A DNA stretch of 63,200 nucleotides, filler included, from Reclinomonas americana ATCC 50394 (GCA_048213135.1; 12 parts of 6 records of this genome joined end to end with filler, not necessarily neighbours in it), one strand, 5' to 3'; shown: positions 1 to 63,200, counted from the first letter of the whole stretch. Translations and numbers: made by a program. The notes: a model not told the origin generated them from the letters alone.

Positions 1-75
1 TATGAGGAAAGGACACACAGATGGACAAACACCACAGACAGAGAACAAGGCACCCGACTGCTATAATTATTCACT

Positions 76-115
<40 letters not shown>

Positions 116-555
116 CGCGTGAATGAGCGAGCACAAGTGAGAAGAAACAAGCAGCTGGCAAAATGAGTGATGCGCGTACCTGTGTGTGTGCGAGAGCGAG
201 AGAGAGAGCGAGAGAGAGAGTGAGAGAAGTTCGCCTCCCTCCTGTTTTCTCTTTCTCTCTCCTCCCCATTCATACAGCGCACAGAACTCTATGGTACACA
301 CGCGTATGCGAGAGAGAGAGAGAGAGGAAAGTGTGCCTTCTCTCTTCTCCTTCGCCCCACTCCTCCTACTTTACTTCTTTTCTCTATTTTCTCCTTCCCT
401 CTCCTCCCCATTCATACAGCGCGAAGAACTCTATGGTACATACGTGTATGCGAGAGCGCGAGAGAGAGGAATGTGTAAATTCTCCCTTCTCCTTCGTTCT
501 CCTTCCCCCTCCTTTCCCCTCCAATCCCCTCCTTCCCCCCCCTTTCCCCTTCTAC

Positions 556-2773
556 CTCCTACGCAACGGTGGTGGCGGCGGGGCTGCCGTGACCGCCGCC
601 GGCGACCGCCTCGCCTTCCTCCTGCTCCCACCACTGCGCGACTGCCGCGACGCCACAAAATCATCATCCGACTCCTCCTCGTCCTCCTCGGCGTCGACAC
701 TCACAAAGTCATCATCACTCTCACGCGCTCGTCTCCTGCTGTCCGCATTATCCACCTCGTCCTCCTCCTCCTCCTCCTCCCCGTCATCGTCTTCGTGCGC
801 GTCGTCACCACGCTCCGTCGACGACGACAGCAGCCGATCGACCTCCATGGCATCCACGTCGATCACTGCCGGTGGAGGCGGCGGTGCCTTTCGTCGTCGC
901 CTTTGCTGCTGCGGTGGCGAAGGTTTTTCGCTCGGCGATTCGTCCAGGCACGCCATGACGGAGGCATCTGCAGTGGAAATTTCCCGGGGAGCAGAAGAGT
1001 GGGGTGGACGCAGGGAGCGAGCGGCGCGCATAAAACTCTCGAGGTAGGAGGGGGTGGGGAGGTCGCGACCGGCCAGTGATTCGATGATGGCGGTGATTTC
1101 CAGGCTGAGAGAAGGGGTGAAGGGTGAGTTGAAAGAGGAGGGAGGCGATGCTGACATCACTCTACAGAAGAAGACCTCGTTCTGCATGTTCAAGGTGCGC
1201 ATGCTTCACCGCATTTCTTTCTCTCTTTCATTCATTCCTTCTCTCTCCACTCTCTTTTTCATTCTCCGTTTTTCTCAGCTTTCCTTCCTCTTTCATTCGT
1301 TCTTTCCCTCCACTCTCTCTTTCTTTCTTCTTTCTTTCGATCTTTCTTTCTTTCTCTCTTGCTTGCTTTCTTCCTTTCTTTCCTTCCTCTTCCCTCCTTC
1401 CATCTTTCTATCATTCATTCCCCACTCTCTCACTCTCTATTTTCGTGCTCTCCTTTCTCAGCTTTTTTCAGTCTTTCTTCTTGCTTTCTCTTTCTTTCTG
1501 CATTTCTTCCTTTCTTTCTCTCATTCCCACTCTCTCACTCTCTGTTTGCATTCTCTCCTTTTTCTCGGCTTTATTCTTCTTTCTTTCTCTTTTTCCTTCT
1601 TTTCTCTGTCTTTCTCTTTCTTCCTTCCTATCATTCTTCCTTTCTATTTTCTTCTTCCTTGTTACTTTCTTCTTTCACTCTCCCTCTTTACTTCCACAAA
1701 CCGACAGGCTCGAAACGCGGAAACCACAGAATCCAGCTGGCGCACTGGAATCAAGTCGCTCGGTTGCGATGGCTGCACAAGGAGGGAAGAGTGAGAATCA
1801 CAGGCGACGAGCACGGGAATGATTCACACACAAACCTGGCGACACACAGGGCAGTGCATGTTGGACGGCGAGGCGGAAAAGTAGCGGCGCACGCAGAGCG
1901 AACAAACTAGAGTGGGCGAGAGAGGAGAGCAAGTGAGGAAGCAAGTTCTAATACCGCAGGACAACGGGAAGGAAGGCCACAGATTGCAGGAATGAGCAAG
2001 AGACAGAGAGAGGCAGAATGTGAGAGGTAAAGAGGGACACGCAGCAACACTGATTTCTGAAGGGATGACTGAGAGAAACTCTTTCTCTTTTCCCCCTTCT
2101 CCTCTTCAGTCTCTAGACACGAAAGAGGAGTCGGAGACAGATGGAATGTAGCGATGAGAGACAAGCAAAACGAAGACAGAGAACGGAGACGGAAAGAGAG
2201 CCATATCTCTCTCTCCACGTGCTCATTCCTTGCTGAATCCTTGCTCAACATTGCCCTCTCTCTCGTCTCTCAATCTCCGCAGAACTCTCTGCTCCCAAGC
2301 CTTGATACGCGACAGGGAGAGAAGGACAGACAACGGGGCAAAAGCAGGAACAGGAAGCAACTCAGAGTGGCAGAACAAGGAGACTTGGAGAGAAAGAGAG
2401 AGTGAGAGTCTTCCTCGCTGAACCCTTGCTCTCTTCCCCACCCTTGTGGGTACCGGAGAGACAGCGTGACTGTCGCGAAAAAGAGATGCAGCAACTCCGC
2501 GTGACAAAGAATGAGGACTTGAGACAGTGTCTTCCTCTCTGTCCACGTTCCTTTCCTCGCGGAACCGGCACCGTTCTCTTCTTTTTCTCTCTTCTCTCTC
2601 CTCCCCTTGCCCTTTCCCCTCCCCTTCCCGCTTCATCCCTTTCTCTCTCTTATTGTTCTCTCTCCCTCTCTCTGTGTGTGTGTCTCTCTCTCACTCTCTC
2701 TTCATTCTCTCTACTTTCTCTCTAAGTCTCTCTCTCTCTCTCCTCTCTCTCTGCCCACTCTCTCTATCTCTCC

Positions 2774-2849
<76 letters not shown>

Positions 2850-3182
2850 CTCTCTCTCTCGTCTCGTCTCTCCTCCTCTCTCTCTCTCTCTCTATCTCCC
2901 TCACTCTCCCCTTCTCCCTTATTCCCTTGCCCTCTTCTCCCCCTTTCCCCATTCTCCACCCCCCACGCAACAAGCATGCGCACAGCCCCTCAGCTGCATC
3001 GCCGTGGTGAAAAAGTCGTGGCACACGGGACACCTCAACGCCGAGTCCACTTGCGCACACGCCCTCACATGCACACTCGCCCCTCCCACTCCACTCGCCA
3101 CATGCGACCACAACTCCACTCCAACACCCTCGTCTTGTGTGCGCCCCTCAATGCTCAGAGAGAGCGAGGGGGAGGAGGTCAT
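556..3182 (-). CDS. RAD18: RAD18-like C3HC4 RING E3 ubiquitin ligase (spliced; 3' end probably runs off the window start)
   Basis: Exons ~3182-2972, 1906-1836, 1772-1702 and 1104-556 splice in frame with GT-AG. They give VDSALRCPVCHDFFTTAMQLRGCAHAFCSLCVRRYFSASPSNMHCPVCRQPSQPSDLIPVRQLDSVVSAFR, which matches the RAD18 N-terminal RING pattern, followed by an acidic disordered region. The UBZ and SAP domains are not seen in the window. Confidence 0.7.
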
Positions 3183-3228
3183 GGAGAGAGAGAGAAGAAA
3201 GAGAGAAGAGAGAGAGACTTGCAAATAA

Positions 3229-3460
3229 GAGAGACTCTCACACAGAGACTCACAGAGAGGCAGACTGTGTGTCGCAAAGACTCTCACACAGAGAGACTCT
3301 CACACAGTTGCAAAGAGAGACTCGCACAGAGACTCTCACAAAGACTCACAGAGACTCTCACAAAGACTCACAGAGAGACTCACACACAGAGACTCTCACA
3401 CAGACTCACAGAGAGCAACTCTCAGAGACTCTTTGTGACAGAGAGACTCACACAGACTGA
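3229..3460. repeat. GAGACTC(T)CACA-type short tandem repeat
   Basis: Directly visible degenerate ~12-14 bp units upstream of the RAD18-like start. Confidence 0.8.
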
Positions 3461-3756
3461 GAGGCACGCTCAGATATACACACACAGAGAGTGAGAGAAT
3501 GTGTGTGTGATAAAAAATGCGACTTCAAGTCAGTGTGTGCGCGCAAGGCAAACAGCGTGAGTGCGGGAAAGTGACGTCATGCATTGCATTGGGACAGGAC
3601 ACTTGAAGGTGAGTTAAAGAGAGTGGGAATGAGTGCCATTGAATCTTGTGATCGTTGGACCTGTTCCCTGACTTTTGACTCTTCAAGGAAAAAAAAAAGA
3701 AGGCGTCCTCGATGTGACGAAGCACAACAACAACAACAACAAAACACTTTCATTCA

Positions 3757-3869
3757 CCACATTCCAACAATGCGATAAACGCCCACAAATCCCTTGCCGG
3801 CAATGACCTTGGCACACCAACAATATACAAACACATAATTACTTCTCCAACAGTCATCTTCCCTTTTCA
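3757..3869. repeat. Interspersed repeat A, copy 1 (copy 2 at 21857-21973)
   Basis: ccacattcca.aatgcgataaac.cccacaaatcccttgccg.caatgaccttggcaca...cagtcat.ttccctt is shared between the two loci in the same orientation, with few substitutions and small indels. Confidence 0.9.
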
Positions 3870-4314
3870 GGAGGCAAAGCCAATCAAACGCGTGTTGATC
3901 CGCCCTCTCAAACTCTTCAAGACCAGTCTCGCTTTCCTACACACTCTTCTCCATCATGCAGCATTTTGCTTTGCCTGCTTCACGGATCCGGACCCGGCTT
4001 AGCTTTGTTTGCCCGTCTTATGGCCTTTCCCGAATTCGATGTGCCGTTTACGATCGCAGACATCGCCATGCGTCTATGCAAGTGCGCAGCGTCAAATCCA
4101 CTGGTCAACCACGCTTCTGCGGTGAAGATCGCAGTTCTCGACTTGTTCGGAGCTCCGAGAGCGAACACACACACACACAAGGAACCTGCTGCTGCATTGG
4201 TGTCTGTGTTGATGTTTTGGATACGGTTGAACTTGGTCATCAAGACAGCTGTTGCTTGTTTGTTGGTGAATGAATTGTTGTTGTTGTCCACCTTCTCCTT
4301 ATTGCGCCTCACGA

Positions 4315-7300
4315 TCACACCGAGAAGAACTCGGGACTCAACCCATTTCTCTCCATGTTGCGCGACAACGTCCACGTCCGCGACGGGCACTGCTCCACAA
4401 CGTACTCGTCCACACGATCGCGGAGATCGTCAAAGTCGCTGAACTGCCTCTCCGCGCGCAGCCTGACAATCGCCTCGGCCACCGGGTGCGAAAGGTGTCG
4501 TTGGAGGATGGCGAGCGGGGCAATATTCACGTTGCACGCTGGAGTGCACAAGTCACTTGGTGCTCGTGAGAATATATAAGAGATGCGCTTGCACACAAAC
4601 CTGAATACTGCTGCTCAATGACTGGCGCCAGAGAGGGACCAAAGTACTCTCTCGCCTCCGACGCCGTCACCACGGCGCCATTCGCAGGCATCCACGAGCG
4701 GAATGCACTGGTCGGTCCGTGAGAGACAGGGCTCACCAATAGGAACGCGAAATTCTGCATCAGGGGGAACAGAGTGAGGGAACACACGCTCTTACTAGTC
4801 AAGCTGACGGACAGCAGTAACCTCGCAATCCTGCGCCGACGCGGCAGCGTCTTGGTCGACGTCCATGGACTCATCATCTGATGCGGCACGAGTGAGTGAC
4901 GACTCGTGAACGCGATAGCACAAATGCTGCGCACCACTGCGTGTGAAATAAAGAGGCAAACCGGTGGCAAGAGCACCCTGCAAAGAGAGTTGGACCTTGA
5001 GAGCCTCCAATCTCCTAAATCTCTCTTCGCTCACCTTGAACGCCTTCACATACTCCTCGAGATACACATCAGCCGTGATTGCTGGCTCATCGTACCGCCA
5101 GCAACGGATTGCCAGATAGAATGGACGCGGAGGAAGGCCGTCATACTCTGATGCCTGGCAATATCACGAATGATCAGAGACGGAAGTCGAGGAACACATA
5201 TCGGTTGATTCAGACCTGCCACAAGAATGCAACGACTTGTGCACCGGGCGAGTCCGGTGGCAGAAGGCACACCGCATTCCCCTGGGTCCACTGCAGGATA
5301 CGATAAATGAGCCGAGGGCACACTCATTGAAATCCCTTGTACCTCCCCCCTGTTCCTTCCCACTTTTCTTTCCCCTGTTCCTTCCCCTGTTCCTTCCCCC
5401 TGTTCCTTCCCCCTCCTTTCCCCCTCCTTCCCCCTGTTCCTTCCCCCTGTTCCTTCCCTTCGCCTTCCCCTTCCCTCATTCTCCTTCTCCCTGTTCCTTC
5501 TCCCTGTTCCTTCCCCCTTCTCTTCCCCCTCTCCTTCCCCCTGTTCTCCCCCCGTTCCTTCCCCTCTTTCTCCCCCTGTTCCTTCCCCTTTTCCTTCCCC
5601 ATCACCTCCCCTGTTCCTTTCCCCTTTCCCTCTCTCCCCCTTCCACGCCCCTTCTTCTTCCCTCTTCCCCTTCGCCCCTTCCCTTTCTCCCTTCCCCTTT
5701 TCCTTCCCCTTGTCCCTTCTCCCTTCCCCTCCCCCCTTCCCTCGCTCACCAACGACTGCAGATCTTCCGCGGCACGCTCCACCACGTCCACAAATCGAAG
5801 CGGCTCACAAGGAAGCAGGAGCTCAGCGACCCTGAAAACCCCACACCCCCACTCGGCCACTGGAGTGACGCAGCCGTAAAGTGCTTGTGCGGCGCTCATC
5901 GTCACCGGATCCCTCTACAGTGGCAGAGTGAGCGCATCGTGTGCGCGTGCGGTTTCAAGGCACGAAAAACGCACCGCGCATCGAGTGAGCTTGAAGCACG
6001 TGTGCAGGGCGACCTGTCTCGCGAACGATTCGGGAGCGCACTCATGACCAGAGTAGGCCACGATAAAGCTGTCGAAAGTCACATCCAATGCTGGATGTGT
6101 GCCGAGAAAGGGAACAGCGACCCGAGGATGTGAACGCGGGTCCTAGCACCCAGCGGTTGAGTGCTTCAGCAACCACATGCCTTTAACCTCTCCAGTCTCC
6201 TCACAGACCTCTTCGAGTACAACGAGTCCCATGTCGGAGGCGTCTTGCAGAGAAATGCTGCTGCCGTCGCACTCCACCTTTGTGAAGGTGGGGACGGGTC
6301 GTGAAGCCGAGAGACAGAGTGCAGCGATTGCATCACTCGCTGCCGACAAGCGCCGAATGCAATGCTTGCCGATGTGCTCCTGCACGCGATGTCGCAGTTC
6401 AGTCGCGCATTGCGCCTCCGACAACACCTCATCTGCCTCGCGAGTGAGTGAAACGAGTGCGACACTGGAGGCGTCTCACAGCCGCGCTCACGTTGATGCT
6501 GCTGCAGGTATTCCAACGCGATGTGCGTCGAGCGAGGATGACCGCCGAGTAGCACCGAGAGGCGTCGAACGGCAGGAATCGTGCGCCACTTGTGCTCCAG
6601 GCAAGTGCCACGCAGCGCGCCATCAAACCACTGATCCACTTCCCTCATGTGCAACAGCGGCAGCGGGAGTGTTACGCACGGGAATCCAGCTGCGAGCACC
6701 GTATACAGCTCGTTGAACGACAAGCACGACATGAAGGGCACGAAGAGAGCGCCCTTCCACAAGCCCAAGGCCAGTGACTTCAAGTCGGCAATCAACCTTT
6801 CGAAGGAATGTACTGTGCGCTCCACAGTGAGGTAACCACCGTGGCGATGACGAAGGGTCGTGTGAATTCATCACGCACGTGGTCGCGGCCCTTTGTTGCG
6901 CAATTGCAGTGTCTCGTCGACACACACAAAGCACAGCAGTTGCATCACGCGGGCGGGAGCCTCACGCATCCCCAGGTCCTTCAAGACGACATCCATGGCG
7001 GTGGAGACCGACAGCAAAGCCGGCTCGTCAAACAGCGAGAAGAATTCGTTCAAGCCAAGTGTTCCGTCCTCGGGGGCGAACCAGCCGTAGAGAATACGGA
7101 CGCCAGTAAATGGTGCAGCATCGTGCTCGGCCGACAGCAACTCGGGGGTGTCGCGGAAGGAGATGGGAATCTGGTGGATCGAGAGGGAGAGGGAGAGAGA
7201 GAGAGAGGAGGGAGGGAGAGAGAGGAAGAGAGAGAGAGAGAGAGTGAGTGAGTGTGAGAGTGAGAGAAAGAAGGAGAGAGCATGAGAGAGAGCGATAGAG

Positions 7301-9370
7301 AGGCCTCTGTTGGGAGAGAGAAGTGAGACAGGAACCAGGCGAGTATAGGGAGAGAGAGTGAAGAGAGAGAGGAAGAGAGTGCCAAATTGTCTGCGTGTTG
7401 ATGACTCTGCACTGCGCAATACAGCTCTGGAGCAGCGCGTGCGGCAGATGCGACAAGAGAGCGTAGTGCTGCGGGACAGCAGCGTCCCTCCTTCGTGTGT
7501 CATTGCTAACATTCACATGCAAAGCGCTTCGCTGACCTATCTGCTCCTCCCTCTCTGCCACCTTGCCTGCTCCATTTTCCCCTTTTTCATGCTCTGCCTG
7601 CACGGGCTGAATTCCTATGCTGTCCCGATCTCCTCTCTATTCCTCGCCCTCTCTTACAGATTCACTGTTAAAACCATCCTCCGTCTTTTTTCTTTTCTTC
7701 GTGCCTTCCTCAATCTCACCGTTGGCCGATCACCCAAAATGCCTCATTCTCTTCCCTGTCCCACTATGCCTTCTCCCTCTCTCACCGATTCGCTGTTTTA
7801 GCCACCCTCCCTCTTCTCTTCAGCTCGTTGCCCTCTGTGTGAAGCTGCCTTCCTCATCTCATTGTTGGCTGACTTCCCAGATTCCTCTCCTCTTGCCTCT
7901 CTCTTGCCGATTTTCTGTTTCTCCCATCCTCCATAGTTCACTTTCTACTCGTTGCTTACTGTGCACGGTGCGAAGCTGCCTTCCTCATCTCATGATTGGC
8001 TGACTCCCAAGACTGAATCGGTCTCTTCTTTAACTCTCCATGCAGGCCCATGTGCCGTCTCCCTCTCTTACCGATTCTCTGTTTTAGCCATCCTCCATCT
8101 TTCCTTTCTGCTCGTTGCCCATTCTGCCTCCCCAGACTGTCCCTTTCCCTCTTGCCCCCAACACGCACATGGACGAACTGGCCACCGCGCAGCAACGTGT
8201 TGACCACCGACTCGCCGTTCGGATTTTCATCGGCGAACTGCTGCAGGAGGCGAGGAAGCTCCGCTTGCAGTCGTGACTTGCCCATTCCAGGAGAGCCACC
8301 GCAGAGCAGCAACGAGCTCGCAGACTTGTCTGCAACACCCTTACTCCAATACACTCCCCGCCGGATCAGTTCCGCATACGCATCGCGCACCGCCTTACTC
8401 CGTCCCAGCACGGCGCAGCCTTGCGCGAGGGTCGGGCACATGAGCTGCAAAGGGCATCAGGTGTCAGCTCACAGAAAAGTGAAAGGCATGGAAAGGCAAA
8501 TGTAATGAATGGGAGGATGTCAGATGAACGAGGACGAGGAAAAGGACAGTTAGAGTTTGCTCTCACCGGCATGAAGCGAATGCGTCCACGCTGTCGTTCG
8601 TATCTCGGTCGAAGTCTCTGTGCCAGCCGACCGCGCACAAGAATGCCCAGCACTTCATCTGAGTGTCATTCGCGTGGTGGGCAACAAGCACAACTCGGAG
8701 TTCTTCACAGTCACGAGAGTCGTACCTGGAGAGGAATCTGACAGGCAACCTTGAATAACAAATAAAACAACCACTGCACCACGACTCATATCAATCTCAC
8801 CTCGTTTCACGGTGCCTGGCGAATTGATGGAGCAGCGAATGAGGCGTATCTCGTCTGGGCACGCAGATGAAGTGCGAGAGTACATACCTTGAAGATCGTA
8901 CATGGCTGCTCGGTAAGGCAATGCAGAGCGTGAGTAGGGAGCGTTGACGAGGACAATGGTGGGCGCTCTTACCGAATGCGAGGCGGGCCACTGTGCGGAT
9001 GGCCATTTTCGGCGTCCATCCTTCGGCGATGGATGAGCTTGAAAGCACGGTCAAGTCAAGCAGTTCTGGGGCTATTTCACTGTGCATGGGAGACAAGCGC
9101 ACAAGCTCTTGAAGAGAGACGTCGAGCAGCGAATGCTGCGAGTCTGGCTCCAGCTGCTGAAGAGCCTCAGCGGCCATTTCCAAGATATCGCGATCAGCGG
9201 CAAGAGCGTCAGCCGGAACCTTGCCGTCTGGGAGCAAGTCGCGCAGTTTCAAGGCGGCTGCGGCACGTTGAGTGATGGAAAACAAAGAAGACACACAAAA
9301 CACAGTTTACACAACTGCGAGAGGATAGCAAACGCACTCTGCCCCTCCTACTCTGCGCTGCCTCTTTCAT
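4315..9370 (-). CDS. Crinkler/RHS (CR)-type protein: N-terminal header, P-loop NTPase, degenerate PD-(D/E)xK REase-like domain and C-terminal HhH-like domain (multi-exon)
   Basis: Walker A LLCGGSPGMGKSRL (~8270-8310), Walker B LLCFVCVDE (~6905-6935), LPLL, LGGHPR (~6530), RVAVPF, late motif MPANGAVV...EYFGPSLA (~4625-4700) and final exon CNVNIAPLAILQ...AEAIVRLRAERQFSDFDDLRDR. This order is typical of CR NTPase-nuclease proteins. The start codon is uncertain. Confidence 0.75.
5340..5740. repeat. Intronic CCCTGTTCCTT(C)-type tandem repeat
   Basis: Visible ~12-13 bp units inside an intron of the CR gene. Confidence 0.8.
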
Positions 9371-9514
9371 TGCACAACTACTGCACCCCACACAGGAACA
9401 AGCACACCAACCATACTGAGACAGAAAATCTACACAACACACTCACTCGTCGACATCCATCTCTCTCACAAACACAGCGCGACTTGACGTTCACTCACTC
9501 GCCCTCCCACTCAC

Positions 9515-9574
9515 TAATAATAATAGAAACTTCACTGACAAATACAACTATGAGAATCTACCAGTGATCGCCAA
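9515..9574. repeat. Interspersed repeat B: single diverged arm of the 45779-45913 palindrome
   Basis: aataataatagaaacttcactga..aatacaac.atgag.atctaccagtgatcgccaa aligns to the hairpin arm taatagaaacttcactgatccatacacaacaatgagcatctaccagtgatcgccaa. Confidence 0.85.
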
Positions 9575-10865
9575 TTTTACACAACTGAAGACCGCCTGCA
9601 GTCGCACAAGACACACTAATCAGCAGCACTCATGCCATTCATGTGTCACACAGCGCACACATACCACCGTTTGCGTATCATGAGAGCCTTCCGCACTCCC
9701 GCTCGCCGCCATGCAACGAAAAGCAACAGTGAATGTCCTCTCGACGTCATCGAGGCGTCACTGTGGAGGCACAGGAGGGATGAGGACAAGGATAGAGGAG
9801 AAGGAGGAAAAGGATGAGGAAGGAGGATGAAGGGAGGGAAGAGAGGTGAGGCGATGGAAAGAAGAAGTAGAAGGACAAGAAAAACAGCAAAGCAGATTGG
9901 AGATTGAGAGGAAGCATGAAGAGATCAGGGAGGGAGATGAAGGAGAAAGGACAGAGCAGGGGGAGTGTGGGAAGGAATGGAGGAGAAGGAGAGGTAGAAG
10001 AGGCACGGATTCTCTGAAGAGGGAGAAGGAAGAAGGATGAGAAGCGGAAGAAGGTTGGGAAGGGAAAAGAAGGAGGAGGAGGAGGAGGAAGAGGAGGATG
10101 AGGAGGAGTAGGTTGAGAGGAGGAGGAGGAGGGGGAGGAGGAGGAGGAGGAGGAGGGGAGGAGGAGGAGGNNNNNNNNNNNNNNNNNNNNNNNNNNNNNN
10201 NNNNNNNNNNNNNNNNNNNNNNNNNNNNNNNNNNNNNNNNNNNNNNNNNNNNNNNNNNNNNNNNNNNNNNNNNNNNNNNNNNNNNNNNNNNNNNNNNNNN
10301 NNNNNNNNNNNNNNNNNNNNNNNNNNNNNNNNNNNNNNNNNNNNNNNNNNNNNNNNNNNNNNNNNNNNNNNNNNNNNNNNNNNNNNNNNNNNNNNNNNNN
10401 NNNNNNNNNNNNNNNNNNNNNNNNNNNNNNNNNNNNNNNNNNNNNNNNNNNNNNNNNNNNNNNNNNNNNNNNNNNNNNNNNNNNNNNNNNNNNNNNNNNN
10501 NNNNNNNNNNNNNNNNNNNNNNNNNNNNNNNNNNNNNNNNNNNNNNNNNNNNNNNNNNNNNNNNNNNNNNNNNNNNNNNNNNNNNNNNNNNNNNNNNNNN
10601 NNNNNNNNNNNNNNNNNNNNNNNNNNNNNNNNNNNNNNNNNNNNNNNNNNNNNNNNNNNNNNNNNNNNNNNNNNNNNNNNNNNNNNNNNNNNNNNNNNNN
10701 NNNNNNNNNNNNNNNNNNNNNNNNNNNNNNNNNNNNNNNNNNNNNNNNNNNNNNNNNNNNNNNNNNNNNNNNNNNNNNNNNNNNNNNNNNNNNNNNNNNN
10801 NNNNNNNNNNNNNNNNNNNNNNNNNNNNNNNNNNNNNNNGTGAGTGAGTGAGTGAGTGAGTGAGT

Positions 10866-10903
<38 letters not shown>

Positions 10904-11366
10904 GTGAGTGAGAGTGTGTGAGTGAGAGTGTGCACTCAGGATGAAGGTTTAGGTGACGCCTTTTCTCTGCCAAGGCGTCGGATAAACTTTCATAGTTGTG
11001 TGTATAAGTGTGTGTGTGTGTGTGAGTGTGAGTGTGTGTGTGTGAGAGAGAGAGAGAGAACAGTTGCATTCATACGAGACTGCATGTTTGTGTGTTTAGG
11101 CGACGCATTAATCGCACCTTTTCTCAGTCAAGGCGTCGCCTAATCCTTCACATGAGCACATGCACACACTCTCTTTCTCACTCTCTCACACAATGAGACC
11201 TGCATGCAGCAACTAAACGCCTCGGATACATCCTTCTCACCTCTCTCTCTCTCTCTCTCCCACACGCATTCATTTGCTCATCTCAAACACAGTCAGTGTC
11301 CTCTCACCACAACTCTCTCTCTCCCTTTTCCTCCTTCCCTCTCTCTCCCTCTCCCTCCCTCCACAG

Positions 11367-14300
11367 AGCTGCCACTCCAACTTCCCCTGGTCACTGTTCA
11401 CACGCGACTCACTGCTCAACATCAACGGAGGCACTCTCTCTGCCTCTGCCTCCTCCGCGTGGAGCGACCGCCCTCTGGTGGCCTTTGCGCAGCTTCCCTT
11501 TCGTGTCAACAGTCGGTGCGCGGCAGTGTTCTCCTCGTGGATGCTTCTCGAGGAGGAGATGGTGGCGGTGCGCGAGGCACGCGAGGGCGAGCGGGTGTTG
11601 CGTGGCAATGCGCCGTATGAGGTGCTGCTGGAGAGGGATGGAGGAGGTGGTGGTGCGGTGGTCGTGCGCAGGCATGCGAGGTTGGATCGGGTGAGTGGGA
11701 GATGAGGGCGTGGAGTTTGCGTTTGTGAGCAGACAGTTGTCTTGTTGGTGAGAGTGAGAGAGTGAGAGGTGAGGGAATGAGAGGGAATGTGCGGTGGCGT
11801 GAAGTCCTTGTTTGCGAGCAGACAGTTGTCTTGGTGGTGAGAAGGAGAGAGGATAGGCGAGGGAGTGAGAGGGAATGTGCAGTGGCGTGAAAAACCTTGT
11901 TTGCGAGCTGACAGTTGTCTTGGTGGTTGAGAGTGAGAGAGATAGGCGAGGGAGTGAGAGAATGTGTAGTGGCGTGAAAAACCTTGTTTGCGAGCTGACA
12001 GTTGTCTTGGTGGTTGAGAGTGAGAGAGATAGGCGAGGGAGTGAGAGAATGTGCAGTGGCGTGAAGTCCTTGTTTGCAAGCAGACTGTTGTCTTGGTGGT
12101 GAGAGTGAGAGAGTAATAGGCGAGGGAGTGAGAAAGCAAATGAGAAGAGCTCTTGCACGGTGTCAGTGAGAGTGGCTGCAAGGTTCTGATGAGGGGACGG
12201 CAAGGAAAGAGATGGACAGCGGCAGAAAGATGGCAGTGCGGTGAAGTAGTCGGAGGTGATAGTGAGAATGTGAGCACGGCTTTTGCGTGAACGGTGGGGA
12301 GAAGAGCGGGAAGAGGAGGAGAAAGGTGAGCATTTCGTGTTTGTGATCTGTGGCACGGAGAAAGGCAGGCAGAGAGAGAGAGAGAGAGAGAGAGAGCAAC
12401 ATGTACAGGTCTTTTGGGGTCGAAGGTGTTCTTGAATTGAAGGAAAGGAGAACTGCAGAGAGAAGAGAAAAGTTTGAGTTACGATTACTGCGTGAGCGGT
12501 AGGGACAGAAACCGGTGACGGAGAGATGCATCGGAGCTGTGCATAGTTTGCTGGAGGAAGGTATCCAAGAGACATCGAGAGTGCATTGAATGGAACGATA
12601 ATTAGATGCAGGTTTCTGTGAAACTCGCAGTCCTTTCTGTCGTCCTTGACGGATTACAATTTATATTCCATCCGCACTCCTCTCATCCCCCTCTTCCCCC
12701 TCTTCCCCTCTTCCCCCCTCNNNNNNNNNNNNNNNNNNNNNNNNNNNNNNNNNNNNNNNNNNNNTTAATTAATTAANNNNNNNNNNNNNNNNNNNNNNNN
12801 NNNNNNNNNNNNNNNNNNNNTTTCCCCCTCTCATCACTCTTCCCCCTTTCCCTACCCCTTCTCCCTTCTGCAGCACCCTACCTCCTACCCCCTCCCCACC
12901 CGCCTCCCCGCCTCCCGCCACGACGAAATCGGCCAACCCATGACCCACGTCGACGGCGCCAACGAGTACATGGTGCACCGCAAGAACCAATTTGCCCCCT
13001 CCTACTCCCTAATTATCGAGAATGCGGTGCGTCTTTCTCTCGCTTCATCGCCCTTCCGCGCACAACCTCACTTCATCTCTTCTTCTTCTTCTTCTCCTTC
13101 TCCGTCTCCTTCTTCTTCTTGTTCTTGCTCTTCTTCGTGTTCTATTTCTTCTTCTTCTCCGTGTTCTTGTTCTTCTTCTTGTTGTTGTTTTCTACTTCTT
13201 CTTCTCCTTCCTCCTCCTCCTTCTTCTTCTTCTTCTCCTCCTCCTCCTCCTCCTCCTCCTCCTCCTTCGTCATCTTCTTCTTCCTTCTTCTTGCTGTAAT
13301 TGATTGTCTTTTTCTCCTTCTTCGTGTTCTTCTTGTTGAATTCTTCTTCATCTCCTCCTCCTCCTCCTTCGTCGTCTTCTTCTTTCTTCCTCTTGCCGTT
13401 ATTGATTGTCTGATTAACCTTCTTCATGTGGTTCTTGTTGTTTTTCTTCTTCTCCTCCTCGTCCTCCTCGTCGTCCTTCTCCTTCTTCCTTTCCCTTCCC
13501 CTACACGCAGCTCGTCTCCTCCGACGACGTGATCTTCACCGAGGAGTACGCATTTGTGGCGCGCTCCTGCCGCAAGGTGTGGCCCACCGACTCGTTCATG
13601 TGGGCGGCCGGCGGCATTGCGATGCTGGCCGACGCGGTGCTGCCGCTGATGCAGCTGCACTCCGGCGCCATGTTCCACCTGGTGACGGAGACGCTCGGGC
13701 GGTTGGTGCAGGTGAGCAACAGGGGGAGGGGATAGAAGGAGCGTGAGGAGACACGAAAGGGAGCGCTGAGAACTGCATTGTTGGTGATTTGCTTGATGCC
13801 GCGTTCGAGGTGAGATGCATCAAACAGAGGAGAGAATCGGGAGAAGGGCGACGAAGCCGCTTGGATGTTTGATTTAATTGTGCGAAGAGAGGCCAGAGAG
13901 AGAGTGAGGGGCAGAGGAAGAGCGTTGCAAAAAGGCCGGTGTCGTCGCTTGGTCGATTCTGTGGCGTTCGAGACAAGGGCGACGATGTCGCCTAAAAGTT
14001 TATTGCAGCTGTACCATATCGAAGAGAGAGTGAGAATAGGGTAACGAAGCCACTTTGCAAATATGAAGAGACATGAGAGAGACACATGAGCCGCGGAAGC
14101 AGACAGTGCAAGATAACAGATCGAGAACCGCAAGACAAAAGGAGAACGGCGGCGCGTACTGAGTAAAGAAGATGTGAGAGATGCACAATGCTGTCTGTAT
14201 TGCAACTGAAGATGAGCGCTGATCATAAGAGTTGATTGTCCTGACGTTGATAGTCTCCGTTGCTCTTTTGCTCCTCGTTCTGCTAATGGTTGCCCCTCGC

Positions 14301-16760
14301 AGGTCTGGGACGAAGTCTACGCCGACCGCAGCATCGTCATCCTCACCAAGACCGGCACCTACGGTGCCCCACTCACTCTCGAGATGTTCTCCGCCATGGG
14401 CATCTCTAGCGATCGAGTTGCGTGCAGCCGACTGAAAAAGAGCGCCTGCAATATCTTGACAGTCCATGATGCAGGTAATCATCAACCCGCCGCCGGTGCT
14501 TGCCCGCAAGGTGTACTTTACGAGCGGCGTCTACTGTTGCTTCCCACACCCACCCATATTGGACGAAATCAGTCGTGTGTTTCACATGCTGCACGGGGAC
14601 ATGGTGCGCGCGGCCATGCGTGAGTTGTTTGCGAGTTGCGTGCCGCCCGTCATCTGAGATCTGGATTCGTGGCGCTCCTTGTGTTCCCTCTTCGGCGATG
14701 CAAATCATTTGGTTGATTTCCTTTCCGAATTACATCTTCTATCTGCTCATCTCTTCCGCAGGTGTCCTTTCTGCTCATCGCTTTCTTTTCCCTTATGAGG
14801 ACATCGCCTTTCAGCTTGCTTTCTTTCTCCTGCACGGTTATCATCACATGCTTTCTCCTGAATCTGAAGTCTTTCTGCTCGTCCTTTCTCGTCTTCCTGC
14901 ATCAGTTCTTCATTCGTGGTTTGCATTTCTGCTCGTCACTTGCTGTTCCCTTGTGAGGACTCTTTCTTCTGCTTGTTTCTCGTCCTTTTCTGTGGACTGT
15001 TTGCCTCACGACTGCCGTTGCTGCTCATCGCTTGCTTCTCTTGTGAGGACGCAGTCTTTTACTTGTTTTTCTTCGCAACTTTTCTGCATCTGTTCTCGTG
15101 AAAGGCGTTGTCCCTCTGCCTGTTTGTCTCGTTTNNNNNNNNNNNNNNNNNNNNNNNNNNNNNNNNNNNNNNNNNNNNTTAATTAATTAANNNNNNNNNN
15201 NNNNNNNNNNNNNNNNNNNNNNNNNNNNNNNNNNAACTTTCTTCTCCCCTCCCTCCCTTCCCCTTCCCCTCCCCTTCCCCTCCCCTCCCTTTCCCCAATC
15301 AAAGGCCGTCGCGAGCGCCTCCTTCCCCCCACTCTCCCCACCCACCCCACTCACCTCCCCTCTCGCCCGCACCGCCGCCTCCTGTACCTGGAACGCGTGC
15401 AGACCCGCGCCCTCGTTAACGAGCACGACGTGTTCGCCATGATCGCCAGCGACTTTCCGCACTTTGAGGTGGTGCGGCTGGCGAACGAGGCGTCGGTGGT
15501 CAGCGGCATTGTGGAGACCAACCTGGCCGACGTTGTGTTTGGTCCGCACGGCGCTGGATTCGCGTACCGGGCTTTCGTGCCGCCGGGGAGGCCATGTGCG
15601 CACGTGGAGATCACGCACGGGGGTGGTCATCCGTGGGAGATGACGTGGAATCCGTGCCAGGTGGTGGTGTCGGCCAGCAAGGTAGGAGGGAAAAGATAGG
15701 GGAAGAATGGAGAGAGAGGGATGCAGTCACTGAGAAAGTGGAAGAGAATGGCAGATGGGGAAAGAAGTAAGGCGCCGCATTCTGCTGGAGACGAGCATTA
15801 AGCTAAGCCTGTCGGAGGTGCACGTGGCGAGGACAACGGAGAGCGAGAGAGAGCGAGAGAGAGAGAGAGACAGAGATTGAGAGAGAGACATATCAGCACG
15901 GCAGTCTGCAGCAAGTTCCTGCCGTCAGTGATTCTGAGTGACGCAAGGTGCTGCCTTTTGTTGTAGGGAAGCATGCGAGAGTTGTTGGCGAGATGCTCGT
16001 TGTTGTGTCTCATGAAGGAAGGAAAGAAAGAGTCTCTCTCTTTGAAAGAGTCTCTCTCTCCTCTTTCCTCGTCTTCTATCCTCTCTTCTCTCTCTCCTCT
16101 TCTCTCTCCTCTCGTCACTCTTCTTCTATCCTCTCTTTTCTTTTCACGCGAATCCTCGCAAGCATGACACGTGCGGCATTCTTATCAGCAGCAGCGTGGG
16201 ATGTAGCTATGTGCTCTGTCTTTTCGTGTTAGATATTGCACTGCATGCTGCTTTGTGAGACATCCTTTCATTCGATATTCTCCTTGCCTTGCTGAGCACC
16301 TGAGAAGGAAGATCGTTGGTTTCACTCTGCCTCACTCACTCTCCACTTCTTCTTCTCTCTTCTTCTATCCTCTCTTCTCTTTTCACGCGGATCCTCGAAA
16401 ACTCGCAGCATCCTTATCAGCCGCAGCGTGGGATATAGCTTTGTGCTCTGTCTTTCGCGTTAGATATTGCACGGAATGTTGCATGTTGGAAAAGACTATC
16501 TCCTGTTCATTGGATACTCCCTTAGCCTTGCTGTATCTCCCACAAAAAGCCGACGTTGATTTCACTCTGCTTCACTCACTCTCTCTATCTGTGTGTCTCC
16601 TTCTCCTCATCCGCAGGGCTGCCGCACCTACGTCTACTTCCAGGACCACGCCTCCTCGCGAACCGACTTGTATGCGCCGGTCGACGCCGTGAGGTGGCTA
16701 CTGCAGCAGGCCGACGACTACCTGTCGTCGAACGACGTGTGGAGTGTGTACGATGTGTGA
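11367..16760 (+). CDS. Glycosyltransferase family 61 (DUF563)-like protein (spliced, 5' end uncertain)
   Basis: Exons ~11367-11690, ~12874-13026, 13511-13711, 14303-14416, ~14475-14603, ~15304-15681 and 16617-16760. The motif LLYLERVQTRALVNEHDV...ADVVFGPHGAGFAYRAFVPPG...HVEI matches the GT61 R-x-x-x-NE and D-V-x-x-G-x-HGAG signatures. Attachment of the two 5'-most exons crosses a gap. Confidence 0.75.
11715..12130. repeat. Intronic minisatellite, ~85-90 bp unit, ~5 copies
   Basis: Repeats of gaatgtgcagtggcgtgaa..ccttgtttgcgagc.gacagttgtcttggtggt.gagagtgagaga..taggcgagggagtga. Confidence 0.9.
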
Positions 16761-17286
16761 TGGTCCTGCTGTGCGAACGCCACCGGAAGGGTGAAGCCGC
16801 GCGAATCTGCCACGGCTCGAATGCCCACGAAGCCACCGTCCACAGGGTGGCTATGGTTGCGCTCAAACGCATGCGCGCATCAGTGACTGCTATCAGCAGT
16901 GCGAGATAGAGAGAGAGAGCGCGCGCGATGAGAGAGAGTTGCTTCTCTTTCATTGGGATGGACTTTCTTTCTTATATATGAATGAGTGAAAAAAGAGGGT
17001 GTTTGAATCCTCCCTTGTATGATTGGGGGCGTTGGAAGGGAGATAGAAAGAACGAGCGAGGAGAAGTGGACCACTTTGTGTGGGAGAACTGATATTGAGG
17101 GGAGTTGTGTTTCTCCATGTCGCTTCCCTCTCCAGCCAGGAACTCAGCTTCGCGAGGTTGTGTTTCTTCAATCTCTTGTCACATTCCCCCTCCCATAGAC
17201 CCACTTGCCGGTACACTCCTTTTCTTTTCCACAATCCCTTCCGCTTGGAAGCACGCGAGAACAGCCCTGCCCACTCACTCACTCAC

Positions 17287-20200
17287 TCACTCATCACGCT
17301 CGGCCTCCAAGATCTCGTACCGCGCCCCCGAATTGTACAGCGTCACGCCAAAGCGGAAGCCCTCGTCAATCACGACTTGCGAGATGCGCAGGTCTTCGCG
17401 GAGGCGCACAACAGGTGTGGTGAAGGCGTTGATCTTGTAGCGAATGGTCATTTGTCGCATGTCGAGGTCCACTCGCACGACGTCGCCTGTGGGAGGGGAG
17501 TATGTGGGCACAGAGACACTCACGTTTCAAGAGAAGTGTGGGAAAGCAACGGCGAAACAGATTCTCTACGCCGTTTCGGCAACTATCTCAGTTGCGTCAT
17601 TCATCAACACTTCCACCCTTACCACATGTGTGCTCTACTTTCTGGCCTATCGCTCTTTCTACGCATATTTATTCTTGCATTCTATCTCTCTTTTCTTCTG
17701 CTGTTGCCTCCCCCTTCGCGCATTAATTTTAACATGTCTTCCATCCCTCATGCACTAACTCGCCGCCTTACCTCTCCTCATAGGTATATTCGCCTCCTCA
17801 ACTCTATCGCTTATCAAAGAACTGCGAAGGCATCGGTTTCCCATATCTTCCTCTCCCACTCATTCTCCTCTTCACCCTCTCAGCTGGTACGCTCACCTCC
17901 TCTCGACTTCGCCCTCTACTTCGCCTCTTCCTGCTCATGTACCCCGGCACGCTTACATCGCTCTTGTCGTCCCGCTCTTCCCCATATCTCTTCTCCCCTG
18001 TCTTCTTCCCCTTGCTCTTCCCCTTGCTCTGCCCCTTGCTCTGCCCCTTCTCTCTTCCCCTTCCCTTCCCTTCCCCTCTCCTCCCCTTCTCTCTTCCCTA
18101 TCTCTCTCTTCCCTTCCTCTCTTCCCTTCCTCTCTTCCCTTCCTCTCTTCCGCTTTCTACCTGGAATAAAGTTGTACCGCCGCTGACCGGGCGCCCTCGG
18201 GAGAGCAAACGCCAGCGATCCGTACGCGCCATGGTTGATGCCATTCGGTTCACCATCGTGCAGTGCCCACCCGCAGTGATGCAGGCCGCGTGTGTAGTTC
18301 TCACCGCGCGCTGCCGAGGCGTCTGGCGCGAAGCCGATGTAGTAGTACTACGTGGAGTGCGACAGCGTCAGCCACGCGGACGGAGAGAGGCAGAAGGGGA
18401 GGGGAGGGGGGGAGGGAGGGAGGGAAGGAGCGAGAAGGAGCGAGAGAGAGCGAGAACAAGAAAGAGAGAGAGCGAGAACAAGAAAGAGAGAGAGCGAGAA
18501 CGATCGAGAGAGAGAGCGAGAAGGAGCGAGAGAGAGAGAGAGCGAGCAAGAAGTAGCGAGAGAGAGAGAGCGAGCGAGAACGAGCGAGGAGGGAGAACGA
18601 GCGAGAGAGAGAGGGAGAACGAGCGAGAGAGAGGGAGAACGAGCGAGAGAGAGAGAGAGGGAGAACGAGCGAGAGANNNNNNNNNNNNNNNNNNNNNNNN
18701 NNNNNNNNNNNNNNNNNNNNTTAATTAATTAANNNNNNNNNNNNNNNNNNNNNNNNNNNNNNNNNNNNNNNNNNNNGAAGGCAAAACACGCGCATGTACG
18801 TGGAAGAAGGACGCAACGCAGAAGGCGGTGGCGTGCGTCGTGTCGTTCAGCGTGAGCATCTTTCCATTGGCAGAGACGGCCAGGCGGGCATGCTTAAACT
18901 CCTCGGACCATGTGAACTCGTTGCGGTCTGCATGAGAACAAGACTAAGTGTGCGAAGGAGGAGCAAAGGGCGAAGTCCGTCACGATAAATAAGAGAGCGA
19001 GAGCAATTAATGCTGCCTCCTTCCCGGGATGTATGTGCACAAATGTGAGCGTGCGTTTGAATGTGTTTGACGTTCTCGTTCTCCTTCGCCATTTCTGCCT
19101 CTCGCAGTCTCCCACTTTTCCGTCTTTGGTCTCTTCTCTTTTTTTGTCTCCGGACTTCTGTCACTCTCGGTCTTTATCTTCCGTCTCTTGCATCCGGTCT
19201 GTCTCTCTATCTAGTCTTTGCTCTCTTCCTAATCTGGCAACGTGTCTCTTTTTTTGTCTCCGGTCTTCTGTCACTCTCGGTCTACATCTTCCGTCTCTTG
19301 CAACCAGTCTGTCTCTCTATCTCGTCTTTCGCGCTCTTCCAAATCTGGCAACCTGTCTCTTTTTCGTCTCCCGTCTTCTGTCACTCTCGGTCTTCATCTT
19401 CCGCCTCTTGCAACCAGTCTGTCTCTCTGTCTCGTCTTTTGCTCTCTTCCTGATCTGGCAACCTGTCTCATTTTGTCTCCGGTCTTCTGTCACTCTCGGT
19501 CTTTATCTTCCGTCTCTTGCATCCAGTCTGTCTCGCTCTCAATGTCTCTCTCTGTCTGTTAATTTCTCACTCTCCCAAATCGTGTTCTTCATCTACGTCT
19601 CGTCGTCCGTCGTGCACGCGCAATCGCTCTCCCTTCTCACGCTCGGTCTCTCTCAAGACACATGCTCTGTGCCTCATACTGCACTCACCCTTCGACAACT
19701 TGAGAATCAACTCCGCCAAGCGCCGCACCTCAGCTGACTCCGTGGAGGCAGCAGCAATGCGAGGCAGCTCAGCGATGAACCCAGAGTCCACCAGCTGGTC
19801 GGCCACCGCCCACAATCCGACGCCTGTGTTGCGGAATGAGCAATCACACAACCATCATCCCCTCTCTCAGTGCCTTCTGTTATCTCGCAAACACACGTGT
19901 GCATCACTTCTATACCTTTCGTTTCTCCTTATCAGTCTCCTTCCCCCCTCAACTTTTTCCCTCTCCTACTTCAACTGCTTCTCGCTTCTTCTCCCTCTCC
20001 TTCTCCTTCCTCTTCTCCTTCACCTTCTCCTTCTCCTTCTCCTTTCCCCCTTAACCTATTTCCCTCTCCTCCTTCAACCGCTTCTCGTTTCTTCTCCCTC
20101 TCCTTCTCCTTTCTCTTCTCCTTCACCCTCTCCTTCTCCTTCTCAATCTCAATCTTCTTCGCCATCTCCTTCGCCATCTCCTTCTCCTTCTCCTTTCCCA

Positions 20201-21201
20201 CTTAACCTTTCTCCCTCTCCTCCTTCAACCGCTTCTCGTCTATTCTCCCTCTCCTTCTCCTTCCTCTTCTCTTTCACCCTCTCCTTCTCCTTCTCCTTCT
20301 AATCTCAATCTCAATCTCCTTCTCCTTCGCCGTCTCCTTCTCCTTCTCCTTCTCCTTTCCCACTTAACCTTTTCCCTCTCCTCCTTCAACCGCTTCTCGT
20401 CTCTTCTCCCTCTCGGTCTCCTTCCTCTACTCCTTCTCCTTCTCCTTCTCAATCTCAATCTCCATCTCCTTCTCCATCTCCATCTCCATCTCCTCCGTCT
20501 CCTCCTCCTTCTCCTTCTCCTTCTCCTTTTCCTTCTCCTTTTCCTCTTCCCTTTCCCTTGCGACCCACCTACATAATTGGCAATCACGGCAAACACCTCC
20601 TCGCGCATCTCGGCCGCCGCTGGATCCAACCCGAGCCGAATCAACTCCGCTCCCACCCCATGATCCAGCGCCATTTGCGCATTCAAATGGTGACTGCACA
20701 CGGCGTTGCGCAGCAGGCCGAGAATCTCCGTGTGCAACACATTCACCAGCTCGCGATCACGCAGCATGTCGCCGAGGGCCTCCATGGCGCGGCTCTCGCA
20801 CAGCGCGTCCTGGCCAATCGGCCGCTCGCAAGTGAGGTTCTGCAGGAGGCCGAGTGCCGACCGTCGCAGTTGCAGCGGGTACAGCGAGGAGAGCAGGGAG
20901 GCGACTGCGCCAATGGAGAAAAGGTGAGGGTCAACAGGATATGAAGTGAATGGAAATGGGGCGACTGACCGTGCGGCACAATGTCGGCCTCGAGCAGAAA
21001 CTGGCGGTTTTCCGGGCTGTGGAACGTGCTGCTCCACAGGGCGGCCACGCAGTTTTGCACGCGGTCCAGGAAGGCGTTGGCAGAGGCCGCCGACGACGAC
21101 GAGGAGGTGGGGGAGGCGGCGGAGGCGGCAGCCGCCTCGGCAGCAGCGGCCACGGCGCTGACTGTGGTGGGCGACGTGGCGGTGGTGGCGGTGGTGGTGG
21201 T
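17287..21201 (-). CDS. Armadillo-repeat protein with C-terminal B30.2/SPRY domain (spliced, 5' end in gap)
   Basis: ARM-like helices (SALGLLQNLTCERPIGQDALCESRAMEALGDML...ILGLLRNAVCSHHLNAQMALDHGVGAELIRL). Then PRY/SPRY pieces EFTWSEEFKHARLAVSANGKML (~18820-18925), YYIGFAP...CGWAL (~18162-18345) and GDVVRVDLDMRQMTIRYKIN...FRFGVTLY (17287-17486). Confidence 0.75.
19125..19535. repeat. Intronic minisatellite, ~110 bp unit, ~4 copies
   Basis: tttgtctccggtcttctgtcactctcggtct..atcttccgtctcttgca.ccagtctgtctc recurs at ~19142, 19252, 19363 and 19471. Confidence 0.9.
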
Positions 21202-21301
21202 NNNNNNNNNNNNNNNNNNNNNNNNNNNNNNNNNNNNNNNNNNNNTTAATTAATTAANNNNNNNNNNNNNNNNNNNNNNNNNNNNNNNNNNNNNNNNNNN
21301 N

Positions 21302-21342
<41 letters not shown>

Positions 21343-21856
21343 CACCTCGCATCGCATCACTCAACGCCGCAAAGTCAAACGCTGCTTCCTCATGAATCGC
21401 ACTGCAAAAAATCAATCACAAAATGAGAGAGAAAAAATGAGAGAGAAATTCTCCCGAGAATAAAACACGCACACACTCACTCACTCACACAGAGAGAGAG
21501 AGACAAACAAAGAGAGCGAAATAGAGAGTGAGAGAGTGAGCAGACAACAATGCACACGCATTCATTCTCACCACACAAAGCACGCTCTCTCACACACACT
21601 CACTCTCTTTTTTTCTCTCTCTCTCCCCTCACATGCTCACCTCATTTCTCTTTTATTTGTGTGCGTGCTCGACGTTGACTTCTTGTTCAATGGATTCTTT
21701 TTTCTTCCCGTGAATGATGACACTTACAAAGATGAAGAACAAGCGCGTGTGAGTGCGAGCGCGACAAGTGTTTTTTTGTGCGGAATAAAAGAATCGCAGG
21801 ACACGCGACGTTCAGTGTTTTTCAAGGTTGAAACAAACAAAACAATTCCCCACATG

Positions 21857-21973
21857 CCACATTCCAATAATGCGATAAACACCCACAAATCCCTTGCCGA
21901 CAATGACCTTGGCACAGCAACAATACACAAAACACATACGTAATTTCTTCTCAAACAGTCATTTTCCCTTTCA
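21857..21973. repeat. Interspersed repeat A, copy 2
   Basis: Aligns to 3757-3869. Confidence 0.9.
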
Positions 21974-22333
21974 TGAACGCTGCATGATGATCACCATCTT
22001 CAGTGAGCACCAGAACTGAGTCATCACGGAAACGATGAGAAAGGTCGTAATGTCTACGGATTCAGCATTCCTGCAGACGCTGTCTCCACTCGTCTTCGGC
22101 AGTTGCTGACTTTCGAAACAGTCCTATTTGTCTCTAATCCCGTCTTGTATTGAGCGACACCGCGCCGACGCCGCATGCAGCACCCAGCTACAACAAGATA
22201 TCAAGATCGACATAGGTCGCCAAGAAAAATGCTTATGAGGCTGTGGTCCAGAATCAACCGCATGAACGATTGAGTACTGGGCAAGCTGGTCAACAATTGC
22301 CAAACCGTTTATGCCGCTCCTCTTCACACTTCA

Positions 22334-23214
22334 TCATATCTTCAACCCCGAAGTGCAGTCCCCACTCGTGGCACACGCGGTCGCAATCGACGTGGCCACC
22401 ACACCACTCTTTGGCACACACTGCTTGGTCGACGCAGTAAATGTCCACGACCCGCACGCAGTCAACTGCGAGCACCACAGCGAGCATGCTTGAGGGCCGG
22501 TCGTCGTCTTGATGGCCCACGTGAGATCGCCACCGGGTCGGTCTGCAAACAATGTCAGTCACAGATCTCTCCCTCATCTCTCATCTCTGCGAGGACTCAC
22601 CTGTGCTGGTCAGGAAGCCGCTGCTGTCATAAGCAGCCGCACTTGTCTTTCGTCCCGAAACCAGGCAGAAATGCGAGCCACACACATTGCTGGTTTCTGC
22701 ATTGGCTGCCGTCGCCGGCACAGTGCTCTGCGAGCAACAGGGAGGTGAGCTTGACATTTCCTAACCAACCTTTCTTCGATCACCGATCACGTGCCTTCAG
22801 CGTGCACACACTCATGCCCGACGAGTTCGACACCGCAGCAGCATCCAGGAATGTCCACGATCGACATTGCGAATACTGATCGCACATTTCGCAGCATCCG
22901 ACCTCGCTGGCAACAGCAGGCAGCACAGCAAGGATTGTGCCGCCGGGTCGATCCACGGCCTCGAACAGACACACCTCCAACGCCGCTGCTCGCCATGACG
23001 AAGAGTAAGACGGTCGACAATGGAGTACACTTCAAACTGCAAGCACAACGCAACGAGCCACAACTCCATTCTGCACCGCTGAACAGCCTGTGCCCCAAGC
23101 TATGCAGGCATCCCAATCATCGTCAGTAAGGATCACATGTTCACGTTCAGGCAACACATAACGTGCACAAGAACGTCTGTTATTTACACACACATACACC
23201 GAGAGAGAGAGAGG

Positions 23215-23292
<78 letters not shown>

Positions 23293-23384
23293 CACAGACA
23301 GACAGACAGGCAGACATACATAGAGAGAGAGAGAGAGAAAGACAGACAGAGACAGACAAATAGGCAGACAGACAGACAGACAGG

Positions 23385-23460
<76 letters not shown>

Positions 23461-23485
23461 GAGACAGACAGACAGACAAACAGAC

Positions 23486-23522
<37 letters not shown>

Positions 23523-23547
23523 TACATACATACATACATACATACAT

Positions 23548-23618
<71 letters not shown>

Positions 23619-26302
23619 GGCAAACATACAGAAGCCAACAACATAATAGCGGGCATGAACGACAGGCTAATGTCCCCACGCTTAGATGCACACTACAGAG
23701 TACAAGAGCCAAATTTTGCACTATCGCTGCTCCGCTCTTCATCATGCTTCACTCTACCCTTGACCCATCAGTCTCAGCGTAACAGTACCGGATCTTCTCC
23801 TATGACCGCTACCCGAGGTATCCTTCCTTCCCTCCCTCCCCCCAGCTCTTCCCCTTCAGACTCTCTCCCTCCCCTTCCTTTCCCTTTTCCTTCCTCCCCT
23901 TCCCCATCACGCACCATACAATATTGTGAACTGCTTGGTGTACGTCAGCACGCCGTCGCTCACTTGCACAAACACTTGCAGTCGCCGACTCAGCGGCGGA
24001 GCCACCGAGATGGTCAGCTGATTACCACCAACTACACTGAAGAGTGCAGAGTGCACACCGCCCACAATGCTGAATGTCGGCGTCTGCCCCGTGTTGAGAT
24101 CCACCATGCTCAGCGTGCCCACTGTGAACGGCACCGTCGCACTCGAGTATGTCTGCGGACCCGACAGCAGAATGTCGCTCGGGCCAACAGTCCCTGCACA
24201 TTCACAAAGACAAAGGTTCAGCATTCTTTCTCAGTCTCCTCTCCCTCTCCCTCACTCTCTCTCTCTCCTTTCAAATGCACCATTCACCTCTCTGTTCAGC
24301 TCCTCTCTCTCTCCATCTCCCTTCTCCCTTCTCTCTGCCCTCACACTCTCCCTCTGCCCTCTCTCTCTATCTCTATCTCTCTTCCTTTCCCTGCTTCTCC
24401 CTTCCCTATTCTCCCTTCCCCTCAGTCTCACCAATCGCGAATGCCGACACCGCCACATATCCCTTGGCAGGCGTCCATCGTGTGCACAGCTCGTACGTGC
24501 CAACAGCAGCACCCGCCGCTCCAATCGTCAGCGTGATGCTGGTCGCACTACCGAATGTGCTGCTGACGGTAGAGCTGGCCACGGCTGTCGGCGGTGTTGT
24601 GGCGCCACAAAGGGGAGTGCCCAACACATACGCCGACGCATCCGCCGAGTTATTGAGCAGACCGGTTCCCGTCAGTGTAATCAACTGGCCAGCCAGTGCT
24701 GATACAAAGGTGGCTGACAGTGATGTCACATTAGGTGCTGCATGCAAAATGGGAAGGCAATCAGCATCATCATGCAAGAACACCTGACGCAGTCAGAACA
24801 GCACGCAACCAGCAATGTTGAGCGTCTGATCGAACGTCATGGCGGGATTGCCATTGTCGGTCGTGCGCACAATCACCACCAACGATGCCGTCACCCCCGC
24901 ACTCGCAAACTGCATCTGATTGCCAGACACAATCGTCACCAATGCGCTGCTCGCACCACCCACCACCGAATACGTGAACGACTGTTGCGAGTCCACATCA
25001 CTCGTGCTCATCGTGCCGATCGCCAGTCCCGCCGTGCTGGGCGGGATGTATGAGCTCGCACTCAATGTCACCGCCGTTGGTGCATTGTTCACTGACGGGA
25101 AGACTTGGTCAGCATCCACACCAAGAAACACACAACACTTTCACAGCGTGCCACTCACCCGACGTCACACTGAATGACTTGTCGACAAACATGGACGGCG
25201 TGCCGTTGTCAAACGAGCGGATCATGACAGCCAGTGGACTCGCCGACTGGCCCGCCGACGTGATCTGCAACTGTGCGCCGCTCAGGGAGAACACGTTGCT
25301 GTTCGCTCCTCCAGTGATGATGTACGTGTACGACTGGCTCCCATTGCTGTCGCTGGTGCTCATCGCACACACAGCCATGTTGGCCGTCGACGGTGCGACA
25401 TACGTGGATGAGCACACAATGTCGGTCGGCACGGAGTTGGAGGTGGTGAATGATAATGTAGAGCCGGTGAGAGTGCTGGGCACGGTGGAGGTGGAGATGG
25501 CACGAAAGTAGTACGTCCAGTTAGCGGCGAGCGATGTGAGTGACACAGAAAGGGCGGTGCTGGAGGCGACGCCGGAGGAGGCCGGGGTGGCCGTGACAGT
25601 GGTGGAGCCAATGGTAAGTCGGCGAATAGTATTGTTGGTGTATTCTACGCGCAAAAGAGTTGACAGTGAGCATCGCGTCAGTCTCACAATCTCCTACCGA
25701 CCGACCTCATACCTGCAATGTATAGTGTGGATGTCGCCGCATCGTACGCCATGTAATGCTGCGCTCAATATGATGCACATGAGATGCAAGCAGGGATTCG
25801 GACTCGCAAGTGAACAGAAACGACGGGGCGAACCGGCGCACTAAATCGAGCAGTCGTGAGAGGGCTCCCGTCAGCCGATCCACCTACTCCCGCAGCACCC
25901 GCGATTGTTGTGACAGCACCCGTGCTAATAACGATTTGACGGATTGTGTGGTTGGCCGCCTTTTAAGGATTGCACGTGATGAATCAGCGCAGACAGCAAG
26001 GATCACAGTGGAAATCGCAACTTCAGAGACGTATAGTACGCCTCGTCCTCGATCTAGCAAGATACCAACAGGTTGGTTGAAGCGGGCGGTAGTGCCTGCG
26101 GCATCTGTCCATCCCGAAGTCCCGGCGAGCGAGCCGGCCAGAGTCGACACAGTCATCGCCAGCATGTCGATTGCGCGAACGTTATTCCCATTACGATCAG
26201 CTGCTCGACACCATAGCATGAGATCCATTCCGCGCATAGAGGGCACCCACGCATTCTCAAACACACGCACGCACGCACACACGCACGCACGCGCACACAC
26301 AC

Positions 26303-26356
<54 letters not shown>

Positions 26357-29300
26357 GATCGCGCGCACCAACGTAAAGACGATTAGCCACTGAATCCAAT
26401 ACCACGCCAGCAGGTCCACCAAACTGTGCAGTGGCACACGCGCCGTCAACCGTTCCCGGCGTCCCAGGCGTACCACAGTACGTGGTGACCTCGCCGCCAT
26501 AGGTGATCTGCAGAGACGGCATGTAAGCGCGGCATACATATGGCAGCTGCAGATGTCCCTCTTTGTGAAACCCGCTGATTGAATGTTGCTTGCATACTTC
26601 GTCCCCTTCTCTTATCCCCCGCGCACTCAAGAGCACTCTCGATGAAACCACCCTCATCTCTCTCTCTTTCCCTTCTCTTATCTCTCTCTTTTCCGTTTCC
26701 CTTCCCGTCCCCTTTTCCCTTCCCTCTCCCCCCTCCTTCTCCCTCTCACTCTCTCTTTCCCTTCTCTTNNNNNNNNNNNNNNNNNNNNNNNNNNNNNNNN
26801 NNNNNNNNNNNNNNNNNNNNNNNNNNNNNNNNNNNNNNNNNNNNNNNNNNNNNNNNNNNNNNNNNNNNNNNNNNNNNNNNNNNNNNNNNNNNNNNNNNNN
26901 NNNNNNNNNNNNNNNNNNNNNNNNNNNNNNNNNNNNNNNNNNNNNNNNNNNNNNNNNNNNNNNNNNNNNNNNNNNNNNNNNNNNNNNNNNNNNNNNNNNN
27001 NNNNNNNNNNNNNNNNNNNNNNNNNNNNNNNNNNNNNNNNNNNNNNNNNNNNNNNNNNNNNNNNNNNNNNNNNNNNNNNNNNNNNNNNNNNNNNNNNNNN
27101 NNNNNNNNNNNNNNNNNNNNNNNNNNNNNNNNNNNNNNNNNNNNNNNNNNNNNNNNNNNNNNNNNNNNNNNNNNNNNNNNNNNNNNNNNNNNNNNNNNNN
27201 NNNNNNNNNNNNNNNNNNNNNNNNNNNNNNNNNNNNNNNNNNNNNNNNNNNNNNNNNNNNNNNNNNNNNNNNNNNNNNNNNNNNNNNNNNNNNNNNNNNN
27301 NNNNNNNNNNNNNNNNNNNNNNNNNNNNNNNNNNNNNNNNNNNNNNNNNNNNNNNNNNNNNNNNNNNNNNNNNNNNNNNNNNNNNNNNNNNNNNNNNNNN
27401 NNNNNNNNNNNNNNNNNNNNNNNNNNNNNNNNNNNNNNNNNNNNNNNNNNNNNNNNNNAACCCCTCTACTCTCTCTCTCTTCCTCTCTCTCTCTCTCTTC
27501 TTCCTCCTCCTTCCTCCTCTCCCTCCTCTCCTCTCTCTCTCTCTTCCTCTCTCTCTCTCTCTTCCTTCCTCCTCCTTCCTCCTCTCTCTCTCCTCTCCCT
27601 CTCCTCTCCCTCTCCCTTCCCTCTCCCTCTCCCTCTCCCTCTCCCTCTCCCTCTCCCTCTCCCTCTCCCTCTCCCTCACCCTCTCCCTCCCCCTCTCCCT
27701 CTCCCACGCACCTTCCTGACAGCCCTGTTAGTCCAGTCACCAACATACACGACTTTGTTGGCCGCATCAACCACAATGCCGTGCGGTTGGCTAAACCTCG
27801 CGCTCGATCCGGTTCCATTCGTCGAGCCAAATGACCCGTTGCCAGCCAGAGTAGACAAACTGCCGGAAGGAGTGCTCACACGAATAGCGTTATTCGATTG
27901 CTGGAAAGTACGGGAGTGAGCGACCGAAACGTCGTCAAACACACTCTCTTTTTCAGCAACAACGCAACATCAGTGATGTACATATACCCCGTCGTCAAGT
28001 CGATCGACAGGTCGGTGGGCGAGTTAAGCCGTGCAGCTGCGCCGATTCCATCGACAAGGCCCGACACTCCCGCAGTTCCCAGAAACGTCGACGTCACGCC
28101 TGCACTCGTCACTCGCCTGATCGTTTGATTGTTGTTATCGCACACAAATGCAGTGCCCGATGCATCCAAATCGATGCTCTGCCCAGTTGAGATGCACGCG
28201 ATGAAACACAGCGCTGCAACATCGTGAACGCACATGGTGCGAGGTACGAACCGTCACTCGATAGAGACGAGCAGCTGCTCCCGTGCCTTCCGTCGAGCCA
28301 GACATGCCCGCCGTGCCCAACCACGTCGATACCGCTGGCGTGACACCAAGAGCGGCCGCAGCAGGCGCCCACTCGAACGAGTTGCTTATTGTCGAGGCCG
28401 CCACAGAGTTGCCCACCACCGCGTTCAATGTCGCCGACGACGTGGTCACAATGCTGGTCGCCAGGGTGGCCAACGATTGGGTGGCTATGGCACACCGAAG
28501 AGGAAGCATTCAGCAAGAACACATCAAGGACGACGAGTAGAAGTAAAACAGGAAGAATAAGAAGAGGGAGATATAGGAGGAGGAAAAAAAGAATAAGAAC
28601 ATGCACAAATCAGGAAAAAGGCTGTGGCGATCGTGAAGGAGAAGAAACCGAAAAAAGGATGAGGAGGAAGAGAATGAGGAGGAGAACAAGAAGAAGATGG
28701 AGAAGGACAACAAGAAGAAGCACAGATGGATGAAGAAGAAGAGAAGAGCAAGAGAAACAAGGAGTCAAGAAGAAGAAGACGAAGAAAAAGAAGAACATGA
28801 AGGACAAGAACAAGAACAAGAAGAAGGACAAGGAGACACAGACAGCGAGACAGTGACAATTCATCACCCCGTTTGTCTCACCCGTAATGATGGTGAACGC
28901 CTTGTCAAAGAACAGCACCGGCGATCCATTGTCTGTCGACCGGATCGTCACCGCCAGCGAGCTGCCCGTCTGCCCCGCCGCCACAATCACCAGTGACTGC
29001 CCGCTGATCGAAAACACTGCGCTGTTGGCGCCACCGACAATCGAGTACGTGAACGACTGGCCCACATTCGCGTCCGTCGTCTGCAGCGCACACACGACTT
29101 GATTCGCTACCGACGGCGACACATACGTCGTCGATGAGCAGCTGATGTCGGTCGGAGCCACATTGGTGGTGGTGGTGAATGACACGGTGGCGCCGTTGAT
29201 GGTGCTGGGTGTGGAAGTGACACCGACGGCGCGATAGTAGAACGTCCAGTTGCTCGCCAGGCCAGTCAATGAGGCGGTGATTGACGAGGCCAGGGAGCCA

Positions 29301-31137
29301 GTGGAGGTGGCGGGAGTGGCCGACACCGACTGCGACGCCAGCGAGAGGCGCCGAATGGTGTGATTGCTGAAGTCGGAAATAAGCAACGATGCAGATGAGG
29401 CATCGAAGGCGAGGTAGAAAGGTGAGGTGAAGCGTGCCACGGTCAGAGCGCTGCCGTTGGCAGAGCCACCCATGCCTACCGCGCCAGCAATGATGCTCAC
29501 TGACGAATCTGACAGTCGGATGCTTCGTACGATTCTGTTGCCAGCCTGCGGAGCTCAGGCAGTCAGCATCACGAAGCGAGATGCTCAAGAGTGTGGGGAG
29601 GTACACAACATCGGCAACATAGACGACGTTGTTTCCTGCGTCGTATGCCAGTCCCACGGGCGTGTTGAAACGGGCAGCCGTTCCTGGCGTGCATCTTTCA
29701 GCAAGAGTGCAAACAATCACACATGATGATAAACTCACCTGTGGCATCCGTGGATCCAGAGGTGCCACTTGTCGAGCCCGCCACCGTTGTCAGCGTCATC
29801 GCTACAGTGTCGATAGCGCGGATGGAGTTGTTATTGCGATCGACTGCACTCACGCATCAAGCAGAAGGCGCACATGAGGATGGGAGAGAATGGCCTCCCT
29901 TGCACCACACAGCGCTCACCAACATACAGCGTGGATCCGACGAGAAGAACCCGACTGGGACCACCGAACCGCGCAGTTCCCGCACACGCACCATCGGCAG
30001 TGCCACTCACGCCCGTAGAGCCACAGAAGGTCGTCACCACACCCGCGTAGGTCACTCGCCGAATGGTGTTGTTGAGATAGTCGCCCACATACACCACCTG
30101 ATTCGTGGCATCCACCGTCACTCCCGCCGGCTGATTGAAGGAGGCGGCTGTGCCCGTGGCATCGGCACTCCCCGATGCCCCATTGCCCGCCAGTGTGGTG
30201 ACCACGGCTGCTGAGGTGACCGCACGCACAGCGTAGTTCGGCAACTGCGGAATAGAGACAACATGCAGAGTTAGAATGCGTGAAGCATCACACGTGATAA
30301 TGCATGCATGCCAGCACACACTCACGTCGGCGACATAGATGATGCCAGTGGTTTGGTCGATGGCGAGGGCGGCGATACTGTGAGTGTGCTGGGTGAGGGG
30401 AGGGAGAGGGGTGTAGAGGAGAGGAGAGGAGAGGAGAGGAGAGGAGAGGAGAGAGACCGCACCTATTGTTGAACTGCGCTGCCACTCCAGTGCCATCTGC
30501 AAAGCCGCATGTGGTGCCAGCAAAAGTTGTCACAGTGGCAGCGGGGGTGATGCGTCGTATGCGACAGTTGCTGCCATTGTCATCATCGTGAGAAGCGCTG
30601 CGACGAACCAAGGACAGATTTCGAGCATGACAAACCCGTTGTCGCCCACATACAAGTTGCCCGTGGCGTCCAAGGCGAGTCCCTGTTGCGAGAGCACATT
30701 CACAGTGTCGGGTTACATCATCACACAAGAAGAAGCGCGCGCGACAAGATCTGTACATGTTATTCACCATCGGATTTGTGAATCGTGCACTTGCGCCAAC
30801 GCCGTCCGTCGCTCCCGAGGAGGCTGTTGTGCCCGCAAAGGCGGAGACAGTGGAAGTGGAGACACCAATGGCGGCAGAGAAGGGCGACCACTCGAAAGAG
30901 TTTGTGGTGCCACCGGCGACATTGTTGGGATTGACCCACGCATTCAGAGTGGCTGTGGTGCCAGTGATGTTGTTGGCGACGGCGGTGGTGACTGTCTGGG
31001 CGTCTGCGGGTGGATGGGGAGGTGTGAGGACGTGAGGTGTGGCAACATGTGCACCGAAACACACACACACGCGCGCAACTTGCATGGACAGAGAGTGCGA
31101 GAATGACGATGAGGGCTATACTGAAGGGCACGCGCAT
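22334..31137 (-). CDS. Large secreted adhesin-like protein: signal peptide, 2x[Fn3-like/NHL propeller/cadherin-like], cadherin-like, IPT/TIG-like, cadherin-like, PAN/apple domains
   Basis: Signal peptide [19 protein letters not shown]. Many NHL repeats (G-x-x-DG-x-G-x-x-ARF-x-x-P-x-G-x-x-x-D; NxxIRR). Cadherin-like units NxAPTDI..S..Y...TxD....[15 protein letters not shown]...IRxTDNGxP...D..F. PAN units DRPGG...C...C.....C.SWTF....C..K. Many short GT-AG introns splice in frame. Confidence 0.85.
23200..23630. repeat. (GACA)n/(TACA)n microsatellite in intron
   Basis: Directly visible. Confidence 0.95.
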
Positions 31138-31251
31138 GCTGAAAGCACGAGTGTGTGTGAGAGAGAGGAGAGACAAGTCGTGTACTCTCACGTGGGAAAG
31201 GTGAACAGAAAACGGTTGAAACTCTGAATTTGGCGGCAAAATGCACTTAAA

Positions 31252-31355
31252 TTAATCTTTTTCTTCATCCCCGGTGCAGTCCCCGCTCGTCGCACACGCG
31301 GTCGCAATCGACGTGGTTACTACGATACTCGACGACACACACACAATGCTTTGTC
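31252..31355 (-). pseudogene. Degenerate duplicate of the last (PAN) exon of the adhesin gene
   Basis: Encodes [18 protein letters not shown], versus [19 protein letters not shown] at 22340-22410. It is nucleotide-similar, but the upstream PAN cysteine pattern is eroded. Confidence 0.7.
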
Positions 31356-32047
31356 TAGGTTGCCGCTGGCGGATAATCGCGAGCACCGCAGTGCGTACTT
31401 TGTAGTGTGTGTACATGTAAGTGATGCCATGGTCATCAATCACAATCCTCTCAACACTCACTCATGCTCGTCTGGATCCATGGCTGCTGTATCACAATGC
31501 ACTTCTGCGGCAAGTCCAACCAGCAGCTCTCTCCTCNNNNNNNNNNNNNNNNNNNNNNNNNNNNNNNNNNNNNNNNNNNNTTAATTAATTAANNNNNNNN
31601 NNNNNNNNNNNNNNNNNNNNNNNNNNNNNNNNNNNNAAGAAGGAGGAAAGTGGGAAGGGAGTTGAGGGGAAAGGCATCAAAGGGCAGTGAGGTAAGTGAG
31701 AAGAGAATCAAGGGCAAGAGTCAAAAAAGGGAGTCAAAGGAAAGGATCTGAAGGAAAGGAGAAACGGGGCGTTAGGAAGTGAACAAACGGAGAGGGAGGA
31801 AAGTGGAAAGGGAGGTCAGCAGGAAGGCATTCCAGGGAAAGAGAGGCAAAGGGAGTCGAGAAGAAGAGAGGTAAGCGGGAAGAGAATCAGGGAGTAAAGG
31901 GAAGAAGGAGAGAGCTAATGGGAGCGTCACTGACAATGGAGCCTTGGGAAGGAGACTAACGCAAGGGAGGCGGGGTGGAAGCAACAGAGCGAGATTGAGT
32001 GGGAATACTCATTCCCCCCCCCCTTCCCTTCTTCGCCCACCACTCAC

Positions 32048-33915
32048 CTGTCCGTACCACACATAGTTCAACACCGTAATGGCAATGCCGAGGGCGTACA
32101 GGAAGCCGGAGAGCACCAGCAGAATCACTTTCCACCACGTGCTGTTCTCCGCCTTGTCCACCATCCAGTCGTTCAGCCAGGTGGCAAACTCAAAGAGAAT
32201 CACAATTTGCGCCAGCAGGAAGATCACGGACAGCACCAGCGCCGCATACGCGTAGCGCTCAAAGTGCGCATTGTCGATGAACACCGTAGCGATGATGAGG
32301 CCGACGAGGAACACGAACTTCCAGTAGAACAGGCGCAGCTGGAACCAGCGACCGAACTTCTGACCGCCGATTGGCAGGTTGAACAGGAGGTGGATGGCGA
32401 AGAAGACCTGGGGTAGAAAGGGAAGGGTGGTGAGAGGGAAGGGAGGGGGGAGAGGAGAAGGGTGGAAAGCGAGGGGAAGGGTGGAAAGGGAGGAAGTGCA
32501 GAAGGCGACGCAGGGAAAGGGGAGTAATCGATGTGGACCAGGGTGACGAGTTCACAGAACGAAGAGAGGAGCACAGCAAGAAAGAGTAGGGACGCAGGCA
32601 AGGCAGAGGAGGGACGCACGTGATACAGAGCGCAATCGAAAGCAACGCAGAGCGCAAGCGAAAGCAACGCAGAGCGCAAGCGAAAGCAACGCAGAGCGCA
32701 AGCGAAAGCAACGCAGAGCGCAAGTGAAAGCAACGCAGAGCGCAAGTGAAAGCAACGCAGAGCGCAAGCGAAAGCAACGCAGAGCGCAAGCGAAAGCAAC
32801 GCAGAGCGCAAGCAAAGGCAACGCAGAGCGCAAGTGCAGGCAACGCAGAGCGCAAGCAAAAGCCACGCAGACCGCAAGCGAAAGCAACGCAGACCGCAAG
32901 CGATGCAAGAGCAGAAGCGCAAGCGATGCAAGAGCAGGAGCGCAAGCGATGCAAGAGCAGGAGCGCAAGCGATGCAAGAGCAGAAGCGCAAGCGAACAAC
33001 GGGAGTGCAAGCGACGCAGAGCAGAAGCGCAAGCGATAGAGCAGGAGCGCAAGCGATAGAGCAGGAGCGCGGCGACGAAGAGCAGAAAGGCAGACAACGC
33101 AGAGCAGAAGAGTAGGCGATGTAGAGCACAAGTAAAGGCAACGTGAAGATGGAGTCACGAACTGGAGAACCAGGACGAGCGCAGCTGACTCAGGAGTCAT
33201 CAAGAGGATCTCTTTCGGACGCAACAACCAAGGCAAAGCTCACACGGAACGTGCCGAGCACATCGTAGCACGTGTCGGTCTGGCAGCTTGTGAATCCTGC
33301 TCGCCGTCGGGCACGCCAGAATCAGCGACTGTTTTGCTCACTCAGCCTCATCGCGTTGCACTCACCACTGATGCGCTTGAGCAACCCAAACAGCCCGTCG
33401 CGGAATAAACAGCAGAGCACGAAGCCGAGCACCAGGAAGGCCAAGTAGATGAGCTGCGGCAGCATGAGTGCACATATATACGCAGAGTGGAGTAGACTAT
33501 ACGGAAGCCGACAACGCAACGCGAGACGGGATCTTGATGCAGCAGCAAAAGGTCACCATGTCCGACGTGTCGTCGTCATCGTAGTCCTATGACACGCAAA
33601 GAGAAGCACGGACATTATGAATTCTGGCGTCAGTCTTCATGTGATAAGAAAGGATGAGAGCGAGGAAGCGGAGACTGAGCACACTCCGCATGCCAATCAC
33701 AGAGCGCAGAGTCGAGTGTTGAGACGATGTGGGAAAGGCAGCTAGGCTCCGCGCCCAAATGATTCCTTCTCGCTCTTCGCTCACTCTATATATCTTTTTG
33801 ACTGTACCTTGCTCGACTTCCCACGAGACTTGCCACCTCCCGACGCATTGTTGTCCTCCACATCGCGTGCTCCTCCGCGACTCATCGTCGCCATCTCGGC
33901 AGTCGCGTCAGGCAT
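32048..33915 (-). CDS. SERINC: SERINC/TMS (serine incorporator) family membrane protein, N-terminal half (remainder lost in gap)
   Basis: Spliced exons give FCCCIKIPSR-LIYLAFLVLG...SCQTDTCYDVLGTFRVSFAL-VFFAIH...FYWKFVFLVGLIIATVFI...IFLLAQIVILFEFATWLNDWMV...WWKVILLVLSGFLY...VLNYVWY. This matches the SERINC (C..G..RV.F; W..K; F.L.Q...L..FA..WN..W) pattern. Confidence 0.85.
32625..33075. repeat. Intronic minisatellite, 22-23 bp units (GCAGAGCGCAAGCGAAAGCAAC then GCAAGCGATGCAAGAGCAGGAGC)
   Basis: Directly visible, ~19 units with a switch in unit type. Confidence 0.9.
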
Positions 33916-34188
33916 GTCTGTCTCGCGAGAGAGAGAGGGGAAGGGAGGGAAGGGAGGGAAGGGAGGGAAGGGAGGGAAGGGAGGGAAGGGAGGGAAGGGA
34001 GGGAAGGGAGGGAAGGGAGTGAGCGAGTGAGAGAGTGAGTGAGTGAGTGAGTGAGTGAGTGAGAGAGTGAGTGAGTGTGTGTGTGTGTGTGCGTGTGTGG
34101 AAGAGTGCGTGGAAGAGTGTGTGGACAGTGTGTGAGTGAGTGTGTGGAACAGTGTGCGAGTGAGTGAGTGGAAGAGTGAGTGTGTGCG

Positions 34189-34243
<55 letters not shown>

Positions 34244-34378
34244 TGTGAGAGAGAGGAGAGAGAAGACACAANNNNNNNNNNNNNNNNNNNNNNNNNNNNN
34301 NNNNNNNNNNNNNNNTTAATTAATTAANNNNNNNNNNNNNNNNNNNNNNNNNNNNNNNNNNNNNNNNNNNNCACACAC

Positions 34379-36517
34379 ATGGCCGGCGCCTTTGCACCCC
34401 CCATCCGCGGCATCGGCGCCTCCCCCTCCACTGTCTTCCGCCAGGCCGTGCAACGCGGCGACGTGCACACAGGCCGCCTCCTCCTCGCCCTCGCCAGCCT
34501 GCCCAGTGAGTCGCCCGAGCACGTCGACTTTGACCCCGCCATGCACCACGACGAGGCGCTACGCTACGCCGCACGCCACGGCCACGCCGAGCTCGTATCG
34601 CTGCTGCTGCAAGACGAGCGCGTCGATCCGATGGTGCACAACGGACAGCCACTGTGCGAGGCCGCCTCGCACGGCCACCTCCACGTGGTGTCGCTGCTGC
34701 TGGCCGACGAGCGAGTCGACCCCGCCATCGACGGCAACCGCGCCCTGCGCATGGCCGCGCGCTACGGCCACCTCCCCGTCGTCCGCCTCCTCATCACCGA
34801 CCCGCGCGTCTGCACCGTCGCCGCACAGGAGCCCCTCCGCGCAGCCGCCTCCGCCGGCCACATTGACATTGTACGCCTGCTCCTGCAACGCGACCGGCGC
34901 GTCGATCCCGTCTACGCACTCCTCGACGCCGCCGATCGCAACCACCACCAGCTCCTCCACTTGCTGCTCACCGACGCGCGCGTGCACGTCGACGACCGGC
35001 CCCTGCGACAAGCCCTCCGCGCAGCACGCGGACGCCGCGAGTTCGCCAGCCTCGTACACCGCGCCTGCGCCACCGCCTCCTCCTGGGACACCGTCAAAGA
35101 CAGCGCCGCAATGTGCATCCAGCTGCTGCTCGGCTCACTNNNNNNNNNNNNNNNNNNNNNNNNNNNNNNNNNNNNNNNNNNNNNNNNNNNNNNNNNNNNN
35201 NNNNNNNNNNNNNNNNNNNNNNNNNNNNNNNNNNNNNNNNNNNNNNNNNNNNNNNNNNNNNNNNNNNNNNNNNNNNNNNNNNNNNNNNNNNNNNNNNNNN
35301 NNNNNNNNNNNNNNNNNNNNNNNNNNNNNNNNNNNNNNNNNNNNNNNNNNNNNNNNNNNNNNNNNNNNNNNNNNNNNNNNNNNNNNNNNNNNNNNNNNNN
35401 NNNNNNNNNNNNNNNNNNNNNNNNNNNNNNNNNNNNNNNNNNNNNNNNNNNNNNNNNNNNNNNNNNNNNNNNNNNNNNNNNNNNNNNNNNNNNNNNNNNN
35501 NNNNNNNNNNNNNNNNNNNNNNNNNNNNNNNNNNNNNNNNNNNNNNNNNNNNNNNNNNNNNNNNNNNNNNNNNNNNNNNNNNNNNNNNNNNNNNNNNNNN
35601 NNNNNNNNNNNNNNNNNNNNNNNNNNNNNNNNNNNNNNNNNNNNNNNNNNNNNNNNNNNNNNNNNNNNNNNNNNNNNNNNNNNNNNNNNNNNNNNNNNNN
35701 NNNNNNNNNNNNNNNNNNNNNNNNNNNNNNNNNNNNNNNNNNNNNNNNNNNNNNNNNNNNNNNNNNNNNNNNNNNNNNNNNNNNNNNNNNNNNNNNNNNN
35801 NNNNNNNNNNNNNNNNNNNNNNNNNNNNNNNNNNNNNNNNNNNNNNNNNNNNNNNNNNNNNNNNNNNNNNNNNNNNNNNNNNNNNNNNNNNNNNNNNNNN
35901 NNNNNNNNNNNNNNNNNNNNNNNNNNNNNNNNNNNNNNNNNNNNNNNNNNNNNNNNNNNNNNNNNNNNNNNNNNNNNNNNNNNNNNNNNNNNNNNNNNNN
36001 NNNNNNNNNNNNNNNNNNNNNNNNNNNNNNNNNNNNNNNNNNNNNNGTGCCACTGCGACGACATCGGCGACGTCTGTGACGAGGTGCGTTTCTTCGCGCG
36101 CAAAAAAGCCGTTTCCACGCTCATTGCGCGCAACAGGAACGGCACTGGATCTCGCAATGCCGCCTGCTCGCTGCGGCCGTTGAGCACGACACGGACTTGG
36201 CCGGCGGTTGCCTGCAGCCCAGCACATGGCGATTACCCACAGTCAAACAAGCATGCGCACCGCCTCCTCTGCTCATGCTCTTGCGCGATATTGAGACACA
36301 CCCGCGTCGCATTCGCGATTTGTGTCGCGTGTGGCACTGCAAGAGTAGTAGTGTGGTTAGTGAGCTTGTGTGGAGCGCGCATGGCGTGTTGCACCTGCTC
36401 ACGCGTCGATATCGACGGCGTGCGTTGCTGTTTCATGTGTATGTGCATGTGTTGCCGAGGTATGCGGTGGAGGTGTTGCCGGATGATTTGTGGTTGATTG
36501 TGTTGCAGTTTGTGTGA
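34379..36517 (+). CDS. Ankyrin-repeat protein with putative C-terminal F-box-like motif (interrupted by a ~900-nt gap)
   Basis: Repeats ALRYAARHGHAELVSLLLQDERVDP / PLCEAASHGHLHVVSLLLADERVDP / ALRMAARYGHLPVVRLL at 34550-34990. The post-gap ORF ends in VLPDDLWLIVLQFV-stop. Linkage across the gap is inferred. Confidence 0.75.
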
Positions 36518-36709
36518 TAATGAAGTGTGTGTCCTGTGTTATTCACACACTCTCGCTGTCTTGAGAGGAAGCTTCTTCTTCATTGTGTGTGTGTGTTTGT
36601 CTGTCATGAATCTTCGGAAAAACTCGTCTGTGGCGGGCACATTTTGGGAGAATGCGTTTCAGCTGTCTCTGGTGGCGCCCTCTGAGTCGCTCGCCGATTG
36701 TGTGGGAGT

Positions 36710-36746
<37 letters not shown>

Positions 36747-37440
36747 AGGGATGAGGAGAGAGATGAGAGAGAGTGTGTGAGTGAGTGAGTGAGAGGGAGA
36801 GAGAGAGAGAGAGAGAGAAGAATGATGAGAAGGGGAGAGGAAAGAGAAAGACTAGAGAAGAGGATGAGGAACAGGAGGAATGCAGAACAGAGGTGCATGT
36901 CAATCACTCCTTCTCGTCCTCGTCTTCCTCCTCCTCTTTCTCTCTTTCCTCTCTCTCTCTCCCTCTTCTCTTCTAGTCTCGCTCCTCTTCTTTCCCCTCT
37001 TGTCGTCTCTCTTCTTTGCCCCCCTCCTCCTCTCTCTTCTCTCTTCCTCTCACCATCTCTCTATGAGGAGGAGAGAAGTGGAGGAGAGAAGAGAAGAGGA
37101 AAGAGGAGCAGAAGGAGCGAGACAAAGAGAAGATTAGCCTCCTCCTCCTGTTCGTGCTCCTCTTCCTCTTCTCATCCCTCTGCTCTCTCATCTTTCTCCT
37201 CTCCTCTCTCTTCTCCTCTCTCGTCCCCTCTCTCCTCTCTCCTCTTCTCTCTCATCCTTTGTTCCTACTCCTCTACTCTTTTCTCTCTCCTCTCCTCCCC
37301 TCTCCTCTTCACTCTCTTTCCTCTTCTCGCTCTTCTTTCNNNNNNNNNNNNNNNNNNNNNNNNNNNNNNNNNNNNNNNNNNNNTTAATTAATTAANNNNN
37401 NNNNNNNNNNNNNNNNNNNNNNNNNNNNNNNNNNNNNNNG

Positions 37441-37507
<67 letters not shown>

Positions 37508-37947
37508 GGAAAGGGAAAGGGAGAGAAAGACGAAAAGGGAGAGAGAGCAAGGAAGGGAGTGAGCAGGGGAGAAAGCGAAAGGAAGGGGACACGGAAAGAG
37601 AGCAAGGGTGGGTCGCGAGAGGGAGAAAAGGGAAAAGAAAGGGAAAGGGAGGGAGAGTGAAGGAGTATAGGAGAGAGAGAGAGAGAGACAGAAGGAAAGA
37701 GAGAGAGAGAGAAAGAAGGAAAGAGAGAGAGAGAATGAGAAAGGGAAAGAAGGAAAGAGGAACAGTTGGAGAAATGAGGTGAGAGTGAGAGAAAGGACGT
37801 GGAACCGGAGAGGATGAAGAACGGGAACGAAGGGAGTGAAATGTGCAAAAGAGGCTGAGACCTATGCATCCTGCGGTGTCACTGCGTGCAGAAACAGGAA
37901 AGTGAGAGGAGTGTGAGTGAGTATCTCGCTGATTGTGGTGGTGCCAG

Positions 37948-38899
37948 ATGGACGAGCAAAACTTAGTGCTACATCCGTGGCTGTTCCGAAGCGAGGCGGA
38001 GACGCTGGACGCAGACAGCGCCATGCAGACCATTATGGAGGTGCGTGCCTGCGAGGGAAGGGTGCGCCTCCCTCACTCTTCTCTTCTCTCCGACGTCTTC
38101 CCGTCTTCTGCCTACCTTTGCTCAGCCTGATCGAGTCTTTTGGGACTTGTGGTTTTTCCACTGTCTGTCTCTGCACTGCTTCATGACACCCTGATCAAGT
38201 CTTGCGACTTATCGTCTCGATCTCCCCTCTTATCATTTCTGTCTTGTCGATCCTGCTTCTCTCAGGCATTGCGCCGGAGTTCGATGTTTTATCTCTCGTC
38301 TCACGTTCCACTGTCTGTTCCATGCCTGCACTCTCCGCTCGCCCTTTTTGTTCCCTCATTGCACTCGTGTCCGTCTCCTGCTTCTCTCCTCCTTCACTTC
38401 GTTTACACTCTGATCGTTATCCCGTGTCCTTTGCGTTCTCTGCAGATGGGCATGTACGGCTGCCAGGGCGTCACCGAAACACACATGAGCGACGCCGACA
38501 TCCTGGGCTCCGGCGTCCCATTCGGCTCCATGGCTGAGCGCTTTGTCGGCATTGTTGCGTCTCTCCTCTCACCTCTCTCATCCCTACCCTTCGCGCCTCA
38601 CTATTTTCTCGCAGCACGACTTGAGTTTCTCGCCCGCCAACGCCCAGTTCCGTGTCCTCGACGACTGCGGCATGTACTCGTTCTTTGTTGCCGCGCGCAC
38701 GAGCGACGGACGTCGCCTGGCCTCGTACCACGTGTTCCCCGGCTCCCCCGAGATGGACGAGACGCTCAGCGCGCAAATTGAGGGCGCCTCAACAGTGGGC
38801 GAGCTGCTCGGCCGCCTGACCGACATGGCCAAAGGCAACGAGGTGGCCGAGCTGGCGCTGGGCAGGTTCTGCCAGGTGGTGGAGGCGGGGGCGAAATGA
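37948..38899 (+). CDS. Hypothetical protein, ~160 aa, 3 exons
   Basis: Exons 37948-38040, 38446-38553 and ~38615-38899 join in frame with GT-AG and have GC-rich coding composition. No family recognised. Confidence 0.65.
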
Positions 38900-39052
38900 A
38901 GCGACGTCGGCGAAATTCCACGCGATTTCACATAATTGACCACGCGGCGCCGTCAGTATCGACACACACAGGAAAAGCAGGACAGAGAGATTGTGATGGA
39001 GAACAAGAACAAGCAGAACAAAGAAAGAGAGACAGATATTGCTGAACGGCGC

Positions 39053-41840
39053 TCAAGGCGAGGAGGCCAGCGACGGTGAGAGATGGTGTCGCGCGTTCAT
39101 CAACCGCTCGGCGTGCTGCAACACAATGTCGAGCACCAACAGCGCCGTCGAGTAGCGCGGGTCCTCGTCGGCGGCGGGCACCAGCATTTGTTGCACGCGT
39201 TCCACCTCGCGCAGCTCGAGCCACATGGAGTCTGCGCCAGTGAGAAAAAACAAAGATCAACTTTGCGCAAACGCGGAGCACTCACCGGCGTGGAACAGAT
39301 AAAACTCGCACACTTTGTCGCCGCCCTTGACGCGTCCGCCCGTCAGCAAGATGCGCCCGTCGGCCAGCGACGTAAGCGTGTGACCGTAGCGGGCGGAGGG
39401 GCAGTGGCGGTCGTCGGGCAGCTGAACCAGGCGCGAGAACTTGGCGGCGAGGTCGATGACGAACATCTGTGGATGGGGAGAAAGGAGAAGGGTGAGGGTG
39501 AGGGGGACGGGGATGGGGGAAGACGAAGGGGGAAGATTGAANNNNNNNNNNNNNNNNNNNNNNNNNNNNNNNNNNNNNNNNNNNNTTAATTAATTAANNN
39601 NNNNNNNNNNNNNNNNNNNNNNNNNNNNNNNNNNNNNNNNNTGATCGGCGAGTCCCAGCGGCACGTCGCCACGGAAACCGAGCAACTCACAGCGAACCAC
39701 CGCCACATCGGGATCCTCTGTGGCATTCTTTGTCGGTTATCCCAATAAAAAGCACGCAAGTACTTTGCAGACGCACCAATCTCCCACAAGAATCCATCGC
39801 TCAGCGCGTGCTCGCCATCAGTGCCGCCCCACAAGAACACAAACATGCGGTCGTGCTCCACGTCGACGACGGGTACGGCGGTGGCTCCTTGCCGCGCGTT
39901 GGGGATTTCGCCGACAAAGAGGACCTTTTTGCATTGGCGGGTTTCTGGGGGGATATGAAGGGGAAGGGGGGAGAAGGGGGAGGGGGGGCAAAGGGAGGGA
40001 AGGGGATGAGGAGGGAACGGTGAGTTGAGGTTTCTGGCTGGCTGGCTGCTGATAGCCTCACTGCGTGACTGCATGCGTGTGAGGTGAATCTGTCCGTCTG
40101 TCTGACTGTCTCTCTATCTGTCTGCCTGTCTGTCTGTCTGTCTGTCTGTCTGAGTGTGTGTGAGTGAGTGAGTGAGTGAGTGAGTGAGTGAGTGAGTGAG
40201 TGAGTGAGTGAGTGAGTGAGTGAGTGAGTGAGTGAGTGAGTGAGTGAGTGAGTGAGTGAGTGAGTGAATAAGTGAGTGTGCGTGTGTGTGTGTGTGCCAT
40301 TCTGTCTGTCTGTCTGTCTGTCTGTCTGTCAGTCAGTCTTTCTGTCTGTCTCCCTCGCTCTCTCTCTCTCTCTCTGTGAGTGAGTGAGTGAGTGAGTGAG
40401 TGAGTGAATGAGTGAGTGAGTGTGTGTGTGTGTGTGTGTCTGTCAGTCTGTGTCTGTTTGTCTCTCTCTCTCTGTCTGTCTGTCTGTCTGTCTGTCTGCC
40501 TGCCTGCCTGCCTGTCTCCCCCTCTCTCTGTCTGTCAGTCAGTGCGTGTCTGTGTGTGAGTGAGTGTGTGTGTCTGGCTGGCTGGTTGGCTGCCTGTCTG
40601 TCTGTCTGTCTGTCTGTGGCACACAGTCTTGCTCGGCGTGTCTGCTAGACTGACGACACACAAACGGAGGATCGAGGCTGTCAACTGCGCGACCAATGGA
40701 GGCGGCAACAATTCGAGCACTCTGTCGGGCACGGCGAGCATCCAGACGTGGACTACGACCGAGCATGGTCTGCTGTTTCTCTCTCTCAACGTGTGCCCCT
40801 CCTTTCTCTATCTCTCACTCCCTCTCTCATACCGCACTGGAAGTGCGCATGCATGCGATGAGTGTGAGACTGTGCATGTCTGTGTATCTCTCTCTCTGTC
40901 TCTTTATCTCGTTTCCTCCAACTCTCTCACCACCAGCACACTCACCAAGGTCAAAGAAGAACGCGTCGGCCAACTCCTTCTTCTTCTTCGCGCCCACTCC
41001 TCCATACACCATCACCACCGTCGGTGTCAGCGGCACGCACACGTGGTTCCATCGCGCTTCGGGCACGTACCCGTCGGCGTTCTTCTTCACTTTTAGTCGC
41101 GTGACCTGCGTGAGGGGGAATAAGAGGTTGAGGACGTAGGTGTGAGGGAGTACGGGAGAGAGGAGGGGAGAGGAAGAGAGAGCGGGGAAGGGAGAGGGGA
41201 GAAGGATGTGGGCTGCGAGAGCCAAGCGGTAAATGGAGAAGTGAGAGAGAGAGAGAGAGGCCAAAGAGGAAAGGAGAGAGAGAGAGAGCGAGAGAACTGG
41301 AACGCGAAGAGTGCTATGGGAAGGCAGGCCTCAGAATGAATGAGGGAAGCAGGAGGCGAGGGGACGAAGGGAGACAGTGCACAGTGAGAGGTGGAATTGA
41401 GAGAAGAAACGAAAGGAAGAGCTCAGAGTGCGTTGGACGAGGATGAGGCTGAAAACACGAAAACAAGAAAGAGGAGTGAATGACGACAATGCAAACGCAA
41501 TCATGTGGCCAGAAGACTGAGAGGCGCAAACTCAACGAGACCACGCAAGAGAGAGAGAGAGAGAGATGATCATCGCGAGCGCTCTCACACTGTATGAGTT
41601 GCAAGAATCGAGCTCCTTCTCAACGTCACACTCACTCTCACACACAAACAGTCTCTCATTCTCACACAATCAATGCACTCACACACTCCTCTCACTTCCT
41701 CTCTCTCTCACTCACTCACTCACTCACTCACTCACTCACTCACTCACACACACACACACACACACACACTCTCACACACATAAACACTTATGCTCTTTCT
41801 CATTCAATGCATTCACACACACTCCTCCCACACACACACA

Positions 41841-41892
<52 letters not shown>

Positions 41893-42218
41893 TCCCTCTC
41901 ACACACACTCTTCTCTCACTCTCTCACTCATCTCTCTCTCACCTGCAACGACACATCATCGCCCAACCTCGCGCCCACTCCTCCTCCTCCTCCTCCCACA
42001 GTCGACTCCGACCTGGAAGGCGACGTTGCACGCGAGGTGCTCGTCTGATCCGAGAACGACAGCGCAACAAAGTCCAGCGCCTCTCCCCCTCCTCCTCCTC
42101 CTTCTCCATCACTACCTGCTCCTGCCAAGGCAGCTGCTGCTGCTGAGTGGGAGGGTGACTTGGGAGAGGAGGGCGAGGCAGCTACTGGATCGCCGCTGCG
42201 GGAGCCCTTCGCGCCCAT
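39053..42218 (-). CDS. Kelch-repeat protein with N-terminal myristoylation motif (MGAKGS)
   Basis: Kelch blades PEARWNHVCV...MVYGG, PNARQGATAV...FLWGG and PSARYGHTLT...ILLTGG lie in successive in-frame exons. One gap is inside the gene. Confidence 0.85.
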
Positions 42219-43215
42219 TTGCTGATTGGTATGTTGTGAGAGAAGGAAATTTCGTGCAAACCTTACACTTTTTCGTTCTTTTGTTAGATCTAGAAGTGTG
42301 GATTGCGTAATCATCAACGGCGACTACACATCGGCTCTTTGCCATGTTTAAATTAAGAATTCGAATTCGAGTTCGCGATCGAAATCTGCGGACTTGCTGC
42401 AGTTTGTAACTTCATTGATATTGTCTGCGCATGCTACAGCTGCTGAGTAGGAGGGGGAAGGTAATTTTTGGGAGAGGAAGGTGACTTGGCCGTTGGACAT
42501 AGCTGATCAGCGCCTTGTCCCACAACGGGTAAAGGGTCAAGGGTCAAGGGTACAGAAACAACGATTCCACGCGTGAGACGAGGCATACAGGGTAGAAAAA
42601 GACGCTGATCACACTCACGAATCGGTTCAAGGGTAAAGGGTTGAGGAAGACACTGATTTCACGTGATTTCAATGCAAATGGACAAATTTAGGCAAGGCGC
42701 TGATCAGCTTTATCCAATGACCGGTGACTTCGCTCCGAGATCGACAGCGCAACAAAGTCCAGCGCCTCTCCCCCTCCTCCTCCTCCTTCTCCATCACTAC
42801 CTGCTCCTGCCAAGGCAGCTGCTCCTGCTGAGTGGGAAGGTGACTTGGGAGAGGAGGGCGAGGCAGCTGCTGCTGAGTCGCTGCTGCGAGAGGCGTGGGA
42901 GCCCTTCGCGCCCATTTGGTGATTGAAAGAGTGAGAAAGAGCAATTTCGTGCAAACCTTACACTTTTCGTGTTGGGAGGTAATGTGGTGTTTGACTTGTG
43001 GGAATCATTGACGGCGATTATACATTGCTGCGGCTGTTTGCCATGTTTCGAATTCGAATTCGCGATCGAAAACTGCGCATGTGGACCAGTTTGTAACTGC
43101 ATGGCTGCCACTGCTGCTGAGCGGGAGGAGGAAGGTGACTTAGCAAAGGAGGAGGAGGCAGCTCCGAGAACGACAGCGCAACAAAGTCCAGCGCCTCTCC
43201 CCCTCCCCCTCCCCC
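42045..43215. repeat. Local duplication/partial triplication of the Kelch gene first exon and upstream region
   Basis: ~42050-42410 is repeated at ~42735-43100, with a third fragment (ccgagaacgacagcgcaacaaagtccagcgcctctcccc) at ~43165-43205. Confidence 0.9.
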
Positions 43216-43518
43216 TATCAGTTTGTATCTGCATCGGCTGCTTCGGGGTTGAAGACAGGAATAACTGGGAAAGGGATCGACACGAACTGTTTGTCATACG
43301 TTGACCACTTCCGCAGTTATTAGCTTACTCTTCTACCTCTTCACCCACACAGATCTGTGACGGTTGCCGACAGCCAAGGTCTCTCATCACAGTGAGCCCC
43401 CACATTCACGATCGTGCAATTGATACAGTTTGCCCCTTCATGTCACACCGCCATGATCGCACGGTGGCTGCAGCACGGTCGTCGTGAACAATGAAATCAC
43501 TGAGAAGCGGCCTTCTTC

Positions 43519-44149
43519 TCACGCGCCCACGCCTCCCATTCGGGCGCCAGCTGCGTGATGATCTCGACGTACTCGCGCATGGCCTGGTCCTTGGACATGC
43601 CTGCACGGAAGGATCGTGAGAGAGTGAGCGAGAGAGAGAGAGAGAGAGAGGGCGCGCGCAAAAAGGGAAATAACGCAACCCTCGACGCTCTTCCATGCGT
43701 CCCACTTGGCGCTGCGAAAGAGGGAAGTGGGAAGGGAAATCGTCAGTGATAGAAAATAGTTATCAGCGATGCGATCCCACAAAAGACCCATTGTACTCTC
43801 CCGTTCTCCCCCCTCTCTCTCTGTTGCTCGCTCACCCTCTTGCTCTCACATTCATTCACTGTCTCTCACAGTGGGCGACAAACGCATCACTAGGGAATAG
43901 CGCAGTAGAATGTGTCCATCGCGTCGCTCTCATGCCTGAAAGCACCCGGCACATATTCGCCACAACGGAGAGAGGAAGACAATGACGAGAGAGATTAGCA
44001 GAAGAAGAAAAGATGCACAGACAACGCAGTGCGAAGCGCAGGAAAAAGAGACTGCACCGCTCTCTATCGCTTCAACATACTCTTCTCCGTAAAGCGTCTG
44101 TGACATGGAAGAGGAAAAACAAGCAAACGAGTGCAAGACTTTTGCCCTG

Positions 44150-44197
<48 letters not shown>

Positions 44198-44655
44198 TCT
44201 CGATCTCTCGCTCGAACACAGTGCACGAAGTTGACGCAGCCATTCCTCACTTCTACTCCCGATGAGAAGACGACTAGCTCATCCTCTCGCCATCGAGCTC
44301 CAACAGTGCTGCAGTCTCCTGTAACAGGAAGACAAGTATCTCTCCCATTTCTCCTCATTCTGTCTCATTTCTCGCAGCCGTCGATCACAGTCTTTGTTTC
44401 TGACTCTTGTGAGAGCTCACTCTGTTCTCTTTTCTCTCCCTCTCTCTCTCNNNNNNNNNNNNNNNNNNNNNNNNNNNNNNNNNNNNNNNNNNNNTTAATT
44501 AATTAANNNNNNNNNNNNNNNNNNNNNNNNNNNNNNNNNNNNNNNNNNNNTCTACTTCTTCTTCTCTTACTTTCTCGTCGACGTCCGGTACGTCTACACA
44601 CGTTCGTTTTCGTTTCGTTCGTACTCTTGTGAGAGCTCTACTCTCTCTTCTTCTC

Positions 44656-44696
<41 letters not shown>

Positions 44697-44893
44697 TTGT
44701 CTGAAACCGAAAGAAAACCAATCACGACACACAACTGATGCAGAAACACTCACACTCACACTCTCTCTCACACACACAAAAGCAAACTTGCATCAGTGCA
44801 CAGAAGCAACAGAGTGAGCAATACGCCAAAAAACACGTCATCATCTCAATCACTTCTCTCTTCTCCTTCTCTTCTCCTTCTCTCTTCTCTCTC

Positions 44894-44925
<32 letters not shown>

Positions 44926-45227
44926 ATACACACACTCACACGCACTCACCGTCCCTCAAACGAAAACATGCCCGGTCGCTCAATGTTCACATTTCCCTCT
45001 GTGGCCTGCTTGAAGCGCGAGTACACTCGCAGCTTGTCATCGTTGCTCAGCGAGATCTGCGGGCCGTCGCGGTACTTGGCGCTCTCTGCAAACAGAGAGT
45101 GAGAGTGAGTGAGAGAGAGTGTGTGCAATGTCGCGCGGGAAAAACTTGTGTGAGAGAGAGAGAGAGAGGGGACGCAACCGCGCACAGTCCACACAGCGAG
45201 GTCAAAGAGCTCTTGCACAGCGGCCAT
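43519..45227 (-). CDS. ACBP: Acyl-CoA-binding protein (complete, 4 exons)
   Basis: The spliced product MAAVQELFDLAVWTVRESAKYRDGPQISLSNDDKLRVYSRFKQATEGNVNIERPGMFSFEGRAKWDAWKSVEGMSKDQAMREYVEIITQLAPEWEAWA carries the hallmark Y..FKQAT.G, PG, AKWDAW and A...YV motifs. Confidence 0.95.
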
Positions 45228-45778
45228 GATTGCGTGTCAGTGAGTGAGTGAGTGAGTGAGTGAGTGAAACTGCGCGGAAAATTCGTGGCAAACGCGACAA
45301 ACGCGACAAACGTGGACAGGAAGCAGGAAAGGCAGGCGATTGTGAGTGAGCGCTGGAGATGGAATGCAGAGAGAAAGCGCGCACGCGACTAGTACGCGCA
45401 CGTGAAAAGCACGGCTTTGGAATTCGGTTTGTGAATAATTCGAAGGGCTCATGATATTGCAGTGTGCTCTTTACGAACCCGTGAGGACGAGGCTTGACGT
45501 GTGTGTGGATGCCTTCCCTCCCTGTTGCTGGCTTTGACGGCACCAGAATGTCGTGCGATAGCGATCGCGCTGTTCACTGTATACGTATTCGATCGCGAAT
45601 TCGAACAGTTTGCAACTGTGCTCTGATCGCGCGCTGATCATGATCACTCACTCGTCTACGGCTTCTGAGAGGTCCGACGATTCTCACGGTTGCTACCGAC
45701 CAGGTGGCTTGCACTCCGAATTCAAAGAGAGGAAGCCTGATGGAAGTGTTGAGCTGCGGAACACGAAGTCGAGGAATA

Positions 45779-45913
45779 AGACTTGTTGGCGATCACTGGT
45801 AGATGCTCATTGTTGTGTATGGATCAGTGAAGTTTCTATTATTATTTATTTAATAGAAACTTCACTGATCCATACACAACAATGAGCATCTACCAGTGAT
45901 CGCCAACAAGTCT
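45779..45913. repeat. Perfect 63-bp inverted repeat with 9-nt AT loop
   Basis: 45779-45841 is the exact reverse complement of 45851-45913; the loop is ttatttatt. Confidence 0.95.
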
Positions 45914-48084
45914 CGTGTNNNNNNNNNNNNNNNNNNNNNNNNNNNNNNNNNNNNNNNNNNNNNNNNNNNNNNNNNNNNNNNNNNNNNNNNNNNNNNNNNN
46001 NNNNNNNNNNNNNNNNNNNNNNNNNNNNNNNNNNNNNNNNNNNNNNNNNNNNNNNNNNNNNNNNNNNNNNNNNNNNNNNNNNNNNNNNNNNNNNNNNNNN
46101 NNNNNNNNNNNNNNNNNNNNNNNNNNNNNNNNNNNNNNNNNNNNNNNNNNNNNNNNNNNNNNNNNNNNNNNNNNNNNNNNNNNNNNNNNNNNNNNNNNNN
46201 NNNNNNNNNNNNNNNNNNNNNNNNNNNNNNNNNNNNNNNNNNNNNNNNNNNNNNNNNNNNNNNNNNNNNNNNNNNNNNNNNNNNNNNNNNNNNNNNNNNN
46301 NNNNNNNNNNNNNNNNNNNNNNNNNNNNNNNNNNNNNNNNNNNNNNNNNNNNNNNNNNNNATCCTAGGAGAGATCTAGAAACAAAACGAACCGACCTGCA
46401 GGAGAGGACACAATCGTCTTCGCTGCTCTCCTCGTCTACCAGGGTCCGCCTTGTGGAATCCTCCCCCTCCTAGTCGCAGCCTTCAATACCTCAATCCCGT
46501 TCGTCATGGTCGTCGAATGCACATGCAGTTGCCGATATATCGAAATTCGAACATAATCATAGAAACTCCAAAAACCAGCTGGTCTTCCATGTTGATGGTT
46601 GACGCTGCGTGCATCGAAACTTGTTTCGTTGACACGAATCCACGCCCTACACTGCTGCCTGCTCGCTTTCTCGTCCTGTATTCGCCAATCTCCAAAAGGC
46701 AATTTCGCGATTTTCAAGTTTTTGTTTTTTCCGGGCGCCCCACACCCTCACACACACTCACACACGCGCGCGCACGCAACACGCACACACATCGCGCGCG
46801 CACACACACATTGCAACTCCCTCTCCACGTGACCAGAGTGCATTCTCTTGCTGCACATCATGAACGTCAGGTACACTCACTCTCTCACACACTCACACTC
46901 ACTGTCTGTCTCTGCCCCTCTCTCTCTCTTTCTCACACACACTCTATAAGACTGTGTGCCCGCCTCTCACTCACTCTCTCCTTCTTTGCATGCATTTTCC
47001 CGATCATGACACACCTTTCGCGCGCTCTCAACTCACACTCTCCTTGTTTTCTCCTCATTCTCCCTCACTTCCTCCTTCCTCCTCCTCCTCTTCCTCCTCC
47101 TCCTCCCTTATCTTCTTCTTCTTCTTCTTCTCATCCTCCTCCTTCTTGATCTTCTTGTTCTTCTTCTTGTTCTTCTTGTTCTTCTTGTTCTTCTTGTTCT
47201 TCTTGTTCTTGTTCTTCTTATTCTCCGCATTCTCGTCCTTCTTCTTGTTCTTCTTCTTCTTCTTGTTCTTTCTNNNNNNNNNNNNNNNNNNNNNNNNNNN
47301 NNNNNNNNNNNNNNNNNNNNNNNNNNNNNNNNNNNNNNNNNNNNNNNNNNNNNNNNNNNNNNNNNNNNNNNNNNNNNNNNNNNNNNNNNNNNNNNNNNNN
47401 NNNNNNNNNNNNNNNNNNNNNNNNNNNNNNNNNNNNNNNNNNNNNNNNNNNNNNNNNNNNNNNNNNNNNNNNNNNNNNNNNNNNNNNNNNNNNNNNNNNN
47501 NNNNNNNNNNNNNNNNNNNNNNNNNNNNNNNNNNNNNNNNNNNNNNNNNNNNNNNNNNNNNNNNNNNNNNNNNNNNNNNNNNNNNNNNNNNNNNNNNNNN
47601 NNNNNNNNNNNNNNNNNNNNNNNNNNNNNNNNNNNNNNNNNNNNNNNNNNNNNNNNNNNNNNNNNNNNNNNNNNNNNNNNNNNNNNNNNNNNNNNNNNNN
47701 NNNNNNNNNNNNNNNNNNNNNNNNNNNNNNNNNNNNNNNNNNNNNNNNNNNNNNNNNNNNNNNNNNNNNNNNNNNNNNNNNNNNNNNNNNNNNNNNNNNN
47801 NNNNNNNNNNNNNNNNNNNNNNNNNNNNNNNNNNNNNNNNNNNNNNNNNNNNNNNNNNNNNNNNNNNNNNNNNNNNNNNNNNNNNNNNNNNNNNNNNNNN
47901 NNNNNNNNNNNNNNNNNNNNNNNNNNNNNNNNNNNNNNNNNNNNNNNNNNNNNNNNNNNNNNNNNNNNNNNNNNNNNNNNNNNNNNNNNNNNNNNNNNNN
48001 NNNNNNNNNNNNNNNNNNNNNNNNNNNNNNNNNNNNNNNNNNNNNNNNNNNNNNNNNNNNNNNNNNNNNNNNNNNNNNNNNNNN

Positions 48085-49049
48085 GCGGTGGTGGTCAATC
48101 CATAACTGTAGTGTCCTCTCCTTCAGTTCCTTGCTTCTGTAGGCTTTCTCTCTTACGAGAGCAAGCCACCTGGTTGGCACTTCCGTGGTGGCCCACCCAC
48201 CCGCCCGAATGTGTGTATGTTGACGGATGGTCACTGTGGAGTCGAGTATACGTACCGCAGAACACTACAGCAGGCGTGGCGAGCCAGCACCAATATCGGC
48301 GTGTATCCTCTGCTACTGGTAGTGTGTTGGAGATTGTGATGGGCGTGTGCAGTAGACGGACTGCTGTGACGCAGCGGGTTGTGTAGGCGACTGGTTGTCG
48401 TGCTTTGCTGCTGGTAGTGTGTTGGAGATGGTGATGGGCGTGTGCAGGTGGAACGAGTACGCTGCTGTACCTGTGTGTGGCGTCCGAGGGCCAGCGTATG
48501 TGCGGTGGATGCGTTGGCGTGGTTAGCCGAGTGCCGAGTGCGGTTTATTGCGCCGTACTTGCGGGTCCGGAGTAGCCGGTTGCCAGGCGCAGCTCATTGA
48601 TCAACTCCGGCCAGGACGGCTTTACTGTGGATCGGCACTGGCGGAACGAGAATCGGCGCACGAGGGCTTGATGTAGGTGCGGTTGCGAGTGTGCTCCAGC
48701 GGTGAGCACTCAGGCGGAATTCGAAGCCAGGATCGTGACGTCGACCAGCGGGCCGCACACACGCTCGAGGGAGGGTTTTGCTGGTCACATTGCGTGACCG
48801 GCCCCTCTCGAGGCCCGATCTAAGCGAAGGCATGTAAAATAAAGTCAAACTATAAGTCGGTTGTGGTTGCGGTGCATCGCTGTTTGGAGTTGTCGGTGTT
48901 AACGTTGAGTCGAGTACAGAGTGCCACGTCAGTGACGGTGCTGTTCAGTGGTGGACTGGTGGTGGCAGTAGAGGACACTACAATTGGTTGTCGAGACTGA
49001 TAAGTGTGGAGCAAGCTCAAATACGGAACTCTCTCCAAACGTAGTCAGG
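48085..49049 (+). mobile_element. Possible highly degenerate DIRS-like (tyrosine-recombinase retroelement) remnant
   Basis: Stop/frameshift-riddled non-microsatellite island. It has weak fragments VVNP / LLREQATWLALPWWPTHP (methyltransferase-like), then RCLELSVLT...GGLVVAV / ETDKCG (YR-like). Motif resemblance only. Confidence 0.2.
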
Positions 49050-49183
49050 NNNNNNNNNNNNNNNNNNNNNNNNNNNNNNNNNNNNNNNNNNNNTTAATTA
49101 ATTAANNNNNNNNNNNNNNNNNNNNNNNNNNNNNNNNNNNNNNNNNNNNCCCTTCCCCTTCTTACCCCCTTCTCCTCTCACAG

Positions 49184-51226
49184 CTCCTCCCCCCCACCCC
49201 CCAACCCCGCCTTCCACTACTACCCGTACCACCGCGAACCCGACTGGTTCTTCTACCTGGTGCTCTTCACCGCCTGGGGCACGCTCTTCTCCACCCTCAT
49301 CACCTTCTTCAACCTGCTCCGTCGCCGCTTCCTCGACATCACCAACTGGCACGACACGGTCTCCTCGTACTGCGCCAACCCCGCCCGCTTCGGCAACCGC
49401 TTCCTCCTCACTGTGCTCAGCATCCTCGCCGGCACCATGGCCTACCTGCTGCACGAAGAGTACGTGTCGCGACGCGATGCCGGCGACAATGACTGGCGCT
49501 TCTGGGTGCGCTTTGTCATCACCTTCCTGTCGCCGACCGGCGGTGTGGCGTACACCAGTGGCAAGCCGCCGCACAATGTGAGGCACTGGAACTGGGGCAC
49601 GTTCCAGCTGCCGATCTGGATCAGTGTGGCGCTGCATTGCGTGACGGCGCTGGCGTACATTGTACTGCATCCGGTGTGCAATCTCAGCTACGTGCTCGAC
49701 GCCGGCGACTCGTTCACGTCGACGGGCGGACGCGTGATTGTGGTGCTGTCGTGGATCTCGGTGTCGCTGCTGGCCATTTTCCTGTTTGTGCAGTCGGCCA
49801 TCGAGGTCATGTACAATGGCATTCTGCAGAACATCTGGCACTCGGTCAAGCACTTTACGCTGCTGGCGCGCGCCATTGTCTTGCAGCACAAGCCGCCGAA
49901 GCAGGCGGTGAAGGAGGTGTGTGCGCCGGCGCACACGCATCACACGGACTGGAGCGCGGTCGGACCGGGCACGGTGGCCGTCGTGCAGGAGAACTGCTGG
50001 ACGCACCGCATGCATCAGGCGTACGCGCTGGTGGAGGCGGCGCCGTCGATGCCGCCGACGCCCGCCACCGTCGCCATGCAGACCGCGGAGGGCGCCAGGG
50101 AGGCGCGCGATGTGTTTGAGGAGTCGGAGGCGGCCGACACGGCGGCGGCCGGCGACACCTCCAAGTCCAAGCTGCGCGTGCGTCGCGGCGAGTTGGCGGC
50201 GGCCAAGGGCGGCAAGACGGTGATGAGCAGCGAGAAGCATGAGGAGNNNNNNNNNNNNNNNNNNNNNNNNNNNNNNNNNNNNNNNNNNNNNNNNNNNNNN
50301 NNNNNNNNNNNNNNNNNNNNNNNNNNNNNNNNNNNNNNNNNNNNNNNNNNNNNNNNNNNNNNNNNNNNNNNNNNNNNNNNNNNNNNNNNNNNNNNNNNNN
50401 NNNNNNNNNNNNNNNNNNNNNNNNNNNNNNNNNNNNNNNNNNNNNNNNNNNNNNNNNNNNNNNNNNNNNNNNNNNNNNNNNNNNNNNNNNNNNNNNNNNN
50501 NNNNNNNNNNNNNNNNNNNNNNNNNNNNNNNNNNNNNNNNNNNNNNNNNNNNNNNNNNNNNNNNNNNNNNNNNNNNNNNNNNNNNNNNNNNNNNNNNNNN
50601 NNNNNNNNNNNNNNNNNNNNNNNNNNNNNNNNNNNNNNNNNNNNNNNNNNNNNNNNNNNNNNNNNNNNNNNNNNNNNNNNNNNNNNNNNNNNNNNNNNNN
50701 NNNNNNNNNNNNNNNNNNNNNNNNNNNNNNNNNNNNNNNNNNNNNAGAAGCAAGACGCCGGGGGCGCAAATGGTGGAGAACAGCGGGAAGTTGTATTTGG
50801 TGATTGATGCGGAGGTGAGGAAAAGGGGAAGGGTGGAGGGGAAGGGATGGGAGGAGCAGAGGATTGCATTTCTTGTCTCTCTGTCTCTCTCTTTGCCTCG
50901 CTGCTCCTCATCCCTCTATCAACATTCCTCGTGGTGTCTGTATCTTCTCTCATTGCTCTGCCATGTTGATGTTCCAGATATCCTTGTCCGTCTCGCACTC
51001 TTTTTGTCCCTTTTCCTAGTCAGCTCTCCTTCTTGTGTTTCTCTCATATCTTTTGTCTTCCTTCTAGCCCTCTCTTCTCTCTTGCGGAAGGGACACTGTT
51101 AGGGGGAGGAGTAGACTTGGTCATCAGGTTTTTTGTCTGTGATTGGCGAGTTGGTTTGATGAGAGCTTCTTCGACAGCAGTCCTGCTGCTCGGCTCTCTT
51201 CTCTCTCTTTCTTCCTCTTCCTCTTC

Positions 51227-51274
<48 letters not shown>

Positions 51275-52501
51275 AAGTGTCCACAATGCGTCATGATTAT
51301 TCTGCATCTAGTTGTCAAGCAGCGTCGCTGAGGAGGGGGAGGTAACAAGTGTTCTCACGCACATCGAAGAAGAGATGAGAGAGGCGCTCAGAGAGTGTGT
51401 GAGAAAGAACGAGAGAGCAGCGAGAAGACAGAGAAGATATTAGGATATTGCACGGTTTTGGTGACATTTTTGAACAAGCCATGCGAGAATCAGGGTTGGA
51501 GACAAGAGTACTAGTACTGTGCTTCCAGAAGCGCTCATGACGGTTCATTGCAATATATCACCTCGTTCATTCTACCCCTCCTGCACGCCTACCCATGTCA
51601 CCGCGGGGCCTTCTTCTTTCCCCCTTCAGGTCTTTCCCTCCTCACCAATCGCATTCATTCTTCGCCCTCTGGGCGCCGCGCTCTGTTCTATCCTGCAACA
51701 GTTCCGTTTCTTCTGTATCTTCCTCTCTGCGCACCAATCACAGATCTCCTTGCAGTCTGTCGTCTTCTTTCTCTTCTCAGATTATTTTCACCCGTCGTTG
51801 CTCACCTTCCCCTGCGCTCGCCACCCCGTTGTCTGCATCTCTTCACAATCTGGAATCACCTGTCACCTTCCCGCAGACCATTCTCATTTCTTGCCTTCCG
51901 CTCCGTGCGCATTCCTGTTCGTATTTCGTTCTCAAGCCGTGCTCACGTACCCCGTTTCCATCCCCTGCTTCCCCTGCACTTGAAATCCAATATCATTCAC
52001 TTTCATTTTTCCTTCCTCTCCCTTCTTTCTCTTCTCCCTCATCTCCCCCCTTTCTCCCTTCTCGCGCAGGCCGTGGCCGCCGCCGCCGAACCCGGCTACG
52101 ACAACGACTGCGTGTACCACGTGTACCGCTGCTGCGAGCTGCCGACGACGGCGCACCTGACGACGCGCGAGCAGCCGTCCACGGCCACCAAGGGCCAGGG
52201 CAAGACGGACTTTTTCGACCTGTTGGTGACGGTGGAGACGCCCGACGGCAACGAGCTGTTCGGCTCGACGTCGGTGCGCCACCAGCGCGGACAGCCGCTG
52301 GTGGTGGAGGTGCCGTACTTTAATGCCACGGAGGAGATTGGCAACGAGCGCGTGATTCGCGTGGCGGACCTGAAGAGCCGCAGCCACCTGGCGTGGTCGC
52401 TGGTCAGCTTCATGGCCGAGGTGTTGGTGCTCGGTTTCACCGTCGCCACCTCGCTGCTGATGATGATGCACCGCAACCAGTACCTCACCTGGTTGAAGTG
52501 A
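49184..52501 (+). CDS. Multi-pass membrane protein (possibly Frag1/DRAM/Sfk1-like), partial
   Basis: Long GC-rich exon 49184-50246 with ~5 hydrophobic segments (TVSSY...RFLLTVLSILAG; VALHCVTALAYIVL), an exon ending at ~50814, and last exon 52070-52501 with a further TM segment. The family call is weak. Confidence 0.6.
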
Positions 52502-52635
52502 GCTTTTGGTGGCGTTGGGTTTTTTCCTTCTCCTTTTCTTTTCTCTTTCCCGTATGACAGCATCGTGCATGCGTTGTAGTACAGCGACCCTGGAGTGTGC
52601 CGCAATTCTTCATAATTTTCTCGTGATGCGCGCTC

Positions 52636-53896
52636 TCAAGTCTGCGTAATCTCCCTCTCCTTTCTCGTGTACACCTGATCGACGTCCTGCATCGTCGCGT
52701 GCACGGCATTCTCCACCAGCTTGCGAAGGCGCTCCACTTCGTCTTCGCCCTCGCCGGACTTGTTAATGTCGGCCATCCAGTCGCGACGCACGTTGCGCAC
52801 GCGCTGCTTGCACTGCTCGCGCATGGTGGAGGCCGTCTTGACCAGCGCGGTGCGCGTCTCCTGCGACATTTTCGGCAGCGGGATCACCACAGTATCGCCG
52901 TCCACAGAGGGGTTGAGGTTCATGCCGCATTCGCGGATAGAGCGTTCCACGGCGCCGACGATCTGCGAGAGGGAAAGGGTGAGGGTGAGGGAGAAGGGAA
53001 AGGGTGAGGGAGAAGGGGGAGAGGGAAAGGGAAGAGGATCAAAGGGGGAGCAAAGGGAGAAGGCGAAGGGGGTAGAGGAACGGGAAGAGGGATAGGTGCA
53101 AAGGGCGAGGCACAGAGAAAAGCAAACGGGGGAAGCAAAGGGCGAAGCAAAAGGGGGAAGCAAAGGGCGAGGCACAGAGAAAAGCAAACGGGGGAAGCAA
53201 AGGGCGAAGCAAAAGGGGGAAGCAAAGGGGGAAGCAAAGGGCGAAGCAAAGGGGGAAGCAAAGGGCGAAGCAAAGGGAAAAGCAAAGGAAAAAGCAAAGG
53301 GGGAAGCGAAAGGTGAAGCACGGGGCGAAGCAAAGCGGACGCAAAGGGGACGCAAAGGGGACGCAAAGGGAGAAGAGGAAGGGGGAAGCGAAGGGGGAAG
53401 CGAAGGGGGGAACACACAGGGGGAGAGCGAACGGATGATGCGAAGGGTGAAGCAAAGGGCGAAGCAAAGGGGGAAGCAAATGGGGAAAGCGAAGGGGGGA
53501 AGCAAAGGGGGGAAGCAAAGGGGGGAAGCAAAGGCGGGAAGCAAAGGGGGGAAGCAAAGGGGGGAAGCAAAGGTCGAAGCAAAGGGCGAAGCAAAGGGCG
53601 AAGCAAAGGGGGAAGAGCAAGGGAAAGACCAAGGGAGATGATCAAGTTTGAAGCGACAGGGAACGAGCAGAGAAAAGCAGCGTACGAGAGACCCAAAGCC
53701 TCTAGGATGGCAAGAGAACGAGGGGGGAGAAGGCTTTCGCGAGCAGCACACAAGCAGCTCCCATACACACGCACCGACTTGTCATACACCGTAATGGAGA
53801 CGAGCGTGGCACCGCGCACAGCAATCTGCCCGAGCGCCGAGATCGGCTGCGCTTTCTGATTCCCATACGCATCAACACGCACTCCATCAAACATGC
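52636..53896 (-). CDS. MRRF: Organellar (probably mitochondrial) ribosome recycling factor, 5' part in gap
   Basis: FDGVRVDAYG...PISALGQIAV...ITVYDKS spliced to IVGAVERSIRECGMNLNPSVDG...IPLPKMSQETR..LVK...EQCKQRVRNVRRD...KEREI, the classical RRF signature. Confidence 0.93.
53095..53630. repeat. Intronic 12-bp minisatellite (GCAAAGGG(C/G)GAA)
   Basis: Directly visible in the RRF intron. Confidence 0.9.
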
Positions 53897-54208
53897 CTGC
53901 ATAAGAGCACAGTAAGAGCAAGCTCTCAGTCACGCCCAGTGAGACATAGAAGAGAGTGAGGGTGAGGGAGCGAGGGAGGGGATGGAGAACGAGAGCAGGA
54001 GAGGAAGGAATAAGCNNNNNNNNNNNNNNNNNNNNNNNNNNNNNNNNNNNNNNNNNNNNTTAATTAATTAANNNNNNNNNNNNNNNNNNNNNNNNNNNNN
54101 NNNNNNNNNNNNNNNGAGAGAGAGAGAGAGAGCAGCAGCATTGTGAGTCGTGTCTCTCTCTCTCTCTCTCTCTCTTGTGTGCGTGCATTGATGATTGTTT
54201 GTTGTCAG

Positions 54209-56210
54209 GATCTGTGTGCTCCGGATTTCGTGCTGTGTGCCAGTGAGCTGCATCACTTGTGTCGGTGAGTAATGGTGAGAAAGGCAATGCGCTGGCTTGC
54301 TTGACTCACTCATGTGGCAATGATTGCCAGTGAGCATGTGACGGAGAGTGGATCGGATCTGTGTGGCGATGGGGTCATGTCGGTGGCCACTATGCACGAG
54401 GTTCCGCGTCGATTCCAACTTATGTATAGTAACATGAAGGTTGCGTTATGGGTGTCTATTGATGCACAGTGCATCGCCAGTGATGTTGACATGAGAGAGA
54501 GCACCACAGATTGCATGCCCGCTGTGCCACACACCGATGGTTCGTGTTTGTCATCAAGAGTTTGTCTTGCTGTCTTCCTCACTGGTGGATGAGCAGACGG
54601 TGGGCGACTACTATCGTACACATGGCTTGACGCAGTGCCCGTATGCATGCGAGAGATGTGGACAGCAGATGACACTGGATCGCACGGCAGAGCATGAGTG
54701 GAGTGGATGCTTGCGAGAGTGTCCACTGGGGTGTGGAGCGAGGATGTCACTGAGTGAGATGGTGGAGCACAGCTGGAGTGGGTGCATGCGAGCGTGTCCG
54801 CGTGGATGTCAGCAGCAGTGTTCACTGGCAGAGATGCAGCGGCATCTTGGTAAGTGTGCTTGGAGGAGAGATGTGGAATGATACTGATTTGTTCTCTTGT
54901 TGCAGAAACGGAGTGCCGACTGCAGCACACAGTGTGTCGTGGTGGTGAACTGGGATGTAGATGGCGTGGGATCATTGGTGAGAGGGAGGAGCATGAACGA
55001 GTGTGTGATGTGTTGCGAGTGGAGCGACCACTGCGCGAGGTTTGTGAGAGATGTTGGAGAATGCATTCCGTTGTTCTGATTTGGGGCATGCGTGCACAGC
55101 TGCACGATCGAGTGCGAGAGCTTCCCCAGCTGCAAGTGCAAGTGCGTGAGCTATCTCAGCTCGTGGCTCACGAGAGGGAAGCTAGACAAGCATCTGATGA
55201 GCGACTTGTCGACTGTGTGGGGATGCTTGTCGAGTGCCGCCAGCAACTGGCTGATGAGCGCCAGTCGAGGCAAGCTGAGATTCAGGCTGCTCGTGACCAG
55301 CTGGCTGAAGAGATGCGCATGCGTGAATCTCTCGACAGAGGTGTCACTGAGGTCTGCTACGTGATTGCCTGTGGATTTTTGACTCTTCTTTCCTCATTCT
55401 GTCCCCTATGCATTCGCAGCTTCTCGCCCGTCTCGAGCCGCTGGAGATGCGCGAACGAGCGATCCAGGAGCGGGAGACTGCTGAACGCGAGCGGCTGGCT
55501 AGAGAGCAGGAGGAGCGAGAGCGGCAGGCCAGAGAGCGAGAGGAGCGGGAGCGGCAGGCCAGGGAGCGAGAGGAGCGCGAGCGAGCGGAGAGGAAGATTG
55601 ACAGCGATCTGCTGACTGTGGCAGATGCGCGAGTGGTGCTGCAGTGGGTCCAACAGGCGCGAGGCGGAGGGAGTGTGCCCAAGTTGACGTTACTGTTCAA
55701 GGGCAGTCGAGATGGGTTCAAGGCAGCCACATTCCATCAGCGATGTGACAATCGTGGGTGAGTGATTATTGGAGAGCGACAGCTGAGTACTCGATGGCTA
55801 ATGGATGAGTGACTTTGTGCAGACCGACGCTGATTGTGGGCAAATCGGCAACGGGACGAGTGTGTGGTGGATACACACCTGTGTCGTGGCAGTCTACGGA
55901 CAGCTATATCGCCGATCCATCCGGCACCACCTTCTTGTTCTCCGCGTCGTGGACTGGTGCAAGTGTGCGTCGCTTTTCACCGAAGGAGGATCGGAAACAG
56001 TATGCCGTTTATCACTACTCTGGGCAAGGACCTGCGTTCGGAGGTGGACACGACTTTTACTTGACTGACAGCTGCAACAGCAACAGCAACAGCTCCAGCA
56101 ACCTTGGAAACTCGTACAAGAGCAGCGACGGTGCTGCATATGACACCACGACCCTGATGGGATCGTATAACTTCCAAGTGGCCGACTACGAAGTCTTCCT
56201 CGTCGAATAA
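54209..56210 (+). CDS. TRAF-type zinc-finger, coiled-coil and TLDc domain protein
   Basis: Degenerate RING-like exon, then YSNMKIACPLC and repeated C..C/CP.GC...H...C fingers. An E/R-rich coil follows, then TLDc motifs LLFKGSRDGF...FHQRCDNRGPTL...GGYT..SW...FLFS...GPAFGGGHD...YEVF. Confidence 0.88.
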
Positions 56211-56337
56211 AAACAACACATAAGCTACAAACCCAACGAAACGACGTCCACACACAACCACCAGTTCAACAACGTCGGTTGTCATTCACCACAATCATGT
56301 CCTCACTCACTCACCGCACTCACTCAACAACAAGAGA

Positions 56338-57375
56338 ATGGGCTGCCACCACTCCTCCCACCCTCACCTCACCGTCATCGAACCCACTCCCTCCCACACC
56401 ACCACAACTCGAACCTCTGCCAACAGACTCGAACCACCCGCACCTCCCACTCCACCTCTCCTCGCCCTCCCCCAATCAACCCCACCTACACTCCCCATAT
56501 CATCACATTCTCCTGCCATTCCATCGCCATCTCCTCAACCAGCTGTTCCATCGCATTCTCCTCAGCTGCAACCAACAACAATCATTCAGTCGCAATCTCC
56601 TGCCATTTCCTCGCATTCTCCTGCCACTATTGTTGTTGTGGATCCCAGTCAGGTTCTGGTGCTGGCGACTGCGGCCATGGCCGAATGCAGTGTGACTCGC
56701 GCAGAGGAAGCCTTTTGCGCGTACATGCAACTGGAGTCGAGTGGGCGACACCCGCCCGTGACTCTGAGCAAGACTCTGTTGAAGATCGCGGTGGCGAAGC
56801 ATCAGATTGCGGTGCGACTGGCGGAGCTGGAGAGACACGAGGATTGCTTGCTGTTGTGTGGGGATACGCTGCAGAGGGTGTTGCGGAGGTTGCCGGGGGC
56901 GTGTACGCGCGAGAACCGCATGAAGGCGCATACGACGGCCGCGGTGTGTTGTGCGAGGTTGGGGAGGATTGCGCAGGTGGGTGGGAAATGGGGAAAGGGA
57001 GAGTATGCGTTCTCTGCACTCTCTTGCTCTGTGGCCTTCTTGTCTTGTGAGTGAAAAGGGAGAGGGAGGGGGATGGGGGAGCATGGTGTCTCTTGTCTTC
57101 TTATGTGGCCTTCCTGTCTTGCGAGTGAAGGGGGTTGGAGAGGGATGGGGGAGCATGGTGTCTCTGTGCTCTCTTCCTTTGTAGCTTTCTTGTCTATTGA
57201 GAGAAATGGGGTGGAGAGAGAGAGGGAAAGGGAAGGGAGAGCATGATGTCTCTGCGCTCTCTTCTTCTACTCTATCATCTCTCGTTTCTTTCATTACTTG
57301 CATCGTCTCGTTGCAAGTCGTCTCCTTTCGCCCCTCCCGTCTGGCTCCACTTGCTCTTCTTTGCAGCTGCGTACT

Positions 57376-57418
<43 letters not shown>

Positions 57419-58658
57419 CATCTTTCGCATCTTGGTTTCTCATTCTCACCCCCTCTGCCTCTCTCTCACTCCCCGTCGTTCCTTCTCCCTGTTCATTCCC
57501 CCTTCACCTTCCCCATTCTCCTTCCCCTTCTCCTTCCCCTTCTCTTTCCCCCTTCTCCTTCCCCCCTTCTCCCCCTTCCCCTCTCCCTTCTCCTCCCCCC
57601 CTCTCCTCCTGCTCCTCCTCCTCCTCCCCCCTTCTCCCCCCCTTCGCCCTCACCCTCCCCCCCTCATCTCGCAGGGCCTCGAGCACGAAAAACAAGCCAT
57701 GGAACTCATCCGCCAACTCTACCGCATCGACTGCGTCCACGTCGGCCACGACACCCCCGCCCGCCTGTTCCGTCTCCTCTCCTCCCTTTGTCTTCCCCTC
57801 TCGCCGCCCATCCTTGTGCTCACTGATCCCTCCCTGTGATCAGTGTGGTCCACCCGCAAATCCACGACACTCGAACCCACCACCAATTCTCGCACTCGCT
57901 CCTCACGCTGGCCTGGTTTGCGAGTGCCCTCGACCCACCCACAGACGCCTCTGTCCGGCTCCTCCACTCGTGCGTCGCCGAAATCCTCGACATTATGGAG
58001 TGGGCGCCGAAGCGACTCATCTGGCACCTGGCGTCGCCCGAGCACGGAGTTGGTTGCGTCTCTTGTCCATCCTTTCCTTTCACTGTGCGATTTTCTTCTC
58101 ACCGCTCGTTGCAGACGAAACCAATCTCGAAGAGGCGCTGTCGTTCTTCTACGCCTTTATCACCAACGACTTTGACCAGAAGATCCTCTTTTCGACGCAG
58201 CAGCTGGAGCAGATCCAGGGTACGTCCACCTTGTATTGGAATTCTGACTGCGCGCGGTGGTGTCTCACCACTCGTGCCTGTGCGCAGAGAGTGTGCGTCA
58301 CATTTGGAGCCTGGTGCAGCGCGTGGCCGACTCGAAGAACGACGTGCAGCGCCGCAAAATCTACAAGCGCACCGGCTGGCTCCTGTCGCACATTGAGCAG
58401 CTGTCGCGCCCGGTGCTCGTCGCCGAGTCACCGAGCTCCCGCCGACCGCCATCGGCGCGCCACCACCACCAACGCGCTCACGACGAGGAGGCCGAGCAGG
58501 ACGTGGTCGACCAGGAGGTGGTGACACTGGAGGTGGCGGAGCGCATGGTCGGCAAATCGCCGCTCGACATGGATGGCGATGAGCGAGAAGGGGAAGAGTA
58601 TCACCAGCCGCCGCCTCTGCGCAGGCGGTCGGGCCCGACACCGAGAATACACAGGTGA
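56338..58658 (+). CDS. Hypothetical helical (TPR-like) protein with MGC acylation motif
   Basis: Starts MGCHHS, then a Pro/Ser-rich linker and helical exons joined by GT-AG introns (56338-56976, from 57675, ~57844-58052, 58115-58219, ~58288-58658). Some boundaries are approximate. Confidence 0.6.
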
Positions 58659-58862
58659 TGGATGATTGGAGTATGACTCGTCCTGCAAGTGATGTTACTG
58701 CATCGTCTCTCTTCCGTCTTGCGGCCCTCTGTCTCTTTTTCTTTTCACTCTCCTCCCCTTCCCTCCTTCGCCCTCTCTTCCACCTTCCCCTTTCCCCCTT
58801 CCCCCTTCCCCCTCCCTTCCCCCATTCATCCCTTCTCCCATTTGTCACACGACACTGTCATC

Positions 58863-60724
58863 TTACTCTTTACTCTCCGCGGGTATTGGCGGCACTCGCG
58901 GCGGAGCAGCATTGATTTCCGTCTGCTCCGCGCTGTCGAGCGACAAGTGTCGGCGAACTCTATCGTGTTGTTGTTGCTGCAGCAGAGGCGGCAGTAGTGG
59001 TGGCAAGTTGCCTTGTGTTTCTTGCGCCGTGCCCAGAAACGCGGCATAGTGCGCCGCCTGCTGCGCCAGTGGCATGTGGTGGTGATGGTGGTGCGCGTGC
59101 GCGTGCGGAGACGGACTCGCCGTGGCCAGCATCGGATTGGAGGTCTGTCGCGTGGTGTTGGTGTTGGCAAACATGGAACGCGGCGAGGTCGTGCAGCCAG
59201 TGGCCACTCGCTGACTGAACGGCTGCCCGATCGCCTCGCGTGCCTGCTCCAGTTGCTCGTGCTCCGAGCCGGCGCCGGCAGTGAACGAGCCGACTCCTGA
59301 CAAGAAGTCGGCGGCGCTCGCTGACGGCGACAGGGGTATGGCGGTGCGCAGCATGGTGGATCCCACCGACTCGAACGAGCTCTGCGACGATCGCGACTGT
59401 GTCGCCCCGCCCTGCGACGCCGACTGCTGCGACACGTCGTCGATCCACGCGCATATGCGGCGGTTTTTCAACCATTGGCGGACGGTCTGCGAAGGAATAC
59501 TGCACGTCAGTATCAACCGCACAGGTGATTTGCGGAAGGAGCAGTGCGTAACTTCCTTGCCAAGGTAGTCGGGTCGTTGTTCTAGCACCTGTGCAGTGTG
59601 CGTTGATGGCATGAGCGAAGTGGAAGAGAAGAAGAAGTGGGGGAGGAGGAGAGCAAAGGGAAGAAGACGAAGAAGGAGGAAGAGACGAAGAGGAGGGGCA
59701 GAAGAAGAAGAAGAAGAAGAAGAATAACAACAACAACAACAACAACAAGAAGGAGATTTTGGAGGAGGAGGAGGAGGAGGAGGAGGATGACAAGAAGGAG
59801 AAAAAGATACAGGAAGCGTGAAGAGGAGAAGAAACAGGGGAGGAGAGAGAAAAAGAAGGAGGAAGAGGAGTCAGAAAATATAGCATGGTGGAAAAGAAGC
59901 TAAAGCGGAAGGAGAAGAAGAATAGCAATAAGGAGAAAAGATGAAGACAGTGTGAAGGTGAGAATGAGGAGAGGAAGAATAACAAGAGAGAAGATCGCAG
60001 ATGCAGAGAAAGCACAAGAAACGGAGAGGAGAAAGAGGAAGTAAATACAGCACAAGAGGGAGAAGTAGGAGGCGGTGGCGGTGATAGTGGTGGGAGGAAG
60101 AAGACCAAGAATTCATGAGATTTTGCAAACCTGCGCGTACGAGTCTCTCCGTTGCAACCACGTTCCCTTCTCCTCCGGTATCGACGCCAGCAGCAAGTAC
60201 TCGGTCACAGCACGACCCTGCACAGCACAACAAGCAGTCAGGTCACCCTCCCCCTTGCAGAAGCACCATCCTTATTTGCAATTTCTCACCTCCAACACAT
60301 TCGCCATTGGCTGCGTCGGCAACTCATCGCTCATGCCCTCCACACGCGTCCTCGCCTCATGCTCCGCCAGCACGGCCACTGTAAACCTCGGTGTGCTGAC
60401 CGCCGGCACTGTTTGTCCGGGAAGCGGCTGCTGCTGTGGCGACATTCTGTCCCCATTCGCCATTACGACCATGATTGGTGCGTCCTTGTTGTGCACGGGC
60501 GTCAATGCGGAGGACGACGATGAGGAGGAGGACGAGGTGCCGGAGAGAGACGAGTTGGATCCGCCACCGACAATGGCGTTGAATGCCGGCGCCGGCTTTG
60601 GAGGAGATTGGCATTTCGGAGCCCCGGGCCCGCAACCGACGTTGTTGTTGTTGTTGGTATTGCTTTTGATTGTGTTGTTGTCGGTGTGCAGTGGAAGCAC
60701 TGGTGTTGATTGCTGGCACCCCAT
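58863..60724 (-). CDS. Hypothetical low-complexity protein with MGC acylation motif
   Basis: Starts MGCQQS. Exons ~60724-60290, ~60245-60120, 59589-59553 and ~59487-58863. No family recognised. Confidence 0.55.
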
Positions 60725-61291
60725 CACTCTCTGTGGCACACACACACACACGCGCGCGTGCACACACAGTAAAAAATGAAGAGACTTTGTGTGTGCGTGG
60801 TGTGCTCTCTCTCGATCAATGAGAAAATTTGAGTGAATCATATGATTGGACCGCGACCAATTATGCGCAAATTGCCAAATCAGGCAGGCAACCAAACGGT
60901 TGCGCATGTCGAATAACGCCTGCAGGCATGCACGCGCCCACTGTCTCTCTCTTTCTTTCCATCCGGAACCATGCAGCAGCAGGCACCACAGTGTACTGTA
61001 GACCGGGAGAATGTATCGCTTTGACTGCAGATGCGCGACAGTATTTGTTTTTATATTTGGCTTGATTCTTGCATCCCATTCCGTGGCTTTTAATAAACCA
61101 CCAGCATCGCACATGGGATACCCGTGCCTTCTCCTGCCCTCCTCCTCCCACCTCCAACACATCCCGCGGAGGGCGAACAGTGCCTCCGTTTGCTACACCA
61201 TCGATTGGTCCCGTTATTTTCTGTATTGGAGACATGTCGTTTTTTGAGGCCGTGCATCGCGGTGCAAACAAAATAGGAAAGGATGCACTAT

Positions 61292-63076
61292 TCATTCGTC
61301 CTCGTCTTCGTCCTCGTCGGAAGACGAGTCCAATAGCAGACGACGGGCCAGTCGTTTTCGTCGTTTCCGAGGCGGTGCCGACGCACTCACCTCACCGAGG
61401 TCACTCTCATCGTCGTCGTCGTCCTCGTTACGCGGGCGCTTGCGTTGTGCTCGCTTTTTCGCGCTTTCGCTACCACCTCCGACTTTTTCCGCTTCGGCAT
61501 TCGTGTCGACGTGGCGCAAGATGTTGTTCAGGCGCACCAAGCCCTCCCACAGCACCGCAAGCTGAATGCTGCACCGCTCGGCCATCCAGCAAACTGCGAG
61601 CTGCAACGGTGCCGGAACGTTGCCTGCCAAATTGGGGGTGAGAACATAGAGGAGGAAACGCGCGCATGTGAACACAAAAAAAGAAAGCGAACCCACGGGA
61701 TGCTGGTGCCCGGCTGGCATCTTGTGAGCCACCCGACCCGATCCAAGGCCCAATAAATGTGGAACGCGGCTCATGGGTGCGGCGTCGGTGCGCACAGATC
61801 TGCAACGAAGCGGTGAGTCACCCGCAAGCTCAGCAGCAGCGACATTCCAGTTCTCTCGATCGCACCGCAATCTCTCCCATCGGTCAGTGGGCACGCCCCA
61901 CGGCGAGCTGGTTCCTTTCGGCAGTTTTTGCCTCTTCTCCTCCTCCTCCTCTTCATCCTCTCTCTTCTGCGATGCTGGAGGCCGATCTGCTTTCGACTGG
62001 TGCGCTTCACGCTGCGCTCGCAGCACCATGCGATGCAGTTCGTCGTCTGTGCGCACGCCGCGTGTGAGCACTCACAGGCCTCTTCGTGTGTTCCGCGATC
62101 GACACAGACCGTAATCATTGATCGGGTGAAATGTGAGGATCTGTCGATGGCACAGACGAACGAATGTGGCCAGACTCTCCTTGGACATTAATCGAATATC
62201 ACTGCACGTGCGCGTGTGAGGGAGCACGATCTTGTGACGATCGATACGCATCGACGAGGAGTACTCCACTCTTCCGACATGGGCAATCGATGCAGCGCCT
62301 CGGTCTTGACGGCGGCGCCGTTCCACGTCGCCACAACGTCCACCCACGGCGGGAACTCCTCCAGCAGGCGACGCATGGCGGAATCCTCCGCGGCCGCCGT
62401 GTAGCGCGGACAACCCTCCTCATGCATCGCGTACACCATCATCAGCACCGTGACGAGTTCGCACGCCACAAATGCCTCCGGCAGCACGCGCCTTCGCACC
62501 GACACCGGCATCAGCGTGTACACGCGCTTGCCTGTGGAATTCCGGGGCGTGGCTGCCGCACCAAAATGCCTCGCCCACGACAAGCGCAAGTCGCCCGGCA
62601 CGAGACCCTCGCGCACCAACCACTCATGGAAGCGCTCCACCAACTCCAACGTCGCCGACGGCAGTCGTGCCTCGTGAATCAGCTTGCCCGCCAGCGGCGC
62701 AAAGGCAATCGGAGGCGTCTCCAAGCACAGCGTGCGACACAAGAGCGCCACATCGTTCGCCAGCAGCTCCGTCTGAAACAAGTCGTGCGTCGGTCGCACA
62801 AAGTCGAGGGACGCACGCAGGTCCATTTTAAGCGAGCCAGGCACCCAGTTGAAGCCGCCGAGCAGCGGTAGAGTGCCGCTGTGCGCCAGGCGCGCCAGAT
62901 CGAGCGCCGTGACCGCCGTCTCGCGCACCAAGTGCAAGCATATCAGCAGCAGCGCCGTCGTCTTGTCGGCGTTGAGAATGAGTGGGTCGGGGGGAAAGTG
63001 TTTGGGGTCCAGCGGGGAGATTTTTTTCGCGTTCATCTTGTCCACGTGGGTGGTGAGCCAGGTGATGTAGGATTTT
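61292..63076 (-). CDS. TAF1B: TAF1B/RRN7 (RNA polymerase I initiation factor)-like, C-terminal part
   Basis: TTALLLICLHLVRETAVTALDLARLAHSGTLPLL...VP...LETPPIAFAPLAGKLIHEARLP matches the RRN7/TAF1B cyclin-fold motifs (T.A..Y.....LR......DL.R....G.+P; PP.N...L..+...EL.LP). The tail is acidic and NLS-rich. Confidence 0.7.
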
Positions 63077-63200
63077 CTGGGGAGGGGGTGAGGGGAAGTG
63101 AGGGGACAGGAGGGGGGGAGGGAGGGGGAAGGGGAAGGGGGGGGGGGGGGTGGGGAAGGTGGAGGAGGAGGGAGGAGGGGAAGGGGAGGGTGGAGGGAGG

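What the first reader, a model, noticed from the sequence alone, without database searches (positions are those of the whole stretch)
2966..58058. Recurrent atypical 5' splice-site class GTTGCG(T): the GTGCGT consensus with an extra U at +3
Seen: rebuilding genes from conserved protein motifs puts the intron start at GTTGCG in at least 11 introns of 9 unrelated genes. First intron base: 2971(-), 14417(+), 18817(-), 27968(-), 31079(-), 33520(-), 38554(+), 43679(-), 45178(-), 54440(+), 58053(+). Ten of these read GTTGCGT. Related forms occur (GTTGTGT at ~29609, GTTACG at ~59552, GTTTGT at 1835 and 1701), alongside ordinary GTGCGT/GTGAGT donors in the same genes. The ACBP and RING junctions are tightly constrained by protein conservation. 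Established: eukaryotic donors normally have a purine at +3 and G at +5 to pair with U1 and the U6 ACAGA box; here that pattern is displaced by one base. Inference: the lineage routinely uses a bulged or shifted-register 5' splice site, possibly via variant U1/U6 snRNAs or a relaxed spliceosome.
Basis: partly seen in the sequence, partly recalled or inferred. Interest (0 to 1): 0.78.

Follow-up and report, generated by a model that had tools for sequence, protein, structure and literature searches.

The report
Second intron-start motif GTTGCGT
In this unidentified eukaryote, many introns appear to start with GTTGCGT instead of the usual GTGAGT or GTGCGT, so the normally fixed G and T sit one base further in, a form that is only a rare exception in humans.

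Summary
The core observation holds. GTTGCG is present at all 11 listed positions, and 10 of them read GTTGCGT. The heptamer occurs 18 times, against 6.3 expected from shuffles.

Protein homology fixes five GTTGCGT starts. About eight more are plausible from context. Of the listed sites, 18817 is untestable, 54440 is weak and 31079 is ambiguous.

I ran a gene finder of my own, trained only on ordinary donors. It used T-inserted donors at 7 of 48 sites, against 1 of 146 for A-, C- or G-inserted decoys (p = 2.6e-4). It used GTTGCGT at 6 of 18 sites, against 8 of 339 for all other GTNNNGT words (p = 1.6e-5).

In four genes chosen only for their strong Pfam hits, 4 of 9 donors are GTTGCGT. The class is therefore major and discrete.

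It is not simply the ordinary consensus plus a U. It nearly always has C where ordinary donors mostly have A. It lacks the preference for G at -1. It pairs poorly with a generic U1 5' end.

The bulged or shifted-register mechanism is plausible but untested. No RNA data, whole genome or snRNA gene was available.

The parts
1907..2971 (-). Intron of 1065 nt in a RAD18-like RING gene. It starts GTTGCGTGG, ends CTCTAG, and holds a long GA microsatellite.
   Evidence: Splicing gives CAHA(F)CSLC...CPVC, a complete C3HC4 RING. The exon before matches RING profile positions 1-20. The exon after matches positions 25/26-44.
43601..43679 (-). ACBP intron 3, 79 nt, GTTGCGTTA...GTGCAG.
   Evidence: Splicing gives KWDAWKSVEG|MSKDQAMREYVEI. 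This aligns without a gap to the transcript-derived relative P0110. Pfam ACBP positions 61-75 lie in the next exon.
33454..33520 (-). Serinc intron 1, 67 nt, GTTGCGTTG...CCGCAG.
   Evidence: Joining MVTFCCCIKIPSR to LIYLAF... extends the match to my Serinc profile to positions 24-213 and adds 4.2 bits. Read-through destroys the match.
32408..33225 (-). Serinc intron 3, 818 nt, GTTGCGTCC...CCCCAG.
   Evidence: The profile positions are continuous across the junction. This donor scores 146.2 bits, against 138.3 for the in-frame alternative 3 nt upstream.
27901..27968 (-). NHL-repeat intron, 68 nt, GTTGCGTTG...TTCCAG.
   Evidence: Splicing gives [14 protein letters not shown]. Introns sit at the same repeat position at 30325 (GTGAGTG) and 29609 (GTTGTGT). 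The length is not a multiple of 3, so read-through shifts the frame.
45086..45178 (-). ACBP intron 1, 93 nt, GTTGCGTCC...TTTGCAG. Plausible but not fixed.
   Evidence: Splicing gives MAAVQELFDLAVWTVR(E)SAKYRDG. Two alternative donor/acceptor pairs align to P0110 equally well, with scores 214, 213 and 209.
24738..24809 (-). Intron of 72 nt, GTTGCGTGC...ATGCAG, before a TIG-domain exon.
   Evidence: The next exon starts at TIG profile position 1. My gene finder chose this intron.
38554..38614 (+). Intron of 61 nt, GTTGCGTCT...TCGCAG.
   Evidence: The frame is kept and the last exon runs to a stop codon. The gene finder chose it even when trained only on ordinary donors. No homolog was found.
58053..58114 (+). 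Intron of 62 nt, GTTGCGTCT...GTTGCAG.
   Evidence: The frame is kept. The gene finder chose it. There is no homology evidence.
14417..14474 (+). Intron of 58 nt (or 46 nt), GTTGCGTGC...ATGCAG.
   Evidence: The frame is kept with two possible acceptors. Pfam found nothing on either side.
22986..23054 (-). Candidate intron of 69 nt, GTTGCGTTG...GAGCAG.
   Evidence: The exon after it holds a complete PAN_4 domain (E 4.8e-9). The exon before it is open for 99 codons. Not fixed by homology.
31004..31079 (-). Candidate intron of 76 nt starting GTTGCGC, after a signal-peptide exon.
   Evidence: It joins [19 protein letters not shown] to AQTVTT.... In-frame GTGTGT donors 9 and 15 nt downstream cannot be excluded.
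18777..18817 (-). GTTGCGTCC after an open frame. The intron runs into an assembly gap.
   Evidence: There is no acceptor to test.
54440..54509 (+). Weak candidate, GTTGCGTTA...CACCACAG.
   Evidence: The upstream frame has no recognisable protein and the acceptor is atypical.
29546..29609 (-). NHL-repeat intron of 64 nt starting GTTGTGT, a related displaced form.
   Evidence: Splicing gives [17 protein letters not shown].
52963..53774 (-). Ordinary control: RRF intron of 812 nt, GTGCGTGTG...TCGCAG, full of short tandem repeats.
55758..55822 (+). Ordinary control: TLDc intron of 65 nt, GTGAGTGAT...GTGCAG.
   Evidence: Pfam TLD positions 11-52 and 53-169 lie in the two flanking exons.
33297..33365 (-). 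Ordinary control: Serinc intron 2, 69 nt, GTGAGTGCA...GAGCAG.
30245..30325 (-). Ordinary control: NHL-repeat intron of 81 nt, GTGAGTGTG...CCGCAG, at the same repeat position as 29609 and 27968.
43712..44949 (-). Ordinary control: ACBP intron 2, GTGAGTGCG...TTCGCAG. It spans the assembly gap at 44451-44550.
   Evidence: Splicing gives FEGR|AKWDAW, which aligns without a gap to P0110.
1773..1835 (-). Second intron of the RING gene, 63 nt, GTTTGTGTG...GTGCAG. It has U at +3 in the ordinary register.
   Evidence: The frame continues CPVCRQ|PSQPSDLIPVRQLD.

Best explanation
GTTGCGT is a genuine, discrete and frequent 5' splice site of ordinary GT-AG introns in this organism. It is used side by side with GTGAGTG/GTGCGTG donors, even within one gene and at equivalent positions of paralogous repeats.

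The cut is before the first G. The G and U that normally sit at +5 and +6 sit at +6 and +7. The spliceosome must therefore read these sites with one extra nucleotide, always U, between the GU at the cleavage site and the downstream GCGU.

The most likely way this works is a one-nucleotide bulge (+2 or +3) or a shifted register in the pairing with U1, and later with U6. It may be helped by lineage-specific snRNA sequence.

Shown here: the motif, its position at exon ends, its discreteness and its specificity for T. Inferred: the pairing register and the snRNA involved.
For: - Enrichment: 18 occurrences against 6.3 expected.
- Five junctions are fixed to within a codon by independent protein evidence:
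  - RING halves split across two exons.
  - The ACBP product aligns without gaps to a transcript-derived relative.
  - The spliced Serinc product scores 150.4 bits and is collinear with a profile of 41 homologs. The donor at 33225 beats its in-frame neighbour by 7.9 bits.
  - The NHL repeat junction at 27968.
- Decoy controls, using a gene finder trained only on ordinary donors: T-insert 7 of 48 used against 1 of 146 for A/C/G-inserts, p = 2.6e-4. GTTGCGT 6 of 18 used against 8 of 339 for all other GTNNNGT words, p = 1.6e-5.
- In genes picked only for their strong Pfam hits (Serinc, ACBP, RRF, TLDc), 4 of the 9 donors that could be resolved are GTTGCGT.
- Ten such introns share only the 5' heptamer, a CTCAC-like element and a GCAG 3' end. 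Ordinary-donor introns have the same features.
- A register with a bulge at +2/+3 has been shown for human 5' splice sites (PMC4856993; passages read).
Against: - There is no RNA evidence. No RNA run was listed, so no junction is shown at the transcript level.
- The window is only 63 kb, and the whole genome is not held.
- The gene finder is my own and crude. It missed 5 homology-backed sites and made some doubtful calls: 17591 with an AAG acceptor, and 14635.
- Three of the 11 listed sites are ambiguous, untestable or weak.
- Against a simple bulge on the usual consensus: ordinary donors have A after GTG in 9 of 14 cases, while the displaced class has C in 10 of 10 (p = 0.002). None of the 7 GTTGAGT occurrences was chosen.
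- G at -1 is found in 4 of 10 displaced donors against 13 of 16 ordinary ones (p = 0.046).
- With a generic U1 5' end (recalled, not this organism's own), GUUGCGU gives -5.6 kcal/mol and no bulged helix. GUUGAGU gives -8.4 and GUGAGU -13.3.
- The donor lists behind the two comparisons mix curated calls with gene-finder calls.
Confidence: 0.8

Rival explanations
1. A dedicated or variant snRNA reads GUUGCGU by full complementarity, with no bulge. One example would be a second U1 with a 5' end complementary to GUUGCGU. That would give the major spliceosome two parallel 5' splice-site codes.
For: - The class is invariant over seven bases. It prefers C where ordinary donors prefer A, and it does not need G at -1.
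- A generic U1 5' end pairs poorly with it.
- GTTGAGT is not used.
Against: - No snRNA gene could be examined.
- The 3' ends and branch-like elements are the same as in ordinary introns.
- Both classes occur in the same genes.
- A single U1 with a slightly different 5' end could also explain it.
Confidence: 0.2
2. The junctions are misplaced and the motif is a chance or compositional feature. The real donors would lie nearby at ordinary GT sites.
For: - Several sites have in-frame alternatives: 31079, 45178 and 33225.
- GTGGCGT occurs 14 times and GTCGCGT 12 times, so these related words are also common.
- Tests using only codon usage or open frames did not single out any donor word, ordinary ones included.
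- An order-3 Markov expectation did not place GTTGCGT among the 25 most enriched GT heptamers.
Against: - At 2971, 43679, 27968 and 33225, homology leaves no other GT-AG solution or favours this donor.
- The decoy words were almost never chosen.
- The excess over shuffles equals the number of inferred donors.
Confidence: 0.06
3. Assembly or sequencing artefact: a T is over-called in true GTGCGT donors of a fragmented draft assembly.
For: - The assembly is highly fragmented.
- An extra T inside an intron would not disturb any reading frame.
Against: - The error would have to hit 18 sites while 57 GTGCGT sites stay intact.
- The class differs from ordinary donors at -1 and in A against C.
- GTTGTGT is also used.
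Confidence: 0.03
4. The heptamer is the conserved end of an old family of transposon-derived introns (introners), and not a separate recognition class.
For: - The 5' end is invariant.
- Many of the introns fall in a narrow size range of 58-93 nt.
Against: - The 10 aligned introns share no interior or 3' sequence.
- Lengths run from 58 to 1065 nt.
- Even on this reading, the motif would still have to work as a splice site.
Confidence: 0.04

Closest known systems
Human 5' splice sites read by U1 with a bulged nucleotide at +2/+3 (Roca et al. 2012, as cited and extended in Tan et al. 2016, PMC4856993; passages read)
   Same: GU is followed by an extra U. The rest of the site then matches the consensus one position later. 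The cut is still before the first G.
   Different: The table in that paper lists only 68 predicted human sites for this register, 54 after curation. Here the class is roughly a quarter to 4 in 10 of the introns that could be judged. It is invariant over seven bases, and it prefers a base (C) that the ordinary class does not. Its register has not been tested.
Shifted-register 5' splice sites (Roca and Krainer 2009, as described in PMC4856993)
   Same: All downstream pairs are moved by one position relative to the cleavage site.
   Different: In the shifted register the first G pairs as if it were at -1. That could fit the weak G at -1 seen here, but nothing here separates this register from a bulge.
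Strongly constrained GTGCGTG donors of Mamiellophyceae green algae (PMC2483917 and PMC3879977; passages read)
   Same: A lineage-specific extended donor consensus containing GCGT.
   Different: Those are in the ordinary register with G at +3. No displaced GTTGCGT class is mentioned in the passages I read. This window has a different composition and gene density.
U12-type (minor spliceosome) introns
   Same: A second, discrete and highly conserved 5' splice-site motif beside the major one.
   Different: The U12-type donor motif (recalled: RTATCCTT) is unrelated. The 3' ends here are the same as in ordinary introns.

Membership tests
GT-AG spliceosomal intron (U2-type) | GT at the 5' end and AG at the 3' end | tested here: met
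   All 10 aligned introns start with GT and end with CAG, and 9 of the 10 end with GCAG. The 2971 intron ends with TAG.
GT-AG spliceosomal intron (U2-type) | Removal restores a continuous protein that is collinear with homologs | tested here: met
   Met for 2971, 27968, 33225, 33520 and 43679. Not shown for the other sites.
GT-AG spliceosomal intron (U2-type) | Branch-point-like element upstream of the acceptor | tested here: inconclusive
   CTCAC- or CTGAC-like words lie 10-35 nt before the AG in most of the introns. I made no statistical test, and CT-rich repeats make such words common.
GT-AG spliceosomal intron (U2-type) | The spliced junction is seen in RNA | not testable with these tools
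   No RNA run was listed.
Bulged (+2/+3) register 5' splice site | The site matches the ordinary consensus once one nucleotide is skipped | tested here: met
   GT[T]GCGT reduces to GTGCGT, an ordinary donor here. The inserted base is specifically T.
Bulged (+2/+3) register 5' splice site | The bulged pairing to U1 is more stable than the ordinary register | tested here: inconclusive
   With a generic, recalled U1 5' end, RNAduplex forms no bulged helix for GUUGCGU (-5.6 kcal/mol) but does for GUUGAGU (-8.4). This organism's own U1 is unknown.
Bulged (+2/+3) register 5' splice site | Rescue by compensatory U1 mutations in the bulged register only | not testable with these tools
   This is an experiment.
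U12-type intron | RTATCCTT-like 5' splice site | tested here: not met
   The sites read GTTGCGT. The U12 motif is recalled.
Introner / transposon-derived intron family | Sequence similarity along the intron between copies | tested here: not met
   Only the 5' heptamer and the 3' GCAG are conserved in 10 introns. Mean column identity is 44%.

The most novel reading that the evidence does not exclude
This lineage runs two parallel 5' splice-site codes in its major spliceosome: GUG(A/C)GUG and an invariant GUUGCGU. The second is used by about a third of introns. It is read by a dedicated U1 variant, or by an altered U1/U6 register that needs the extra U and the C. That would make it a third kind of intron class beside U2-type and U12-type.
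Probability: 0.18. Interest if true: 0.85.

Novelty: new variant of a known kind. Interest (0 to 1): 0.66.

Why it matters
A purine at +3 and G at +5 are among the most constant features of intron starts across eukaryotes. Bulged or shifted sites are known in humans, but only as rare exceptions.

A lineage in which a displaced, seven-base invariant donor serves a large share of introns would be a natural experiment. It could show how U1 and U6 measure the distance from the cleavage site.

It would also matter in practice. Gene predictors with a single position-weight donor model would misplace these exon ends, so annotation of this genome and its relatives would need a two-class donor model.

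Tried and rejected
- **RNA evidence.** One look-up for RNA runs holding 39642-44450 listed none, so no reads could be laid.
- **Whole genome.** None is held, so no genome-wide donor census or snRNA search was possible.
- **Rfam.** There was no hit at gathering thresholds. At E <= 1 there were only hairpin and low-complexity matches and no spliceosomal RNA. No tRNA was found.
- **Earlier findings of this scan.** Nothing was found by place, words or sequence.
- **Unbiased intron census, failed attempts:**
  - A k-mer ranking against an order-3 Markov model was dominated by microsatellites and did not list GTTGCGT among the top 25 GT heptamers.
  - Three tests did not enrich even the ordinary donors: coding flanks by codon usage, drop in coding signal, and open frames on both sides.
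  - Viterbi gene finders with free GT donors were too noisy.
  - Self-training with a learned donor model stalled. One earlier run timed out.
- **Homolog searches with no result.** The Serinc exon against longer proteins and the last exon of the 38554 gene found nothing. A metagenome scan with an NHL exon gave only one distant locus at 36% identity.
- **ACBP junction 1.** It could not be resolved against P0110; the three variants score within 5 points of each other.
- **Literature word searches.** Searches for GTGCGT with 'intron' and 'splice site', for GUUGCG, and for GTTGCGT with 'intron' found no description of this donor. The hits for the last two were primers and unrelated sequences. This is not proof that it is unpublished.

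Full report
**What the window is.** The 63.2 kb window is a scaffold of small contigs. They are joined by 44 N, TTAATTAATTAA and 44 N, and there are seven larger N runs; 4986 bases in all are N. It is eukaryotic. It has short CT-rich introns and some long introns filled with micro- and minisatellites. No whole genome is held for it. No RNA run was listed. It holds no tRNA or Rfam family at curated thresholds. Few open reading frames match Pfam. The clear matches are Serinc, ACBP, RRF, TLDc, ankyrin, NHL, TIG, GT61, RING and PAN. The best Serinc relative among 1.84 billion representative proteins has E = 1e-8, so close relatives are not in that library.

**The observation.** GTTGCG is present at all 11 listed positions on the stated strand. 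Ten read GTTGCGT and 31079 reads GTTGCGC. GTTGCGT occurs 18 times on both strands. Dinucleotide-preserving shuffles give 6.30 +/- 2.37, and none of 100 reached 18. An order-3 Markov expectation, in a ranking dominated by microsatellites, did not place it among the top 25 GT heptamers. Raw counts of GTGGCGT (14) and GTCGCGT (12) are not far below it. Word counts alone therefore do not settle the matter.

**Junctions fixed by protein evidence.**
- *RING gene, 2971(-).* The exon ending at 2972 encodes CPVCHDFFTTAMQLRGCAHA and matches RING profile positions 1-20. The only downstream CxxC...CxxC lies at 1904. It is preceded by CTCTAG and matches profile positions 25/26-44. Splicing GCTT|GTTGCGTGG...CTCTAG|TTTGT gives CAHA-F-CSLC, a complete C3HC4 finger. 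The intron is 1065 nt.
- *ACBP gene.* It spans the gap at 44451-44550. Its donors are GTTGCGT (45178), GTGAGTG (44949) and GTTGCGT (43679). The spliced product reads FEGR|AKWDAWKSVEG|MSKDQAMREYVEI. It aligns without a gap to P0110, an 85-residue ACBP from a transcriptome that is 65% identical to exon 2. The first junction (45178) is not resolved. Three donor/acceptor combinations score 214, 213 and 209.
- *Serinc gene.* I built a profile from 41 full-length homologs, chosen by length (390-490 residues) from the 106 returned. The product spliced at 33520 (GTTGCGT), 33365 (GTGAGTG) and 33225 (GTTGCGT) scores 150.4 bits and is collinear with profile positions 24-213. Leaving out the first exon gives 146.2 bits. 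Using the in-frame donor 3 nt upstream of 33225 gives 138.3 bits. Reading through the first intron destroys the match.
- *NHL gene.* Three paralogous repeats carry an intron at the same position. They are IIYVAD|LPNYAVR (GTGAGTG, 30325), VVYVAD|AGNRIVR (GTTGTGT, 29609) and YMYITD|QSNNAIR (GTTGCGT, 27968).
- *Ordinary controls fixed the same way.* RRF has GTGCGTG (53774). TLDc has GTGAGTG (55758), with profile positions 52|53 split across its two exons.

**Other sites.**
- 24809 precedes an exon that starts at TIG profile position 1.
- 23054 precedes an exon holding a whole PAN_4 domain.
- 38554, 58053 and 14417 keep the frame and have GCAG acceptors, but no homolog was found.
- 31079 joins a convincing signal peptide to the NHL protein, but in-frame GTGTGT donors lie 9 and 15 nt downstream.
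- 18817 runs into a gap.
- 54440 is weak.
- 567 looks like a donor whose intron leaves the window.
- 11597 and 46780 look like chance occurrences.
- 14635 and 17591 were picked by my gene finder but are doubtful.

About 13 of the 18 occurrences are therefore likely or plausible donors. This matches the excess of about 12 over shuffles.

**Controls.** Attempts at a donor-blind intron census failed. I therefore used decoy classes.

I wrote a simple Viterbi gene finder. It used a periodic Markov coding model, an intron composition model that ignores the first 10 intron bases, and an acceptor matrix. I trained it only on introns with ordinary GT[AG]NGT donors.

In the first test it was allowed ordinary donors plus GT-N-[AG]NGT for each inserted base N. 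It used 14 ordinary donors. It used 7 of 48 T-insert sites, 1 of 74 G-insert, 0 of 48 C-insert and 0 of 24 A-insert sites. T against the rest gives p = 2.6e-4.

In the second test all GTNNGT and GTNNNGT words were allowed, 861 and 357 sites. It used GTGAGT 6 times, GTGCGT 4 times and GTTGCGT 6 times out of 18 occurrences. The other displaced heptamers were used 8 times out of 339 occurrences, none more than once (p = 1.6e-5).

The finder is crude. It found only 22-33 introns, missed five of the homology-backed sites and made some doubtful calls.

**How common.** In the four genes chosen only for strong Pfam hits, the counts are Serinc 2 of 4, ACBP 2 of 3 (one ambiguous), RRF 0 of 1 and TLDc 0 of 1. 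That is 4 of 9 resolvable donors reading GTTGCGT. In the gene finder's output the share is 6-7 of 22. This is a major class, not an occasional variant.

**What kind of class.**
- The ten aligned introns share only the heptamer, a CTCAC-like element and a GCAG 3' end. Ordinary-donor introns have the same 3' features. They are therefore not copies of one element.
- T at +3 always comes with G, C (once T), G and T at +4 to +7, so a position-independent model cannot produce the class.
- It is not simply the ordinary consensus plus U. Ordinary donors have A after GTG in 9 of 14 cases, while the displaced class has C in 10 of 10 (p = 0.002). None of the 7 GTTGAGT occurrences was chosen. G at -1 is found in 4 of 10 displaced donors against 13 of 16 ordinary ones (p = 0.046). 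These lists mix curated and gene-finder calls.
- U at +3 is also tolerated in the ordinary register. The RING gene has a GTTTGTG donor at 1835.

**Mechanism.** A register with a bulge at +2/+3 and a shifted register are both established for human sites. The paper's table lists only 68 predicted +2/+3 sites, 54 after curation (PMC4856993; passages read).

Reading GU[U]GCGU this way restores the same pairs as GUGCGU. However, with a generic U1 5' end (recalled, not this organism's own), RNAduplex gives -5.6 kcal/mol for GUUGCGU and forms no bulged helix. GUUGAGU gives -8.4, GUGCGU -8.9 and GUGAGU -13.3.

The preference for C and the weak G at -1 therefore hint at lineage-specific snRNA sequence or a different register. 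This cannot be tested without the genome.

**Rivals.** Misplaced junctions, an over-called T, and old introner ends are each unlikely. The reasons are given in the rival explanations.

**Literature.** Word searches found the GTGCGTG consensus of Mamiellophyceae (passages read) and the human register work. They found no description of a GTTGCGT donor class. That is not proof that none exists.

**Verdict.** The motif class is real, discrete and frequent in this window.

Noticed in passing
window 12721-12820, 15135-15234, 18677-18776 and 11 more such places: Contigs are joined by 44 N, TTAATTAATTAA and 44 N. Seven larger N runs of 442-907 bases also occur. Gene order across joins is real in at least one case: the ACBP gene spans 44451-44550.
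   Followed up: partly
window 52990-53700 (-): The 812-nt RRF intron is almost wholly made of tandem copies of a unit of about 12 nt (CCCTTTGCTTCG-like). The 1065-nt RING intron holds a long GA microsatellite. Long introns here appear to be repeat expansions.
   Followed up: no
window 45780-45912: A near-perfect palindrome of about 130 nt, next to a contig end. It scores equally on both strands against several miRNA hairpin models, all below their curated thresholds. It may be an assembly artefact or a hairpin.
   Followed up: no
window 1773-1835 and 1701 (-): The RAD18-like RING gene has a 63-nt intron starting GTTTGTG at 1835, which keeps the frame. A second GTTTGTG follows the next exon at 1701, but its intron was not tested. 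U at +3 therefore seems tolerated in the ordinary register too, and GTTTGT is somewhat over-represented (44 against 24.7).
   Followed up: partly
acceptors of the introns listed under parts: The base at -4 of the acceptor is G in 9 of 10 aligned introns (GCAG). Most ordinary-donor introns show the same. This is an unusually extended 3' splice-site consensus.
   Followed up: partly
window 27901-30325 (-): Three NHL repeats of one secreted protein each carry an intron right after the conserved D of YVAD/YITD. The three donors differ: GTGAGTG, GTTGTGT and GTTGCGT.
   Followed up: yes
window 11600-12650 (+): Conceptual translations repeat with a period of about 29 residues, which suggests a minisatellite of about 87 nt. 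The GTTGCGT at 11597 sits at its edge and does not look like a donor.
   Followed up: no
window 31637-32047 (-): The Serinc match stops at profile position 213 of 422. No exon for the C-terminal half was found before the gap at 31537-31636. The acceptor my gene finder chose (31748) runs into a stop after 8 codons. The rest of the gene is probably missing from the assembly.
   Followed up: partly
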